Shown: positions 1-42,591 of the stretch, one piece after another
How positions within the stretch are numbered: the first letter of the stretch is position 1
How the letters are laid out: each line of letters opens with the position of its first letter
Origin: Elusimicrobia bacterium RIFOXYA2_FULL_50_26
Lineage (GTDB): Bacteria; Elusimicrobiota; Endomicrobiia; Endomicrobiales; XYA2-FULL-47-53
Assembly (NCBI GenBank): GCA_001800355.1
Contig: MGVF01000038.1
Span: forward strand, 1-42,591
DNA: 42,591 bases
Direction: 5' to 3'
Position numbers and translations under genes: made by a program
Notes under the pieces: model-generated
The model's input: only the letters and a program-made list of their open reading frames with translations
Databases searched by the model: none
Told to the model about the DNA's origin: nothing

Positions 1-2
1 TA

Positions 3-3000
3 TCCAATCCATTAATTGACAAGGCTGCGCTTGAGTTGGCAGTAACCGAAGCCGCGCGGCTCGCTTCAAAAATAAGAACGCTTCCCAACCAGTTGTTAAG
101 CGTCGAACTGGTGTATCAGTTGGTAAAAACCTTTTCAGTATGGGCTGGAAGAAATGATATGTTCGACAGTAACGGCTTAATATGGCGTATCGCAAGCAAT
201 ACGGGCGTGCAGGCCGTTATCGCTCAAAAAGAGAGCATATCACCCGAGGATCTCAGCCAGCTTTCCGACCATTTTCAGGAAATAATCAAAGGCCATGCCG
301 TGCGCCAGGACAGGTTAGCCGAAATCGCCAAAGGCAATGCTCTTATAAGCGCAATAGTAAATGTCCCGGGTGTGCGAGATTTTATAAAAGGCAGGGAAAG
401 CAATCCATATCCGCAGTACCAGGGTGGCGCGGTTGATGAAGCGATTCTTAATAAAGTTCTTGAATTGTACGATATTGGAAAGAATGTCATCGAAGCCGGA
501 ACGCTCAGAGATAACGTGTTCTTAATCAGGACTGACAAGGGTTCATTCGTTTTTAAAAAACCGCGCTATCGCAATAACGATGGCCTTGTTGGATATGAGG
601 CCTCTATTGTCGGCGCACTGGAAGGCGCAGGTATGCGGGCCAGCAGAATACTTCCCGCAAGATCCGGGAATTACACTTCTGAAATCGGGGGAGATAAATA
701 TGTGTTATATGAATATCTCCCGGGCAGAAGCCTTCATTGGGGCGAGGTTGACGGCGTTGATCTTGAGGCAAGTGCGGCAACACTTGCTAAAATTCACGAT
801 GTGCTTAAAGATTTTCATCCGGCTGGCCGGGAGTATCATCAAAATGAATTGCCGCCCGTTATCGGCATATTCAACATGAATGAACGCCTCGAAAAATTAG
901 AGAGATTGTTAATAGAGTTGCGGCGGCGCGGGCCGCCCTATTCAAATGTTGAGAAGCTTTGTTTTGACAACCTGCAAAATCTTCAACATAATATTGAAAC
1001 CATTCGCCGCAACATCACTCCCGCCGTGGTTGATCGCCTTCCGCAAACCATTATACACGGAGATTATCACCAGGATAATTTGGTATTTTATGCCAGAGGC
1101 CGCGCCAAACCCGCCGTCGTAGACTGGGAATATGCAAGAAAAGATGCCCGTGTGCGCGACCTGGCAAACGGTTGCATAACCGAAAGCCACACAGACGGCA
1201 CAAGCCTCGGCGCGGAAAAAATCCGTAAATTTATCGCCGCCTACCAGGCAAACACAAATACACCTCTTACGCCGGATGAATTATCAATACTGCCCGACAT
1301 ATACCGCCTCTGGTACCTGGAAATCATACTGCTGAACCTTGAAATGTATAATGACAATACGTTGTATCCCAACGCCCGAAGAGTCGTAACGGAACAGGTA
1401 GAAAATTTAAAACTCATTGATTCAATTGACTGGGGTAATATAGTGGAAGTCCCCGCCGCGTTAACCTTATCGCATACGTACACACTTGGTAGATTCATAT
1501 CAGGGAAAGTATTGAGATTCGCGCTTGGCAGTATTGGCTATCAGCCGGCGATAGTTACTGAGCAGAATGTTATGGATCGCTGGACGGAGCTTGTCGTGGC
1601 GCCGTTTATTGCGGTGTGGGACATAGTTGTTCACACATTGAAACTGATTATTGCTGCCGCGACGGGCAGTCTCAAGCCCGATGGGGATTACTACCGCATC
1701 GCCGGAGCCGGCATAATCTGGACGGCAACCTGGCTTGCCTGGCAGCTCACCGGCGACATCCCTATAACATACCTCGCCAACGCCTCAACCCACGCCATCT
1801 ACAACCTCTTCTTCGGCGCCGGCACAAAAGCCAACGCACCGCTGACGGTAAAAAAGGATGCTCGTGGAGAAATTTCTGGTAAATCTGGCACTGCCCTGAA
1901 CCCGGGAAAGCCTGGCGCCGGAGCCGTGGATATTGATTACGTAGACGAAATAACTAAGGCATTTCCCGGCGATATAACTATGGGTTTTGAATTGTACTTC
2001 CTGGTTTCTGATCAGCTCAAATTATCGCGGGGGAGTACAGTTAGTCCCGAACAGGCCGATTCCGTCCTTAATGAAATTAAGAAGGTGCTGCCCCCACATT
2101 GGGAGTTAGTGCCCGGCAAGGGGGCGTCCAATGGCATGAGTTATGAAATTAAGACTTGGCGCGATGCAGGCATACCTTACCAGAATTTGCCTTCCGATTG
2201 GCGCAATATCATACGAGGCATCCAGGATATTCAGAAGGCATTGCCCGGCGGCTTTTATGTTATACATATGCATACCGGCCAAATATCCAAAACAAAGGAT
2301 GAACGGCTAAATGTAAACTATTTTGAGTTGGCACGCATAGTAAAAGTATACGAGGCTATGTGGCGTGCTTTAGCCGGGCGCGGATACAGCAGGGCATTAT
2401 ACGAAGGGCCTGCGCGTGCGCAACAAAGTTTTGATTATTCGCCGCGTGCATTAGCTTTGCGCGGCAAAGTTGAAACGTTAGCCGACTCTGCTGTTCTTGA
2501 TGTTGCAGATTCGCGGGACCATGTAAAGATGATTCATGTTTGTGACGAACACCCGGATTCAATAGAAGTCAAGATAGTGGATGGGTTGTTAAATGAGTCA
2601 AGACTCCTGGACATTGGCCTGTTAATTCAAAATATCTGGTGGATATTTTCGCTGACTGAATTTATGACTAAAAAACAGGTAAATTATGATGAACAAGAAG
2701 AAATGCCGTTAGTCCTCCTTGGAAATCCCGTAGTTGCAGGCCAAAAACCCGGCCAGGCGCAAATAGATGGATTTATTGAACTATTCTATGCGAATGATCC
2801 TGTCGGGCGGGCTTTAGCTTATAAGCAATTCTCGACGCTTGGTAATGAGCCGGCGGGCATGGAAGAAAACGAGATTATTGCGCGCGAGCGCAGGATGGAG
2901 CATCTTTATGAATTAAGAGGGCTCGGGGAAATCTATAGATTGCACAAATTCCATGGGGGGCGGGATAAAAATATTGAAAGCGATTTGTTGAACCCGCCGG

Positions 3001-5150
3001 TATTGCGTAAAATGGCTGGAGACTTGATCAAAGGCGCAGAATATTTTGGCGAATACCCTGCTGCGGATACGCGGCAAATGAAACGGATATTCACACAAAA
3101 ACTAAGAAATGCAATCGCGCTGGAATTTGAACGAATAAAAAATGAAAAGGCTTTTGCTCCCGTTAATGCCATTGTAGACGAGTTGATGGCCGCTTATTCC
3201 GGTAAGTATTCCGCGGACATTCCGCGGACGAAGTTGTTTGACGGCATTTGCGCCGTATTCGGGGTAGATTTTAAGTCGGAAAAGGAGCGGGATGCCCTTG
3301 TGCCGCAATTGCTTGAAAAGTTTTCCAGATTGCCACCGCAAGAGAGAAAAAATGTAAAAACAACAATTATAGAAACTCTTCCGCAAACAACATGGCACGC
3401 ATCGGCAGCACACAGGTTTATGCCGCTGGCGTTGGCGGCTGGCAAGGGGTTCCGCAGGCCAAATGCGAATAAACTTGATACTGTTCTGCTGGCTTGGCAC
3501 TATGTTAAATCATCCGGCCTTGCCGGAGTTGTTGATAAGTTCGGTGCGGCGGTGGTTGATGATAACGGGCGGGAATATATCAATATGTATATAGTGAAAG
3601 AAATGCCGGAATCCGGCGGGGATTGGGATTGGAAAAATTTTGGGATAAACGTAAATGGCAAAACAGTATGGGTGGCTGTAAAGGATGGTGCGCTGGTATT
3701 CTTCGTTGACGGTGTGGATGGCGGAGATGCCATACATGCTGTCAATGAGGCGATAACAAACAAAGGGAATATTGCAGGCGGCAGGAGGTTGACCCGTAGG
3801 TTGAGAAGGCTTCTAAAATCAGCGAATGTGGATTTGAAAGCCGCCGGTTTTAATACCGGCTTGATTGTTGATCATGCCGCTTCCGGTAAAGAGATGCATT
3901 ATGGCAAGGACGGCAGCATGGTAGTCTCCGGCGGCGTGTTTGAAGAAATGCCGGGCATGAGACTGCGGGATTCGATATCCGTAAAACTTGGCGAACTCAT
4001 GGCGGTGAGAAATTCCGAGAGTTTTGTGATGGGGCGTTCCAACAGTTTATATTTAGACATTGATCGTAATAGCGGCAAAGAGGCTGTCAAAAAGAAGTTG
4101 ATTGAAAATATACGTGTCTCCGACAAAACAATGGGCGCAATGATAATAATAGATGATTTTGTCATAAATATGCTTGGCGAGGATGCGATCGGCAAAATGT
4201 CCGAACTTGCAAGAAAGAATGGTGTTGAAATTTGCGTCAATTGCGGGCAAGCCGCGGCGGATGGCGACCGCTACATAGAGATGGGATTTATATACTCTGA
4301 AAATGCCGGTAATAAATTCCTCATTCACACCCTGGACGATAAAATAGAAGAGTCGGACATAATAAGCGGGTATGAAACCATGGAGCAGTTGCGGAGTATG
4401 TACGGCAAATCCGGAAATATCAACAAAACCCTCAAATCCAGCGAACTTGCGCGGCTGATGAAAGGCGGAGAGAGGGATATGCTGGAGTTAATCGGCATAA
4501 CCGAATTTTTCAGGACTATGATTCTGAGTATGCACAGCGCGGATGTGATAGACCGCGAATACGTCCGAAACGTGGCGCACTCGTTTGCAAGAAACAGCCT
4601 CGCTGTGTCCGAAGCTGACCTCGATATCCTTGTGCAAGCGGCTTGCAAGGGCAATGCTTTCATGGCCATTAAAGATAAAAAGATAGGCTGTGCAAACACG
4701 TATTTGGAAAAGATGAAGCTTGACCTTGAAAAAGCGGGAAGAACGGACGAGATACCGGCATTATCCGAAGAGTTTTCAAAAGCCGTGATTGAGCGTATGC
4801 TTGCGCTAAATAAGCTTAAGAATGTTGAGCTTGCCGATTTCACCCATGAAAAGATTCTCGGCCAAAAATTGCTGCTGCAACGAAAATTTGGAACCGCGAC
4901 GGAAGGGGCGACGATAACCGCCGAATCATTTACCGAACAATACGGCAATTATACGCCCGCCCGATTTTACGGCCGTCTTAACTTGAAGATAAAAGAGTTA
5001 TGCAGCCGGCCGGAAAATGACGCCGCGGCCATAAATGCGCTTATAGAGCTTATTCCAAGCCTTGCCGAACGAAAAATGAAGCAGGAAAATATAAAGAAGG
5101 AACAAATGTTTAACGCCGATTCGGTGGGTGATACATTGAAAGCGGCATAA
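3..5150 (+). CDS. Giant multidomain protein, 5'-partial: APH/homoserine-kinase-type-II-like phosphotransferase + membrane module + amidoligase-like domain + C-terminal region
   Basis: Frame is open from nt 3 with no stop before the TTG at 36, so the true start is probably upstream of the window. APH motifs: FVFKK, IIHGDYHQDNL (~1050-1082), VVDWEYA. Hydrophobic segment ending HAIYN (1791-1805). MGFE..YEIK..HMH..SIEVK pattern at ~1975-2580. Confidence 0.85.
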   Translation, partial: SNPLIDKAALELAVTEAARLASKIRTLPNQLLSVELVYQLVKTFSVWAGRNDMFDSNGLIWRIASNTGVQAVIAQKESISPEDLSQLSDHFQEIIKGHAVRQDRLAEIAKGNALISAIVNVPGVRDFIKGRESNPYPQYQGGAVDEAILNKVLELYDIGKNVIEAGTLRDNVFLIRTDKGSFVFKKPRYRNNDGLVGYEASIVGALEGAGMRASRILPARSGNYTSEIGGDKYVLYEYLPGRSLHWGEVDGVDLEASAATLAKIHDVLKDFHPAGREYHQNELPPVIGIFNMNERLEKLERLLIELRRRGPPYSNVEKLCFDNLQNLQHNIETIRRNITPAVVDRLPQTIIHGDYHQDNLVFYARGRAKPAVVDWEYARKDARVRDLANGCITESHTDGTSLGAEKIRKFIAAYQANTNTPLTPDELSILPDIYRLWYLEIILLNLEMYNDNTLYPNARRVVTEQVENLKLIDSIDWGNIVEVPAALTLSHTYTLGRFISGKVLRFALGSIGYQPAIVTEQNVMDRWTELVVAPFIAVWDIVVHTLKLIIAAATGSLKPDGDYYRIAGAGIIWTATWLAWQLTGDIPITYLANASTHAIYNLFFGAGTKANAPLTVKKDARGEISGKSGTALNPGKPGAGAVDIDYVDEITKAFPGDITMGFELYFLVSDQLKLSRGSTVSPEQADSVLNEIKKVLPPHWELVPGKGASNGMSYEIKTWRDAGIPYQNLPSDWRNIIRGIQDIQKALPGGFYVIHMHTGQISKTKDERLNVNYFELARIVKVYEAMWRALAGRGYSRALYEGPARAQQSFDYSPRALALRGKVETLADSAVLDVADSRDHVKMIHVCDEHPDSIEVKIVDGLLNESRLLDIGLLIQNIWWIFSLTEFMTKKQVNYDEQEEMPLVLLGNPVVAGQKPGQAQIDGFIELFYANDPVGRALAYKQFSTLGNEPAGMEENEIIARERRMEHLYELRGLGEIYRLHKFHGGRDKNIESDLLNPPVLRKMAGDLIKGAEYFGEYPAADTRQMKRIFTQKLRNAIALEFERIKNEKAFAPVNAIVDELMAAYSGKYSADIPRTKLFDGICAVFGVDFKSEKERDALVPQLLEKFSRLPPQERKNVKTTIIETLPQTTWHASAAHRFMPLALAAGKGFRRPNANKLDTVLLAWHYVKSSGLAGVVDKFGAAVVDDNGREYINMYIVKEMPESGGDWDWKNFGINVNGKTVWVAVKDGALVFFVDGVDGGDAIHAVNEAITNKGNIAGGRRLTRRLRRLLKSANVDLKAAGFNTGLIVDHAASGKEMHYGKDGSMVVSGGVFEEMPGMRLRDSISVKLGELMAVRNSESFVMGRSNSLYLDIDRNSGKEAVKKKLIENIRVSDKTMGAMIIIDDFVINMLGEDAIGKMSELARKNGVEICVNCGQAAADGDRYIEMGFIYSENAGNKFLIHTLDDKIEESDIISGYETMEQLRSMYGKSGNINKTLKSSELARLMKGGERDMLELIGITEFFRTMILSMHSADVIDREYVRNVAHSFARNSLAVSEADLDILVQAACKGNAFMAIKDKKIGCANTYLEKMKLDLEKAGRTDEIPALSEEFSKAVIERMLALNKLKNVELADFTHEKILGQKLLLQRKFGTATEGATITAESFTEQYGNYTPARFYGRLNLKIKELCSRPENDAAAINALIELIPSLAERKMKQENIKKEQMFNADSVGDTLKAA

Positions 5151-5216
5151 TCCCGGATTCGATATTGCATAGCATTTTAAGCTGATTTTGTGATTTATTT
5201 TGCTTAAAATATAGCA

Positions 5217-5245
5217 TTGACAACAATAAATTTATCTGCTATATA
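5217..5245 (+). promoter_or_regulatory. Putative sigma70 promoter for the kinase/fibre cluster
   Basis: Perfect TTGACA (5217-5222), 17-nt spacer, TGc-TATATA as an imperfect extended -10, in an AT-rich intergenic region. Confidence 0.5.
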
Positions 5246-5272
5246 TAGTATACCTTTACGAAAGCATAACCA

Positions 5273-5405
5273 GTGTCTTTTTAGCGTTTAGAAGTTGTCG
5301 TCGTCATTGCGAGCCCAAAGGGCGCGGCAATCTCGCCTTTCATCAGGAGCAACGTCTAGATTGCTTCGCTGCGTTCTCAATGACCTCAAACTGCTAAATA
5401 GACAC
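5273..5405. mobile_element. ~133-bp MITE/REP-like palindromic element, family A, copy 1
   Basis: Terminal inverted repeats GTGTCTTTTTAGC / GCTAAATAGACAC. Core GTCATTGCGAG...GCAATCT...AGATTGCTTCGC...CAATGAC. Close copies at 23906 and 41525. Confidence 0.8.
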
Positions 5406-5563
5406 CATGACCACATAATGAAACATAAGCTCCGTTCATTTATCCCAATCAGATGCAGTTCCGTAAATCGGAGGCGGGCTGAAATACAGGGATAAAGCGA
5501 TGGGGTTTTTCTTTTCGTTCGCCGACGTTCGTTGTATAAATTTCCAGGGAGAAAATAACTGCG

Positions 5564-8500
5564 ATGTCAGAGAAAAAACCTAAAGAACAGATAATCTTCA
5601 ACGACCAGTACCTGGTTATCAAAAAAATAGGCCAGGGCGGTTTCGGCATTGTATGGGAAGCGTTCGATTTTAGCCTGAAGAATTTCGTGGTAATCAAGGA
5701 GTTGCTTGAAGATTTTGCCGAAACCAGATTTATAGAGATGTTTTACAAGGAAGCGCTGATCGCAAAGAACCTGATTCACGACAATATCGTGCGCGTCCAG
5801 CATTTCTGGAAGGGTGATAACGGGTCGTACTATATCGTAATGGATTACGTAGTGGGGCGCGACCTGGGACACCTGCTTAAAAAATGCGCCGAAAAACAAA
5901 TGAAATTGCCGTGGGAGCTGTCGGTTTTCATATGCGGTTCCATGCTAAAAGCGCTTGATTACGCCAATCGCCTTGCCAAGGACGTTACAACAGGCAAGCC
6001 CTACGGCATAGTTTACAGGGATGCTTCGCCCGGCAACGTAATGATATTTTTTGACGGCAACGTGAAGCTGAGCGATTTCGGCATTGCAAAGACAGCCGAG
6101 GAACTGGGACGCAAGAGCAAGCAACGTATAATAACCGGCAAGTATGCCTACATGTCGCCGGAACAGATTCACGGCGATTCCGACATTGATCACCGTTCGG
6201 ATATATATTCGGTCGGCATCGTGCTTTATGAGATGCTTTCCAATTTGCAGCTCTACAAGGGAACTTCGGACGCCATACACAAGCAGGTTACGGAAGGAAA
6301 AATAGATCTAAAGCCGCTTGAGGACATGCAGGTGCCGCATGAACTTATAGAGATCGCGCTTAAAGCCTTGGAAAAGGACAGGGAGAAACGTTACCAGACG
6401 GCCCTTGAAATGTTCCGCGATCTGCGCAGGCTGCTTAAATTCAAGGAAACAGAAGAGCTTTCCGCGGAACTTGCGGCATTTACAAGCAAGGTAATGGCCG
6501 AAGAGCTGGAAGGCGAAGATACGTTGCTTGACTGGGTACGCCAGATAAATCTTCAGGATGTCAAAAGCGATAAGGATGTAAAAAGGATTTACTGCAGGGA
6601 TTTTATCATGGGCGATCAGTCCGCCCCGGAACAACCGGCGCAGCCGCCGGTTACTTCTGGCGATGCGGAAGCGCCTAAGGATACTGTGTCGCTTGAGGTA
6701 AAGAGCAGTGATCCCGCTCCGGCGGCGCCGCCGGTAAAGGTACGTGTTCCCGAGCGGAAAAAAGCGCCGGCCCCGGCAGCGGTAGCGGAGCATAAGGTGG
6801 AAGAGCGCGGCAAAACGGTATTCGAAGAAGTAGGCGACTGGCTGGCAAAAAAGTTCAAGGTTTACAAAAAGCGGATGTTGCGCATTTCTATAGCTGTTGC
6901 GATTGCCGCCGTATTGTTTATGGCCGCCGATACGTTCATGCAGATTACGCCGCTGGGTAAAAATATTTACGCGCACCTTTACCCGCCCGACGTCGTTATA
7001 ACAACCGTGCCGGGTGGCGCCCGTGTTTCGTTGCAGACACGGGATGGCAAGTATATATTGTCAAATGCGGATTCCGTTTACCCTGTAGAATTAAGAAAGG
7101 TCATACCGCAAAGTTATGTGCTTACAGCTGAAAAGGAAGGCTATAAGCCTTTCGAGCGTGTCATAAAGATAGAAGAAAAAGGCGCCGGTTCCAAAACCGC
7201 GCAGCGCATAAATATTGTTTTTGAATTTGTTCTTAATATCAATTCAGATCCTTCCGGCGCGGATGTGTTTATTGACGGCAATAAGTTCGGCGTTACTCCA
7301 TGGAAAGGAGATTTAGTCGCGGGTGAACACACGGTAAAACTCATGTTGTCCGGTTATGAGAATCTCGGTTCAGAGGCAAAGGAATCTCACGAGGGCCAGT
7401 GCAGCCTTGATTTCACCCGTGCCACGGATAGTGAAATATTTTCAGGCATTGATAAAGTTTACTGGAAGTACGACATAACAAGCGAAAGCGGTGTCAAAAC
7501 ATTTAATCTTGCCGGCGCGCTTTTTAAACGTTACAACATCACTTCCTCGCCCAACGGGGCGTCGGTGTACGTAAATGACGAGCCGCAGCGGCGCGCCATG
7601 ACTCCCGCCGTAATTCCATTTAAAAACGGGGAATATTCGCTGCGCCTTACCGACGCTAACGGGAGATACGAAGAAACGAGAAGAACGCTGAAGGTTGACA
7701 AGGAATCCGACAACAAGGTTTTTGTCGTAATGAATCGGTGGCTTAAGGTAAAAGTCGGCATAAAGGATGAGCCTGGAAAGCCTGTCGGCGCCACGGTCAA
7801 GATAACCGGAACAGGCAATTCGTTTTCGGCCGAGAAGAAAATAACCAGTGATAAACCGGTGAGGTTTGCGTTGCCGCGGGGCAAATTCAAAATAGTTTTC
7901 GATGCGGGCAAGGAATATAAATTATTGACTTTTAAGAACTTTGAAATCGGCGAAACCGGCGAACTTGCCGGCCACATGGAATACAGCGATACAACGTTAA
8001 AAGTTATAGTGAAGGAAACGGCCACGCAAAAGCCTATAGGCGATGCCTACCTGTGGATGCGCGGTCAGATAGCAGGCAAAACAGACAGCAGCGGCTTCTG
8101 GGAAAATACTGTAATTTGTGGTACCGGGACCATACGCATAGTTGCCAAGGGTTACGCCGAGAAGACTCTTGATTATAATGTTATACCGGGCGCAAAGGAA
8201 GATAACTCACTTCTTGTTTCCCTTGATCCGGAACTCCCGGCGGCTTTGCCCAGGCCGTCATCGCCTGTGTCGTCAGGAAACGCTAATAATAAGCGCGATG
8301 AGGTTGTGGTGCCCGGTCGTGCCGGCGGCTCGATCAGATACATTGAAAACCCTGTAACGAATAAGCCCGTGATAAGCGATACTAACCCGGACAGGAGCCG
8401 CGTTGTAATTATCTGTCCGAATTGTAAAAAAGAATACCCTGCAGGTTCCAGGAAACTACGGTTTTGCATTAATTGCGGCAAACCTCTTAAATGGGAATGA
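5564..8500 (+). CDS. Membrane-anchored Hanks-type Ser/Thr protein kinase with PEGA repeats and C-terminal zinc ribbon
   Basis: Kinase motifs IGQGGFGIVW, VVIKE, YRDASPGN, DFG, GKYAYMSPEQ, SDIYSVG. Pro/Ala linker, TM ISIAVAIAAVLFMAA, PEGA-like INSDPSGADVFIDG..GVTP and ITSSPNGASVYVND, terminal CPNC..FCINCG. Confidence 0.93.
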   Translation: MSEKKPKEQIIFNDQYLVIKKIGQGGFGIVWEAFDFSLKNFVVIKELLEDFAETRFIEMFYKEALIAKNLIHDNIVRVQHFWKGDNGSYYIVMDYVVGRDLGHLLKKCAEKQMKLPWELSVFICGSMLKALDYANRLAKDVTTGKPYGIVYRDASPGNVMIFFDGNVKLSDFGIAKTAEELGRKSKQRIITGKYAYMSPEQIHGDSDIDHRSDIYSVGIVLYEMLSNLQLYKGTSDAIHKQVTEGKIDLKPLEDMQVPHELIEIALKALEKDREKRYQTALEMFRDLRRLLKFKETEELSAELAAFTSKVMAEELEGEDTLLDWVRQINLQDVKSDKDVKRIYCRDFIMGDQSAPEQPAQPPVTSGDAEAPKDTVSLEVKSSDPAPAAPPVKVRVPERKKAPAPAAVAEHKVEERGKTVFEEVGDWLAKKFKVYKKRMLRISIAVAIAAVLFMAADTFMQITPLGKNIYAHLYPPDVVITTVPGGARVSLQTRDGKYILSNADSVYPVELRKVIPQSYVLTAEKEGYKPFERVIKIEEKGAGSKTAQRINIVFEFVLNINSDPSGADVFIDGNKFGVTPWKGDLVAGEHTVKLMLSGYENLGSEAKESHEGQCSLDFTRATDSEIFSGIDKVYWKYDITSESGVKTFNLAGALFKRYNITSSPNGASVYVNDEPQRRAMTPAVIPFKNGEYSLRLTDANGRYEETRRTLKVDKESDNKVFVVMNRWLKVKVGIKDEPGKPVGATVKITGTGNSFSAEKKITSDKPVRFALPRGKFKIVFDAGKEYKLLTFKNFEIGETGELAGHMEYSDTTLKVIVKETATQKPIGDAYLWMRGQIAGKTDSSGFWENTVICGTGTIRIVAKGYAEKTLDYNVIPGAKEDNSLLVSLDPELPAALPRPSSPVSSGNANNKRDEVVVPGRAGGSIRYIENPVTNKPVISDTNPDRSRVVIICPNCKKEYPAGSRKLRFCINCGKPLKWE

Positions 8501-8533
8501 TGCCGGTATTTTTCCAAGAAAAGGAACGTTCCT

Positions 8534-9739
8534 GTGAAAATGAACTCCATGGAAAATCTCTCAAAAATAGCAACGCTCCTGATAACCGTGATCATGATTC
8601 TAGTCCATGCTCAACAGTTACCCGCCGCATTTTCAAACACAATAACCTTCCAGGGTAAACTTACCGACGACTCAGGCAACGCCTTAAGCGGTAATTACGA
8701 TTTCACTTTCAAGATTTATTCCATTGTTACGGAAGGAACTTTGCTCTGGGAAGAGGATCACGATTCAATCGTGGTTGCAAACGGGCTTTATTCCGTGCTG
8801 CTGGGTGAGAATACGCCCCTGGGACTTGATTTTAACGCGGATTACTGGCTTGAAATAAATGTAAGTCCCGCGGGCGAAAATTCATTTGAAAGGTTATTGC
8901 CAAGGCACCGTTTGGCGATGGCTCCCTACTCCGCCAACTCAGCCCGGCTTGGCGGCCTGGGTTCGGACAGTTTTGTTAATTCCACAAATCCCTACTGGCT
9001 TGTTCTTACCACCGGCGGCGTTACCTCGCTTCATACCCACGATGCCGGTTCCGTAATAAATCATCTTGACAGCGGCGAATACTACAATGATGTAAAAGTA
9101 TCCAGCGCAATCTGTTCAGACAGGCTTTCCGGGTTCGCTTACAGCCATTTTGTTACCACTTCCACGACACAGGTAATAAACGGGGCCAAGACGTTTACAG
9201 GCAATATGAACGCGGCCGAAAATTTGAACATTGGCGGGCCGGGATACTCGGTTAATTTTTCCAGCAACGTTTCGGTAGGTGATTTGTTGCAAGCCGAGAC
9301 GGCAACTATAAACGAATTAAGCGTTAATTCCCTCAAAAAAGCGCCGGGCGTGGTTGTCCTTCTGTACTGTGATGAAACACAGGGTGTGGACGTCAATGAT
9401 ACAACATCCGAGACAAACAGCAAGGCGTACCTGCTTGCGGCCAATAACTATTCAAGGATTATAGTTGAAAGTGAAGTTTACACGTATAATCTGCGTAACG
9501 CCAATGATATTCCTGAAATAACAGTGTCGCTTCTGATTGGTTTTAATGAGAAGACTTTCACGTTTCGCAATATAGGCACAACCGATACGAACTCCGGGAG
9601 TAAGGTCAATAGTACGCTGAAATTCAGCGCAGTACAAAATAATGCGGCATGGATAGTGGTAAGCATTGACCCGGATACGGCGGATAACGATATCGGGGGG
9701 CGGGCATTAAGCTTAAGGGTGTACGGCGTATTACCCTGA
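8534..9739 (+). CDS. Secreted phage-tail-fibre-like protein (long paralog)
   Basis: Signal peptide. N-domain ITFQGKLTD..G.YDFTF..W.E..NGLYSV.LG..YWLE..PRHRL..APY. Shaft motifs LGGLGSDSFV, LHTHD, QVINGAKTFTG. Beta-rich C-terminal head. AAGGA lies 8 nt before GTG 8534; ATG 8540 and 8549 are alternative starts. Confidence 0.7.
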   Translation: MKMNSMENLSKIATLLITVIMILVHAQQLPAAFSNTITFQGKLTDDSGNALSGNYDFTFKIYSIVTEGTLLWEEDHDSIVVANGLYSVLLGENTPLGLDFNADYWLEINVSPAGENSFERLLPRHRLAMAPYSANSARLGGLGSDSFVNSTNPYWLVLTTGGVTSLHTHDAGSVINHLDSGEYYNDVKVSSAICSDRLSGFAYSHFVTTSTTQVINGAKTFTGNMNAAENLNIGGPGYSVNFSSNVSVGDLLQAETATINELSVNSLKKAPGVVVLLYCDETQGVDVNDTTSETNSKAYLLAANNYSRIIVESEVYTYNLRNANDIPEITVSLLIGFNEKTFTFRNIGTTDTNSGSKVNSTLKFSAVQNNAAWIVVSIDPDTADNDIGGRALSLRVYGVLP

Positions 9740-9759
9740 TTTTTAGAGGATTCAATAAA

Positions 9760-10380
9760 ATGCGATTTATAAATAGTGGTTTTTTTGTTTTGTTTTTGAT
9801 CCTGTCGGTGTTAACGGCAGATATTTCAGGCGCGTTGCCCGGTGTTATCAGTTTCCAGGGGAAACTGACCGATGCCGACAATAACAGTGTCAACGGTTCA
9901 TATGATTTTAAATTCACATTGTACGATAATGCCACGTCAGATTCCGAAGTGTATAAGATCTGGACCGAGACGCAGTATGGAATAGCCGTTTCAAACGGGT
10001 TGTACAGCGTCGAGTTAGGCAGAGCCAACCCGGAACTTTCGGCAATAACATTCAACGCGCCTTACTGGCTCCAGGTAGAGGTTTCACCTGCCGGTTTGGG
10101 AAGTTACGAAACGTTTTCCCCGCGTCACCGGCTTACCGAGGCTCCCTACGCATTTAGAAGCGAATACGCCAACAATCTTGCTGCTTCAAGCGTCGTTATA
10201 AGCACTATAACCGCATCCAGCATTTCCGTTTCCAATACTTTTAAAATGCCCGTAGTAACCAATTTGCCGGCAACTCCGTCTTCCATAGGCATGTTATATT
10301 ACAGGACGTCAGACAACACTGTACACGTTTCAACTGGTACTGCGTTTAATGCCTGGCGGCAGCTTAACTGGCAGCCGTAA
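9760..10380 (+). CDS. Secreted fibre-like protein (short paralog sharing the N-terminal domain)
   Basis: Signal peptide. ISFQGKLTD..GSYDFKF..NGLYSVELG..YWLQVEVSPAG..PRHRLTEAPY aligns with 8534-9739. C-terminal GMLYYRTSDNTVHV..W resembles fibre knob segments. Confidence 0.7.
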   Translation: MRFINSGFFVLFLILSVLTADISGALPGVISFQGKLTDADNNSVNGSYDFKFTLYDNATSDSEVYKIWTETQYGIAVSNGLYSVELGRANPELSAITFNAPYWLQVEVSPAGLGSYETFSPRHRLTEAPYAFRSEYANNLAASSVVISTITASSISVSNTFKMPVVTNLPATPSSIGMLYYRTSDNTVHVSTGTAFNAWRQLNWQP

Positions 10381-10386
10381 TATAAA

Positions 10387-11613
10387 ATGAATTTATTAAA
10401 AAAGTGCGTATTATTTTTCCTTCTTACGGTCGCCGTCCCCGATGGTTGGGCGAACCTGTCCACGGGTACGAGTGTTTCTTCTTTTGATGTTTACAGTTGC
10501 GGGTTTAGCACAGCGTCTTCATCTTCTTACAGAAACTTCGGATTGGTCGGCCAGGCCGCCTGCGGAGCTTCCGCGAGTGCGAGTTATAAGAATTACGCGG
10601 GTTTTGTCCCTGCTTTCGTGCTTATACTGGACGTGGTTATATCGTTCATTGACGAGTCGCCCTCTTCCGGCGAATGGCAGCAAACCACCAATGTAACCTG
10701 CCATATAACGGTGGAGACATTAGAGGGTAATCCCGTTTCAGGAGTAAAATACCGCATTGCAAGCGAAGGCGCGGACGAAGCCGTATTTTCACCGTGGCGG
10801 AGCGATGCCGTTATCGAAACAACCTACAGCGGCAGCGAGGTGCGCTTCCAGGCGGCAATTCCAGGCGCGGCGCTGGACTCGTTTGCCGAGGGACAGGACA
10901 ATTTTATACAATGGCGCGCAAAAAATTCCGGCGGCGTGGAAGCGTTTTCCGGTAAATATCGCGTGCGCGTCATGGCAAACGATGCTCCTGAAATTGCCAT
11001 ACTGCAACCCGATGAGAAAAGCGGCGTCGCTTCCGACAGGCTTTTTGTTGAGGCGCAGTTGACGGATGCATGCTGGGGCATAGACGAGAATTCCGTTGAG
11101 CTTAAGCTGGATGATGCCAATAACTCTAATATCGCTCTTGTTACATCAGCCGCAAACCCGGGAATATATTCGGCGCCTTCCGGTAAGGTTTCCTATACTT
11201 ATGCCGGTGCGCCTCTTGCGCCGGGGGCTACTTATAAACTGACCGTTTCGGCAACTGACAAAAACGGCAAAAATAGCTCTTCGGTTCTTTCGTTTAAGTT
11301 GTTAGGGGGGGCGATCCCGGATATTGTGCCTTACCCTTCGCCGTTTGATCCAAAGAAGGAGAGCGTGGCCATACGTTATGTGTTGCGCAAGGATTCAGGA
11401 GTAAGCATTAACGTATACGATATGTCGGGCCGGCTTGTTAAAGAGGTCATTGATAACGAACCACGGAAGGCTGGAACGTGTGAGGATACGTGGACGGGAC
11501 GGAATTATGCCGGCGAAGGCCTGGCAAACGGCGTTTATTTCTGCGAGGTCGTGGCAACGGATGATGAAGGAGAACACCGCCGCTATTCTTCGCTGGCTAT
11601 TTTCGGAAAATAA
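10387..11613 (+). CDS. Secreted Ig-fold protein with T9SS type-A-CTD/FlgD-Ig-like C-terminal domain
   Basis: Signal peptide. C-terminal IVPYPSPFDP..IRYVL..INVYDMSGRLVK..WTGRNYAGEGLANGVYF. N-terminal S-rich SYRNFGLVGQ..SYKNYAGF motif. Confidence 0.8.
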   Translation: MNLLKKCVLFFLLTVAVPDGWANLSTGTSVSSFDVYSCGFSTASSSSYRNFGLVGQAACGASASASYKNYAGFVPAFVLILDVVISFIDESPSSGEWQQTTNVTCHITVETLEGNPVSGVKYRIASEGADEAVFSPWRSDAVIETTYSGSEVRFQAAIPGAALDSFAEGQDNFIQWRAKNSGGVEAFSGKYRVRVMANDAPEIAILQPDEKSGVASDRLFVEAQLTDACWGIDENSVELKLDDANNSNIALVTSAANPGIYSAPSGKVSYTYAGAPLAPGATYKLTVSATDKNGKNSSSVLSFKLLGGAIPDIVPYPSPFDPKKESVAIRYVLRKDSGVSINVYDMSGRLVKEVIDNEPRKAGTCEDTWTGRNYAGEGLANGVYFCEVVATDDEGEHRRYSSLAIFGK

Positions 11614-11614
11614 C

Positions 11615-12664
11615 ATGCGCCATCTTATTATACCCGGCCTAATCAGCCTGCTTATGGTGTTGTGGTGTTGCCCTGCGTATGCCGAGGCAAACCCCGCCGC
11701 CTTTCTAAATACCGGCGTCGGTGTGCGCGCCATGGGCATGGGCGGCGCCTATACCTCGATAAGCGATGATCCATCGGCAATGTATTGGAACCCTGCCGGT
11801 GTGGCAAAAATTCAGCGGCTTGGCATAACTGTCATGGGGCAATCAATGGGCGCGGCGCGTTGGGATACGCTTTCCGATGTTACGCCGGTATACCAGTTTG
11901 TAGGTATTATTTTACCATTGCAGTCATTGAACTTTATTAATATACTTGGTGATGATAACGCGGTGGGTATCGGGTATATAAGTAATGCCCTTGGCGGGGT
12001 CCCGTATACTTTTCTGGACGATTCGGGTGTTATCGTGCGTGAAGAATTTGATGACAGGGAGTGTGCGTGGTTTTTATCGTACGGCTTTTCGCTTTTGGGT
12101 ATGGATTCGTTGTTGCTCGGCGGTACTTTAAAGTACATAACGCAGGAGTTTACGCGCATAGAAGGAGCCAGTGCCAGCGGTTATGATTTTGATGCAGGGA
12201 TGATTTATTCCCTGGACGAAGGCTTTAACGTGGGTGTTCTACTTCAGCGCGGGGCCGAGCTTCAATGGGCTAACGGCCACACGGATGCCGGGCCGTTTAC
12301 TACAAAATTAGGGGTTTCCAAAAAGTTTGTCTTACCCGAAAGCTTCTCCGTGCTTGGAAGCGCGGATATTGTCCAGCGGCAGACAACGCCCCTTTTTTCA
12401 CATTTTGGCGCGGAGCTTGGGTATGAGCAGGAGCATGGCGGGGAAATATTCAGCATGGAAGGTATTTTTCTTCGACTGGGGCTCGACGGCGTGGCGCTCG
12501 AAGACAGGTATGAATACCGTGATAAAATAAATAACAACGTCAATTTTACGGCCGGTATCGGCGTAAAGTTTTCGTACAGGAAATTCGGCATTCAACTTGA
12601 TTATGCCATGGGTTCATACCGTTTAGGAGACAAAAACAGGTTTTCGTTGAATATATATTTATAA
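11615..12664 (+). CDS. PorV/PorQ-family (FadL-like) outer-membrane beta-barrel
   Basis: Start reassigned to ATG 11615, directly after the upstream stop, which gives a signal peptide. AAFLNTGVGVRAMGMGGAYTSISDDPSAMYWNPAG motif, amphipathic strands, C-terminal QLDYA..RFSLNIYL. Confidence 0.82.
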   Translation: MRHLIIPGLISLLMVLWCCPAYAEANPAAFLNTGVGVRAMGMGGAYTSISDDPSAMYWNPAGVAKIQRLGITVMGQSMGAARWDTLSDVTPVYQFVGIILPLQSLNFINILGDDNAVGIGYISNALGGVPYTFLDDSGVIVREEFDDRECAWFLSYGFSLLGMDSLLLGGTLKYITQEFTRIEGASASGYDFDAGMIYSLDEGFNVGVLLQRGAELQWANGHTDAGPFTTKLGVSKKFVLPESFSVLGSADIVQRQTTPLFSHFGAELGYEQEHGGEIFSMEGIFLRLGLDGVALEDRYEYRDKINNNVNFTAGIGVKFSYRKFGIQLDYAMGSYRLGDKNRFSLNIYL

Positions 12665-12676
12665 AGGATTGCAATC

Positions 12677-13666
12677 ATGAAAAAACATTGCCGTTACATT
12701 ACGCTGATCGTGAGTGTTGTGTTTTTCGCAGGGGCAGCCGCCAGGTGTTTTGCAGACAAGAAAGATGTTACCGACCCCGTGTTGAAGGAAATAATTTCAT
12801 CCTTCGGCGACCGGATGCCGAAATTTATTGACAAGCACGGTGCCGACATTTTTGTTGTTGACGGCACGGTAACGCGCGGCGCTTTAATGCAGGTGTTCTA
12901 TGAGTATGATAAATCGCTTAAAATCCCCAGGAAAGAAGCCGTTTCCAGGCAGGAATTAGACGAGATTAAAAGAAAATTGGCCATCCTGGAAAAGAATATC
13001 ATGGCGCCTCCTCCTTCGCTGGCGAAAAACGATATGATGCAATTAATAAACGAACTAATGCCGAATATGCCTGCGCTTCTGGATAACAGCCTTATGAATT
13101 CCAAGGTATTCGCCAGCCTCAGGGACCAGGTGCATTCCGCGAATTCCGCCGGAACAGCCACCTCCGCCGGCACTGTTGACACCCGCGAAATTGATGAGCT
13201 TGGCAACAGGATCGCGCTGCTTGAAAAAAAGTTGTTGAATGCGCCGGTTGCGGCTAAACACAACGCTTCATCTGATGATACCGCACGCTTACAACAGGCG
13301 GTTGCCGGCATGGACCAGAGGTTGAAAAAACTGGAGGGAAGGCCACAGGCAACGGCCAGCGGTGTTTCCGGGACGGATATAAATAAAATCATAGGGGAGT
13401 TGCGTCCGGAAATAGATGATATAGTGAACGAAAGCGTAAAGGATTCAAATGCGGATTCCAAAAGTTCCTCAAGAGAGATGCTGAAAAATATTGCAAAAAC
13501 GCGCAGCGATATCGCCAAAATCAACCGGCGGCTTGAAACGATTGAAACAAAATCCGGCGCCCAGGCCAGAAAGAACGGCGGAACAAGCTTGTCTTCGGCG
13601 GGATCTACATTGACCAAGGTAACACTGGGTCTTAGCATGGTCGCCGCGTTTTTTATCGCCCGGTAG
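12677..13666 (+). CDS. Exported coiled-coil protein with SLH-like motif and C-terminal hydrophobic anchor
   Basis: Signal peptide, DGTVTRGALMQVFYEY (SLH-like), repeated heptads (ELDEIKRKLAILEK, EIDELGNRIALLEK, DIAKINRRLETIE), C-terminal VTLGLSMVAAFFIAR. Confidence 0.65.
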   Translation: MKKHCRYITLIVSVVFFAGAAARCFADKKDVTDPVLKEIISSFGDRMPKFIDKHGADIFVVDGTVTRGALMQVFYEYDKSLKIPRKEAVSRQELDEIKRKLAILEKNIMAPPPSLAKNDMMQLINELMPNMPALLDNSLMNSKVFASLRDQVHSANSAGTATSAGTVDTREIDELGNRIALLEKKLLNAPVAAKHNASSDDTARLQQAVAGMDQRLKKLEGRPQATASGVSGTDINKIIGELRPEIDDIVNESVKDSNADSKSSSREMLKNIAKTRSDIAKINRRLETIETKSGAQARKNGGTSLSSAGSTLTKVTLGLSMVAAFFIAR

Positions 13667-13694
13667 AAGCGACTAACCAACAGGAGAATTTGGT

Positions 13695-15956
13695 ATGCCA
13701 AAAGTTATACTGGAGAAAAAAGCGGAAGTTATGGCCGAATTCAATTTTTCCCGGAAGAAAGCCATCACCGTGGGAAGCGGCAAGGAAAACGACATAGTAA
13801 TAAAGGACAAAAGCGTTTCCGAACACCATTGCACTATTTCATATAAAGACGGCAAATATGAGCTAAAAGATAATAATACACTTTCCGGCACGCAGGTGGA
13901 TGGGCGTTCCGTAACTATTTATGAACTTCGCATGGGAAATCGGATAACGGTCGGGGGACATTCTGTTGTATTCAGGTCTATTCAATCGCGCAGGGCAAAA
14001 GCAGTCGCCCCAAAAGAAACCGACGATGATTCATTTTCCGGTGGCCCGGGCGAGGACAAGATGCTATTTCTTCTCGGCATATACGGAAAATTTGAAGGTA
14101 AGAAATACGAGATAAAAAACGGCGAGACCTTTATAGGGAGGGAAGAAGTAACCCCCAGGGGAATACCTAACGACATCGTCCTTACTGATGATATGACTGT
14201 TTCCAAGGGACACGCCAGGATAACGCGCGCCGGTGACAAGTGCATATTGACCGATACGGGAAGCACCGGTGGCGTAGGCATAAACGGCGCAAAGGTAGGC
14301 CAGCTGAATGACGTCGAGATTAAGCCCGGCGACGAGATAGCGATAGGAAGAACTATTTTTCGTTTTACAGGCGGCGATCCCGATTATTCAGCGCCTAAGC
14401 GTTACGGTGCGGCGTTTATGAAAATCCGCAGGGTTCTAAACGCAACGGTTATTTTGGCCGTGGTGCTGTCTTCCTTATTCTACCTGTTTAAAGGTTTCAA
14501 CGGTATTTCAATCATAAATAGTTCGCCGGAGAGGATTGTTATCCGTTTCGACGAGTCATGGCAGGCAAAGGGTAACACGTCTCATCCCGCGCCGGAAGTT
14601 TATGACATAACTTCTTCTCCCGCTCTTGGCGACATAAACAAAGATGGTGTCAATGATATAGTTTTCGTCAATGCGGCCGGCCAGTTATCCGCATATAACG
14701 GCAAAACGGGTACTACCCTCTGGAGTCCGGTGGAAGTGCAGGCGCCCGGGAAGGCCTCGCCCGTGCTTGCCGACATGAATAATGACGGTGTAACGGACGT
14801 AGTCGTGCTTTCCGGGACATCCATGATTTATGTTATAGACGGCCAGGCCGGGGTAGTAATACACAAGGATATGCTTGGCGGCACGATCAGCGATATGTCG
14901 CCCGCGGTGGCGGACATAAACCTCGACGGCAGGCGCGACATCGTGGCTTGCTCCGAAGAAGGAACGGTGTATTTTATTTATTCGCCGGGTTTTGAGCTGG
15001 CTGCGGAAAAGTTACTGGAAACCGTGGAGGGCCCGGTATATGCGTCGCCGGTTATTATAGCCACAAGAAAAATTTCTCCCCTGGTCGTGATAAGTTCATA
15101 TAACAGCAAGCTGTTCTTGTTCAGCGGCAGTTCGCGCGATAAGAAAACGATAGATCTGGTGGAAAGAACAGGCAAGGCGCACCTGATACAATCTTCACCC
15201 GGGTCGGGAGACTTGAACGGGGACGGTATACCGGAATTAATCGTGCAATCGAGCATACCGCAGTATATATCGGCGGTGGACATATCCGGTTTTGAAGTGA
15301 AATGGACTTATTTTGTGGATCCTGTGCCGCCTGCCGAGTTAAAACATAATTCGACGCCGCTTGTTTTTGACATGGACCGCGATGGCGGCGGCGATGTCCT
15401 GGCGCTTTCAGGCAATGGAACTGTATACGGCTTGAAAGGTAAAACGGGTTATCCCGCGGGCGAGTTGTTGTGGAAGTATACCTTTCCTTCGGCGAACAGG
15501 ATTATCTCATCTCCTGCGCTATTTGATTTTAATAAAGATGGCATGCAGGATGCCGTGTTCGGGGGAGAGGACGGAACTATCCATATCTTTGACGGTTTCG
15601 CGGGCAAACGTGAAACCGGCAGGATACTCGCCGCCGTTAAGGCAAGCAATGCTGCAATAACCTCATCCGTCGCCCTGGGTGATGCTGATGGGGACGGCAT
15701 GATGGAGGTGGTATATGGCGATATTGCCGATTCCTTGCAAGTGCTGCGCACGAACGCGAAGGTATTTAAAGCCAGGGTATATTGGCCCATGTTCCTCGGG
15801 GACGCGGCGCATGCCAGTTCTGGCAGCCCGGATCAGGCTGGCCCGTACATTATAATGGTAATGTCTTCGCTAGTGGCGTTGATCATCCTGGCATTGGTTG
15901 AAATAATGCTGAAGAAACGGCAACTGACTAAGAGGCCGCGCGTAGTTTATATTTAA
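13695..15956 (+). CDS. Membrane protein: two N-terminal FHA domains, TM, FG-GAP/VCBS Ca-binding beta-propeller, second TM
   Basis: FHA1 ITVGS..VSEHH..SGT; FHA2 FIGR..VSKGHA..STGG. Seven S(P)xxxDxxxDG repeats. WPMFLGDAAH closing motif, C-terminal TM and basic tail. AGGAG RBS. Confidence 0.88.
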   Translation: MPKVILEKKAEVMAEFNFSRKKAITVGSGKENDIVIKDKSVSEHHCTISYKDGKYELKDNNTLSGTQVDGRSVTIYELRMGNRITVGGHSVVFRSIQSRRAKAVAPKETDDDSFSGGPGEDKMLFLLGIYGKFEGKKYEIKNGETFIGREEVTPRGIPNDIVLTDDMTVSKGHARITRAGDKCILTDTGSTGGVGINGAKVGQLNDVEIKPGDEIAIGRTIFRFTGGDPDYSAPKRYGAAFMKIRRVLNATVILAVVLSSLFYLFKGFNGISIINSSPERIVIRFDESWQAKGNTSHPAPEVYDITSSPALGDINKDGVNDIVFVNAAGQLSAYNGKTGTTLWSPVEVQAPGKASPVLADMNNDGVTDVVVLSGTSMIYVIDGQAGVVIHKDMLGGTISDMSPAVADINLDGRRDIVACSEEGTVYFIYSPGFELAAEKLLETVEGPVYASPVIIATRKISPLVVISSYNSKLFLFSGSSRDKKTIDLVERTGKAHLIQSSPGSGDLNGDGIPELIVQSSIPQYISAVDISGFEVKWTYFVDPVPPAELKHNSTPLVFDMDRDGGGDVLALSGNGTVYGLKGKTGYPAGELLWKYTFPSANRIISSPALFDFNKDGMQDAVFGGEDGTIHIFDGFAGKRETGRILAAVKASNAAITSSVALGDADGDGMMEVVYGDIADSLQVLRTNAKVFKARVYWPMFLGDAAHASSGSPDQAGPYIIMVMSSLVALIILALVEIMLKKRQLTKRPRVVYI

Positions 15957-15983
15957 TTTTTCAAGTTGTTCAGGAGGAGAAGT

Positions 15984-17438
15984 GTGAAGGTTACGTATTT
16001 TGCAAAAACGGACGCCGGTAAAGTGCGAAGGGAAAACCAGGACAGCTATGCAATCCTGGAATCGGAAAATCTTTTCGCGGTTTACGACGGCATGGGCGGC
16101 GGGGCGGCGGGAGATTTTGCCAGCCGGTGCGCAGCCGATATTGTAATGGCGTCTTTATGCTCCCTTAAGAAAAAGGACGTGGCGGCTGTCGCCGGTGGTG
16201 GTTCTCCGGAGATCGGAGAGGACGCACAGCGCATTATCTCGGCGGTTCGCATGGCAAACCATGTTCTTTTTAAATTTTCTGAAGCATATACGCGCCTGGC
16301 GGGCATGGGGACTACGGCTGCAATTATAAAATACGATGCTGCTAACAGTGTTATGCACATATTTCATGTCGGAGACAGCCGTGTTTATCGTCTTCGCGGT
16401 GATGCTCTTGAGCTTCTAACCAAGGATCATTCCAAGGTTACCGAGCTTGTTGAGCAGGGCAAGATGCGGGAAGATGAAATAAATATGGTCGAAATACAGA
16501 GTATGATAACACGCGCCCTGGGCATTCAGCATACTGTTAAAATAGATTATCGCATGGAGTATATGAAACCGGGAGATCTGGTTTTGCTTTGCTCCGACGG
16601 CCTTTCCAGCGAAATTGATGATGCCGCCATAAGTAGAATAATGCTGGGCAACGGCGGAGACATCAGAAAGATTACGGAGCAACTGATAAACTCGGCGAAT
16701 GCCGCGGGCGGGAAAGATAATGATACCGTCATAACTCTGAAATTCAATGCAAGCCACGCATTTTTACCTTCCAGTAAGCCAGCCGGCTCCGGTTTCGGCG
16801 CCGTAATGACCGTGTCCGGTGAAACGCCACCGCAGCTTGCGGCGGAGCGGCACCTGGCAAATAGCATTATCGAAGCAGCCAGGATAAAGATACCGGTGTC
16901 AGCCATGGAAAAGAGTATATTCACCAATCCGCTCTATCTTGGCGCGGCCATAACTTTGCTTGTGATAGGTATTGCCGGCTCAGTAGCGCATTTTTCCATT
17001 AGCAAACCGGAAAGGGAGCTTACGGATCTGACGGGTAAAATTGCGGGGCTTCGCCTGGAAGTGCGGGCGCCGTCCGCAGACCAGATAGCGTTGTTTAAAA
17101 AAGCGGACGACAGGATTCAGAAAATGCAGCTATTGCAGGATTGGCACCTTGATACCGTTAATACGACCGTGCCTGTGAAGGGCGCCGAGCTGCGCATAAT
17201 GAAAAACGGCGTGGAAAAATTCAGCGCGGTTACTGCCGGCGTTCCGATTGATGTAAATCTTGACGGTGGCAATTACATTGTGGGGATAAAATATAAAAAC
17301 CACCGCATAATAAATCATAATCTTAACTTAAAAGAAACTATTCGCGTTCCGGTTGAGAAATCAGAGAATCTTCAACCGGTTACGATACTTTTGGTGCCGG
17401 ATAACATTATGTCAGCGCCCGATACCGGCAGGGAATAA
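15984..17438 (+). CDS. PP2C/PPM-family (Stp1/PrpC-like) Ser/Thr phosphatase with TM and extracytoplasmic domain
   Basis: TDAGKVRRENQD, DGMGG, HVGDSRVY, LCSDGL, GGKDN; TM LYLGAAITLLVIGIAG. Start set at GTG 15984 behind AGGAGG (15972-15977). Confidence 0.92.
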   Translation: MKVTYFAKTDAGKVRRENQDSYAILESENLFAVYDGMGGGAAGDFASRCAADIVMASLCSLKKKDVAAVAGGGSPEIGEDAQRIISAVRMANHVLFKFSEAYTRLAGMGTTAAIIKYDAANSVMHIFHVGDSRVYRLRGDALELLTKDHSKVTELVEQGKMREDEINMVEIQSMITRALGIQHTVKIDYRMEYMKPGDLVLLCSDGLSSEIDDAAISRIMLGNGGDIRKITEQLINSANAAGGKDNDTVITLKFNASHAFLPSSKPAGSGFGAVMTVSGETPPQLAAERHLANSIIEAARIKIPVSAMEKSIFTNPLYLGAAITLLVIGIAGSVAHFSISKPERELTDLTGKIAGLRLEVRAPSADQIALFKKADDRIQKMQLLQDWHLDTVNTTVPVKGAELRIMKNGVEKFSAVTAGVPIDVNLDGGNYIVGIKYKNHRIINHNLNLKETIRVPVEKSENLQPVTILLVPDNIMSAPDTGRE

Positions 17439-17448
17439 GGAGGAGCAG

Positions 17449-18204
17449 GTGCCGGGAAAAAATAAAAAGATATTTATTGTAGAGGATAACAAGCCGTTTC
17501 TTGAAACCTTGAGCGATTTCCTTGTTTCCAAAGGATACGATGTGGAAAGTTTGGCGATCGGAAAGGGCGCTGCCGAGAAGATAAAGGCAACCGGTGCCGA
17601 CCTCGTGATGCTCGACATTGTGCTGCCGGATACGGACGGATTTCAGATATGCAGGGATATTAAAAGCGATCCGGTAACAGCGGCGGTCCCCATAATGCTC
17701 ATGACAGGTAATGAAACCATAGACATAGACAAGGGTTTTGCCCTCGGCGCAGACGAATGCATCTACAAGCCATTCAACCTGGAAGACGTTGCCTTGCGCA
17801 TTGCAAGGCTGCTGACGAGAAAGCAGAAGATATTCATCGTTGATGACGACCGCAAAATCGGTGATATGCTTACATTGATGCTTACAGAACAGAAATATGA
17901 CGTGGTTGTGTTTTACGAGGGGAAGGGCGTTGTGGAAACTGCTAAAAAGGAGCGTCCGGATCTTTTACTGCTGGACATAAATCTCGGTTTGCCGCCAGGG
18001 GGGATAGATATATGCGGGGAGTTGAAGGCTGATGCCCTGACCAGGACGATACCCATAATAATGTTTACCGCCAACGACGACGTGGAATCGGTGGAACGCA
18101 GTTTCGCATGTGGCGCCGATGATTATATATTCAAACCGTTCAAGGTGCCGGAACTGCTGCTCAAGGTAAGAAAGTACCTTACATATGTTAAGAACACGCA
18201 ATGA
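17449..18204 (+). CDS. Response regulator with two tandem receiver domains and no output domain
   Basis: IFIVED..VMLDIVLPDTDG..YKPF and IFIVDDD..LLLDINL..FKPF. Start set at GTG 17449 after AAGGAGGAG. Confidence 0.9.
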   Translation: MPGKNKKIFIVEDNKPFLETLSDFLVSKGYDVESLAIGKGAAEKIKATGADLVMLDIVLPDTDGFQICRDIKSDPVTAAVPIMLMTGNETIDIDKGFALGADECIYKPFNLEDVALRIARLLTRKQKIFIVDDDRKIGDMLTLMLTEQKYDVVVFYEGKGVVETAKKERPDLLLLDINLGLPPGGIDICGELKADALTRTIPIIMFTANDDVESVERSFACGADDYIFKPFKVPELLLKVRKYLTYVKNTQ

Positions 18205-18229
18205 TACGGTTCAAGCCGGAGGATAAATA

Positions 18230-20365
18230 ATGAATTTTGGCAGGAAACTGGTGCTTAGCTCGGCTGTTATAGCTTTTATTTTAGGACACCATGCAGCGCG
18301 TCCCTGCTATGCTTCTAATGTTACGGCCGCAGATTCGCTGCGTTTTGTGCCTGACCCACAGTCTGCCGCGATGGGGGAAAGCATTGTTTCTTTTTCAGGA
18401 TCGCCGGCCGTGATGATTGTCAACCCCGCAGCCATGGTTTATATTTACCAGCCTAAACTGTGTTTAAGCGACCTTATGTTGTGGGAAGGCTTGCGGTATA
18501 ATTTTGCCGGTTTCACCGTGCCCACCGGCATGGGAACCCTGGGTTGTTCGCTGTCGTACCTTTCATACGGAAAGATTCAGGGTTATGGTTATGACGGCGC
18601 TGAATACGACTTGCCTTCCACCTACGATGTGGCGGCTACCTTTGGTTATGCGCTGCCTCTGAAAGTTGACCTGCCGTTGCGCCGGGAGTACGGCAGCGTG
18701 GGCATTAACGTAAAATTTATCGTTAACAAACTGGCAAATTATTCCACGGAAGGCGTGGCATTTGATTTCGGAGGTATTTTCAAGGTGCCGTTCGTGGACG
18801 GATTAAATGCCGCGGTTGTTTATCGTAACGCGGGAACCTCGCTTAAATATACGAAAGATGCCAATGCATTGCCGGACCAGGCGCGGTTCGGTATCCGCTA
18901 TAACAGGCCGGCTTGGCGCAATCTTGCGCTGGTGGCCGATTTTAGCCAGGATATAAACAGCGCCATGCAGGTGTTTTCGGCCGGGGCCAGCATAATGCCT
19001 TTGTACGCCATTACGTTGCGCGGCGGGTGGATCGATGCGGAGAACTCCATCACATCAGGGGTTCGCTGGGGTATCGGTATGGATTTTGATATTTTCTCTT
19101 TAAACTATGCGATGTCGTCATTTAAAGATTTTACAATGTCCCACCAGGTTGGCGTAGATATTCCGCTGGGCAGCATTGCGCAGCCCAGGGCGGCCTACGA
19201 TCGTTACCTCGACGTTTATTTTCAGCGCGCAAAGGATAAATACGATGAGCGTGATTACATAGCGGCACGCCAGCAGATAGAGGAAATACTTTCAGTTTAT
19301 CCGGGACACAAGCAGTCCATCGCCTATCTTGAAAAGATAAGCGTGCAACTTGATAAAATAGACCAGCGGAAAAACTCCAAAATAGAGAAGCTATTGCGGG
19401 AATCGGAAAATGCCGTAATGCGAAACGATATAGAATACGCCAGGAAAAGTTTTAACAGAATTTTAAGAATAGATCCCGATAATGGCGCAGCGCTTGACGG
19501 GCTAAATAAAATCGAAAAAGTTACGGGCGAGGTGCGCGAACAGGATATGAAACAGTGGAAACAGGCGCTTCAATATTTGCATCAGGGCGAATACGTCATG
19601 GCCAAGCTGAATTTCGAGCAAATATACGCGGCTGATACTTCGCGTGACGACGCAAAGCGCATGGTGTTCGAAGCCGAGCAGCGCATAATAGAGATGAGCG
19701 CGGGCGAGATAAACAGGTTTTACAAGCGCGGCACCGCATTATTTAAGAAAGGAAAGTACAGCCAGGCTGTTCCATATTTTGAGGCCGTTACTGTCGCCAA
19801 CCCCAGTTTTATTGATGGGCAAAACTACCTTCTGAAATCCCGGCAGCGTATACGGGAAATAGAGCTGGGTGTTGAGAACAGGGAAACCAACCGTAAGCGC
19901 GAGACTGCCGAAAACGAAATAGCATCGGCTTTCAGCAACGCTTTAAGGCTTTATGACGGCGGCAATAATTATGAGGCGCTGGACGCATTCATGAAATGCC
20001 AGGAGATGGCGCTGCGCCATGATTTCAAGGAATACCTGGATCGCGTCAACAATTTTATCGCAACCATCCGCGCCAACATAGCCGAGCAGTACCTGCGCGC
20101 CGGCAAGAGCCTGGTTGACAGAAACGATGTCGAGAGCGGGCTTGAGGAGTACCGCAAGGGATTGATGTATGATCCCGGCAACGCGCAGGTGAAAGCCGAG
20201 TTTGATATTATTTCACGTTTGCTGACCAAACAATATTACGAGAAGGGAGCGGCGCTCTTTAAAAGCGGCGATGCCGTCGCGGCCAGGCAGATGTTCGAAA
20301 AATCGCTTTTTTATAATCCGGATAATGAAGAGGCGCGAAATGCCCTGGGAAAAATTTCGCGCTAA
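18230..20365 (+). CDS. PorV/PorQ-like beta-barrel fused to C-terminal TPR repeats
   Basis: Signal peptide. AADSLRF..SAAMGE..NPAAM variant of the PorV motif. Barrel ends near SHQVGVDIPLG, followed by ~390 aa of TPR helices (FYKRGTALFKKGKYSQAVPYFE, YYEKGAALF..FEKSLFYNPDNEEA). Confidence 0.8.
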   Translation: MNFGRKLVLSSAVIAFILGHHAARPCYASNVTAADSLRFVPDPQSAAMGESIVSFSGSPAVMIVNPAAMVYIYQPKLCLSDLMLWEGLRYNFAGFTVPTGMGTLGCSLSYLSYGKIQGYGYDGAEYDLPSTYDVAATFGYALPLKVDLPLRREYGSVGINVKFIVNKLANYSTEGVAFDFGGIFKVPFVDGLNAAVVYRNAGTSLKYTKDANALPDQARFGIRYNRPAWRNLALVADFSQDINSAMQVFSAGASIMPLYAITLRGGWIDAENSITSGVRWGIGMDFDIFSLNYAMSSFKDFTMSHQVGVDIPLGSIAQPRAAYDRYLDVYFQRAKDKYDERDYIAARQQIEEILSVYPGHKQSIAYLEKISVQLDKIDQRKNSKIEKLLRESENAVMRNDIEYARKSFNRILRIDPDNGAALDGLNKIEKVTGEVREQDMKQWKQALQYLHQGEYVMAKLNFEQIYAADTSRDDAKRMVFEAEQRIIEMSAGEINRFYKRGTALFKKGKYSQAVPYFEAVTVANPSFIDGQNYLLKSRQRIREIELGVENRETNRKRETAENEIASAFSNALRLYDGGNNYEALDAFMKCQEMALRHDFKEYLDRVNNFIATIRANIAEQYLRAGKSLVDRNDVESGLEEYRKGLMYDPGNAQVKAEFDIISRLLTKQYYEKGAALFKSGDAVAARQMFEKSLFYNPDNEEARNALGKISR

Positions 20366-20376
20366 CGGGAGATCGT

Positions 20377-20751
20377 ATGCGTTATAAAATTATAATCGCA
20401 AGGGCGTTGACGGCTCTGGCCGTAATGGGAAACATGGGTTTTGTGTCCGCGGATATAAAGGCTTATCCCGTCCCCTGGGTGCCTGAAGCGGGCAGGGAGG
20501 GTAAGATAGTATCGGGCAATTATACCGACGGCATAACATTTGCCGGCCTTCCATCGTCGGGTGATATATATATTTATAATATCAACGGCATGCTTGTCCG
20601 CCGCGTTACGTTTAGCGATCCTGTGGGTGGGCATCTGCGGCTTTACGGCGCAAATGACAGTAACGGCGGCTACATTTCAAGCGGCGTATACATATGGAAG
20701 GTCGTCGGTGACGGAATATCAAAAACAGGCAAATTGATAGTGGTGCGGTAA
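20377..20751 (+). CDS. Small secreted protein consisting of only a T9SS-CTD/FlgD-Ig-like domain
   Basis: Signal peptide followed by IKAYPVPW..ITFAGLP..IYIYNINGMLVR..SSGVYIWKV..KTGKLIVVR. Confidence 0.78.
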   Translation: MRYKIIIARALTALAVMGNMGFVSADIKAYPVPWVPEAGREGKIVSGNYTDGITFAGLPSSGDIYIYNINGMLVRRVTFSDPVGGHLRLYGANDSNGGYISSGVYIWKVVGDGISKTGKLIVVR

Positions 20752-20872
20752 TTACAGCCGAAAATCTGTTGCCTTATAATCGTCCGGCTTTATGACACAG
20801 TCGTCTGGTCGGGCAATGACAAACCTCACTGTAAACCTGCTGAAAAACTCTCCCCTGTCGATTTATTTAATG

Positions 20873-20901
20873 TTGCTTTTTTCCCAAAATATACGTACAA
20901 T
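20873..20901 (+). promoter_or_regulatory. Putative sigma70 promoter for the MgtE-like/Nramp/housekeeping run
   Basis: TTGCTT (20873-20878), 17 nt, TACAAT (20896-20901). Confidence 0.55.
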
Positions 20902-20928
20902 TAGTGAACAACTTATGTTACGCAGCGT

Positions 20929-21322
20929 GTCATTGCGAGGAGCCTTGGCGACGAAGCAATCCCGTCGTTTTGATACGAAACAGCAAGATTGCTTCGCTTA
21001 CAGGCTGTGTCGCAATTACATTTTGCGTCAAAAATTCTTCTTGCCGTCATTCCGGCGAAAGTCGGAATCTAGATTTTCCGTCGAGGCTGGATGCCGGATT
21101 AACAGACTGTATCATAATTACGTTTTATAGTCAAAAGTTCCTGTTTTCGTCACTCCGGCGAAAGCCGGAGTCCAGATCTTCCGTCGAGACTGGATACCGG
21201 ATTAAGGCATTCCGGTATGACGGACGGAGCAAAATGTAATTACGACACAGCCTGTAAAGCTCTCCGGCATGACGGGTACGGCTAAAAGGCAATTATGACA
21301 CAGTCTGTTAGCTCGCAATGAC
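20929..21322. mobile_element. Triple-nested palindromic elements: a family A core interrupted by a family B MITE, itself interrupted by a second family B copy
   Basis: GTCATTGCGAG..GATTGCTTCGCT (20929-20998) resumes as GCTCGCAATGAC (21311-21322). TIRs at 21001-21026 / 21229-21254 and 21102-21130 / 21282-21308. ~100-bp direct similarity between 21001-21101 and 21103-21204. Confidence 0.8.
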
Positions 21323-21363
21323 GGCAACCTTGGCATTTCTTGCGTAACATCAGCGAATAATAT

Positions 21364-22653
21364 ATGACAGATTTTCTCCAGGATAATTTCATTTTCATGT
21401 CGCAGATTGCCGGCTCGCCCGTCATAGATTTTAACAGCAATGAAAAAATCGGGTACGTTTCCGACGTGGCGGCGATGTTGCGCGATATGTATCCGCGCGT
21501 AAGCGGGCTTATCGTTCGCAAAAAAATGGCGCTGACCGTGTTTTATGTTCCATGGAAAAACGTCAGGAAAATTATGGCGGACAAGGCAATAATGATTGAG
21601 TACGATCCCGCCTCTGCCGCCGTTCCTTCGGAAAACGAGATAAAGTTGAAGGAGACTTTCTGGGATAAACAGGTTGTTGACGTGTCCGGCTCAAAGGTGG
21701 TGCGTGTCAACGACCTGCACTTTTTGAGGGAGGGTCCGAATTTCTGGCTGGTGCACATGGACATCGGTTTCAAGGGGCTTTTGCGCAGGCTCGGATGGCT
21801 GCGCCAGGCGGAACGCATTTTCCGCTGGCTGTTTTCCTTCGAATTAAAGGAACGCCTGATTTCCTGGAAATACATCCAGCCTATCTCGTCCGCCGGCGCC
21901 GGCGAGTCGTTGTTGCTCAAAGTGCCGCAGACGAAACTTTCCGAGCTTCACCCGGCAGATCTGGCGGAGATACTCGTTGACCTGGGAACCGACGAAAGGG
22001 TGGGTATTCTTAAATCTCTGGACACAGCTTCCGCGGCGCGGGCATTCAAGGAGCTCCCGCTTAAGGTGCGCATCCAGGCCGCCGAATCGTTCTCGAATGC
22101 GCAAATGTCCGGCATCATCAACGAGATGCCGGTTGACGAGGCCGTGGACTTGATAGGCAATTTTTCCCGCAAGCGCGCCAATGCCCTGTTTTTACTGATG
22201 CCCCAGGAGCGCGCGACGCAGATGAAAAAACTGTTAAGTTACTCCGAGCGGAGCGCCGGCAGCGTGATGAACACCGAGTATATCTCGGTGAAATCGTCCT
22301 CAAGCGTTAACGTTGTATGGGACCGCATACGTTCCGAAATTAAAAAGAAGGAATCAATATACTACATCTACGTGCTTGATGAAAACGACGCGCTGGTCGG
22401 CGTCGTAACCCTGCGCCAGTTGCTTACCGCGCCGCATGAAAAACTGGTGTCGGAAGTTATGCGCAAGCGCGTGTCCAAGGTGCGGGTTGACACCGACATA
22501 AAAGACGCAGCCCAGTTGTTCCTTAAATATGATTTTACCGTCATACCCGTCGTGGACAAGCAGAACAAGTTGCTCGGTACTATTACCATGAAGGACGCAT
22601 TCGAATCGGTCTATCCCGTCATAAGAGAAGAAGTCGAAGAGGCCACCAGTTGA
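21364..22653 (+). CDS. MgtE-like cytoplasmic protein (PRC-barrel region + MgtE N-domain + CBS pair), no TM domain
   Basis: DKQVVDVSGSKVVRVND, LSELHPADLAEIL, SAGSVMNTEY, YYIYVLD..LVGVVTLRQLL, IPVVD..LLGTITMKD; no hydrophobic C-terminal domain. Confidence 0.85.
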   Translation: MTDFLQDNFIFMSQIAGSPVIDFNSNEKIGYVSDVAAMLRDMYPRVSGLIVRKKMALTVFYVPWKNVRKIMADKAIMIEYDPASAAVPSENEIKLKETFWDKQVVDVSGSKVVRVNDLHFLREGPNFWLVHMDIGFKGLLRRLGWLRQAERIFRWLFSFELKERLISWKYIQPISSAGAGESLLLKVPQTKLSELHPADLAEILVDLGTDERVGILKSLDTASAARAFKELPLKVRIQAAESFSNAQMSGIINEMPVDEAVDLIGNFSRKRANALFLLMPQERATQMKKLLSYSERSAGSVMNTEYISVKSSSSVNVVWDRIRSEIKKKESIYYIYVLDENDALVGVVTLRQLLTAPHEKLVSEVMRKRVSKVRVDTDIKDAAQLFLKYDFTVIPVVDKQNKLLGTITMKDAFESVYPVIREEVEEATS

Positions 22654-23903
22654 ACATTTTGCAACGTTTAAAAGAAAATCCCGCCCTTCGGAATATACTT
22701 GTATTCGTCAGCATACTCGGCCCGGGAATTATTACCGGAAGCGTTGATAACGATGCCGGCGGCATTACAACATATTCCGTGGCCGGCGCGCTCTACGGTT
22801 ACGGGCTTTTATGGACGCTTATCCCGTCGTTCATCGTGCTTGTGGTGGTGCAGGAAATGAATGCGCGCATGGGTATCGTTACCGGCAAAGGCCTGGCCGA
22901 CCTCATCCGCGAGAATTTCGGCGTCAGGATAACGTTTTACGTTTTCATGGGATTATTTATCGCCGATATCGGAAATACCGCCACGGAATTCGCCGGCGTA
23001 GCAGGCAGCATGATGGTTTTCGGAATCAGTAAATACATCGCCGTTCCGATTACCGCCATCGGCGTGTGGATGCTGGTTGTAAAAGGAACTTACAAAACCG
23101 CCGAACGCGTTTTTTTGATTTTCAGCATGTTCCTTTTGTCGTACGTGGTTTCGGCGGTTATGGCTAAGCCGGAATGGGGCAAGATAGGCACGGCCATAAT
23201 CCAGCCGCATCTTGAGATGGATACAGCATACTTGAGCATGGTCATCGGCATCGTCGGCACCACCATTGCGCCCTGGATGCAGTTTTATATGCAGTCCGCG
23301 GTTATCGAGAAGCGCATTAAAATCGAGGACTACAAATACACGCTGTGGGACGTTATCATAGGCTGCGTCGCCACGGTTGTCGTGGCGTTTTTTATCATAG
23401 TTGCCTGCGCCGCGACGCTTCACAAGAACGGTATCGTCATAACGGAGGCCAAGGACGCCGCCATGGCGCTGGGGCCGCTTGCCGGCGCTTTTTCGTCGCA
23501 CGTGTTCGCTTTCGGATTATTCGTCGCCTCCGTATTTTCCGCGGCCATACTGCCGCTTGCGAGCGCTTTCTATATCAGCGAAGCCTTCGGTTTCGAGGCC
23601 GGCATCAACAAGAAGTTCAGCGAGGCGCCCCAGTTTTACACACTGTTTACGCTTAGCATTTTGATAGGCGCGGGCATTATTCTCATACCCGGCGCTCCGC
23701 TGATACCAATTACGATCTGGTCGCAGGTGCTAAACGGCATTTTCCTGCCGGTTGTGCTTGTTTCCATGATTATTATGGTCAACAACCCGAAGATCATGGG
23801 TAAATACACAAATACCCGCCTGCAAAATTTAATCGGCTGGTCCACCATAATTATACTCATCGTGCTCACCGCGCTCCTTCTTGTCGCCCCGCTGCTAAAA
23901 TAA
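22650..23903 (+). CDS. Nramp-family divalent cation transporter (NRMT/Mg-type)
   Basis: LGPGII..DNDAGGITTYS, QEMNARMGIVTGKGLADLIRE, GTTIAPWMQF; many TM segments; overlaps the upstream stop. Confidence 0.88.
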   Translation: MNILQRLKENPALRNILVFVSILGPGIITGSVDNDAGGITTYSVAGALYGYGLLWTLIPSFIVLVVVQEMNARMGIVTGKGLADLIRENFGVRITFYVFMGLFIADIGNTATEFAGVAGSMMVFGISKYIAVPITAIGVWMLVVKGTYKTAERVFLIFSMFLLSYVVSAVMAKPEWGKIGTAIIQPHLEMDTAYLSMVIGIVGTTIAPWMQFYMQSAVIEKRIKIEDYKYTLWDVIIGCVATVVVAFFIIVACAATLHKNGIVITEAKDAAMALGPLAGAFSSHVFAFGLFVASVFSAAILPLASAFYISEAFGFEAGINKKFSEAPQFYTLFTLSILIGAGIILIPGAPLIPITIWSQVLNGIFLPVVLVSMIIMVNNPKIMGKYTNTRLQNLIGWSTIIILIVLTALLLVAPLLK

Positions 23904-23905
23904 CA

Positions 23906-24038
23906 TGTCTCTTTAGCAGTTTGAGGTCATTGCGAGCGAGAGCGAAGCAATCTCGACGTTGCTTCTGATGAAAATTGAGATTGCCGCGCTCTTTGGGCTC
24001 GCAATGACGACGACAATCTTGAAAATGCTAAAGAGACA
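23906..24038. mobile_element. Family A MITE/REP-like element, copy 2 (inverted orientation)
   Basis: TIR TGTCTCTTTAGCA / TGCTAAAGAGACA; reverse complement of the 5273 and 41525 copies. Confidence 0.82.
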
Positions 24039-24050
24039 CAAAATAACATT

Positions 24051-25025
24051 ATGGAAGCATGGGAATCATTTAAGAAAACCGTTGCAGGAAATAAGCTCAT
24101 CGAGCCGGGCGCCGGAGTCCTGGCTGCCGTTTCAGGCGGGCCGGATTCCATGTGCATGCTTCACATGCTCTGGCGGTTGAAAAAAACCGTGCCGTTCGAT
24201 TTGTATTGCGTCTCGATAGATCACGGCTTGCGCAACGTGGCGAAAAAAGAGGTTGCCGCCGTATCGCGCTGGTGTCAATCGCATGGCATAGCGTCCTTTG
24301 TGCGCCGTATCCCTGTTGCGTCGTATGCGCGGGAAAATAAGCTGTCCGTCGAAACTGCGGGGCGTATGCTTCGCTATGAAATTTTCAAAAGTGTCGCAAT
24401 GGAAACCGGTTGCGGCTCCGTTGCAACCGGACATACCGCAAACGATACCGCGGAAACCGCGCTTATGTGGATTATCCGCGGTGCCGGCACGGAAGGTCTT
24501 TCCGGCATTCCCATGGCCAGGCCGTTAACCGGCGACATAAATGTAATCCGCCCGCTGCATTCGATAACACGCGAAGAGATAATGCGTTATCTGCGGCGCC
24601 AGGGCATGCCCTATTTTACAGATGTTTCGAATAAGGCGATGGATTATACGCGTAACAGGATAAGGAGCAGACTGTTGCCGCTGCTTAAAACATTTAATCC
24701 CCGCATCGTGGAACATCTTTATAATTTAACGCAAATAATATCGCGCGAAAATGAATATTTGCAATCGGTTGTCTCCCGTGAAATAAGCAAATCGGCGCAT
24801 GTCGGCGGCTCTAGAATCACGCTTGCTTTAAAGCGTTTTATTGGATATAATAAGGTAATTCAAGCGCGTATTTTAAAAAATATCCTGCCCGAAAAACTTT
24901 CGTCATCGCAGATAGAACGGTTGCTTGACTGGGTCTCTTTATCCGACGAAAGAAAAATGATCTTTTCCCGCCGATGGAGCATAAATAAAAACCGGCATTC
25001 GCTCACATTCAGGAAGACGAAATAA
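24051..25025 (+). CDS. tilS: tRNA(Ile)-lysidine synthetase
   Basis: AVSGGPDSM PP-loop, DHGLR, ATGHTANDTAET, RPL, YTRNRIR; lies upstream of hpt-ftsH. Confidence 0.95.
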   Translation: MEAWESFKKTVAGNKLIEPGAGVLAAVSGGPDSMCMLHMLWRLKKTVPFDLYCVSIDHGLRNVAKKEVAAVSRWCQSHGIASFVRRIPVASYARENKLSVETAGRMLRYEIFKSVAMETGCGSVATGHTANDTAETALMWIIRGAGTEGLSGIPMARPLTGDINVIRPLHSITREEIMRYLRRQGMPYFTDVSNKAMDYTRNRIRSRLLPLLKTFNPRIVEHLYNLTQIISRENEYLQSVVSREISKSAHVGGSRITLALKRFIGYNKVIQARILKNILPEKLSSSQIERLLDWVSLSDERKMIFSRRWSINKNRHSLTFRKTK

Positions 25026-25041
25026 AAAGGTGGGTTCTTTA

Positions 25042-25587
25042 ATGGAAAAAGACATTGACAGGGTTCTGTTAAGTTCAGAACAGATCAATGAACGCGTGGC
25101 GGAGCTGGCCAGGGAAATCTCAGCCTGGTACGGTGAAAATGAAGTTGTTATTATCCCGGTATTGGAGGGCGGGGCGATGTTTTCAAAGGCATTATCGCAG
25201 TTGGTCAATATGCCCCATGCCATCTGCCCGATAAAGCTTTCGTCTTACCAGGGAGCAAGGTCAACAAAAACGGTCAAGCTGCTGGAAGAGCTTTCCATAA
25301 GCCTGGCCGGCAGGGACGTGTTGATCGTCGAAGATATTGTTGACACGGGTTACACCCTGAATTTTTTACAGTCGTATCTCCGTTCCCGCGGCGTGGCTTC
25401 GCTGCGAACATGCGTGCTGCTGGACAAGGTATCCGCGCGGGAGGTTCACGTGGATATTAATTACACGGGTTTTATAATACCGGACGAGTTCGTGGTAGGT
25501 TTCGGGCTTGACTACCGCCAGCGTTACCGCGAACTGCCGTTTGTAGGAATACTGAAGCGCGAAATATATGATTCAAGGAGTACTTAG
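25042..25587 (+). CDS. hpt: Hypoxanthine phosphoribosyltransferase
   Basis: VLIVEDIVDTGYTL PRPP motif, FVVGFGLDY..YRELP. ATG 25042 preferred; GTG 25030 is an alternative. Confidence 0.95.
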   Translation: MEKDIDRVLLSSEQINERVAELAREISAWYGENEVVIIPVLEGGAMFSKALSQLVNMPHAICPIKLSSYQGARSTKTVKLLEELSISLAGRDVLIVEDIVDTGYTLNFLQSYLRSRGVASLRTCVLLDKVSAREVHVDINYTGFIIPDEFVVGFGLDYRQRYRELPFVGILKREIYDSRST

Positions 25588-25589
25588 GC

Positions 25590-27446
25590 ATGAAGAATAA
25601 AAATATATGGGGTATCGTCGTGTGGGCGGCCGTGTTCATGCTGCTGTGGTATTTTATGCAGTCTGTGCGGCAGATCGGCGGGGAACAGGAACTGCCGTAT
25701 TCCGAGTTTAAACAGCACCTTCGCGCGGGCGAGATTATTAAAGTAACCGTGGCGCCCGAGATGATTCACGGCCAGTACCGCGGCCCTGACGGCAAAGCCA
25801 TCCAGTTTAAGACGGTACCTTTGCAGGATCCGAAACTTGTCGAAGAGCTGGAACAATACAAAGTATCCCAGTTTTCAGGCCATCTCGAGCGCGGGTGGCT
25901 GATGCCCCTTCTTCTAAACTGGGGGCCGATGATTCTCCTTATCGTGTTCTGGTTGTGGATGCTCAAAGGGATGCAGACCGGCGGCAAGCAGGTAATGTCG
26001 TTCGGAAGAAGCAAGGCCAAGCTGCAACCGGTAAAGAAGACGCGCATTACATTTTCCGACGTAGCCGGTTGCGAGGAAGCCAAGGAAGAATTGCAGGAGA
26101 TAGTTGAATTTTTGAAAGATCCGGCCAAATTCCAGAAACTGGGCGGCAAGATCCCGAAGGGTGTGCTGGTTTACGGCTCCCCCGGGACAGGCAAAACATT
26201 GCTTGCCAAGGCCGTCGCCGGAGAGGCCGGCGTCCCGTTCTTTTCTTCGAGCGGTTCGGAATTCGTGGAAATGTTTGTCGGCGTCGGCGCTTCGCGCGTA
26301 CGCGACTTGTTCGAGCAGGGCAGGCGCAGCGCGCCGTGCCTGTTGTTCATAGACGAGATTGACGCCGTTGGCAGGCACCGTTTCGCCGGAATAGGCGGCG
26401 GGCATGACGAGCGTGAGCAGACTTTAAACCAGCTTCTTGTCGAGATGGACGGCTTCGACACAAAAGAAGGCGTTATATTGATAGCCGCCACGAACCGCCC
26501 CGACGTGCTTGACCCCGCTCTTTTGCGCCCCGGCCGTTTTGACCGCCACATATCCGTCCCAACTCCCGACTTAAAGGGGCGTGAGGAAATATTAAGAGTT
26601 CATGCCCGCGGCATAAAGCTGGCGCAGTCGGTTGACCTGCGTATAATCGCGCGCCGCACGCCCGGTTTTGTGGGTGCGGACATAGCCAATCTTGTAAACG
26701 AGGCGGCGCTTCTTGCGGCGCGCAAAACCAGGGAGGCCGTGATTATGGATGACCTGGAAGAAGCCATAGACCGCGTAATCGCGGGACCGCAGAGAAAATC
26801 GCGCATGATTTCCGATCGTGAAAAAAAGATAATAGCCTACCACGAGGCAGGCCATACGCTTGTGGCGCGGTTTACCCCGGATACGGATCCGGTGCACAAG
26901 GTTTCCATTATACCGCGCGGGCCGGCGCTGGGGTATACTCTTCAATTGCCCATGGAAGACCGGTACCTTACCACCCGGCAGGAGATACTGGCGCGGCTTG
27001 ACGTTCTTCTCGGCGGCCGCGTCGCCGAGGAAATGGTGTTTAACGAGATAACCACCGGTTCGCAGAATGATTTATCGAAGGCCACCATGATGGCGCAGAA
27101 GATGGTTGTTGAGCTTGGCATGAGCGACCGCATAGGCCCGCTGTCTTTGCGCCGTCCCGAGGAAGAGGTTTTCCTGGGGCGCGACATTACGCGCGAGCCG
27201 CGCTATTCCGACAAGACATCCGAGATTATAGACGAAGAAGTCAAGCGCATCGTCGAAGAGGCCAGGGCGAGGGCGCACGGCCTTTTGGGCGAGCACATGA
27301 ACAAGCTAAAGGCGCTTGCCGAGAGGTTGTTCGAAAAGGAAATGCTGGACGCCGAAGAGGTTGACGCCCTGTTGAAAATAACTCCTCCCAACGGCGCGCC
27401 GCATTCGCCGGACGGAGCCGCTGATTCTTCTCAAGCTCATGGATAA
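25590..27446 (+). CDS. ftsH: ATP-dependent zinc metalloprotease FtsH
   Basis: Two TMs, [39 protein letters not shown]. Confidence 0.98.
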
Positions 27447-27996
27447 GAAAAAACTGGAAAAAGCCGTGCGCCTTATGCTGGAAGCGATGGGGGAAAATCC
27501 CGCGCGCGAGGGGCTGTGCGCCACGCCGCGCCGGGTTGCGGATTTTTACGAGGAACAGCTTTCAGGCCATAATGTAAATCCCGAGGACATCCTGAAGGTA
27601 TATTACGAAAAAGAGGACCACGAGGAGATTGTGCTTGTAAAGGACATTCCTCTCTTCTCGCTATGCGAGCATCACCTTCTGCCGTTTTTCGGCAAGGCGC
27701 ATGTCGCTTACATACCGAAAAGCGACCGTATCCTCGGCATTTCAAAACTTGTGCGTGTCGTCGAACTTTTCTCGCACCGGCTCCAGTTGCAGGAGCGGCT
27801 TACAAAGCAGGTTGCCGACACGATTATGTCCGTCGCAAAACCGCACGGCGCCATGGTTGTGGTTGAATGCGAGCATCTCTGCATGACCATGCGTGGCGTT
27901 AAAAAGCAGGGCGCGAAAATGGTAACCTCGGCCATGCGCGGCATATTCCTGCGCGACGCCCGCACCCGCGCCGAAGCAATGTCATTAATAAAATAA
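27439..27996 (+). CDS. folE: GTP cyclohydrolase I
   Basis: [36 protein letters not shown]. Confidence 0.97.
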
Positions 27997-28021
27997 TGTT
28001 ACGCGTGTCTTTACATACACA

Positions 28022-28158
28022 TCCCCCTCACCCTACCCTCTCCCCGTCGGGGAGAGGATACAAAAGCCGCCGGTTTGCCTCTCCCCCCCGGCGAGAGGAT
28101 TAAGGTGTAAAGTTATTCTTTCCTCTCCCCGACGGGGAGAGGATTAAGGTGAGGGGGA
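28022..28158. repeat. Family C REP-like palindromes (CCCCTCACC..CCTCTCCCC-N-GGGGAGAGG..GGTGAGGGG)
   Basis: Inverted ends TCCCCCTCACC / GGTGAGGGGGA enclosing three CCTCTCCCC..GAGAGG hairpins. Confidence 0.85.
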
Positions 28159-28183
28159 ATTAACATATTTTAATCTGACAAAT

Positions 28184-29410
28184 ATGGCGTGCCCCGCAAA
28201 AAATTTTATGAACGTTCGTGTTGCGCAGGTTTCAACGGTTAAGGATGCCGCCCGTCTTATTTCCGCCACAGGCGCGGATCCGTGTTCGGTTGCGGCCATG
28301 GCGTCCAAAGCTGTTGCGCGCGCGGTGTACATCGAATCCATAGATAACCGCGCGGCAAATATTATAAAGCAGGAAATGCTTTCGCTGGGCGGGGAAGCCG
28401 CTGTAAGTAAAGACGTCAGCGTTTTCAAAAAGGCTGTTTCCGATGTCGCCGTTTTCGGTACTCTCCGGCAACTGGGGCTTCTGACTGATAAACTTTCACG
28501 CCAGCCATTCGGGCTTAAACTCACGGCGGCGGCTGTTGTCCGCACTCTTTGTAATTACGAATCCGTTAACTTTTCTTTTTGCTGCGGCAGCAGAAAACTT
28601 GCGATGGGAAGCCGGCCGCTTGTGATGGGCATACTCAATGTAACGCCCGATTCTTTTTCTGATGGCGGAAAGTTTGACGATCCAAAGCGCGCCGTTGAAC
28701 ATGCTTTCTCCATGCTTGAGCAGGGCGCGGATTTCATTGACGTGGGCGGCGAGTCAACGCGCCCGGGCGCCCGGCCTGTTTCCCCGAAAGAGGAAATACG
28801 GCGAATAGTGCCGGTTATCTCGGCCATAACGCGCCGCGCGAAAGCGCTTGTTTCCGTGGATACGTACAAGCCGGATGTGGCGCGCGCCGCGCTTGACGCC
28901 GGCGCATGCATAGTCAACGATATTACGGGGCTTCGCCATGGTAACGGAGCTATGGCGCGGGTAGTTAATCGTTACAAGGCCGGAACAATCATAATGCACA
29001 TGCAGGGCACGCCGCGCACGATGCAGAAATCGCCGCATTACCGCGATGTGGCCGGAGACATCATAAAATTCCTAAACGAACGGATTGCGTTTGCCGGACA
29101 AAACGGGATAGGCGCCGAACAAATACTGGTTGACCCCGGCATCGGCTTCGGTAAAACGCTGGAACACAATTGCGCGATACTCAGGCGGCTGGCGGAATTC
29201 AAGGTTACGGGCAGGCCGATAGTCGTCGGAGCTTCCAGAAAATCGTTCCTGGGCGCGATTCTTGCAGGCGCGCCGGCGGATAAGCGCCGTGACGGCAGCA
29301 TAGCAAGCGCGCTTGCAGCCTATGCAGGCGGCGCGTGCGTTTTGCGTGTCCACGACGTTAAAGAAACCGTCCAGGCGCTGGCCGTCGCCGCTGCAATCTA
29401 CGCACATTGA
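28184..29410 (+). CDS. folP: Dihydropteroate synthase with N-terminal extension
   Basis: MGILNVTPDSFSDGG, DVGGESTRPG, DPGIGFGK, SRKSF, RVHDV; ~130-aa N-terminal extension (ANIIKQEMLSLGGEAA). Confidence 0.96.
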   Translation: MACPAKNFMNVRVAQVSTVKDAARLISATGADPCSVAAMASKAVARAVYIESIDNRAANIIKQEMLSLGGEAAVSKDVSVFKKAVSDVAVFGTLRQLGLLTDKLSRQPFGLKLTAAAVVRTLCNYESVNFSFCCGSRKLAMGSRPLVMGILNVTPDSFSDGGKFDDPKRAVEHAFSMLEQGADFIDVGGESTRPGARPVSPKEEIRRIVPVISAITRRAKALVSVDTYKPDVARAALDAGACIVNDITGLRHGNGAMARVVNRYKAGTIIMHMQGTPRTMQKSPHYRDVAGDIIKFLNERIAFAGQNGIGAEQILVDPGIGFGKTLEHNCAILRRLAEFKVTGRPIVVGASRKSFLGAILAGAPADKRRDGSIASALAAYAGGACVLRVHDVKETVQALAVAAAIYAH

Positions 29411-29441
29411 TAAACAGGTTTTCTAAACGGCCGTTATAATT

Positions 29442-30230
29442 ATGCAATTTATTTATTCACTCTGGTCTCATTACCTGGTTCATATCGTAGATATTTTTAT
29501 TGTATCGTATATCCTGTATCGTCTTATTCTTCTGGTAAAAGGAACGCGCGCGGTACAGATATTGCTTGGCATTTTAACCCTCGTGGCGCTCACCTTCCTG
29601 GCGCGCGAGGTTTTGCACCTGCGCACGTTAAGCTGGTTGCTTGAAAGATTCTGGCTGGCCGCGGTTATCATACTTGCGGTGGCGTTTCAGCCGGAGATAC
29701 GCTCCGCGCTTGCGCAACTGGGCAGCCACCGGTGGGGAAAAATACTTGTCCCGTCCGAGCTTGGATTCGTTGATGAAATAATAGAGGCGATTCGCCGGTT
29801 AAAGGAAGGCAAGATAGGCGCGCTTGTAGTGCTGGAGCAGGACACCGGCCTTCGCAGCCAGATAGAAACCGGCACCATCGTCAACGCCCAGGTTACCTGG
29901 GAGCTGCTGCTTTCAATATTTAATTCGCGTTCGCCGATACATGACGGCGCGGTCATAATCGAGAATGCCCGGCTTATCGCGGCCGGGTGCGTGCTGCCGT
30001 TAAGCCACGAGCAGGGCATATCCAAGGTGCTGGGTACGCGCCACCGCGCCGCGCTGGGCTTAAGTGAAATATCGGATGCCATTATAATCGTTGTTTCGGA
30101 GGAATCCGGCGCCGTAACACTGGCGCGTGAAGGCAGGCTTGAAACCGGCATTGATCCCGACGAATTGCGCCGCCGGCTTATGGATCTGTACCGCGAGCGC
30201 GGTGAAAACGCCATCCTGCGCCGGGTTTAG
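29442..30230 (+). CDS. cdaA: Diadenylate cyclase CdaA (DacA)
   Basis: Three N-terminal TMs, FQPEIRSAL, HDGA and GTRHRAA catalytic motifs. Confidence 0.95.
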   Translation: MQFIYSLWSHYLVHIVDIFIVSYILYRLILLVKGTRAVQILLGILTLVALTFLAREVLHLRTLSWLLERFWLAAVIILAVAFQPEIRSALAQLGSHRWGKILVPSELGFVDEIIEAIRRLKEGKIGALVVLEQDTGLRSQIETGTIVNAQVTWELLLSIFNSRSPIHDGAVIIENARLIAAGCVLPLSHEQGISKVLGTRHRAALGLSEISDAIIIVVSEESGAVTLAREGRLETGIDPDELRRRLMDLYRERGENAILRRV

Positions 30231-30252
30231 TTTTATTTGAAAAGGTTTTCAA

Positions 30253-30405
30253 ATGGAAAAAGAAAAAAGGGGAAGCATAGTCATAAATCACCAGCCGTTG
30301 TTAAAGCATTTAAATTTTTATAAAAATCTGAAGAATAACTGGCAGCAGAAGATCATCGCAGTGGCGCTTGCGCTTGCGTTATGGTTTTATTTGTACAAAC
30401 AATAA
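30253..30405 (+). CDS. 50-aa CdaR/YbbR-like membrane peptide (N-terminal anchor only; absent from the ORF track)
   Basis: Hand translation: MEKEKRGSIVINHQPLLKHLNFYKNLKNNWQQKIIAVALALALWFYLYKQ*. AAAGG upstream. Occupies the cdaR position between cdaA and glmM. Confidence 0.7.
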   Translation: MEKEKRGSIVINHQPLLKHLNFYKNLKNNWQQKIIAVALALALWFYLYKQ

Positions 30406-30409
30406 TCCT

Positions 30410-31756
30410 ATGAAATTATTCGGTACTGACGGAATACGGGGCGTTGCGGGCAGCTACCCCCTCGATGATGCCACTATACTTGCAATCGGCGCCGCCGCGG
30501 CGGAAGTGCTGAAAGAAATTTCCCCGGACAGGGCTGTTATTATAGGGCGCGACACGCGCCAGTCCGGGGAGCATATTTCCGGGTTGTTGGAACGCGCATT
30601 CTCTTCGCGCGGAATCGCCGTTTGGGATGTCGGCGTTATACCCACGCCGGGGATCTCTCACCTTGTCAAACAGCAGCCCGTGCTTGCGGGCGTAGTAATA
30701 TCCGCGTCTCATAATCCATACCAGGATAACGGCATAAAATTTTTCGGCCATGACGGCACAAAGCTGTCCGATGCCGTGGAAAGCCGCATAGAGGCGCTAA
30801 TTGCCCTGATGAAGGCCGGTAAAGATCAGCCTTTGGCAGAAGCGGCGGGGGCTGATAAACCGGGCTTGCTTACGGACGGGTATTCCGATTTTCTTGCCCG
30901 TTCATTTACCGGCGGCACCATGGATGGCATTCGCCTTGTGCTTGATTGCGCTAACGGCGCGACTTGCGTGCTTGCGCCGGAAGTTTTCCGTTCGCTGGGC
31001 GCGCACGTTACGCTTATCAATGCCAGCCCGGACGGCAAAAATATCAACCGCGATAGCGGCTCGCTGCATCCCGGCGCGTTATCGAAAGCAACCCTGGCCG
31101 CGCGCGCGCATTGCGGCATTGCATTCGACGGCGACGGCGACAGGGTTATGTTCGTGGACGAAAAAGGCGTTGTGCGCGACGGCGATTATTTTCTTGCTAT
31201 CGCGGCGCTGCATTTGCGCGGCAGGCAGCGGCTTGTAAACAACACGCTGGTAACGACGGTCATGGCAAACCTGGGGCTTATGCGTTCCATGGAGCGTTAC
31301 GGTGTTTCCGTTCATACCACGCCGGTCGGCGACCGCTATGTTTACGAGGCAATGGTTTCATCCGGTTCCGTGCTGGGGGGCGAGCAGTCCGGCCACGTGA
31401 TCTTTAAAGAGTACCATTCCACGGGCGACGGCATATTAAGCGCGCTGCAAATGATTTCCATAATGAAAGAATCCGGCAAGCCCCTCTCGGAGCTTGCTTC
31501 CGTGATGGAAAAATACCCGCAGGTGCTTATAAACGCGCGGGTAGGCAAAAAGATACCTCTGGAATCCCTGCCGGAAACAGGCCGTTCCATAAGCGAGGCT
31601 CAAGGCACGCTTGAGGGCGACGGCAGGGTGCTTGTGCGCTACTCCGGCACCGAAAACCTTTTGCGGGTAATGATCGAAGGCCGCGACGAAAAAGTGATTA
31701 CAAAAATGGCGCACGTAATTTCGGAAACCGCCCAAAAAGAAATCGGCCATTTGTGA
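30410..31756 (+). CDS. glmM: Phosphoglucosamine mutase
   Basis: MKLFGTDGIRG (start at ATG 30410), ISASHNP, FDGDGDR, GGEQSGH, RYSGTE. Confidence 0.97.
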   Translation: MKLFGTDGIRGVAGSYPLDDATILAIGAAAAEVLKEISPDRAVIIGRDTRQSGEHISGLLERAFSSRGIAVWDVGVIPTPGISHLVKQQPVLAGVVISASHNPYQDNGIKFFGHDGTKLSDAVESRIEALIALMKAGKDQPLAEAAGADKPGLLTDGYSDFLARSFTGGTMDGIRLVLDCANGATCVLAPEVFRSLGAHVTLINASPDGKNINRDSGSLHPGALSKATLAARAHCGIAFDGDGDRVMFVDEKGVVRDGDYFLAIAALHLRGRQRLVNNTLVTTVMANLGLMRSMERYGVSVHTTPVGDRYVYEAMVSSGSVLGGEQSGHVIFKEYHSTGDGILSALQMISIMKESGKPLSELASVMEKYPQVLINARVGKKIPLESLPETGRSISEAQGTLEGDGRVLVRYSGTENLLRVMIEGRDEKVITKMAHVISETAQKEIGHL

Positions 31757-31764
31757 GAATTTAT

Positions 31765-31831
31765 ATAGGGTAGAGGGTTAAGATTATTCCTTCCTCTCCC
31801 CGACGGGGAGAGGATTGAGGTGAGGGGGTAA
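31765..31831. repeat. Family C REP-like element (half copy)
   Basis: ATAGGGTAGAGGG..TTATTCCTTCCTCTCCCCGACGGGGAGAGGATTGAGGTGAGGGGGTAA; matches parts of 32603-32752. Confidence 0.85.
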
Positions 31832-31853
31832 CCCGACACGCGAGAACATATAT

Positions 31854-32606
31854 ATGGTTAAACTTGGTATAAACATTGATCATGTGGCCACGGTGCGCCA
31901 GGCGCGCGGCGGCCGGGAGCCGGACCCCGTAACCGCGGCGGCGATTTGCGAGCTTGCGGGCGCAGACGGGATTACCGTACACCTGCGCGAGGACCGGCGC
32001 CATATCCAGGACAGGGACGTCGAGTTGCTTCGCAAAACGGTAAAAACTAAATTGAATCTTGAGATGGCCGCGGCCGATGAAATAATAAAAATAGCGGTGC
32101 GCTTAAAACCGGACGACGTGTGCCTTGTGCCGGAGAAGCGGCGCGAGCTTACCACCGAGGGCGGGCTTGACGTTCACGGCCGGAAAGCGCAGTTGGCAAA
32201 AGTAGTGGCTACGCTCAAGAAAGCGGGCATTTGTGTCAGTCTTTTCATAGACCCCGTTGCGGGCCAGGTGCGCGCCGCGGCCGAAATTAATGCCGATTGC
32301 GTTGAGCTTCATACAGGCGCGTACGCGCATGAGTTCGACCGCCGCATGAGGCGGCCTGTAAAGAGTGGTTTCATTGAGCTTGAACGTATCAGGGAATCGG
32401 CGGCGATGGCGCTGGATCTGGGACTTACCGTCAACGCAGGCCACGGCCTTGATTATAGCAACGTGTACCCGGTGGCCGCCATCGGCGGGATGAATGAATT
32501 AAATATCGGTTTTTCAATAATTGCGCGCGCAATGTTTACAGGCCTGGAAGAGGCGGTGCGCGAGATGAAAGTTTTATTACCCCCTCACCCCACCCTCTCC
32601 CCATAG
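31854..32606 (+). CDS. pdxJ: Pyridoxine 5'-phosphate synthase
   Basis: [52 protein letters not shown]. Confidence 0.97.
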
Positions 32607-32752
32607 GGTAGAGGGCCAAGATTATTCTTTCCTCTCCCCACGGCGAGAGGATTGAGGTCTAAAGTTATTCCTTCCTCTCCCCACGGCGAGAGGATTGAGG
32701 TCTAAAGTTATTCCTTCCTCTCCCCGACGGGGAGAGGATTGAGGTGAGGGGG
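32577..32752. repeat. Family C REP-like element with three tandem 43-bp hairpin units
   Basis: Units start at 32622, 32665 and 32708 (TTATTCYTTCCTCTCCCC..GAGAGGATTGAGGT); bounded by CCCCTCACC / GGTGAGGGG. Confidence 0.88.
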
Positions 32753-32802
32753 AGGACAGATATGAACGGAAAGTCAATGAATCATAAGGAAGGGGGAAAT
32801 TT

Positions 32803-34632
32803 ATGTGTGGAATTGTAGGTTATATCGGCTCTAAACCGGCCGGAGACATTATTATTGACGGGTTGCGCAGGCTTGAGTATCGCGGCTATGATTCCGCCGG
32901 CATCGCGGTATTGCAGGATCGCGCTATTGAGCTTCGTCGCAGTGTCGGGAAATTGAGCGCTCTTGTCAAGGCGCTTGAGAGTAACGCGGTGCGCGGCACC
33001 GTCGGGATTGGCCATACGCGGTGGGCGACTCACGGCAGGCCATGCGAAGAAAACGCCCATCCACATACGGACTGCACGGGAAAGATAGTGGTAGTTCATA
33101 ACGGGATTATAGAAAATTACCTGGAGCTTAAAAAACAATTACAGCAGTCCGGCCACGTATTTAAGTCGGAGACCGACACCGAGGTTATTGCGCATCTCGT
33201 GGAGGCGCGTTTCAATGGAGATCTCCTGCAGGCTGTGCAAGGCGCGCTTGCTCAGGTGCGAGGCGCATATGCCCTCGGTGTAATAGCCGCCGACGAGCCG
33301 GGGCGTATAATCGTGGCGCGCAGGGACGCGCCGCTTATAATCGGGCTTGGCGAAGGCGAGAATTTCCTTGCGTCCGACATACCCGCCCTTCTTCCTTACA
33401 CGCGGCGCATGGTGTTCCTGGAGGAGGGCGACCTTGCGGCCATCAGCGCCGATAAGGTGGTCATATATAACAGCGGCGGTGAAACCGTGGTGCGCAAGGA
33501 ACATTCCATAGCATGGGATGCGGTTCAGGCCGAAAAAGGCGGCTACAAGCATTTCATGTTAAAGGAAATATTCGAGCAGCCCCAGGCCATACAGGATACG
33601 TTCCGCGGCCGGCTCTCGCCGGAAGACGGCGCGATAAATCTTGACGGCGCCACCCTGCCCGCGGAAGCCGTGCGCCAGCTTTCAAAAATATATATAGTTG
33701 CCTGCGGCACGTCTTATCATGCCGGTCTGGTCGGTAAATTTTTGTTCGAAAATCTTGCGCGGATACCGGTGGAGGTGGACATAGCTTCGGAATTTCGTTA
33801 CCGTTCGCCTGTGCTCGACAAGAACGCCGTCGCTATCGTAATCTCCCAGTCCGGCGAAACGGCGGATACGCTGGCGGCGCTGCGCCTGTCAAAACAAGGC
33901 AAATGCCCTGTAATCGCGGTCTGCAATGCAATCGGTTCCACGGTGAGCCGCGAGGCGGATGCAACCTTGTATACGCGCTGCGGCCCGGAAATAGGCGTTG
34001 CCTCGACCAAGGCTTTCACCGGACAGTTAACCGCGCTATATCTTCTTGCTTTCGACTGGGCTGGCAAGCGCGGCACTCTTACCGGGGATACGCTGCTGCG
34101 GCTTATCCGCGAACTCTGGGAAGTTCCCGGCAAGGTGAGCGAAGCGCTAAAGTCCAGTGATACGATGCGTTCCCTGGCAAAAGAGTTTTCACAGGCCAGG
34201 GACTTTCTTTATCTCGGGCGCAATATAAATTATCCCGTTGCGCTGGAAGGCGCTCTTAAGCTGAAAGAAATATCTTACATACACGCCGAGGGGTATCCCG
34301 CGGGCGAGATGAAACACGGGCCTATCGCGTTGATAGACGAAGACATGCCGGTCATGGTGGTTGCGACGGCCGGCAAGGTTTACGAAAAGATCCTGGGCAA
34401 TATAGAAGAAGCACAGGCGCGCGGAGGCACTATTATCGCGGTTGCGACGGAAGGCGATGAAGCGATAAAAAGCAAAACGAGCCATCACGTGTTCGTGCCG
34501 CACGTGGACGAGCTTTTCTCGCCGATAATAAACGTTGTCCCGTTGCAATTATTTTCTTATCACATGGCCGTGCAGCGCGGTTGCGACGTTGACCAGCCGC
34601 GCAACCTGGCAAAATCGGTTACGGTCGAGTAA
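32803..34632 (+). CDS. glmS: Glutamine--fructose-6-phosphate aminotransferase
   Basis: MCGIVG, LEYRGYDSAG, GHTRWATHG, SQSGETADT, PRNLAKSVTVE. Confidence 0.98.
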   Translation: MCGIVGYIGSKPAGDIIIDGLRRLEYRGYDSAGIAVLQDRAIELRRSVGKLSALVKALESNAVRGTVGIGHTRWATHGRPCEENAHPHTDCTGKIVVVHNGIIENYLELKKQLQQSGHVFKSETDTEVIAHLVEARFNGDLLQAVQGALAQVRGAYALGVIAADEPGRIIVARRDAPLIIGLGEGENFLASDIPALLPYTRRMVFLEEGDLAAISADKVVIYNSGGETVVRKEHSIAWDAVQAEKGGYKHFMLKEIFEQPQAIQDTFRGRLSPEDGAINLDGATLPAEAVRQLSKIYIVACGTSYHAGLVGKFLFENLARIPVEVDIASEFRYRSPVLDKNAVAIVISQSGETADTLAALRLSKQGKCPVIAVCNAIGSTVSREADATLYTRCGPEIGVASTKAFTGQLTALYLLAFDWAGKRGTLTGDTLLRLIRELWEVPGKVSEALKSSDTMRSLAKEFSQARDFLYLGRNINYPVALEGALKLKEISYIHAEGYPAGEMKHGPIALIDEDMPVMVVATAGKVYEKILGNIEEAQARGGTIIAVATEGDEAIKSKTSHHVFVPHVDELFSPIINVVPLQLFSYHMAVQRGCDVDQPRNLAKSVTVE

Positions 34633-34645
34633 AATTTAAAACATG

Positions 34646-34846
34646 TTTTCCTCTCCCCCGCGGCTTGCGATTATACATAAGTTCCTTCTCCCCGCCGGGG
34701 AGAAGGCCAGGATGAGGGGGAAGTCGTCGGAAACAGAACATTTGGTTCCCCCTCACCTTGATCCTCTCCCCGAAGGGGAGAGGAAACGAGTCACCGACGA
34801 TAATCTCAGACTTATGTATAATGACAAGCCCTGCGGGGAGAGAAAA
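34646..34846. mobile_element. Nested element: a 21-bp-TIR MITE carrying family C hairpins, inside a CTCTCCCC/GGGGAGAG hairpin
   Basis: TIR GGCTTGCGATTATACATAAGT (34662-34682) / ACTTATGTATAATGACAAGCC (34810-34830), 19/21 match; flanks CTCTCCCCCGC and GCGGGGAGAG. Confidence 0.75.
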
Positions 34847-34877
34847 TTGCGGGTAATGTGCGGGGCAGGGTTTTAAT

Positions 34878-35207
34878 ATGAAAATTGGCGTTGACATTGT
34901 CGAAGTGGGACGTTTGAAAAAGCTTGCGAAAAACAGGCGGTTTCTCGCGAAGGTTTATACGCCGGAAGAAATCGCCTATTGCCGCGCCAGAAAAAATTGC
35001 GCACAGCATTTTGCGGTACGGTTTGCCGCCAAGGAAGCCGTCTGGAAAGCTCTCGGTAAAAACGGCACGGCCCTGAAGGACATAGGAGTCGTAAACATGC
35101 CGGGAGGCAAGCCGCAGATATTAATCCGGGGCCGGCGCCGGAAAGGCATTGACGTGTCGCTATCGCATACCGAAAACTACGCGGTAGCCGTTGCGCTGAT
35201 ATTATGA
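34878..35207 (+). CDS. acpS: Holo-[acyl-carrier-protein] synthase
   Basis: IGVDIVE, FAVRFAAKEAVWKALG, GKP, VSLSH. Confidence 0.95.
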   Translation: MKIGVDIVEVGRLKKLAKNRRFLAKVYTPEEIAYCRARKNCAQHFAVRFAAKEAVWKALGKNGTALKDIGVVNMPGGKPQILIRGRRRKGIDVSLSHTENYAVAVALIL

Positions 35208-36127
35208 AAACCACACGACTGACTGGTGCGCATGTCCATTCATTGATACTGCCGCGCAGGAAAGATTCCAATAAAGGCGACTACGGGCGCGTGCTCATTA
35301 TTGCCGGTTCAAAAGGAATGACCGGGGCCGCGGTGTTATGCGCCGCAGGCGCGTTGCGTTCAGGGGCGGGGCTTGTAACAGTTGCAGTGCCTCAAAGCGT
35401 GCAGGCAGTGGTTGCCGCGCAGCTGCATCCCGAGGCGATGATACTCGGGCTTGCCGAAACGAAGAGCGGGATGATAAGCCCCGCGGCGCTTGCCGATATT
35501 TTCAGGTGTATAGACGAAAAACAAATAACCGCGGTTGTCGTGGGACCCGGTATAGGGTTGTACCGCGAGATGACCGGTTTGATCAAAGACATATTGCAGA
35601 ATATTACTCTGCCCGTGGTTCTGGATGCCGATGCGATAAATGCGTTCAGCCGCCTGCGCGAAAACCATGGGTTCGCCATCCCGGCGCTTAAAGGAACTGC
35701 CGCCCAGGTAATTGTTACGCCGCATCCCGGCGAGATGAGCCGGCTTACCGGTATCTCCGTTGATGTGATTCAAAGCGACCGCCCTGCCGTGGCGCGCAGG
35801 TTTGCCGTCGAAAACGGTATAGTGTGTGTTTTAAAAGGGTATCGCACGGTTGTTGCCGATGGCGGCAGAATATTGATTAACTCTACCGGGAATCCCGGCA
35901 TGGCCACCGGCGGCGCGGGCGACGTTCTTGCAGGCGTAATAGGCGGTTTGATCGCGCAGGTCAAGGAGCCGTGCCTGTTTAATGCCGCCGCTGCGGGGGT
36001 TTACGTCCACGGTCTGGCCGGAGATAAGGCGGCAAATTGCAGGGGGCAAAGAGGGCTTCTTGCGGGCGATATTGCAGAAAATCTTCCGTATGTGCTAAAA
36101 GAGGTTTCATCCCATGCGGCCAAATAG
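35204..36127 (+). CDS. nnrD: ADP-dependent NAD(P)H-hydrate dehydratase (YjeF C-domain only)
   Basis: NKGDYG, IAGS..MTGAA, GAGLV, VLDADA, TPHPGEM, MATGGAGDVLAG. Confidence 0.92.
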   Translation: MKTTRLTGAHVHSLILPRRKDSNKGDYGRVLIIAGSKGMTGAAVLCAAGALRSGAGLVTVAVPQSVQAVVAAQLHPEAMILGLAETKSGMISPAALADIFRCIDEKQITAVVVGPGIGLYREMTGLIKDILQNITLPVVLDADAINAFSRLRENHGFAIPALKGTAAQVIVTPHPGEMSRLTGISVDVIQSDRPAVARRFAVENGIVCVLKGYRTVVADGGRILINSTGNPGMATGGAGDVLAGVIGGLIAQVKEPCLFNAAAAGVYVHGLAGDKAANCRGQRGLLAGDIAENLPYVLKEVSSHAAK

Positions 36128-38033
36128 CATGAATAAATTTTTTTTAATGCTTCCTATTTGTGTTATCTCGCCGGCTCTATCTTCCCTGGCGGCCGATGCG
36201 CCGCTTGTTCTGTTCTCAGACATGCCCGACGCTCCTGTCAGCGGCTGGGAGGCAAGCGCCACAAAAGGCGCGGCCGTTTCAATATGGGGAAGAAATTTTG
36301 GCTCGGCCAGAGGATCCTCGTATGTAACGGTGGGCGGCGTAGCTCTAATGAACGGCAGCGATTACGCTGAATGGGGGGCGACCGCGAACCCGGATGTCAG
36401 GCTCGGGATGCAAAGGATAACTTTCTTTCTTAATTCGTCGATGATAACGGGCGGCGCATACCCCAATACCTCTATCACGGTTACGGTTAATGGTGTGCCT
36501 TCCAATCAGTTAAAGTTCCATACAAGGGCGCTGGCTTCAAGCAAGATATATTTTTTCGATAATACCAATGGCAATGATTCATCGTACGATGGATTGTATT
36601 CCGCTGTTGCCGGGGCGGGCAACGGGCCTAAGAAGACCCCCGGCTGGTTTCGTGCAAATGCCGCGGCCGGCGATATTGCTTATTTCAGAGGAACAAGCGT
36701 TTATGAGACTGTCGACAACGACGGATTATACGCAAGGGCGCATATGCAGATGCGCGGCAACAGGTTCGAAAACGGGATCGAAGGGCGTTCCGTAAGCGTG
36801 GTATCATACCCGGGAGAAGTTGCCGAATGGTATGCCCCGAACACAGGTACTCCGGATGCGGCAGATAATTTTTCCAAGAACGTGGAAATGCAGTGGTCGG
36901 ATATAAGCTATTGGAATTTCTCAAAATTGAAATGGTATTTTTATGATTTCGGTTGGACCATGAGCATGGATTCAAGCGCGAATAACGTCAGGTTCGCCGG
37001 CATGGACGTTTCCAGTTACGGCGAATGGCAGGCGCAGGGCTGGAACATGTGCGCCGGCGGCGGCAACACCGGCACGGGCGGCAAAACGTCCGGCCATTTG
37101 TACTGGCTTGGCAACTGGGTGCATGATTTGGGTCCCGGGTCGGCTCCCAGCCATTACCGTCATTATCCGATTTATCTTAACGGTTACGGCATTACCGATT
37201 ACGTTTACTATGGCTACAACGAATTCGGCCCGTTGCCGAACACCATGATTGACGCTGAACACGGCGGCAGCAGGGCATTCGATATTTACGGGCATACCGC
37301 GGCCGATACCATAGACCACGTGTATATTTTCAATAATTACGCGCACCACATGACGAGGCAGCCCATGGCCATCGGTAACGGCGACGGTTCGCCGAATTTT
37401 CTAAGAAACGTTTATTTTTATAACAATATCATCGGGCCGCAAGACAGCGCCACGAACGAAAATACGATGTCCGTCGGCGCGGGAGTAACCGATCAAATGC
37501 TTGCCAACCTGAAATTTTACAATAATACGTTCGATTCCCGCGACGAGACGTGCGAGTTTATGTGGGACCAGTGCGATCCGGCGCTTGCGTTTAAAAATAA
37601 TATCGTCGTAGCCAATCTCTCGGGTTCTTCGGATCATTCCGTAACGCTTTATAACTTTTACGGCTGCCCTGCGGATACGGCAGTCAGGCTTGTTGGCAGC
37701 AACAATCTCTGGTACGGCAACTTGATTCACGACGGTATCCATGGCGGCAACCCGTGGAATGAAACGTCCACGCTGACTAATAATGATCCCCGTTTTGTAG
37801 TCGCGGCTCCGGAGAATGCCGCCGGTTACAGGTTGCAGGAAACAAGCCCGTGCAGGAATGCGGGCGTAGATTTGTCTTCTGAAATAGCCGAAGAATCAAT
37901 TGCAGGCGTCTACCGGGTCGGGGTTAACAGGGATTTCTACGGCGTACTGCGCGGAAGTCCGCCGCATATTGGCGCATTTGACGAGACTGACACGGTGGCT
38001 CCCACGGCGCCTGGCGGGGTAACGGTGCGTTAA
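36114..38033 (+). CDS. Secreted protein: IPT/TIG-like domain + right-handed parallel beta-helix (pectin-lyase-like fold)
   Basis: Signal peptide, VSIWGRNFGS..VTVGG, repeated N-rich rungs (YIFNNYAH, FYNNII, FYNNTF, FKNNIV), DPRFV..YRLQETSPC..HIGAF tail. Confidence 0.75.
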   Translation: MRPNSMNKFFLMLPICVISPALSSLAADAPLVLFSDMPDAPVSGWEASATKGAAVSIWGRNFGSARGSSYVTVGGVALMNGSDYAEWGATANPDVRLGMQRITFFLNSSMITGGAYPNTSITVTVNGVPSNQLKFHTRALASSKIYFFDNTNGNDSSYDGLYSAVAGAGNGPKKTPGWFRANAAAGDIAYFRGTSVYETVDNDGLYARAHMQMRGNRFENGIEGRSVSVVSYPGEVAEWYAPNTGTPDAADNFSKNVEMQWSDISYWNFSKLKWYFYDFGWTMSMDSSANNVRFAGMDVSSYGEWQAQGWNMCAGGGNTGTGGKTSGHLYWLGNWVHDLGPGSAPSHYRHYPIYLNGYGITDYVYYGYNEFGPLPNTMIDAEHGGSRAFDIYGHTAADTIDHVYIFNNYAHHMTRQPMAIGNGDGSPNFLRNVYFYNNIIGPQDSATNENTMSVGAGVTDQMLANLKFYNNTFDSRDETCEFMWDQCDPALAFKNNIVVANLSGSSDHSVTLYNFYGCPADTAVRLVGSNNLWYGNLIHDGIHGGNPWNETSTLTNNDPRFVVAAPENAAGYRLQETSPCRNAGVDLSSEIAEESIAGVYRVGVNRDFYGVLRGSPPHIGAFDETDTVAPTAPGGVTVR

Positions 38034-38036
38034 TTT

Positions 38037-39200
38037 ATGGATAAAAAAATGGAACTTAAACTTATTGAATTGCGGCGCGATATTCACCGGCATCCGGAGC
38101 TTGGCAACAAGGAGTTTCGTACCACGTCCGTGATTGAAAAGTTTCTCTCGCAGGCAGGGATCGTTACGCGTCGTCCGTCAAAAACCGGAGTGGTGGCGCT
38201 TATCTCAGGCACAAAAGAAGGTGCCGGTTCATCCCGTGTTATGGCATTACGCGCCGATATTGACGCATTGCCGATAGCTGAAAAAACAAACAAGCCTTAC
38301 AGCTCGCGCACGGCGGGCGTAATGCATGCCTGTGGCCATGACGCCAATACTGCCATGGTTGCCGGCGCGGCGCTCTTGCTGGCGCGCCGGAGAAATGAGT
38401 TTGCAGGCACGGTGAAATGTATTTTCCAGCCGAACGAGGAAGCGGCCGGCGGGGCGCTGGGCATGATTCGCGCGGGCGTGTTAAAGAATCCCGTGCCGGA
38501 CTGTATAGTGGGCATCCACGTAAATCCGTGGCTTAAAACCGGAACCCTCGGCGTAAAAGCCGGCGCGATGATGGCGGCGGTTGACCGTTTTACCATAAAG
38601 ATTGCCGGCGCGCGCAGCCACGGCGCTTATCCGCACCTGGGGAAAGATTCCATAGTGATCGCGGCGCAGGTTATACAATCGTTGCAGTCCGTGGTTGCCA
38701 GGCAGATTGACCCGGTTGATCCGGCGGTAGTTACCGTCGGGACCATACAGGGCGGGGAAGCGTTCAATGTTCTGGCCGGCAGTGTTACAATAACCGGAAC
38801 GGTGCGCGCGCTTAATAATAAAATGCGCCGCGACATCGAGCGCATAATGCGCCGGCACGTGGCGATGATTGTAAAGGCTTACGGCGCAGGTTACAGCTTC
38901 GAGTATGAGTCGCTGGGGCGCCCGCTTGAGAACTCGGCAAAAGTTCTTTCACTGTGCCGGCGCGCCGGCAGCGCAGCGCTGGGCAAAAAAAATATAGTGG
39001 AAATTGAAAAGCCGTCAATGGGCGGCGAGGATTTCTCGGAGTACCTCCGGTACGTGCCGGGGTGCTTCATATTCATGGGCGCGCGCCTTAGCGTGCCTCA
39101 TCCATGGCATAGTGAACTGTTCGACGTGGATGAACGCGCCCTCGCAAAAGGCGCCGCCGTTTTGGAAGAGATCGCCGTATCGTATTTACTCGGTAAATAG
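38037..39200 (+). CDS. M20D-family amidohydrolase
   Basis: RRDIHRHPELG, LRADIDALP, MHACGHD, FQPNEE, GGEDF. Confidence 0.92.
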   Translation: MDKKMELKLIELRRDIHRHPELGNKEFRTTSVIEKFLSQAGIVTRRPSKTGVVALISGTKEGAGSSRVMALRADIDALPIAEKTNKPYSSRTAGVMHACGHDANTAMVAGAALLLARRRNEFAGTVKCIFQPNEEAAGGALGMIRAGVLKNPVPDCIVGIHVNPWLKTGTLGVKAGAMMAAVDRFTIKIAGARSHGAYPHLGKDSIVIAAQVIQSLQSVVARQIDPVDPAVVTVGTIQGGEAFNVLAGSVTITGTVRALNNKMRRDIERIMRRHVAMIVKAYGAGYSFEYESLGRPLENSAKVLSLCRRAGSAALGKKNIVEIEKPSMGGEDFSEYLRYVPGCFIFMGARLSVPHPWHSELFDVDERALAKGAAVLEEIAVSYLLGK

Positions 39201-39208
39201 GAGGAATA

Positions 39209-39427
39209 ATGCTTGCTATTATTGTCGGCCTTGTGTTTATGGTTCTGGGGCTTCTCGGATTATTGGCCTGGTGGCCGGATTTTATCGCGGTATTCAAGGG
39301 GTTTGTGCCGATTATGATTATGATCGGCGGCTTGATAGCCGTGGTGGCCGGCGCGACCAGCGTGATGGATTCGATGGAACCAAAGGATGACAGCTCATCA
39401 AAACCGGAAGAAAAAAAGGAAGATTAA
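39209..39427 (+). CDS. Small two-TM membrane protein
   Basis: AGGAGG RBS, two hydrophobic helices, charged tail; fills the gap between its neighbours. Confidence 0.8.
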   Translation: MLAIIVGLVFMVLGLLGLLAWWPDFIAVFKGFVPIMIMIGGLIAVVAGATSVMDSMEPKDDSSSKPEEKKED

Positions 39428-39430
39428 CGC

Positions 39431-40456
39431 TTGGAAGTCCGGGATATAGGCGAATTTAATTTAGTCGAGCGGATACTTAAGGCGATTACACCGGCCGCCG
39501 GTGTCGGCGGGCGGTGCGTTGAAAGGCGCGCGCGCCTCGTCGTCGGCCCGGGGGACGACGCTTTTGCCGCGGAAGTGTCGCCAGGTTTTGCGATTGTCGG
39601 GACAAAGGATTTGCTGGTTGAGGATATACATTTCCGCCGCGATTGGGCAAGCCCTGAAGAGATAGGATATAAATCAATGGCGGTGAACGCAAGCGACCTT
39701 GCGGCAATGGGCGGGTGTGCGCCGTTATACGCCCTGGTAGGGCTTGCGCTTCCCGCCGGTACGGACGTGGATTTTGTAAAAAGGTTGTACCGTGGCATGA
39801 ACCGTTGCTGCAAGCGTTACTGTTTTTCGCTTGCCGGCGGCGATACGGTATCGTCGTTACGCGGGATAATCATCTCCGTTACCATGCTTGGCGCGGCGAA
39901 AAAAAAATATATTTTGACGCGTTCCGGCGCGCGTCCCGGCGACCTGGTGGCGGTAACCGGCACATTCGGCGATTCCGGCGCCGGTTTGCATCTTCTGCAA
40001 AAAGGCGGCAAGGGCGATTCCCCGGACGGACGCTATCTTATCCGCAAACATCTTTTACCGGAGCCGCGGTTTGCCGAAGCGGCGGCGCTGGCGCGTTCGG
40101 GGGCGGCAACGGCTCTGATAGATTCTTCAGACGGTCTTGCGGCGTCCGTCGGCTTTATCGCACAGGCAAGCGGCGCCGGCGCGCGCATTGACCTTGATAA
40201 AATACCTCTCTCGCGCGCATGGCGGCGGGTTGCAGCCGATGGAAAAATCGCCCCGTACCGCATGGCGCTTGCCGGCGGCGAGGATTACGAGCTGGTTTGC
40301 ACCGTGCGCGCCGGCAAGTTCGGCCTTTTAAAAAAACGCATACCTTCCCTTACCGCCGTAGGCGTTATCGCCGGCGAAAAAAAGATAGAGTACTTCCTCA
40401 ATGGCAAAAAACAAAATATCGCCACAAAAGGGTTCGAACACTTCGGGCGCGGTTAA
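39431..40456 (+). CDS. thiL: Thiamine-monophosphate kinase
   Basis: IGEFNLV, GDDA, NASDLAAMG, GGDT, IDSSDGL, GGEDYEL. Confidence 0.95.
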   Translation: MEVRDIGEFNLVERILKAITPAAGVGGRCVERRARLVVGPGDDAFAAEVSPGFAIVGTKDLLVEDIHFRRDWASPEEIGYKSMAVNASDLAAMGGCAPLYALVGLALPAGTDVDFVKRLYRGMNRCCKRYCFSLAGGDTVSSLRGIIISVTMLGAAKKKYILTRSGARPGDLVAVTGTFGDSGAGLHLLQKGGKGDSPDGRYLIRKHLLPEPRFAEAAALARSGAATALIDSSDGLAASVGFIAQASGAGARIDLDKIPLSRAWRRVAADGKIAPYRMALAGGEDYELVCTVRAGKFGLLKKRIPSLTAVGVIAGEKKIEYFLNGKKQNIATKGFEHFGRG

Positions 40457-40871
40457 CCGGGGTATTGTTGTCTCCCGTTCCGCGGCGCAGACCCGCGCCC
40501 TTGGCAAAGCATTTGCCGGGCGGCTGAAAGCGGGCGATACCGTATTTATAGAAGGTGAAGTCGGCAGCGGCAAGACTACGCTTGTGCAGGGAATAGCCCG
40601 CGGCATGGGCGTCAGGGGCGCCGTGCGCAGTTCAAGTTTCATCCTTATTAACGAGTACCGCGCAAAAGAAAGCGTGCCATTGTTCCATGTTGATTTGTAC
40701 CGCCTGCACGGGGACGATATATCCATGCTCGGGCTTGACGATTACCGCTATGCGGCGGGCATTATGCTTATCGAGTGGCCGTGCCTTTTGCGCCGCGCCG
40801 GCCGCCGCCCATCCTGGGAAATACGCATGAAATGGAAAAGCGACAACGAGCGTGTCATTGAAATAAAATGA
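40401..40871 (+). CDS. tsaE: tRNA t6A biosynthesis ATPase TsaE
   Basis: GEVGSGKTT Walker A, VRSSSF.LINEY, HVDLYRL, IEW. The only in-frame upstream start overlaps thiL by 56 nt. Confidence 0.9.
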   Translation: MAKNKISPQKGSNTSGAVNRGIVVSRSAAQTRALGKAFAGRLKAGDTVFIEGEVGSGKTTLVQGIARGMGVRGAVRSSSFILINEYRAKESVPLFHVDLYRLHGDDISMLGLDDYRYAAGIMLIEWPCLLRRAGRRPSWEIRMKWKSDNERVIEIK

Positions 40872-41521
40872 AAATATTGGCGATTGAAACTTCGGGGACG
40901 TGTTTTAGCGTGGCGCTGGCGGAAAGAGGCGCCGTTATCGCCGAAACGTTTTGGCATGGCGGGTTGGCACATTCTGAAAAACTGCTTCCCCATGTTGAAT
41001 GGCTGCTGGGGCAGGCGCAATGGCAGCCCGGCGATATAGAAAAAATTGCAGTTTCCACGGGGCCTGGAAGTTTTACGGGAATACGCGTGGGCATGGTATG
41101 TGCGCGCACAATGTCCCAGGCTCTCGGGCTTCCTTTGGCAGGTGTTTCGACCCTGGAAATATTGGCGGCCGGGGCCGCGTGCGCCGGCGCTCTGGTATAT
41201 CCTGCCATAGACGCATTGCGCAATGAAGTGTTTGTCATGTCCAAAAGCGGGAAAATCGGCATTATAAGCGTTGAACAGTTGTGCGCAAGGCTTAAAAAAA
41301 GCGCGCGCCCCGTCCTCGTGGCCGGGACCGCCGCCATCGCGTATCATGATTTGCTCAAAAAAGAGCTTTCGGGAAAGCTTGTCGCGCCCGCGCCGCTTGC
41401 GCATTTTCCGCGAGCCGGCGTGCTTGCGCTGCTTGCAGGCAGCCGAGCCGGCGCAAATTTCTCGTCTGTAACGCCTGTTTATATTAGAAAATCGTGGGCC
41501 GAAGAAAAAAGAAAAAAATAA
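40868..41521 (+). CDS. tsaB: tRNA t6A biosynthesis protein TsaB
   Basis: ILAIETS, HSEKL, GPGSFTGIRVG, IDA.RNEV, PVYIR. Confidence 0.94.
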   Translation: MKILAIETSGTCFSVALAERGAVIAETFWHGGLAHSEKLLPHVEWLLGQAQWQPGDIEKIAVSTGPGSFTGIRVGMVCARTMSQALGLPLAGVSTLEILAAGAACAGALVYPAIDALRNEVFVMSKSGKIGIISVEQLCARLKKSARPVLVAGTAAIAYHDLLKKELSGKLVAPAPLAHFPRAGVLALLAGSRAGANFSSVTPVYIRKSWAEEKRKK

Positions 41522-41524
41522 ACC

Positions 41525-41656
41525 TGTTTCTTTAGCATTTTGAAGTTGTCGTCGTCATTGCGAGCCCAAAGGGCGCGGCAATCTCGCTTTTCATCAGAAG
41601 CAACTTCGAGATTGCTTCGCTTTCGCTCGCAATGACCTCAAAATGCTAAAGAGACA
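41525..41656. mobile_element. Family A MITE/REP-like element, copy 3
   Basis: TIR TGTTTCTTTAGCATTTTGA / TCAAAATGCTAAAGAGACA; core nearly identical to the 5273 copy. Confidence 0.82.
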
Positions 41657-41679
41657 CAAATAAACTTACGGAGGCTGAC

Positions 41680-42468
41680 ATGGATTGGGGAATGAAGAAC
41701 CGTTTGTCTAAATTGATAGCAAAAGACGGCCATTGTTTTTTTATGCCGATTGACCATGGTTATTTCCAGGGGCCGACCAATTGCCTCGAAGAACCCGGCA
41801 AAACCATCGTTCCCCTGCTTAAATACTGCGATGCATTGTTCGCCACGCGCGGCGTTGTTCGTTCCTGCATAGACGCATCCGTTGATAAACCTGTTATCTT
41901 AAGGGTTTCCGGCGGCACGAGCATGGTTGGAAAAGATCTGGCGCACGAGGGCATCTCAACCTCTATCGAGGAGATTCTGCGCCTCAACGCGGCGGCCGTC
42001 GGCGTTTCCATTTTCGTAGGCAGCGACTACGAGCATGAGACGCTTATGAACCTCTCCGGCCTTGTCAACGAGTGCGAGCGCTACGGGATTCCAGTCATGG
42101 CCGTTACGGCCGTCGGAAAAGAGATCGGCAAAATGGAGCCGCGCTACCTTGCGCTTGCCTGCCGCATCGCGGCGGAGCTGGGGGCGCGTGTAGTTAAGAC
42201 CTATTGGTGCCAGAAGGATTTTGATAAGGTTGTGCGCGGCTGCCCCGTGCCGGTGGTTATGGCCGGCGGCCCTAAATGCGACACGGAAAAAGAGGTATTC
42301 GATTTTGTCTACGATGGTATGCAAAATGGCGCCATCGGCATAAATCTTGGCAGAAATATATGGCAGAATCCGCACCCCGTTGCCGTGGCCAAAGCCTTGT
42401 GGGCTATCGTACACGAAAAGAAATCATCCAAAGAAGCCTTTGAGATATTCAACGAGGCAAAAAAATAA
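41680..42468 (+). CDS. lsrF: LsrF-family class I aldolase/thiolase
   Basis: MDWGMKNRL, DHGYFQGPT, RIAAELGA..VKTY, AGGPK, GRNIWQ. Confidence 0.88.
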   Translation: MDWGMKNRLSKLIAKDGHCFFMPIDHGYFQGPTNCLEEPGKTIVPLLKYCDALFATRGVVRSCIDASVDKPVILRVSGGTSMVGKDLAHEGISTSIEEILRLNAAAVGVSIFVGSDYEHETLMNLSGLVNECERYGIPVMAVTAVGKEIGKMEPRYLALACRIAAELGARVVKTYWCQKDFDKVVRGCPVPVVMAGGPKCDTEKEVFDFVYDGMQNGAIGINLGRNIWQNPHPVAVAKALWAIVHEKKSSKEAFEIFNEAKK

Positions 42469-42591
42469 TGAATATGCGCGTGGCGGTATATTACAAGAAT
42501 AGCGATGTGCGCGTCGAGGAGCGCCCCAGGCCTGTGGCAGGGCGGGGTGAGATTCTTGTTAAGGTTATGGCAAGCGGAATATGCGGCAGCG
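42468..42591 (+). CDS. Zinc-dependent (MDR) alcohol dehydrogenase, 3'-partial
   Basis: Hand translation MNMRVAVYYKNSDVRVEERPRPVAGRGEILVKVMASGICGS gives a GroES-like N-terminus with GICGS; runs off the window. Confidence 0.85.
   Translation, partial: MNMRVAVYYKNSDVRVEERPRPVAGRGEILVKVMASGICGS

Follow-up and report, generated by a model that had tools for sequence, protein, structure and literature searches.

Conserved ends and an exchanged, enzyme-bearing middle in a family of giant proteins from Elusimicrobiota

The stretch of DNA analysed here (the window, 42,591 nucleotides of Elusimicrobia bacterium RIFOXYA2_FULL_50_26) opens inside a giant gene. The frame at 3..5150 on the forward strand comprises 1,715 codons plus a stop, with no stop codon before the first base of the window, and since that base is also the first of contig C38, the gene is truncated there. 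The public protein P0006, of 2,311 aa, differs from the window frame at 2 of 1,715 residues and supplies the missing 596 N-terminal residues (signal and head), which in the window lie beyond the contig start. The initial annotation was thus right to see an open frame of more than 1,700 aa starting outside the window, and the start lies 596 codons upstream rather than close to the contig edge. That the contig ends inside the gene, in an assembly split into 138 contigs, could point to a chimeric assembly or to a run of decayed genes staying open by chance. The 9 runs listed include no RNA run. However, in four public runs the contigs run colinear with it, with no joint in any of the four, so the assembly is not chimeric; a single contig of 5,325 nt (X1) spans window 1-5309, and another of 5,831 nt (X4) covers the same interval and extends 522 nt further upstream, with 7 differing letters. 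The independently recorded P0006 also keeps the same order of parts, the catalytic motifs of the kinase described below are intact, and the head and tail are conserved across hundreds of proteins, which leaves an artefact scarcely credible. The frame is a real gene, encoding the C-terminal 1,715 residues, about three quarters, of a protein of 2,311 residues.

Residues are numbered from the start of the window frame unless P0006 is named. The frame begins (3..332, +) with a helical linker, lying behind the head, that is still conserved with P0007: in blastp, P0006 1-706 aligns with P0007 1-685 at 44% identity, with P0006 residue 706 corresponding to residue 110 of the window frame. The linker is followed by an APH-type phosphotransferase (kinase) cassette (489..1229, +; residues 163-409), matched by Pfam PF01636 at E 7.9e-20 with 72.1 bits against a cut-off of 23.2. 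Within 1056..1130 (+) it carries HGDYHQDN (1056-1079; residues 352-359) and DWE (1122-1130; residues 374-376), corresponding to HxDxxxxN and DxE, which we take to be the catalytic loop and the metal-binding motif of the APH family; the phosphotransferase with intact motifs proposed at the outset is borne out. Both motifs are common to the cassette and to PF01636 members such as the spore-coat kinases CotS, CotI and YtaA and the type II homoserine kinase, whereas embedding in a giant membrane protein behind a predicted export signal sets the cassette apart from that family. Among NCBIfam models, CotS (E 3.4e-15) and homoserine kinase (E 1e-13) match below their cut-offs, with 55.8 against 172.7 bits for CotS, 51.3 against 255.9 for thrB_alt and 52.2 against 271 for PRK05231. 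None of these subfamily models comes near its cut-off, so that no substrate can be assigned to the kinase.

Behind the kinase lies a conserved hydrophobic module (1458..1883, +; residues 486-627, ELVVAPF to THAIYN), delimited with a local alignment profile and with its strongest hydrophobic stretch, the Kyte-Doolittle peak, at residues 527-557. It corresponds to the membrane module claimed earlier. Nothing else in the middle of the protein recurs in other genomes, and a 9,302-aa frame of genome G065 has six copies of it, at intervals of about 780-1,300 residues. Its later helices are weakly hydrophobic, with three of the six G065 copies below the hydropathy threshold, and given this weakness the module may not span the membrane at all. 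The conserved positions include E, D, H and H-x-x-x-N. From the last of these strings an Rce1/CPBP intramembrane protease was considered and rejected, PF02517 having no match on the window at E <= 10. The module profile returned chance GPCR rows only from the PDB, and Pfam found nothing in common among 12 module copies. In the window protein the stretch after the module is net basic; in the paralog C124, a LysM domain sits behind the module between two strong helices.

The second cassette (1965..3002, +; residues about 655-1000) may, going by a language-model look-alike search only, be a carboxylate-amine ligase. That search returned COOH-NH2_lig (0.89), GCS2 (0.89) and Amidoligase_2 (0.88), all under the tool's 0.9 line, and the cassette contains GFELYF, SYEIKT, HMHTG and SIEVKIV, strings that presumably resemble motifs of glutamine-synthetase-like ligases. 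Profiles for Amidoligase_2 (PF12224) and COOH-NH2_lig (PF14395) matched nowhere in the whole genome at E <= 10, no stand-alone relatives (201-641 aa) appeared at E <= 0.01 among 8,000 candidates, a sequence search of the PDB gave chance rows only, and 104 genomes of the order yielded no match. The amidoligase-like domain of the initial annotation is accordingly reduced to a lead from look-alike scores of 0.88-0.89, concerning some 350 residues. The region that follows (3003..3482, +; residues about 1001-1160) has no family match in Pfam or NCBIfam. Across the whole window protein, Pfam at E <= 1 gave nothing besides APH and choline kinase; the best PHROG match had E 0.046, and PADLOC gave none.

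The C-terminal region had been described as long and unassigned. It is indeed without a match to any Pfam, NCBIfam, PHROG or PADLOC model, but paralogs and cluster representatives reveal it to be a conserved tail module of about 555 residues (3483..5147, +; residues 1161-1715). The paralogs match it at 40% and 28% identity, and 73 cluster representatives out of 1.84 billion match it, the full matches sitting at the very C-terminus. A single tail sequence used as query for related loci returned no relative. The predicted structure of the tail (pLDDT 84.5) has no clear match in the PDB. Its nearly invariant positions are G, Y, A, F, L, E and I, and because the conserved residues are mostly glycines and hydrophobics, the tail is probably structural rather than catalytic.

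The part of the protein beyond the contig start can be described from P0006. Its N-terminus runs from MNIKK through a hydrophobic run to an acidic flank, and we infer from this basic-then-hydrophobic pattern an export signal or anchor. Residues 1-537 of P0006 match the head profile, directly behind the N-terminal hydrophobic segment, and are 47-55% identical to the paralogs. The head, of about 500 residues, appears to have an alpha/beta core weakly resembling ChaN and the erythromycin esterases, with scores in the tool's common range, and this core is split by a helical insert of about 300 residues. H73, E101 and H485 are invariant in 14 head sequences. ChaN, the erythromycin esterases (EreC, Bcr135/136) and HopBA1 make up a fold group known as the TIKI superfamily. 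The core strands of the head hold invariant His and Glu residues; the head differs from that group in its insert and in having no Pfam or PDB sequence match. None of the 14 head sequences matches the Pfam models for ChaN, erythromycin esterase or TraB at E <= 10, and the head profile found nothing relevant in the PDB.

The gene immediately downstream, 413 nt away, encodes a 978-aa Ser/Thr kinase with PEGA domains. Genes for an FHA/FG-GAP protein, a PP2C phosphatase, a response regulator and a TPR protein come next, so that what had been taken for a fibre cluster is a signalling cluster. No small immunity-like frame lies downstream of the giant gene. The intergenic interval 5100-5600 has no promoter or terminator consensus, no Rfam family was found in 1-9000 and no tRNA in 5000-5700. 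Upstream of many members of the family a small two-helix partner protein is encoded. In two cases, C31 and C75, a small two-helix membrane protein has a frame that continues in-frame into the start of the giant gene, although on C75 this holds for only the last 52 residues of the small-protein frame, the 207-aa two-helix frame being a different one. In both, the stretch before the hydrophobic start of the giant is strongly basic; this stretch would therefore be cytoplasmic and the head outside.

Comparison with relatives reveals the plan of the family. P0006 aligns with P0007 only at 1-706 and 1749-2311, with P0002 only at 3-592 and 1757-2310, and with P0004 only at 3-526 and 1757-2221. Two paralogs in the same genome and a public relative have head and tail in common with this protein, and nothing of the middle. 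The window protein has all the parts of a head-cassette-tail family, namely the head (P0006 1-537), the module (486-627) and the tail (1161-1715). At the level of sequence, these alignments demonstrate cassette turnover between a fixed head and tail. The paralogs with shared termini and different cassettes anticipated by the initial annotation thus exist, together with the public relative, and the architecture is not fixed across relatives. The idea of a polymorphic mosaic holds as regards exchangeable cassettes, but the part that varies lies in the centre, whereas in classical polymorphic toxins it is C-terminal.

The head family numbers 246 proteins at E <= 1e-3 among 8,000 scored, that is, at least 246 clusters. 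Where the head matches listed carry an organism in the source name, all (40 of 40) are Elusimicrobia or Endomicrobia, and 79 of the best 80 loci in named genomes belong to Elusimicrobiota. The head is present in 51 of 151 sampled genomes of the phylum and 38 of 52 in the window's order (sums of per-family tallies, G000 being counted among the 51 and left out of the 52). A first look gives up to 25 head candidates per genome; with at most 8 candidates scored, 7-9 matches are listed, and genomes carry at least 8 copies. Head-bearing open frames reach 12,027 aa. The tail is found in 18 of the 151 sampled genomes, all of the window's order, and is carried by 44 of 131 head-bearing proteins examined with a local profile, its share among members being about one quarter to one third; it shares a frame with the head in G065:C6 (9,302 aa), G085:C19 (3,078 aa) and G087:C5 (1,831 aa). 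On this evidence the family is almost confined to Elusimicrobiota and, by the names of public records, to Endomicrobiales; by those names the lineage is not Omnitrophota, the phylum cited in the initial annotation.

The cassettes of relatives vary widely, and include kinases, phosphatases, radical SAM and sugar enzymes. Most are housekeeping types such as PGK, PGM, nucleotide kinases and HAD, though LRR, HEAT and WD40 cassettes also occur. In P0032 a radical SAM cassette lies behind the signal with no further helix by hydropathy.

How might such a protein work? We consider it about an even bet that it is a membrane-threaded carrier that keeps exchangeable enzymes at the cell envelope, the cassettes between head and tail being swapped in the course of evolution. 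The signal would bring the head through the inner membrane, together with all that precedes the first membrane module, in this protein the kinase; the hydrophobic module would pin the chain in the membrane; and the ligase-like cassette and the tail would remain on the side of the cytoplasm. That the head is exported, how often the chain crosses the membrane, and which activities and substrates the enzymes have are all deduced, with the topology taken from hydropathy and the positive-inside rule only. An exported head is consistent with the charge pattern of the N-terminus and the basic stretch on C31 and C75, and a carrier with the net-basic stretch after the module and the LysM domain flanked by strong helices in C124. 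The half of the G065 module copies that fall under the hydropathy threshold count against it. Moreover, with head and kinase both outside, an ATP-dependent kinase would sit without ATP, and radical SAM cassettes behind the signal, as in P0032, argue against a carrier because iron-sulfur clusters are not loaded outside the cytoplasm.

Alternatively, the exported chain might be handed to another cell, with the head, tail and modules serving secretion or translocation and the cassettes working in the target cytoplasm, as in the MARTX layout, where central effector domains act in the cytoplasm of the target. A protein resident in the periplasm would hardly be expected to have a signal followed by ATP- or SAM-dependent enzymes of cytoplasmic type, their motifs intact and no helix in between. 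Fixed ends with a variable centre, many copies in a small genome, and the LRR, HEAT and WD40 cassettes of relatives would also fit delivery, and host or prey interaction has been proposed for the giant proteins of these phyla, at least in the portions of the reports available (10.1101/2023.11.21.568195; PMC12057145). Yet no recognised toxin, protease-release or secretion-system domain is found in the window protein by Pfam, NCBIfam or PADLOC, or in 20 tail-bearing relatives, no immunity-like gene follows, and the cassettes are of housekeeping type rather than nucleases, deaminases or ADP-ribosyltransferases. In addition, the four-run contigs show no cassette polymorphism at the window locus, and LysM and the many strong helices in paralogs suggest residence in the producer's own envelope. 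The multi-effector acting in a target cell, as first proposed, finds no toxin or defence domain (Pfam, PADLOC) or downstream immunity-like frame to support it, and we regard it as unlikely. Much the same low probability attaches to a scaffold on the cytoplasmic face, in which the N-terminal helix and the modules would tether the chain to the inner membrane while head and cassettes act in the cytoplasm on metabolites or envelope precursors of the producing cell. Every cassette that can be recognised belongs to a cytoplasmic type, radical SAM, HTH and response-regulator-like signalling parts among them; the module is marginally hydrophobic in several copies and its following flank is basic; and 46% of Omnitrophota giants are predicted, in the part of that report available, to be TM-only with a cytoplasmic bulk (10.64898/2026.06.07.730766). 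Against this, the N-terminal charge pattern is that of an export signal, the basic stretch before the first helix of the giant (C31, C75) points the head outward, and LysM in a paralog implies periplasmic parts of such chains.

The spacing of the modules, which in the six G065 copies punctuates the cassettes, and their conserved E, D, H and H-x-x-x-N positions might also suggest a polyprotein cut at or near each module to release its enzymes, the giant frame then ensuring co-expression and co-insertion. The failure of the Rce1/CPBP model to match the module, the absence of any Pfam or PDB sequence match for it, and the absence of a protease domain from the window protein (Pfam) make this very improbable. 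A more radical proposal starts from ATP- and SAM-dependent enzymes exported behind a hydrolase-like head, which could work only in the cytoplasm of another cell; the head, modules, tail and two-helix partner would then be the insertion and translocation machinery of a new delivery system. We think this decidedly doubtful, but were it true, a MARTX-like logic would have been invented independently in Elusimicrobiota, against hosts, prey or neighbours, with the cassettes as a rapidly changing arsenal.

Whichever of these holds, and with a membrane-threaded carrier as the reading we favour, the family has partial counterparts elsewhere. The accessible portion of a study of Omnitrophota giants (10.64898/2026.06.07.730766) describes 'multi-enzyme metabolic clusters' that, like the window family, combine many unrelated ordinary enzymes in one polypeptide, with a signal peptide and scattered transmembrane helices (by hydropathy, not DeepTMHMM, on the window side), small genomes with many such genes, and HATPase, GNAT, HAD, HD, PGM, radical SAM and methyltransferase domains in common. 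That catalog covers proteins of at least 10,000 aa, however, while the window protein has 2,311 aa and relatives in Elusimicrobiota. Nielsen & Lui 2026 (10.64898/2026.06.07.730766) contains no 'Elusimicrobi', 'erythromycin' or 'cleav', and the few places where ChaN, N-terminal or C-terminal appear are not about a conserved head or tail module. Polymorphic toxins (Zhang et al. 2012, PMC3482391) and MARTX toxins are, like the putatively exported window family, very large exported proteins with conserved parts framing variable cassettes whose content differs among paralogs and relatives. Unlike them, the window protein has no RTX-type repeats, cysteine protease domain, Rhs/HINT or other known trafficking or release domains, and the cassettes of its family are housekeeping-type enzymes. 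Classical polymorphic toxins have a variable C-terminal tip and an adjacent immunity gene, whereas here the tip is conserved and no immunity-like gene follows. No paper describing the head/tail family was found in a search of mainly openly readable literature, covering main texts without supplements.

Elusimicrobiota have been placed with the bacterial phyla in which huge proteins are most abundant, proteins that the available parts of the reports call uncharacterised (PMC11573180; 10.1101/2023.11.21.568195). For one such gene there is now a defined plan, in which a putative export signal and a hydrolase-like head are followed by exchangeable enzymes with a recurring membrane module and by a probably non-catalytic tail, and three copies in one 2-Mb genome have kept their ends and changed their middle. 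Profiles of the head, tail and module offer handles for cataloguing further members, and the kinase cassette with its intact motifs provides another. The family is large and barely studied, and since genomes of about 2 Mb carry at least 8 such genes, with frames of up to 12,027 aa, it is likely to hold a central place in the life of these bacteria, whatever it does.

The frame under study is open on the forward strand from base 3 to a stop at 5148-5150 (1,715 codons, with no stop ahead of the window's first base), and since the window starts at base 1 of contig C38, the gene is truncated by the contig end. The initial annotation had thus rightly described an open frame of more than 1,700 amino acids beginning outside the window. 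The assembly, G000, comprises 2,011,692 bases in 138 contigs and is 91.67% complete with 1% contamination. In a word-indexed search over 5.8 billion proteins, the frame retrieved a public protein of 2,311 aa, P0006, which spans the entire query and differs from the window product at 2 of 1,715 positions; 596 residues are consequently missing from the window product. They lie beyond the contig start, so the gene does not begin just upstream of it, and they were not found elsewhere in the assembly, where the best other match (54.8% identical, on C126) is a paralog. Window 1-5600 was also compared with contigs of four public groundwater or soil metagenome runs. One 5,831-nt contig from run X4 spans window 1-5309 with 7 letters different and extends 522 nt farther upstream, a 5,325-nt contig from X1 spans the same stretch with 1 letter different, and X3 and X6 cover it piecewise. 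No joint was seen in any of the four runs over window 1-5600, which argues against a chimeric assembly; X1 and X3 are a possible source of the window DNA and so are not independent, a flag that X4 and X6 do not carry.

The last ~555 residues of the frame (1161-1715, the tail) were found by tblastn twice more in G000, at 40% identity on C88 and 28% on C107, where they form the ends of two long frames, P0002 (1,951 aa) and P0004 (1,779 aa) respectively. P0006 aligns to P0002 only at N-terminal residues 3-592 and C-terminal residues 1757-2310, and to P0004 only at 3-526 and 1757-2221. The same is seen with a public relative, P0007 (2,922 aa; 1-706 and 1749-2311). In its middle, P0007 has metallophosphoesterase and HAD phosphatase domains; Pfam recognises nothing in either P0002 or P0004. 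Five further G000 frames (P0005 on C107, and one each on C126, C124, C31 and C75) have the N-terminal region, or head, alone, giving eight family members, three of them with the tail. Paralogs with common termini and shuffled cassettes, which it had been suggested to look for, are thus present, and the mosaic reading is correct in that the ends are kept and the middles differ among the paralogs and P0007. P0002 (residues 941-1210) and the C126 frame (1306-1582) also have an internal cassette in common, at 30% identity; it lies at different distances from the head in the two proteins, which we regard as direct reuse in another arrangement.

The head lies outside the window and was searched for with P0006 residues 1-560. 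Among 8,000 scored proteins, 246 matched at E <= 1e-3; the 120 matches listed are 1,316-4,037 aa long, and all 40 of those listed with an organism name are assigned to Elusimicrobia, Elusimicrobiota, an Endomicrobia-type lineage or Ruminimicrobium. The head is present in 51 of 151 sampled genomes of the phylum. By summed per-family tallies it occurs in 38 of 52 genomes of the window's order (G000 is counted in the 51, not in the 52) and, outside the order, in 2 genomes of the same class and, more weakly (E 1e-14 to 1e-24), in 10 of the same phylum. First-look candidates number up to 25 per genome, of which at most 8 per genome were scored, with 7-9 matches listed; open frames with the head reach 12,027 aa. 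The initial annotation had referred to giants of Omnitrophota and related lineages, but in named species genomes 236 of 243 head pattern matches are relatives, and 79 of the best 80 head loci are titled Elusimicrobiota. The remaining locus, L031, comes from a MAG labelled Bacteroidota (39% identity over residues 1-596) and may be wrongly binned or mislabelled, or may result from a transfer.

A model of the head was built on paralog P0002 (47% identical to the P0006 head) with 14 sequences, and reached a mean pLDDT of 76.7 and a pTM of 0.73. The top rows of an exhaustive structure search were ChaN (2g5g; 7.8, 185), the erythromycin esterase EreC (6xcq; 7.7, 177), 2qgm (7.1, 175), 2rad (7.0, 168) and HopBA1 (5t09; 6.7, 155), with scores in a range that the tool rates common, and a second structure search agreed. 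Foldseek with this model returned nothing at E <= 1e-3, none of the 14 head sequences hit the Pfam models for these folds (ChaN, erythromycin esterase, TraB) at E <= 10, and DUF1722 was weakly matched by 7 of the 14. Five of the first eight rows, with ChaN, EreC and HopBA1 among the top ones, belong to what we take to be one fold group; this, together with invariant polar residues on the core strands (Q70, D71, H73, E101, H485 and others in the 14 sequences), speaks, if tentatively, for a real relationship of the modelled head to the ChaN/erythromycin esterase group. A fold of this type had been anticipated from the motif pattern ahead of the structure search. The core is interrupted in the model by a helical insert of ~300 residues.

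The C-terminal region had been called long and unassigned; its length is borne out, but its ~555 residues form a conserved module, matched by HMMER in 73 of 1.84 billion cluster representatives at E <= 1e-3 (58 at <= 1e-10, 29 at <= 1e-30). Full-module matches end no more than 40 residues from the C-terminus in every protein, in hosts of up to 6,486 aa. The nearly invariant columns (G, Y, A, F, L, E and I) contain no obvious catalytic set, which points to a structural or docking role. More narrowly distributed than the head, the tail was found in 18 of 151 sampled genomes of the phylum, all in the window's order. It shares frames with the head in relatives' genomes (for example G065:C6, 9,302 aa; G085:C19, 3,078 aa; G087:C5, 1,831 aa), and an iterated local profile detects it in 44 of 131 head-bearing proteins examined, and in 24 of 109 proteins retrieved by the head alone, many of which are cut by contig ends.

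Between the two ends, the proposed membrane module (486-627) agrees with a hydrophobic stretch at residues 527-557 followed by weaker ones to about 610. Six copies, up to 60% identical, occur in the 9,302-aa frame of G065 (at about residues 3131, 4267, 5245, 6540, 7324 and 8334), and the module recurs as punctuation of the chain. Its consensus is RWxELxxAPFWxPDxxxHT ... YLANAxxHxIYNLxFGxGT. The enzyme cassettes are diverse. Those of 20 tail-bearing proteins include guanylate kinase, HD, LMW phosphatase, metallophosphoesterase, GNAT, Ser/Thr kinase with WD40, LOG-like, radical SAM with SPASM and nucleotidyltransferase domains; in 11 of these proteins there is no Pfam match. Further domains in head-bearing proteins are PGK, PGM, UDP-glucose pyrophosphorylase, PPDK-like, NUDIX, Maf, glycosyltransferase and amylase-type enzymes, as well as methyltransferases, HAD, GGDEF, HTH, LRR, HEAT and TPR; among the G000 paralogs, the C126 frame has GFO/IDH/MocA, radical SAM and CofD-like cassettes and the C124 frame LysM. 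Judged by their domain matches, most cassettes are enzymes of housekeeping type rather than classical toxin domains.

The sole Pfam family above cut-off in the frame is APH (PF01636; residues 163-409, E 7.9e-20), and with HGDYHQDN at 352-359 and DWE at 374-376 the annotated phosphotransferase and its intact motifs are confirmed. The nearest NCBIfam models, CotS spore-coat kinases and type II homoserine kinases, score far below their cut-offs, so that a substrate cannot be named; PHROGs and PADLOC added nothing for the protein. The amidoligase-like domain fared less well. A language-model look-alike search with residues ~655-1000 gave COOH-NH2 ligase (0.89), GCS2 (0.89) and Amidoligase_2 (0.88), scores which, being under 0.9, the tool treats as leads only, and three unnamed clusters (0.90-0.92) rank ahead of them. 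Amidoligase and COOH-NH2 ligase profiles had no match in G000, and no shorter relatives of the cassette were found. It contains the strings GFELYF, SYEIKT, HMHTG and SIEVKIV, which we take to resemble strand motifs of glutamine-synthetase-like ligases, and an amidoligase-type ligase is a lead only. When the middle of the protein (residues 101-1160) was searched against 104 genomes of the order, 11 matched, G000 included, those outside G000 mostly at query 364-528 (window residues ~464-628). The APH region had only weak matches of 23-24% (three rows, in three other giants) and the 655-1000 cassette none, and the middle is thus unique among the genomes searched.

P0006 starts with MNIKK, a hydrophobic run and an acidic flank, the pattern of a putative export signal; conservation of the run is unusually high and includes one invariant Phe. 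Of the loci L029-L108, 70 have enough upstream DNA, and by our own criterion 42 of these 70 carry, ~40-300 nt ahead of the head, a same-strand frame of 120-260 aa that encodes hydrophobic helices, the final one close to the C-terminal end; in 19 of the 42 it is followed by a basic stretch containing NLP- or LPRG-type strings. G000 has this frame at C126 (~14500-15083) and at P0005 and the C31 and C75 members, and lacks it before P0002, P0004 and the C124 member; a profile of its gut-lineage form found 17 loci, none in G000. On C31 a 199-aa partner frame reads through in-frame, uninterrupted by a stop, to the start of the giant, whereas on C75 there is a short frame only, whose last 52 residues precede the start (a 207-aa two-helix frame there is another frame). 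At both, a strongly basic stretch precedes the hydrophobic start, and by the positive-inside rule this stretch would be cytoplasmic and the head outside. As no helix separates head from kinase in P0006, the kinase would be outside too. The flank behind the module is net basic in the frame under study, which suggests that the ligase-like cassette and tail are inside; in the C124 frame the module is closely followed by two strong helices that enclose a LysM domain; with the head outside, this can be reconciled only with an odd number of membrane crossings by the module.

Several observations run against this predicted topology. Hydrophobicity is low in several copies of the module, an exported kinase would have no ATP, and in relatives such as P0032 a radical SAM domain follows the signal and no other strong helix is seen. 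These keep alive both a cytoplasmic scaffold, in which all cassettes stay on the cytoplasmic side, and an exported chain acting in another cell. We consider the scaffold improbable, as the basic stretches on C31 and C75 would place the head outside. The delivered effector, which the initial annotation had favoured, is possible but in our view unlikely: the cassettes are not of classical toxin type and none of the genes downstream of the giant gene is immunity-like. A head and kinase outside, with ligase-like cassette and tail inside, is the arrangement we infer.

The cluster that follows (5564-20365) had been taken for a fibre cluster. It begins 413 nt downstream of the giant gene with a Ser/Thr kinase carrying two PEGA domains and continues with unassigned frames, a protein with FHA plus an FG-GAP beta-propeller, a PP2C, a response regulator with a double receiver and a TPR protein; among the frames at 8534-13666, several lack Pfam matches and one has FlgD-Ig and Big_13. 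The domain content indicates signalling, not fibres. In the gap, where a promoter-like region had been suggested, no consensus promoter or terminator was found. Within this gap lies a dispersed repeat of ~126 nt with inverted ends (5273-5398; also ~23912-24016 and ~41531-41650), which gave 156 blastn rows across G000 contigs, mostly 89-94% identical. In its bin, summed contig depth rises from ~10-20 to 1,465-5,839, and many contigs from each of the four runs break off at this point. It matches no Rfam family or tRNA, and its fold is unremarkable (z -1.19). The repeat probably represents a MITE- or REP-like element and a cause of assembly breaks. Elsewhere, P0002 is directly followed on C88 by an FtsH-like protein of 550 aa (L002:196-1848, reverse strand; AAA and peptidase M41 domains, FtsH extracellular domain absent), and beyond it by an unassigned 256-aa frame, an outer-membrane factor, a HlyD-type adaptor and two AcrB-type pumps. 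G000 also has a second, repeat-rich kind of giant frame, unrelated to the head/tail family, on C137, C8, C4, C104, C96 and C80 (6,476, 4,190, 4,091, 3,793, 2,533 and 2,118 aa, most cut by contig ends).

Earlier studies count Elusimicrobiota with the bacterial phyla that most tend to have proteins of >5,000 aa, to which no COG was assigned (PMC11573180), and report genes of 10,000 aa or more as frequent there (West-Roberts et al., bioRxiv 10.1101/2023.11.21.568195); the idea of predation and recognition is repeated in PMC12057145. For giants from Omnitrophota (10,000 aa or more), Nielsen & Lui describe a class of 'multi-enzyme metabolic clusters', and a signal or transmembrane helices in 94% (bioRxiv 10.64898/2026.06.07.730766). 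That preprint does not contain 'Elusimicrobi', 'erythromycin' or 'cleav', and its few mentions of ChaN, N-terminal and C-terminal are unrelated to a conserved head or tail. We found no published description of the head/tail family in the literature outside subscription journals and supplements. Overall, the initial observation was largely right, with lineage and neighbourhood misjudged. The protein resembles the recently described giant, signal-bearing, membrane-threaded multi-enzyme proteins, and it has a defined head, module and tail, which makes the family tractable.

Follow-up and report, generated by a model that had tools for sequence, protein, structure and literature searches.

The operon described here occupies positions 5564-20751 of a 42,591-nucleotide stretch of DNA (hereafter, the window) from the metagenome-assembled genome of an Elusimicrobiota bacterium, a little-known groundwater organism. 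Analysis of open reading frames, family scans, and corrected start positions revealed eleven genes, G1 to G11, all located on the + strand and spaced by 1-33 nt. A first-pass annotation of the same DNA had counted ten co-directional genes, a number that open reading frames and family scans raise to eleven; the gaps of 1-33 nt that it reported hold once gene starts are corrected, and its account of domain content, namely export parts, a phospho-threonine triad, and a double receiver, agrees with the family scans. Transmembrane (TM) segments and signal peptides of G1-G11 were called using a hydropathy script. The operon joins three Elusimicrobiota envelope modules, designated A, B, and C, in what is probably a lineage-specific fusion, and each of them is also found apart from the others.

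Upstream of the operon, GC content of the spacer falls to 29% at 5200-5299, confirming the AT-richness, and not the promoter-like nature, that had been ascribed to the 5' flank: a consensus scan detects no promoter-like site within 5151-5563, and overall yields 19 sites where 22.6 are expected, a number not above chance. A consensus terminator scan likewise returns 25 sites against 21.4 expected, again not above chance. The 3' boundary (20790-21330, no strand assigned) is composed of dispersed 76-nt repeat copies and 28-29-nt inverted repeats. The downstream repeat region noted previously is thus real, with the 76-nt unit lying at 21027-21102 and 21130-21205, and the same unit is present in at least 20 copies distributed over 18 contigs of the genome. 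An open reading frame overlying these repeats (20792-21130) is probably not a gene.

Module A, encoded by G1, G6, G7, and G8, is an inner-membrane phospho-threonine unit composed of a membrane Ser/Thr kinase, a coiled-coil protein, a double-FHA/beta-propeller protein, and a PP2C phosphatase. G1 (5564-8500) encodes a Hanks-type kinase (Pfam Pkinase, 131 bits; PEGA, 90 bits) in which a cytoplasmic kinase domain is followed by a TM segment at residues 441-459, PEGA/CarboxypepD_reg domains with three PEGA stretches, and a C-terminal zinc-ribbon-like motif (a weak match, E 1e-3), with motif and preceding domains predicted to be periplasmic. All 17 orthologues retain the Gly-loop, the VAIK Lys, the (Y/H)RD Asp, DFG, and SPE, and in all 17 Ser replaces the catalytic-loop Lys; G1 scores 207 bits, below cut-off, against the NCBIfam PknB-type model. 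G6 (12677-13666) encodes a protein that, according to hydropathy and orthologue comparison, begins with a signal peptide, contains a coiled coil, and ends in a conserved hydrophobic tail; orthologues are found in 14 of 16 loci of the order to which the window belongs, and the same tail recurs in other families of the phylum. An SLH-like N-terminal motif is matched weakly in a single orthologue (E 0.02). G6 is probably a periplasmic spacer anchored in the inner membrane and part of the signalling core.

The remaining members of module A complete the triad. G7 (13695-15956) encodes two FHA domains (Pfam FHA, 108 bits), a TM segment (247-265), an FG-GAP beta-propeller (FG-GAP_3, 93 bits), and a second TM segment (719-737), an arrangement that places the FHA domains in the cytoplasm and the propeller in the periplasm. 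The second FHA domain is canonical, with G-R, S-x-x-H, and N-G; the first lacks the Arg, both in G7 and in the orthologues read. Matches of G7 to the NCBIfam FhaB/FipA model (E 1e-20) and the GltG model (E 6.5e-9) are below cut-off and weak, respectively. Full-length relatives of G7 are present in 59 of 103 genomes of the order, and those that carry a taxon name are all from Elusimicrobiota, save one metagenome-assembled genome labelled Paludibacter; G7 is missing altogether from many of the order's reduced genomes, including 38 of 89 in the largest family. G8 (15966-17438) encodes a PP2C phosphatase (Pfam PP2C_2, PF13672, 41 bits against a cut-off of 24; NCBIfam Stp1_PP2C, 204 bits against 230) followed by a TM segment at 323-341 and a periplasmic tail of approximately 150 aa. 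Each of G1, G7, and G8 therefore has a periplasmic domain, and the triad retains residues for catalysis and for phospho-threonine binding.

Module B (G2-G5) consists of fibre genes with an N-domain like that of the Bdellovibrio MAT proteins, a CTD adaptor, and a PorV-like barrel. G2 (8534-9739) encodes a secreted fibre-like protein of 401 aa in which the fibre N-domain, here termed fibN (159 bits with its own profile), precedes a variable C-terminal part, and G3 (9760-10380) a second, short fibre-like protein of 206 aa with the same N-domain; both carry a signal peptide. Matches to Bdello_MAT_N (NF053851) of 38.1 bits (E 1e-9) for G2 and 33.4 bits (E 4e-8) for G3 fall short of the 60-bit threshold and are restricted to model positions 3-78 (of 162). 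An AlphaFold2 monomer model of G3 contains a beta-sandwich at residues 30-125 (pLDDT about 90), followed by a region (129-206) with pLDDT under 50, and has no fold match in the PDB at E<=1e-3. Consistent with the architecture of the MAT family, that is, a signal peptide, a beta-rich N-domain (approximately 130 aa), and a variable distal part, comparison of 12 fibres indicates that the N-domain is conserved and the remainder variable. The S74 chaperone domain (PF13884), absent from G2 and G3, accompanies 11 of the 64 distant N-domain relatives, and Endomicrobiaceae-like fibres share a terminal domain with a weak match to Peptidase_G2 IMC. Family scans and fibre alignment detect no CTD on either G2 or G3. 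Because CPR bacteria, organisms without an outer membrane, likewise encode the fibre N-domain, its anchoring cannot in every case depend on an adaptor seated on a barrel.

Immediately downstream, G4 (10387-11613) encodes the adaptor, which is composed of a signal peptide, a region of triple S-x-(S/N)-(Y/F) repeats designated G4N (DNA 10462-10620, + strand), two Ig-like domains, and a CTD of the FlgD_ig type (Pfam, 56.2 bits against a cut-off of 27). In the AlphaFold2 model of G4, residues 9-82, which include G4N, are disordered, and residues 85-405 form three beta-sandwiches, for which PorU (6za2, E 3e-12) is the best Foldseek match; the NCBIfam PorU match is limited to the C-terminal part. 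The CTD falls below cut-off with the type-A models TIGR04183 (19.4 bits against 23) and PF18962 (21 against 27) as well as with the type-B model CHU_C (18 against 27). G5 (11615-12664) encodes an outer-membrane barrel of the PorV/PorQ family (NF033709, 91.4 bits with the cut-off at 90; match to model positions 4-324 of 326). Complex modelling places the G4 CTD on G5 with high confidence (ipSAE 0.90, 0.91, and 0.91; best control 0.00), with about 145 contacts, partner pLDDT of at least 86, and at least 93% of contacts common to the runs. Of the barrel-CTD interfaces that the first-pass annotation had proposed to model, the one between G5 and G4 is thereby predicted, and G5 is the predicted receptor for the G4 CTD. 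Among solved complexes 58 of 80 reach the ipSAE mark used, as do 2 of 110 mismatched pairs. The result may stem from likeness to solved PorV-CTD complexes, and close cousins of a true partner can also pass.

Genomic context suggests a role for the remaining part of the adaptor. Profile searches of this genome find G4N once and the fibre N-domain twice, all three within the operon, unlike CTDs (19) and PorV-like barrels (23), which are scattered over the genome, and G4 and G5 accompany each other in 12 of 12 loci having either. Of 17 fibre loci situated outside the kinase operon, 8 encode, adjoining the fibre, a small adaptor of 184-414 aa that combines G4N with a CTD, and in 7 of these 8 a PorV-like barrel follows. 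The precomputed annotation of small adaptors outside the window is PF13585, PF13860, or PF18962. Similarly, of 10 strong G4N matches outside the profile-building set, 8 have a match to the fibre N-domain no more than 2.2 kb away. The nearly invariable proximity of G4N to a fibre gene suggests that G4N docks the fibre, and its disorder in the monomer model is in line with a docking peptide. The motif is not conserved throughout: the G4N profile matches Endomicrobiaceae-like G4 orthologues in 0 of 89 genomes.

Module C is composed of the receiver protein G9 and the PorV-TPR barrel G10. G9 (17449-18204), the start of which was re-set to a GTG preceded by AAGGAGG, encodes two receiver domains and no output domain (Pfam Response_reg, 160 bits, two stretches); the acidic pair, acceptor Asp, Thr, and Lys are kept in both receivers, and most Endomicrobiaceae-like orthologues have a single receiver. 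No output domain, whether DNA-binding or enzymatic, is encoded anywhere in the operon. G10 (18230-20365) encodes a PorV/PorQ-family barrel (NF033709, 91.9 bits against a cut-off of 90, model positions 2-322 of 326) fused to a TPR region of approximately 390 aa that matches TPR families and is assigned to the periplasm, and a second barrel-TPR and receiver pair is located on contig C115 of the same genome. G11 (20377-20751), which among the loci compared is shared by the window with no other than its closest relative (L004), encodes a small secreted protein with little beyond a type-A-like CTD (TIGR04183, 28.9 bits against a cut-off of 23). Two PorV-like barrels had been recognized previously, and G5 and G10 do belong to the PorV/PorQ family, just over the NCBIfam cut-off, whereas scores with the equivalog models, 14-29 bits for PorV and 38-79 bits for PorQ, fall far short of the respective thresholds. 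Regarding the two CTD-like proteins also recognized, G11 reaches the TIGR04183 cut-off and G4 that of FlgD_ig, G4 scoring below the type-A and type-B cut-offs.

The combination of fibre, adaptor and barrel, and kinase and phosphatase genes in one operon is real, conserved, and undescribed. Modules A, B, and C are combined at 12 of the order's 16 loci, and the association of signalling genes with PorV, CTD, and fibre genes on which the first-pass annotation relied thus recurs in other genomes. Across the 16 loci, FHA and PP2C genes are found in all 16, the receiver in 15, and the G10-type PorV-TPR barrel in 14. G4 and G5 lie between the kinase gene and G6 in 12 of the 16, with a fibre gene between kinase and G4 in 10 of these 12, the other two stopping at a contig edge; the place of the fibre unit inside the core is kept across at least seven families. 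The kinase/FHA/PP2C core is found across the phylum, and it occurs free of fibre, adaptor, or barrel in 4 of 16 loci of the order and in 5 of 5 loci of other families. Conversely, module B also occurs without any kinase, and is common in families that lack full-length G7. Since modules A and B are separable, it is operon structure alone that argues for their physical or regulatory coupling.

The first-pass annotation had viewed the operon as a self-contained minimal or ancestral T9SS-like apparatus, the firing of which is gated post-translationally by the kinase, FHA protein, and phosphatase, as PpkA, Fha1, and PppA gate the T6SS of Pseudomonas. The co-occurrence across an order of PorV-family barrels, CTD proteins, and a full phospho-threonine triad in one operon favors such a view, as does the modelled CTD-barrel interface. 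Its statement that the window lacks SprA, PorK/L/M/N, and T6SS genes is upheld by family scans, which find no T6SS structural genes (TssA-M, Hcp, VgrG) among the genes of the window. The genome-wide search that it suggested for SprA, PorK/L/M/N, and PorU gave a mixed outcome. GldK, GldL, GldM, and GldN (TIGR03513, TIGR03517, TIGR03525, TIGR03523) have no match at E<=0.01 in this 92%-complete genome, the L, M, and N models being silent in control genomes too, and no PorU peptidase body was found, as all 14 NF033707 matches in the genome cover only model positions 983-1095, the CTD part; these absences would also fit a minimal apparatus. Outside the window, however, contig C110 carries a SprA-like giant frame of about 1,600-1,900 aa (at least 1,633), with three collinear matches to TIGR04189 of 56-60 bits that do not reach the 200-bit cut-off, and no Pfam match; of 31 relatives, 29 show the same pattern, in frames that span roughly 1,300-1,900 aa. 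Furthermore, PorV-type barrels are shuttles or anchors and not translocons, the fibres have no CTD, and the fibre-adaptor-barrel unit stands without any kinase in other lineages. Finally, PorV_fam matches number 29, spread over 26 frames of the genome, and 15 of its 18 CTD matches adjoin a barrel, making the operon one cargo or anchor unit among many. Taken together, these data render a self-contained apparatus highly improbable, and the operon represents a single surface module in a genome that has many, not an independent secretion system.

Two further accounts deserve consideration. Module A may act as a general regulator of the envelope or cell cycle, similar to PknB, PstP, FhaA, and FhaB of Actinobacteria, with the fibre unit and the receiver/barrel-TPR pair as passengers lacking a specific functional link. 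The core is indeed older and wider than the additions, loci of other families consisting only of kinase, FHA, and PP2C genes with or without a coiled coil, and in one such locus the FHA-PP2C genes follow an FtsA-like gene; the periplasmic domains of kinase, FHA protein, and phosphatase are suited to envelope sensing, and the modules are found apart. Persistence of the fibre unit inside the core, at gaps of 1-33 nt and across at least seven families, would nevertheless be hard to explain without selection for co-expression, and the loss of G7 from so many genomes of the largest family argues against an essential housekeeping role, leaving this account unlikely, if not strikingly so. Alternatively, the operon could encode an outside-in contact sensor, in which ligand binding or contact at the fibre tip is relayed through the adaptor-barrel and barrel-TPR proteins to the periplasmic parts of G1, G7, and G8, and from there to cytoplasmic phospho-threonine and receiver states. 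The combination of an invariant base with variable tips would suit receptor-binding proteins, large periplasmic parts are present in G1, G7, and G8, G9 retains intact phospho-acceptor sites, and receiver and barrel-TPR pairs recur next to other giant surface proteins. The operon has no output domain, however, and inside-out control fits the data equally well, so that a contact sensor appears rather unlikely.

The best explanation, given a little short of an even chance of being correct, is a three-module fusion in which fibre display or placement is coupled to envelope signalling. G2 and G3 would be secreted fibres of the Bdellovibrio MAT or "tail fibre domain" kind, with a constant N-domain and an exchangeable distal part. 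They may be held by the N-terminal triple-repeat peptide of G4, and the uncleaved CTD of G4, positioned on barrel G5 as modelled, would anchor the assembly in the outer membrane, which the fibres probably cross by way of the SprA-like protein encoded elsewhere. Kinase and phosphatase would set a phospho-state read by the second, canonical FHA domain of G7, and a periplasmic bridge formed by the propeller of G7, the coiled coil of G6, and the TPR arm of G10 could connect that state with the fibre unit in the outer membrane. Envelope signalling would thereby be coupled to fibre display or placement, with signal flow possible in either direction.

Several characterized systems resemble parts of this operon. 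In the threonine phosphorylation pathway of the Pseudomonas aeruginosa T6SS, PpkA, PppA, and Fha1 act together with TagQRST. Both systems place a PP2C phosphatase, an FHA protein, and a membrane-spanning Hanks kinase that has a periplasmic domain inside an envelope-machine operon that also encodes outer-membrane and periplasmic accessory proteins; here, however, T6SS genes are missing from the window, the FHA protein G7 is a two-TM membrane protein with a periplasmic propeller, and the phosphatase G8 is membrane-bound. As in the actinobacterial PknA/PknB-PstP-FhaA/FhaB(FipA) cluster, kinase, PP2C, and FHA genes form a conserved chromosomal unit, but one with PEGA and FG-GAP in place of PASTA domains, without rodA/pbpA neighbors, in a diderm host, and lost from many genomes of the order. 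The Agl-Glt focal-adhesion gliding complex of Myxococcus is a trans-envelope set comparable in architecture only: an inner-membrane FHA protein, periplasmic TPR and coiled-coil proteins, outer-membrane barrels, and a surface adhesin are common to both, whereas the operon lacks a TolQR/ExbBD-type motor.

The modelled seating of the C-terminal beta-sandwich of G4 on a dedicated, adjacent PorV/PorQ-family barrel recalls the PorU-PorV, PorZ-PorQ, SprB-SprF, and PG1035-PorP pairs of the T9SS, and the Ig-plus-CTD part of G4 resembles the C-terminal part of PorU. PorU and PorZ keep their own CTDs. Distinct from the Bacteroidota T9SS are a host outside the Bacteroidota, the lack of a PorU sortase body and of detectable GldK/L/M/N in the genome, a CTD that scores best as FlgD_ig with type-A and type-B models below cut-off, and a CTD protein that would be a small adaptor for a separate fibre and not the adhesin itself. 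In this genome 15 of 18 CTD matches show one-to-one pairing of cargo and barrel, a pattern similar to that of the cognate type-B CTD/shuttle pairs described in PMC9143113 and PMC12618676, although the barrels of the window score as PorV/PorQ rather than PorP/SprF.

Likeness to the mosaic adhesive trimer (MAT) proteins of Bdellovibrio bacteriovorus extends to the signal peptide, the conserved beta-rich N-domain, and the variable fibre and tip, and relatives of the window's fibres share with the MAT/"tail fibre domain-containing protein" family a C-terminal chaperone of the S74 or IMC type. Differences include the partial, below-cut-off NF053851 matches and the short length of G2 and G3, which lack S74. 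According to PMC10769870, the MAT N-domain, like that of the window's fibres, has no homologue in the PDB, and its surface partner is still to be identified; in the operon described here, the fibre genes adjoin those for an adaptor and a barrel.

Between positions 5564 and 20751 the plus strand of the window carries eleven co-directional genes (G1 to G11, numbered 5' to 3'), one more than the ten counted in the first-pass annotation, and the intergenic gaps of 1 to 33 nt hold when the start of G5 is re-set to ATG 11615 (the likelier codon) and that of G9 to GTG 17449, which has AAGGAGG upstream. Domain content as first described was borne out by Pfam and NCBIfam scans, with transmembrane segments (TM) and signal peptides assigned by a hydropathy script. 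Specifically, G1 encodes a Hanks kinase whose single TM precedes PEGA-type domains of predicted periplasmic location; G2 and G3 encode secreted proteins sharing an N-domain of ~110 aa; G4 is a secreted protein with Ig-like domains and a FlgD_ig-type CTD; G5 is a PorV/PorQ-family barrel; G6 is a secreted coiled-coil protein with a hydrophobic tail at its C-terminus; G7 combines two FHA domains, a TM, an FG-GAP propeller and a second TM; G8 is a PP2C phosphatase with a TM; G9 consists of two receiver domains with intact acceptor sites; G10 is a PorV/PorQ-family barrel fused to TPRs; and G11 (124 aa) is essentially a type-A-like CTD. Since the matches of the G2 and G3 N-domain to the NCBIfam Bdellovibrio MAT N-domain model fall below its cut-off, these proteins are called MAT-like here, not MAT family members. 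The genome (2.01 Mb, 138 contigs, 92% complete) has as its closest named relative the MAG Elusimicrobia bacterium RIFOXYA2_FULL_47_53, the FHA proteins of the two being 60% identical.

The AT-rich, promoter-like 5' boundary described earlier stands as regards composition, with a GC dip to 29% at 5200-5299, and fails as regards consensus: a promoter and terminator scan of 5000-21500 did not rise above shuffled expectation, left the upstream spacer without any site, and gives no evidence on the limits of the operon. The 3' repeat region is real, and copies of its 76-nt repeat are dispersed over the genome; housekeeping genes, recognized by family scans, lie 3' of the operon within the window. 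Within 20790-21330, 76-nt units at 21027-21102 and 21130-21205 are flanked by inverted repeats of 28-29 nt, and the unit, which has an internal GC stem, occurs in at least 20 copies (of at least 40 nt) on 18 contigs; it is a dispersed MITE/REP-like intergenic repeat. An ORF overlying it (20792-21130, 112 aa) has no family match and is probably not a gene. Upstream, a frame of at least 1,715 aa (3-5150) runs off the start of the window, and an APH-type phosphotransferase domain close to its N-terminus is the only domain recognized; considered as a member of the cluster, this frame was set aside, having no relative in 21 related loci. Downstream, at 21364-23903, the gene of a PRC-barrel/MgtE-N/CBS protein without the MgtE channel domain overlaps an Nramp transporter gene by 4 nt, and this pair also adjoins the cluster in the nearest relative (locus L004).

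Of 103 genomes sampled from the order, 59 have a full-length relative of G7, as do a few families elsewhere in the phylum; matches at E<=1e-10 extend to 106 of 401 genomes, many by the FHA part alone; the named full-length relatives all belong to Elusimicrobiota save one MAG labelled Paludibacter. Gene-by-gene comparison of 21 loci around G7 matches, 16 from the order and five from other families, revealed that the parts of the operon differ in age and range, as judged from sequence. FHA and PP2C genes are present in all 16 order loci, the receiver gene in 15, the G6 coiled-coil protein in 14, and the PorV-TPR barrel likewise in 14 (one of the remaining contigs ends earlier, and one locus lacks it). 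G4 and G5 occur in 12 of the 16, invariably as a pair placed after the kinase and before G6; 10 of these 12 loci have one or two fibre genes between the kinase and G4, and the other two run to a contig end, the continuing contig of one (L066) carrying the kinase followed by the start of a fibre gene. Co-occurrence of the signalling genes with PorV, CTD and fibre genes in other genomes, on which the first-pass proposal hinged, is thus seen in 12 of the 16 order loci. In the other four the kinase is followed directly by G6 or G7, the five loci of other families contain only kinase, (coiled coil), FHA and PP2C genes, and among the loci compared G11 is confined to the window and its nearest relative. 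Sequence and comparison show a modular history, with a signalling core (G1, G6, G7, G8), a fibre unit (G2 to G5) and a receiver and barrel-TPR pair (G9, G10).

Catalytic residues of the G1 kinase are kept in 17 of 17 orthologues, as is the replacement by Ser of the catalytic-loop Lys of Hanks kinases. FHA2 of G7 is canonical, and FHA1 is without the conserved Arg in the window and in the orthologues inspected; the kinase, the FHA protein and the phosphatase all have parts that the hydropathy script predicts to be periplasmic. At its end (8414-8497, residues ~951-978), G1 has a CxxC...CxxC zinc-ribbon-like motif (Pfam DZR, E 1e-3), likewise present in the L052 orthologue, which would be periplasmic if the single predicted TM holds, an odd place for a zinc ribbon. 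An SLH-like N-terminus of G6 was considered and is not established, one orthologue matching at E 0.02 (15.3 bits against 20.8) and the window's own G6 giving nothing. Receiver and barrel-TPR genes form a recurring pair, with a second copy on another contig of the same genome (G000:C115:27795-38000; L078 7796-18000), where a PorV-TPR barrel (724 aa) is followed by a single receiver (125 aa), an ORF of 186 aa and a giant frame, at least 2,337 aa long, in which a Peptidase_C39-like domain is recognized. A genome from another family has FHA and PP2C genes directly after an FtsA-like gene (L040, 171-1394), with no kinase seen on the 7.7-kb contig.

The operon had been read as a minimal or ancestral T9SS-like apparatus, a view that genome-wide searches do not sustain. 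PorV_fam has 29 matches in 26 frames (16 at or over cut-off) and Por_Secre_tail (TIGR04183) has 18 matches (17 at or over cut-off), of which 15 adjoin a PorV-like frame, on contigs C1, C8, C23, C24, C40, C57, C61, C72, C90, C115, C120, C124 and C132 as well as in the window, such that one barrel per CTD protein is a genome-wide rule. Searches for SprA, PorK/L/M/N and PorU yielded a sub-threshold SprA-like giant frame, and neither GldK, GldL, GldM or GldN in this 92%-complete genome (searches for L, M and N were negative in the control genomes too) nor, by profile search, a PorU peptidase body. Giant frames of this kind, with three or four collinear sub-threshold SprA matches over ~1,300-1,900 aa, occur in this genome and in 29 of 31 relatives, some of which have very small genomes; the present one (G000:C110:6683-11584; L079), cut by the contig end, spans at least 1,633 aa with three SprA matches and no Pfam match, and its downstream neighbour is a double-zinc-ribbon/phosphoribosyltransferase (ComF-like) gene. 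With so many barrels and CTDs and a SprA-like frame in the genome, the operon is one cargo/anchor unit of a wider, diverged CTD/PorV system; the answer to the T9SS question is therefore no at the operon level and only partly yes at the genome level, and the earlier account, accurate as description, overreached at the level of the system.

How such a unit may be assembled is suggested by G4 and G5. Complex models of mature G5 with G4 residues 300-408, each with a 13-row orthologue alignment, gave ipSAE values of 0.90, 0.91 and 0.91 (best control 0.00), a mark attained by solved complexes in 58 of 80 cases and by mismatched pairs in 2 of 110, with partner pLDDT of at least 86 and at least 93% of contacts common to runs; because PorV-CTD complexes have already been solved, this pass may reflect likeness and not this pair, and close cousins of the true partner can also pass. 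For that pair, the expected CTD interface of the barrel is thus modelled with confidence, the G4 CTD being predicted to sit on the G5 barrel. Foldseek of the G4 model ranks P. gingivalis PorU first (E 3e-12), and the NCBIfam PorU model covers only the C-terminal Ig-plus-CTD part of G4. That no PorU peptidase body was found in the genome is consistent with a CTD retained as an anchor.

The fibre N-domain profile matches in 209 of 401 genomes of the phylum, with up to ten or more copies per genome and some host frames of ~4,800 aa, and in the window's genome it matches only twice, in G2 and G3. Of 18 fibre loci fetched away from the kinase operon, one proved to be an operon fragment; eight of the remaining 17 have beside the fibre gene a small adaptor gene, whose product combines a signal peptide, ~50 aa bearing three S-x-(S/N)-(Y/F)...G repeats (the G4N region), a linker rich in Pro, and a CTD, and which NCBI annotation in some cases labels 'T9SS type A sorting domain-containing protein'. 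A PorV-like barrel gene directly follows the adaptor in seven of these eight. G4 is a protein of the small-adaptor kind that has acquired two Ig domains as an insertion. No frame of the window's genome other than G4 is matched by the G4N profile; the 19 CTD frames and the 23 frames of G5-like barrels are scattered across numerous contigs. Across the 401 genomes of the phylum, a G4N-only profile gave 27 matches, distributed over 22 genomes; 21 matches reach E<=1e-9, ten of which are independent of profile building, and eight of these ten lie within 2.2 kb of a fibre N-domain match among the 150 of 651 such matches listed, the other two being an operon copy at a contig end and one not assignable among those listed. 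The profile matched none of 89 genomes of the largest family of the order, though G4 orthologues with diverged N-regions exist there; it is therefore too narrow to describe distribution, and was used for co-localization only. The AF2 model of G4 has three confidently predicted beta-sandwich domains over residues 85-405 and leaves residues 9-82 disordered, as fits a peptide that folds on its partner, from which we infer docking between G4N and the fibre, with G4N as the element that would hold the fibre N-domain. The match of three repeats to a presumably trimeric fibre is suggestive only. A weak NCBIfam match of the N-region of G4 to PamT (E 0.002, 17.5 bits against 240) was rejected, there being no reason to link it with this pilus tip protein of CPR bacteria, which according to the available text of PMC13278184 is a truncated tip pilin of Ig-like fold.

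Distant relatives of the N-domain outside the phylum occur in records named Verrucomicrobiae, Undibacterium, Margulisiibacteriota and several CPR groups; the S74 'chaperone of endosialidase' domain is present in 11 of 64, and one is recorded under the name tail fibre domain-containing protein. PDB sequence searches with G2 and G3 gave no match at E<=1, Foldseek of the G3 model against the PDB gave none at E<=1e-3 (generic beta-sandwiches only), and in the ESM Atlas the G2 N-domain met unnamed clusters only (0.92-0.93), labelled Verrucomicrobiota or Acidobacteriota, which are leads only. Fibres of the largest, Endomicrobiaceae-like family end in a common domain of ~150 aa with only a weak Peptidase_G2 IMC match; this domain (ADLAEIY...GDVV...GKALE...LVNLQ), seen in loci L046, L048, L049, L050, L045, L047, L051 and L038, may be an unrecognized autochaperone family.

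Taken together, these data allow a tentative proposal, possible rather than probable, of a previously unseen trans-envelope adhesion machine, in which swappable MAT-type fibres would be held by a small CTD adaptor, through its three-repeat docking peptide, the adaptor in turn being seated in a PorV-like barrel of its own, and in which the state of this outer-membrane unit would be read or set by the phospho-threonine unit via the FHA/propeller protein, the coiled coil and the barrel-TPR arm. The phospho-state read by FHA2 would be linked across the periplasm to the outer-membrane unit by way of G7's propeller, the coiled coil of G6 and the TPRs of G10, whichever way the signal may run; such a trans-periplasmic link is the reading we favour, and from operon structure only we infer a functional coupling of the fibre unit to both the phospho-threonine unit and the receiver/barrel-TPR pair. 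Were the signalling core instead a general envelope regulator with passenger genes, which is conceivable if rather doubtful, the loci with kinase, FHA and PP2C genes and no fibre unit would be readily accommodated, and the invariable position of the G4-G5 pair between kinase and G6 would be left to account for. An outside-in contact sensor, a variant of the favoured link with its direction fixed, seems unlikely; predicted periplasmic parts in kinase, FHA protein and phosphatase would suit it, and they would suit the opposite direction equally. The self-contained, gated T9SS-like machine of the first-pass annotation, which the co-occurrence of signalling and export genes would suit, is very improbable given the CTD/PorV pairs and SprA-like frame elsewhere in the genome.

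The cluster is genuine and conserved, and has not been described before; each part belongs to a known kind, and the novelty, at the level of variants, lies in the combination and in the fibre-adaptor-barrel unit. No publication on it was found in the literature on Elusimicrobia with PorV, T9SS or type IX secretion, FHA, PP2C, threonine kinase or tail fibre, and PMC12204202, whose subject is TolA/TonB and PorE, contains nothing on this cluster. If the adhesion-machine reading is true, MAT or 'tail fibre' type adhesins would gain a first candidate for their cell-surface anchor, which has long been sought, and Elusimicrobiota would run a stripped-down T9SS relative with a SprA-like pore and one barrel per cargo, without PorLMKN or PorU. 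Many PorV/CTD pairs and a SprA-like protein, with no motor, ring or sortase found, make the composition of a minimal working set directly testable.

Several comparisons with known systems place these findings. As far as the available descriptions go, MAT fibres share the architecture seen here, an N-domain with a chaperone-type C-terminus in relatives, and the MAT N-domain 'would presumably tightly bind' a surface element not yet identified (available text of PMC10769870). A concrete candidate partner for the MAT-like N-domain, at least in this phylum, is provided by the recurrent grouping of fibre, G4N-CTD adaptor and barrel genes; since CPR bacteria have the N-domain too, an adaptor borne on a barrel cannot anchor it everywhere. 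Coupling of a kinase/FHA/PP2C unit to a fibre operon would add a new example of phospho-threonine control or sensing of an envelope machine beside the T6SS pathway. T9SS parts are treated as a Bacteroidota or FCB trait in the literature available in part, and whereas PorV is shared in Bacteroidota, barrel and CTD genes are paired one-to-one here, an arrangement that resembles, within the available text of PMC9143113 and PMC12618676, the cognate pairs of type-B CTD and PorP-SprF.
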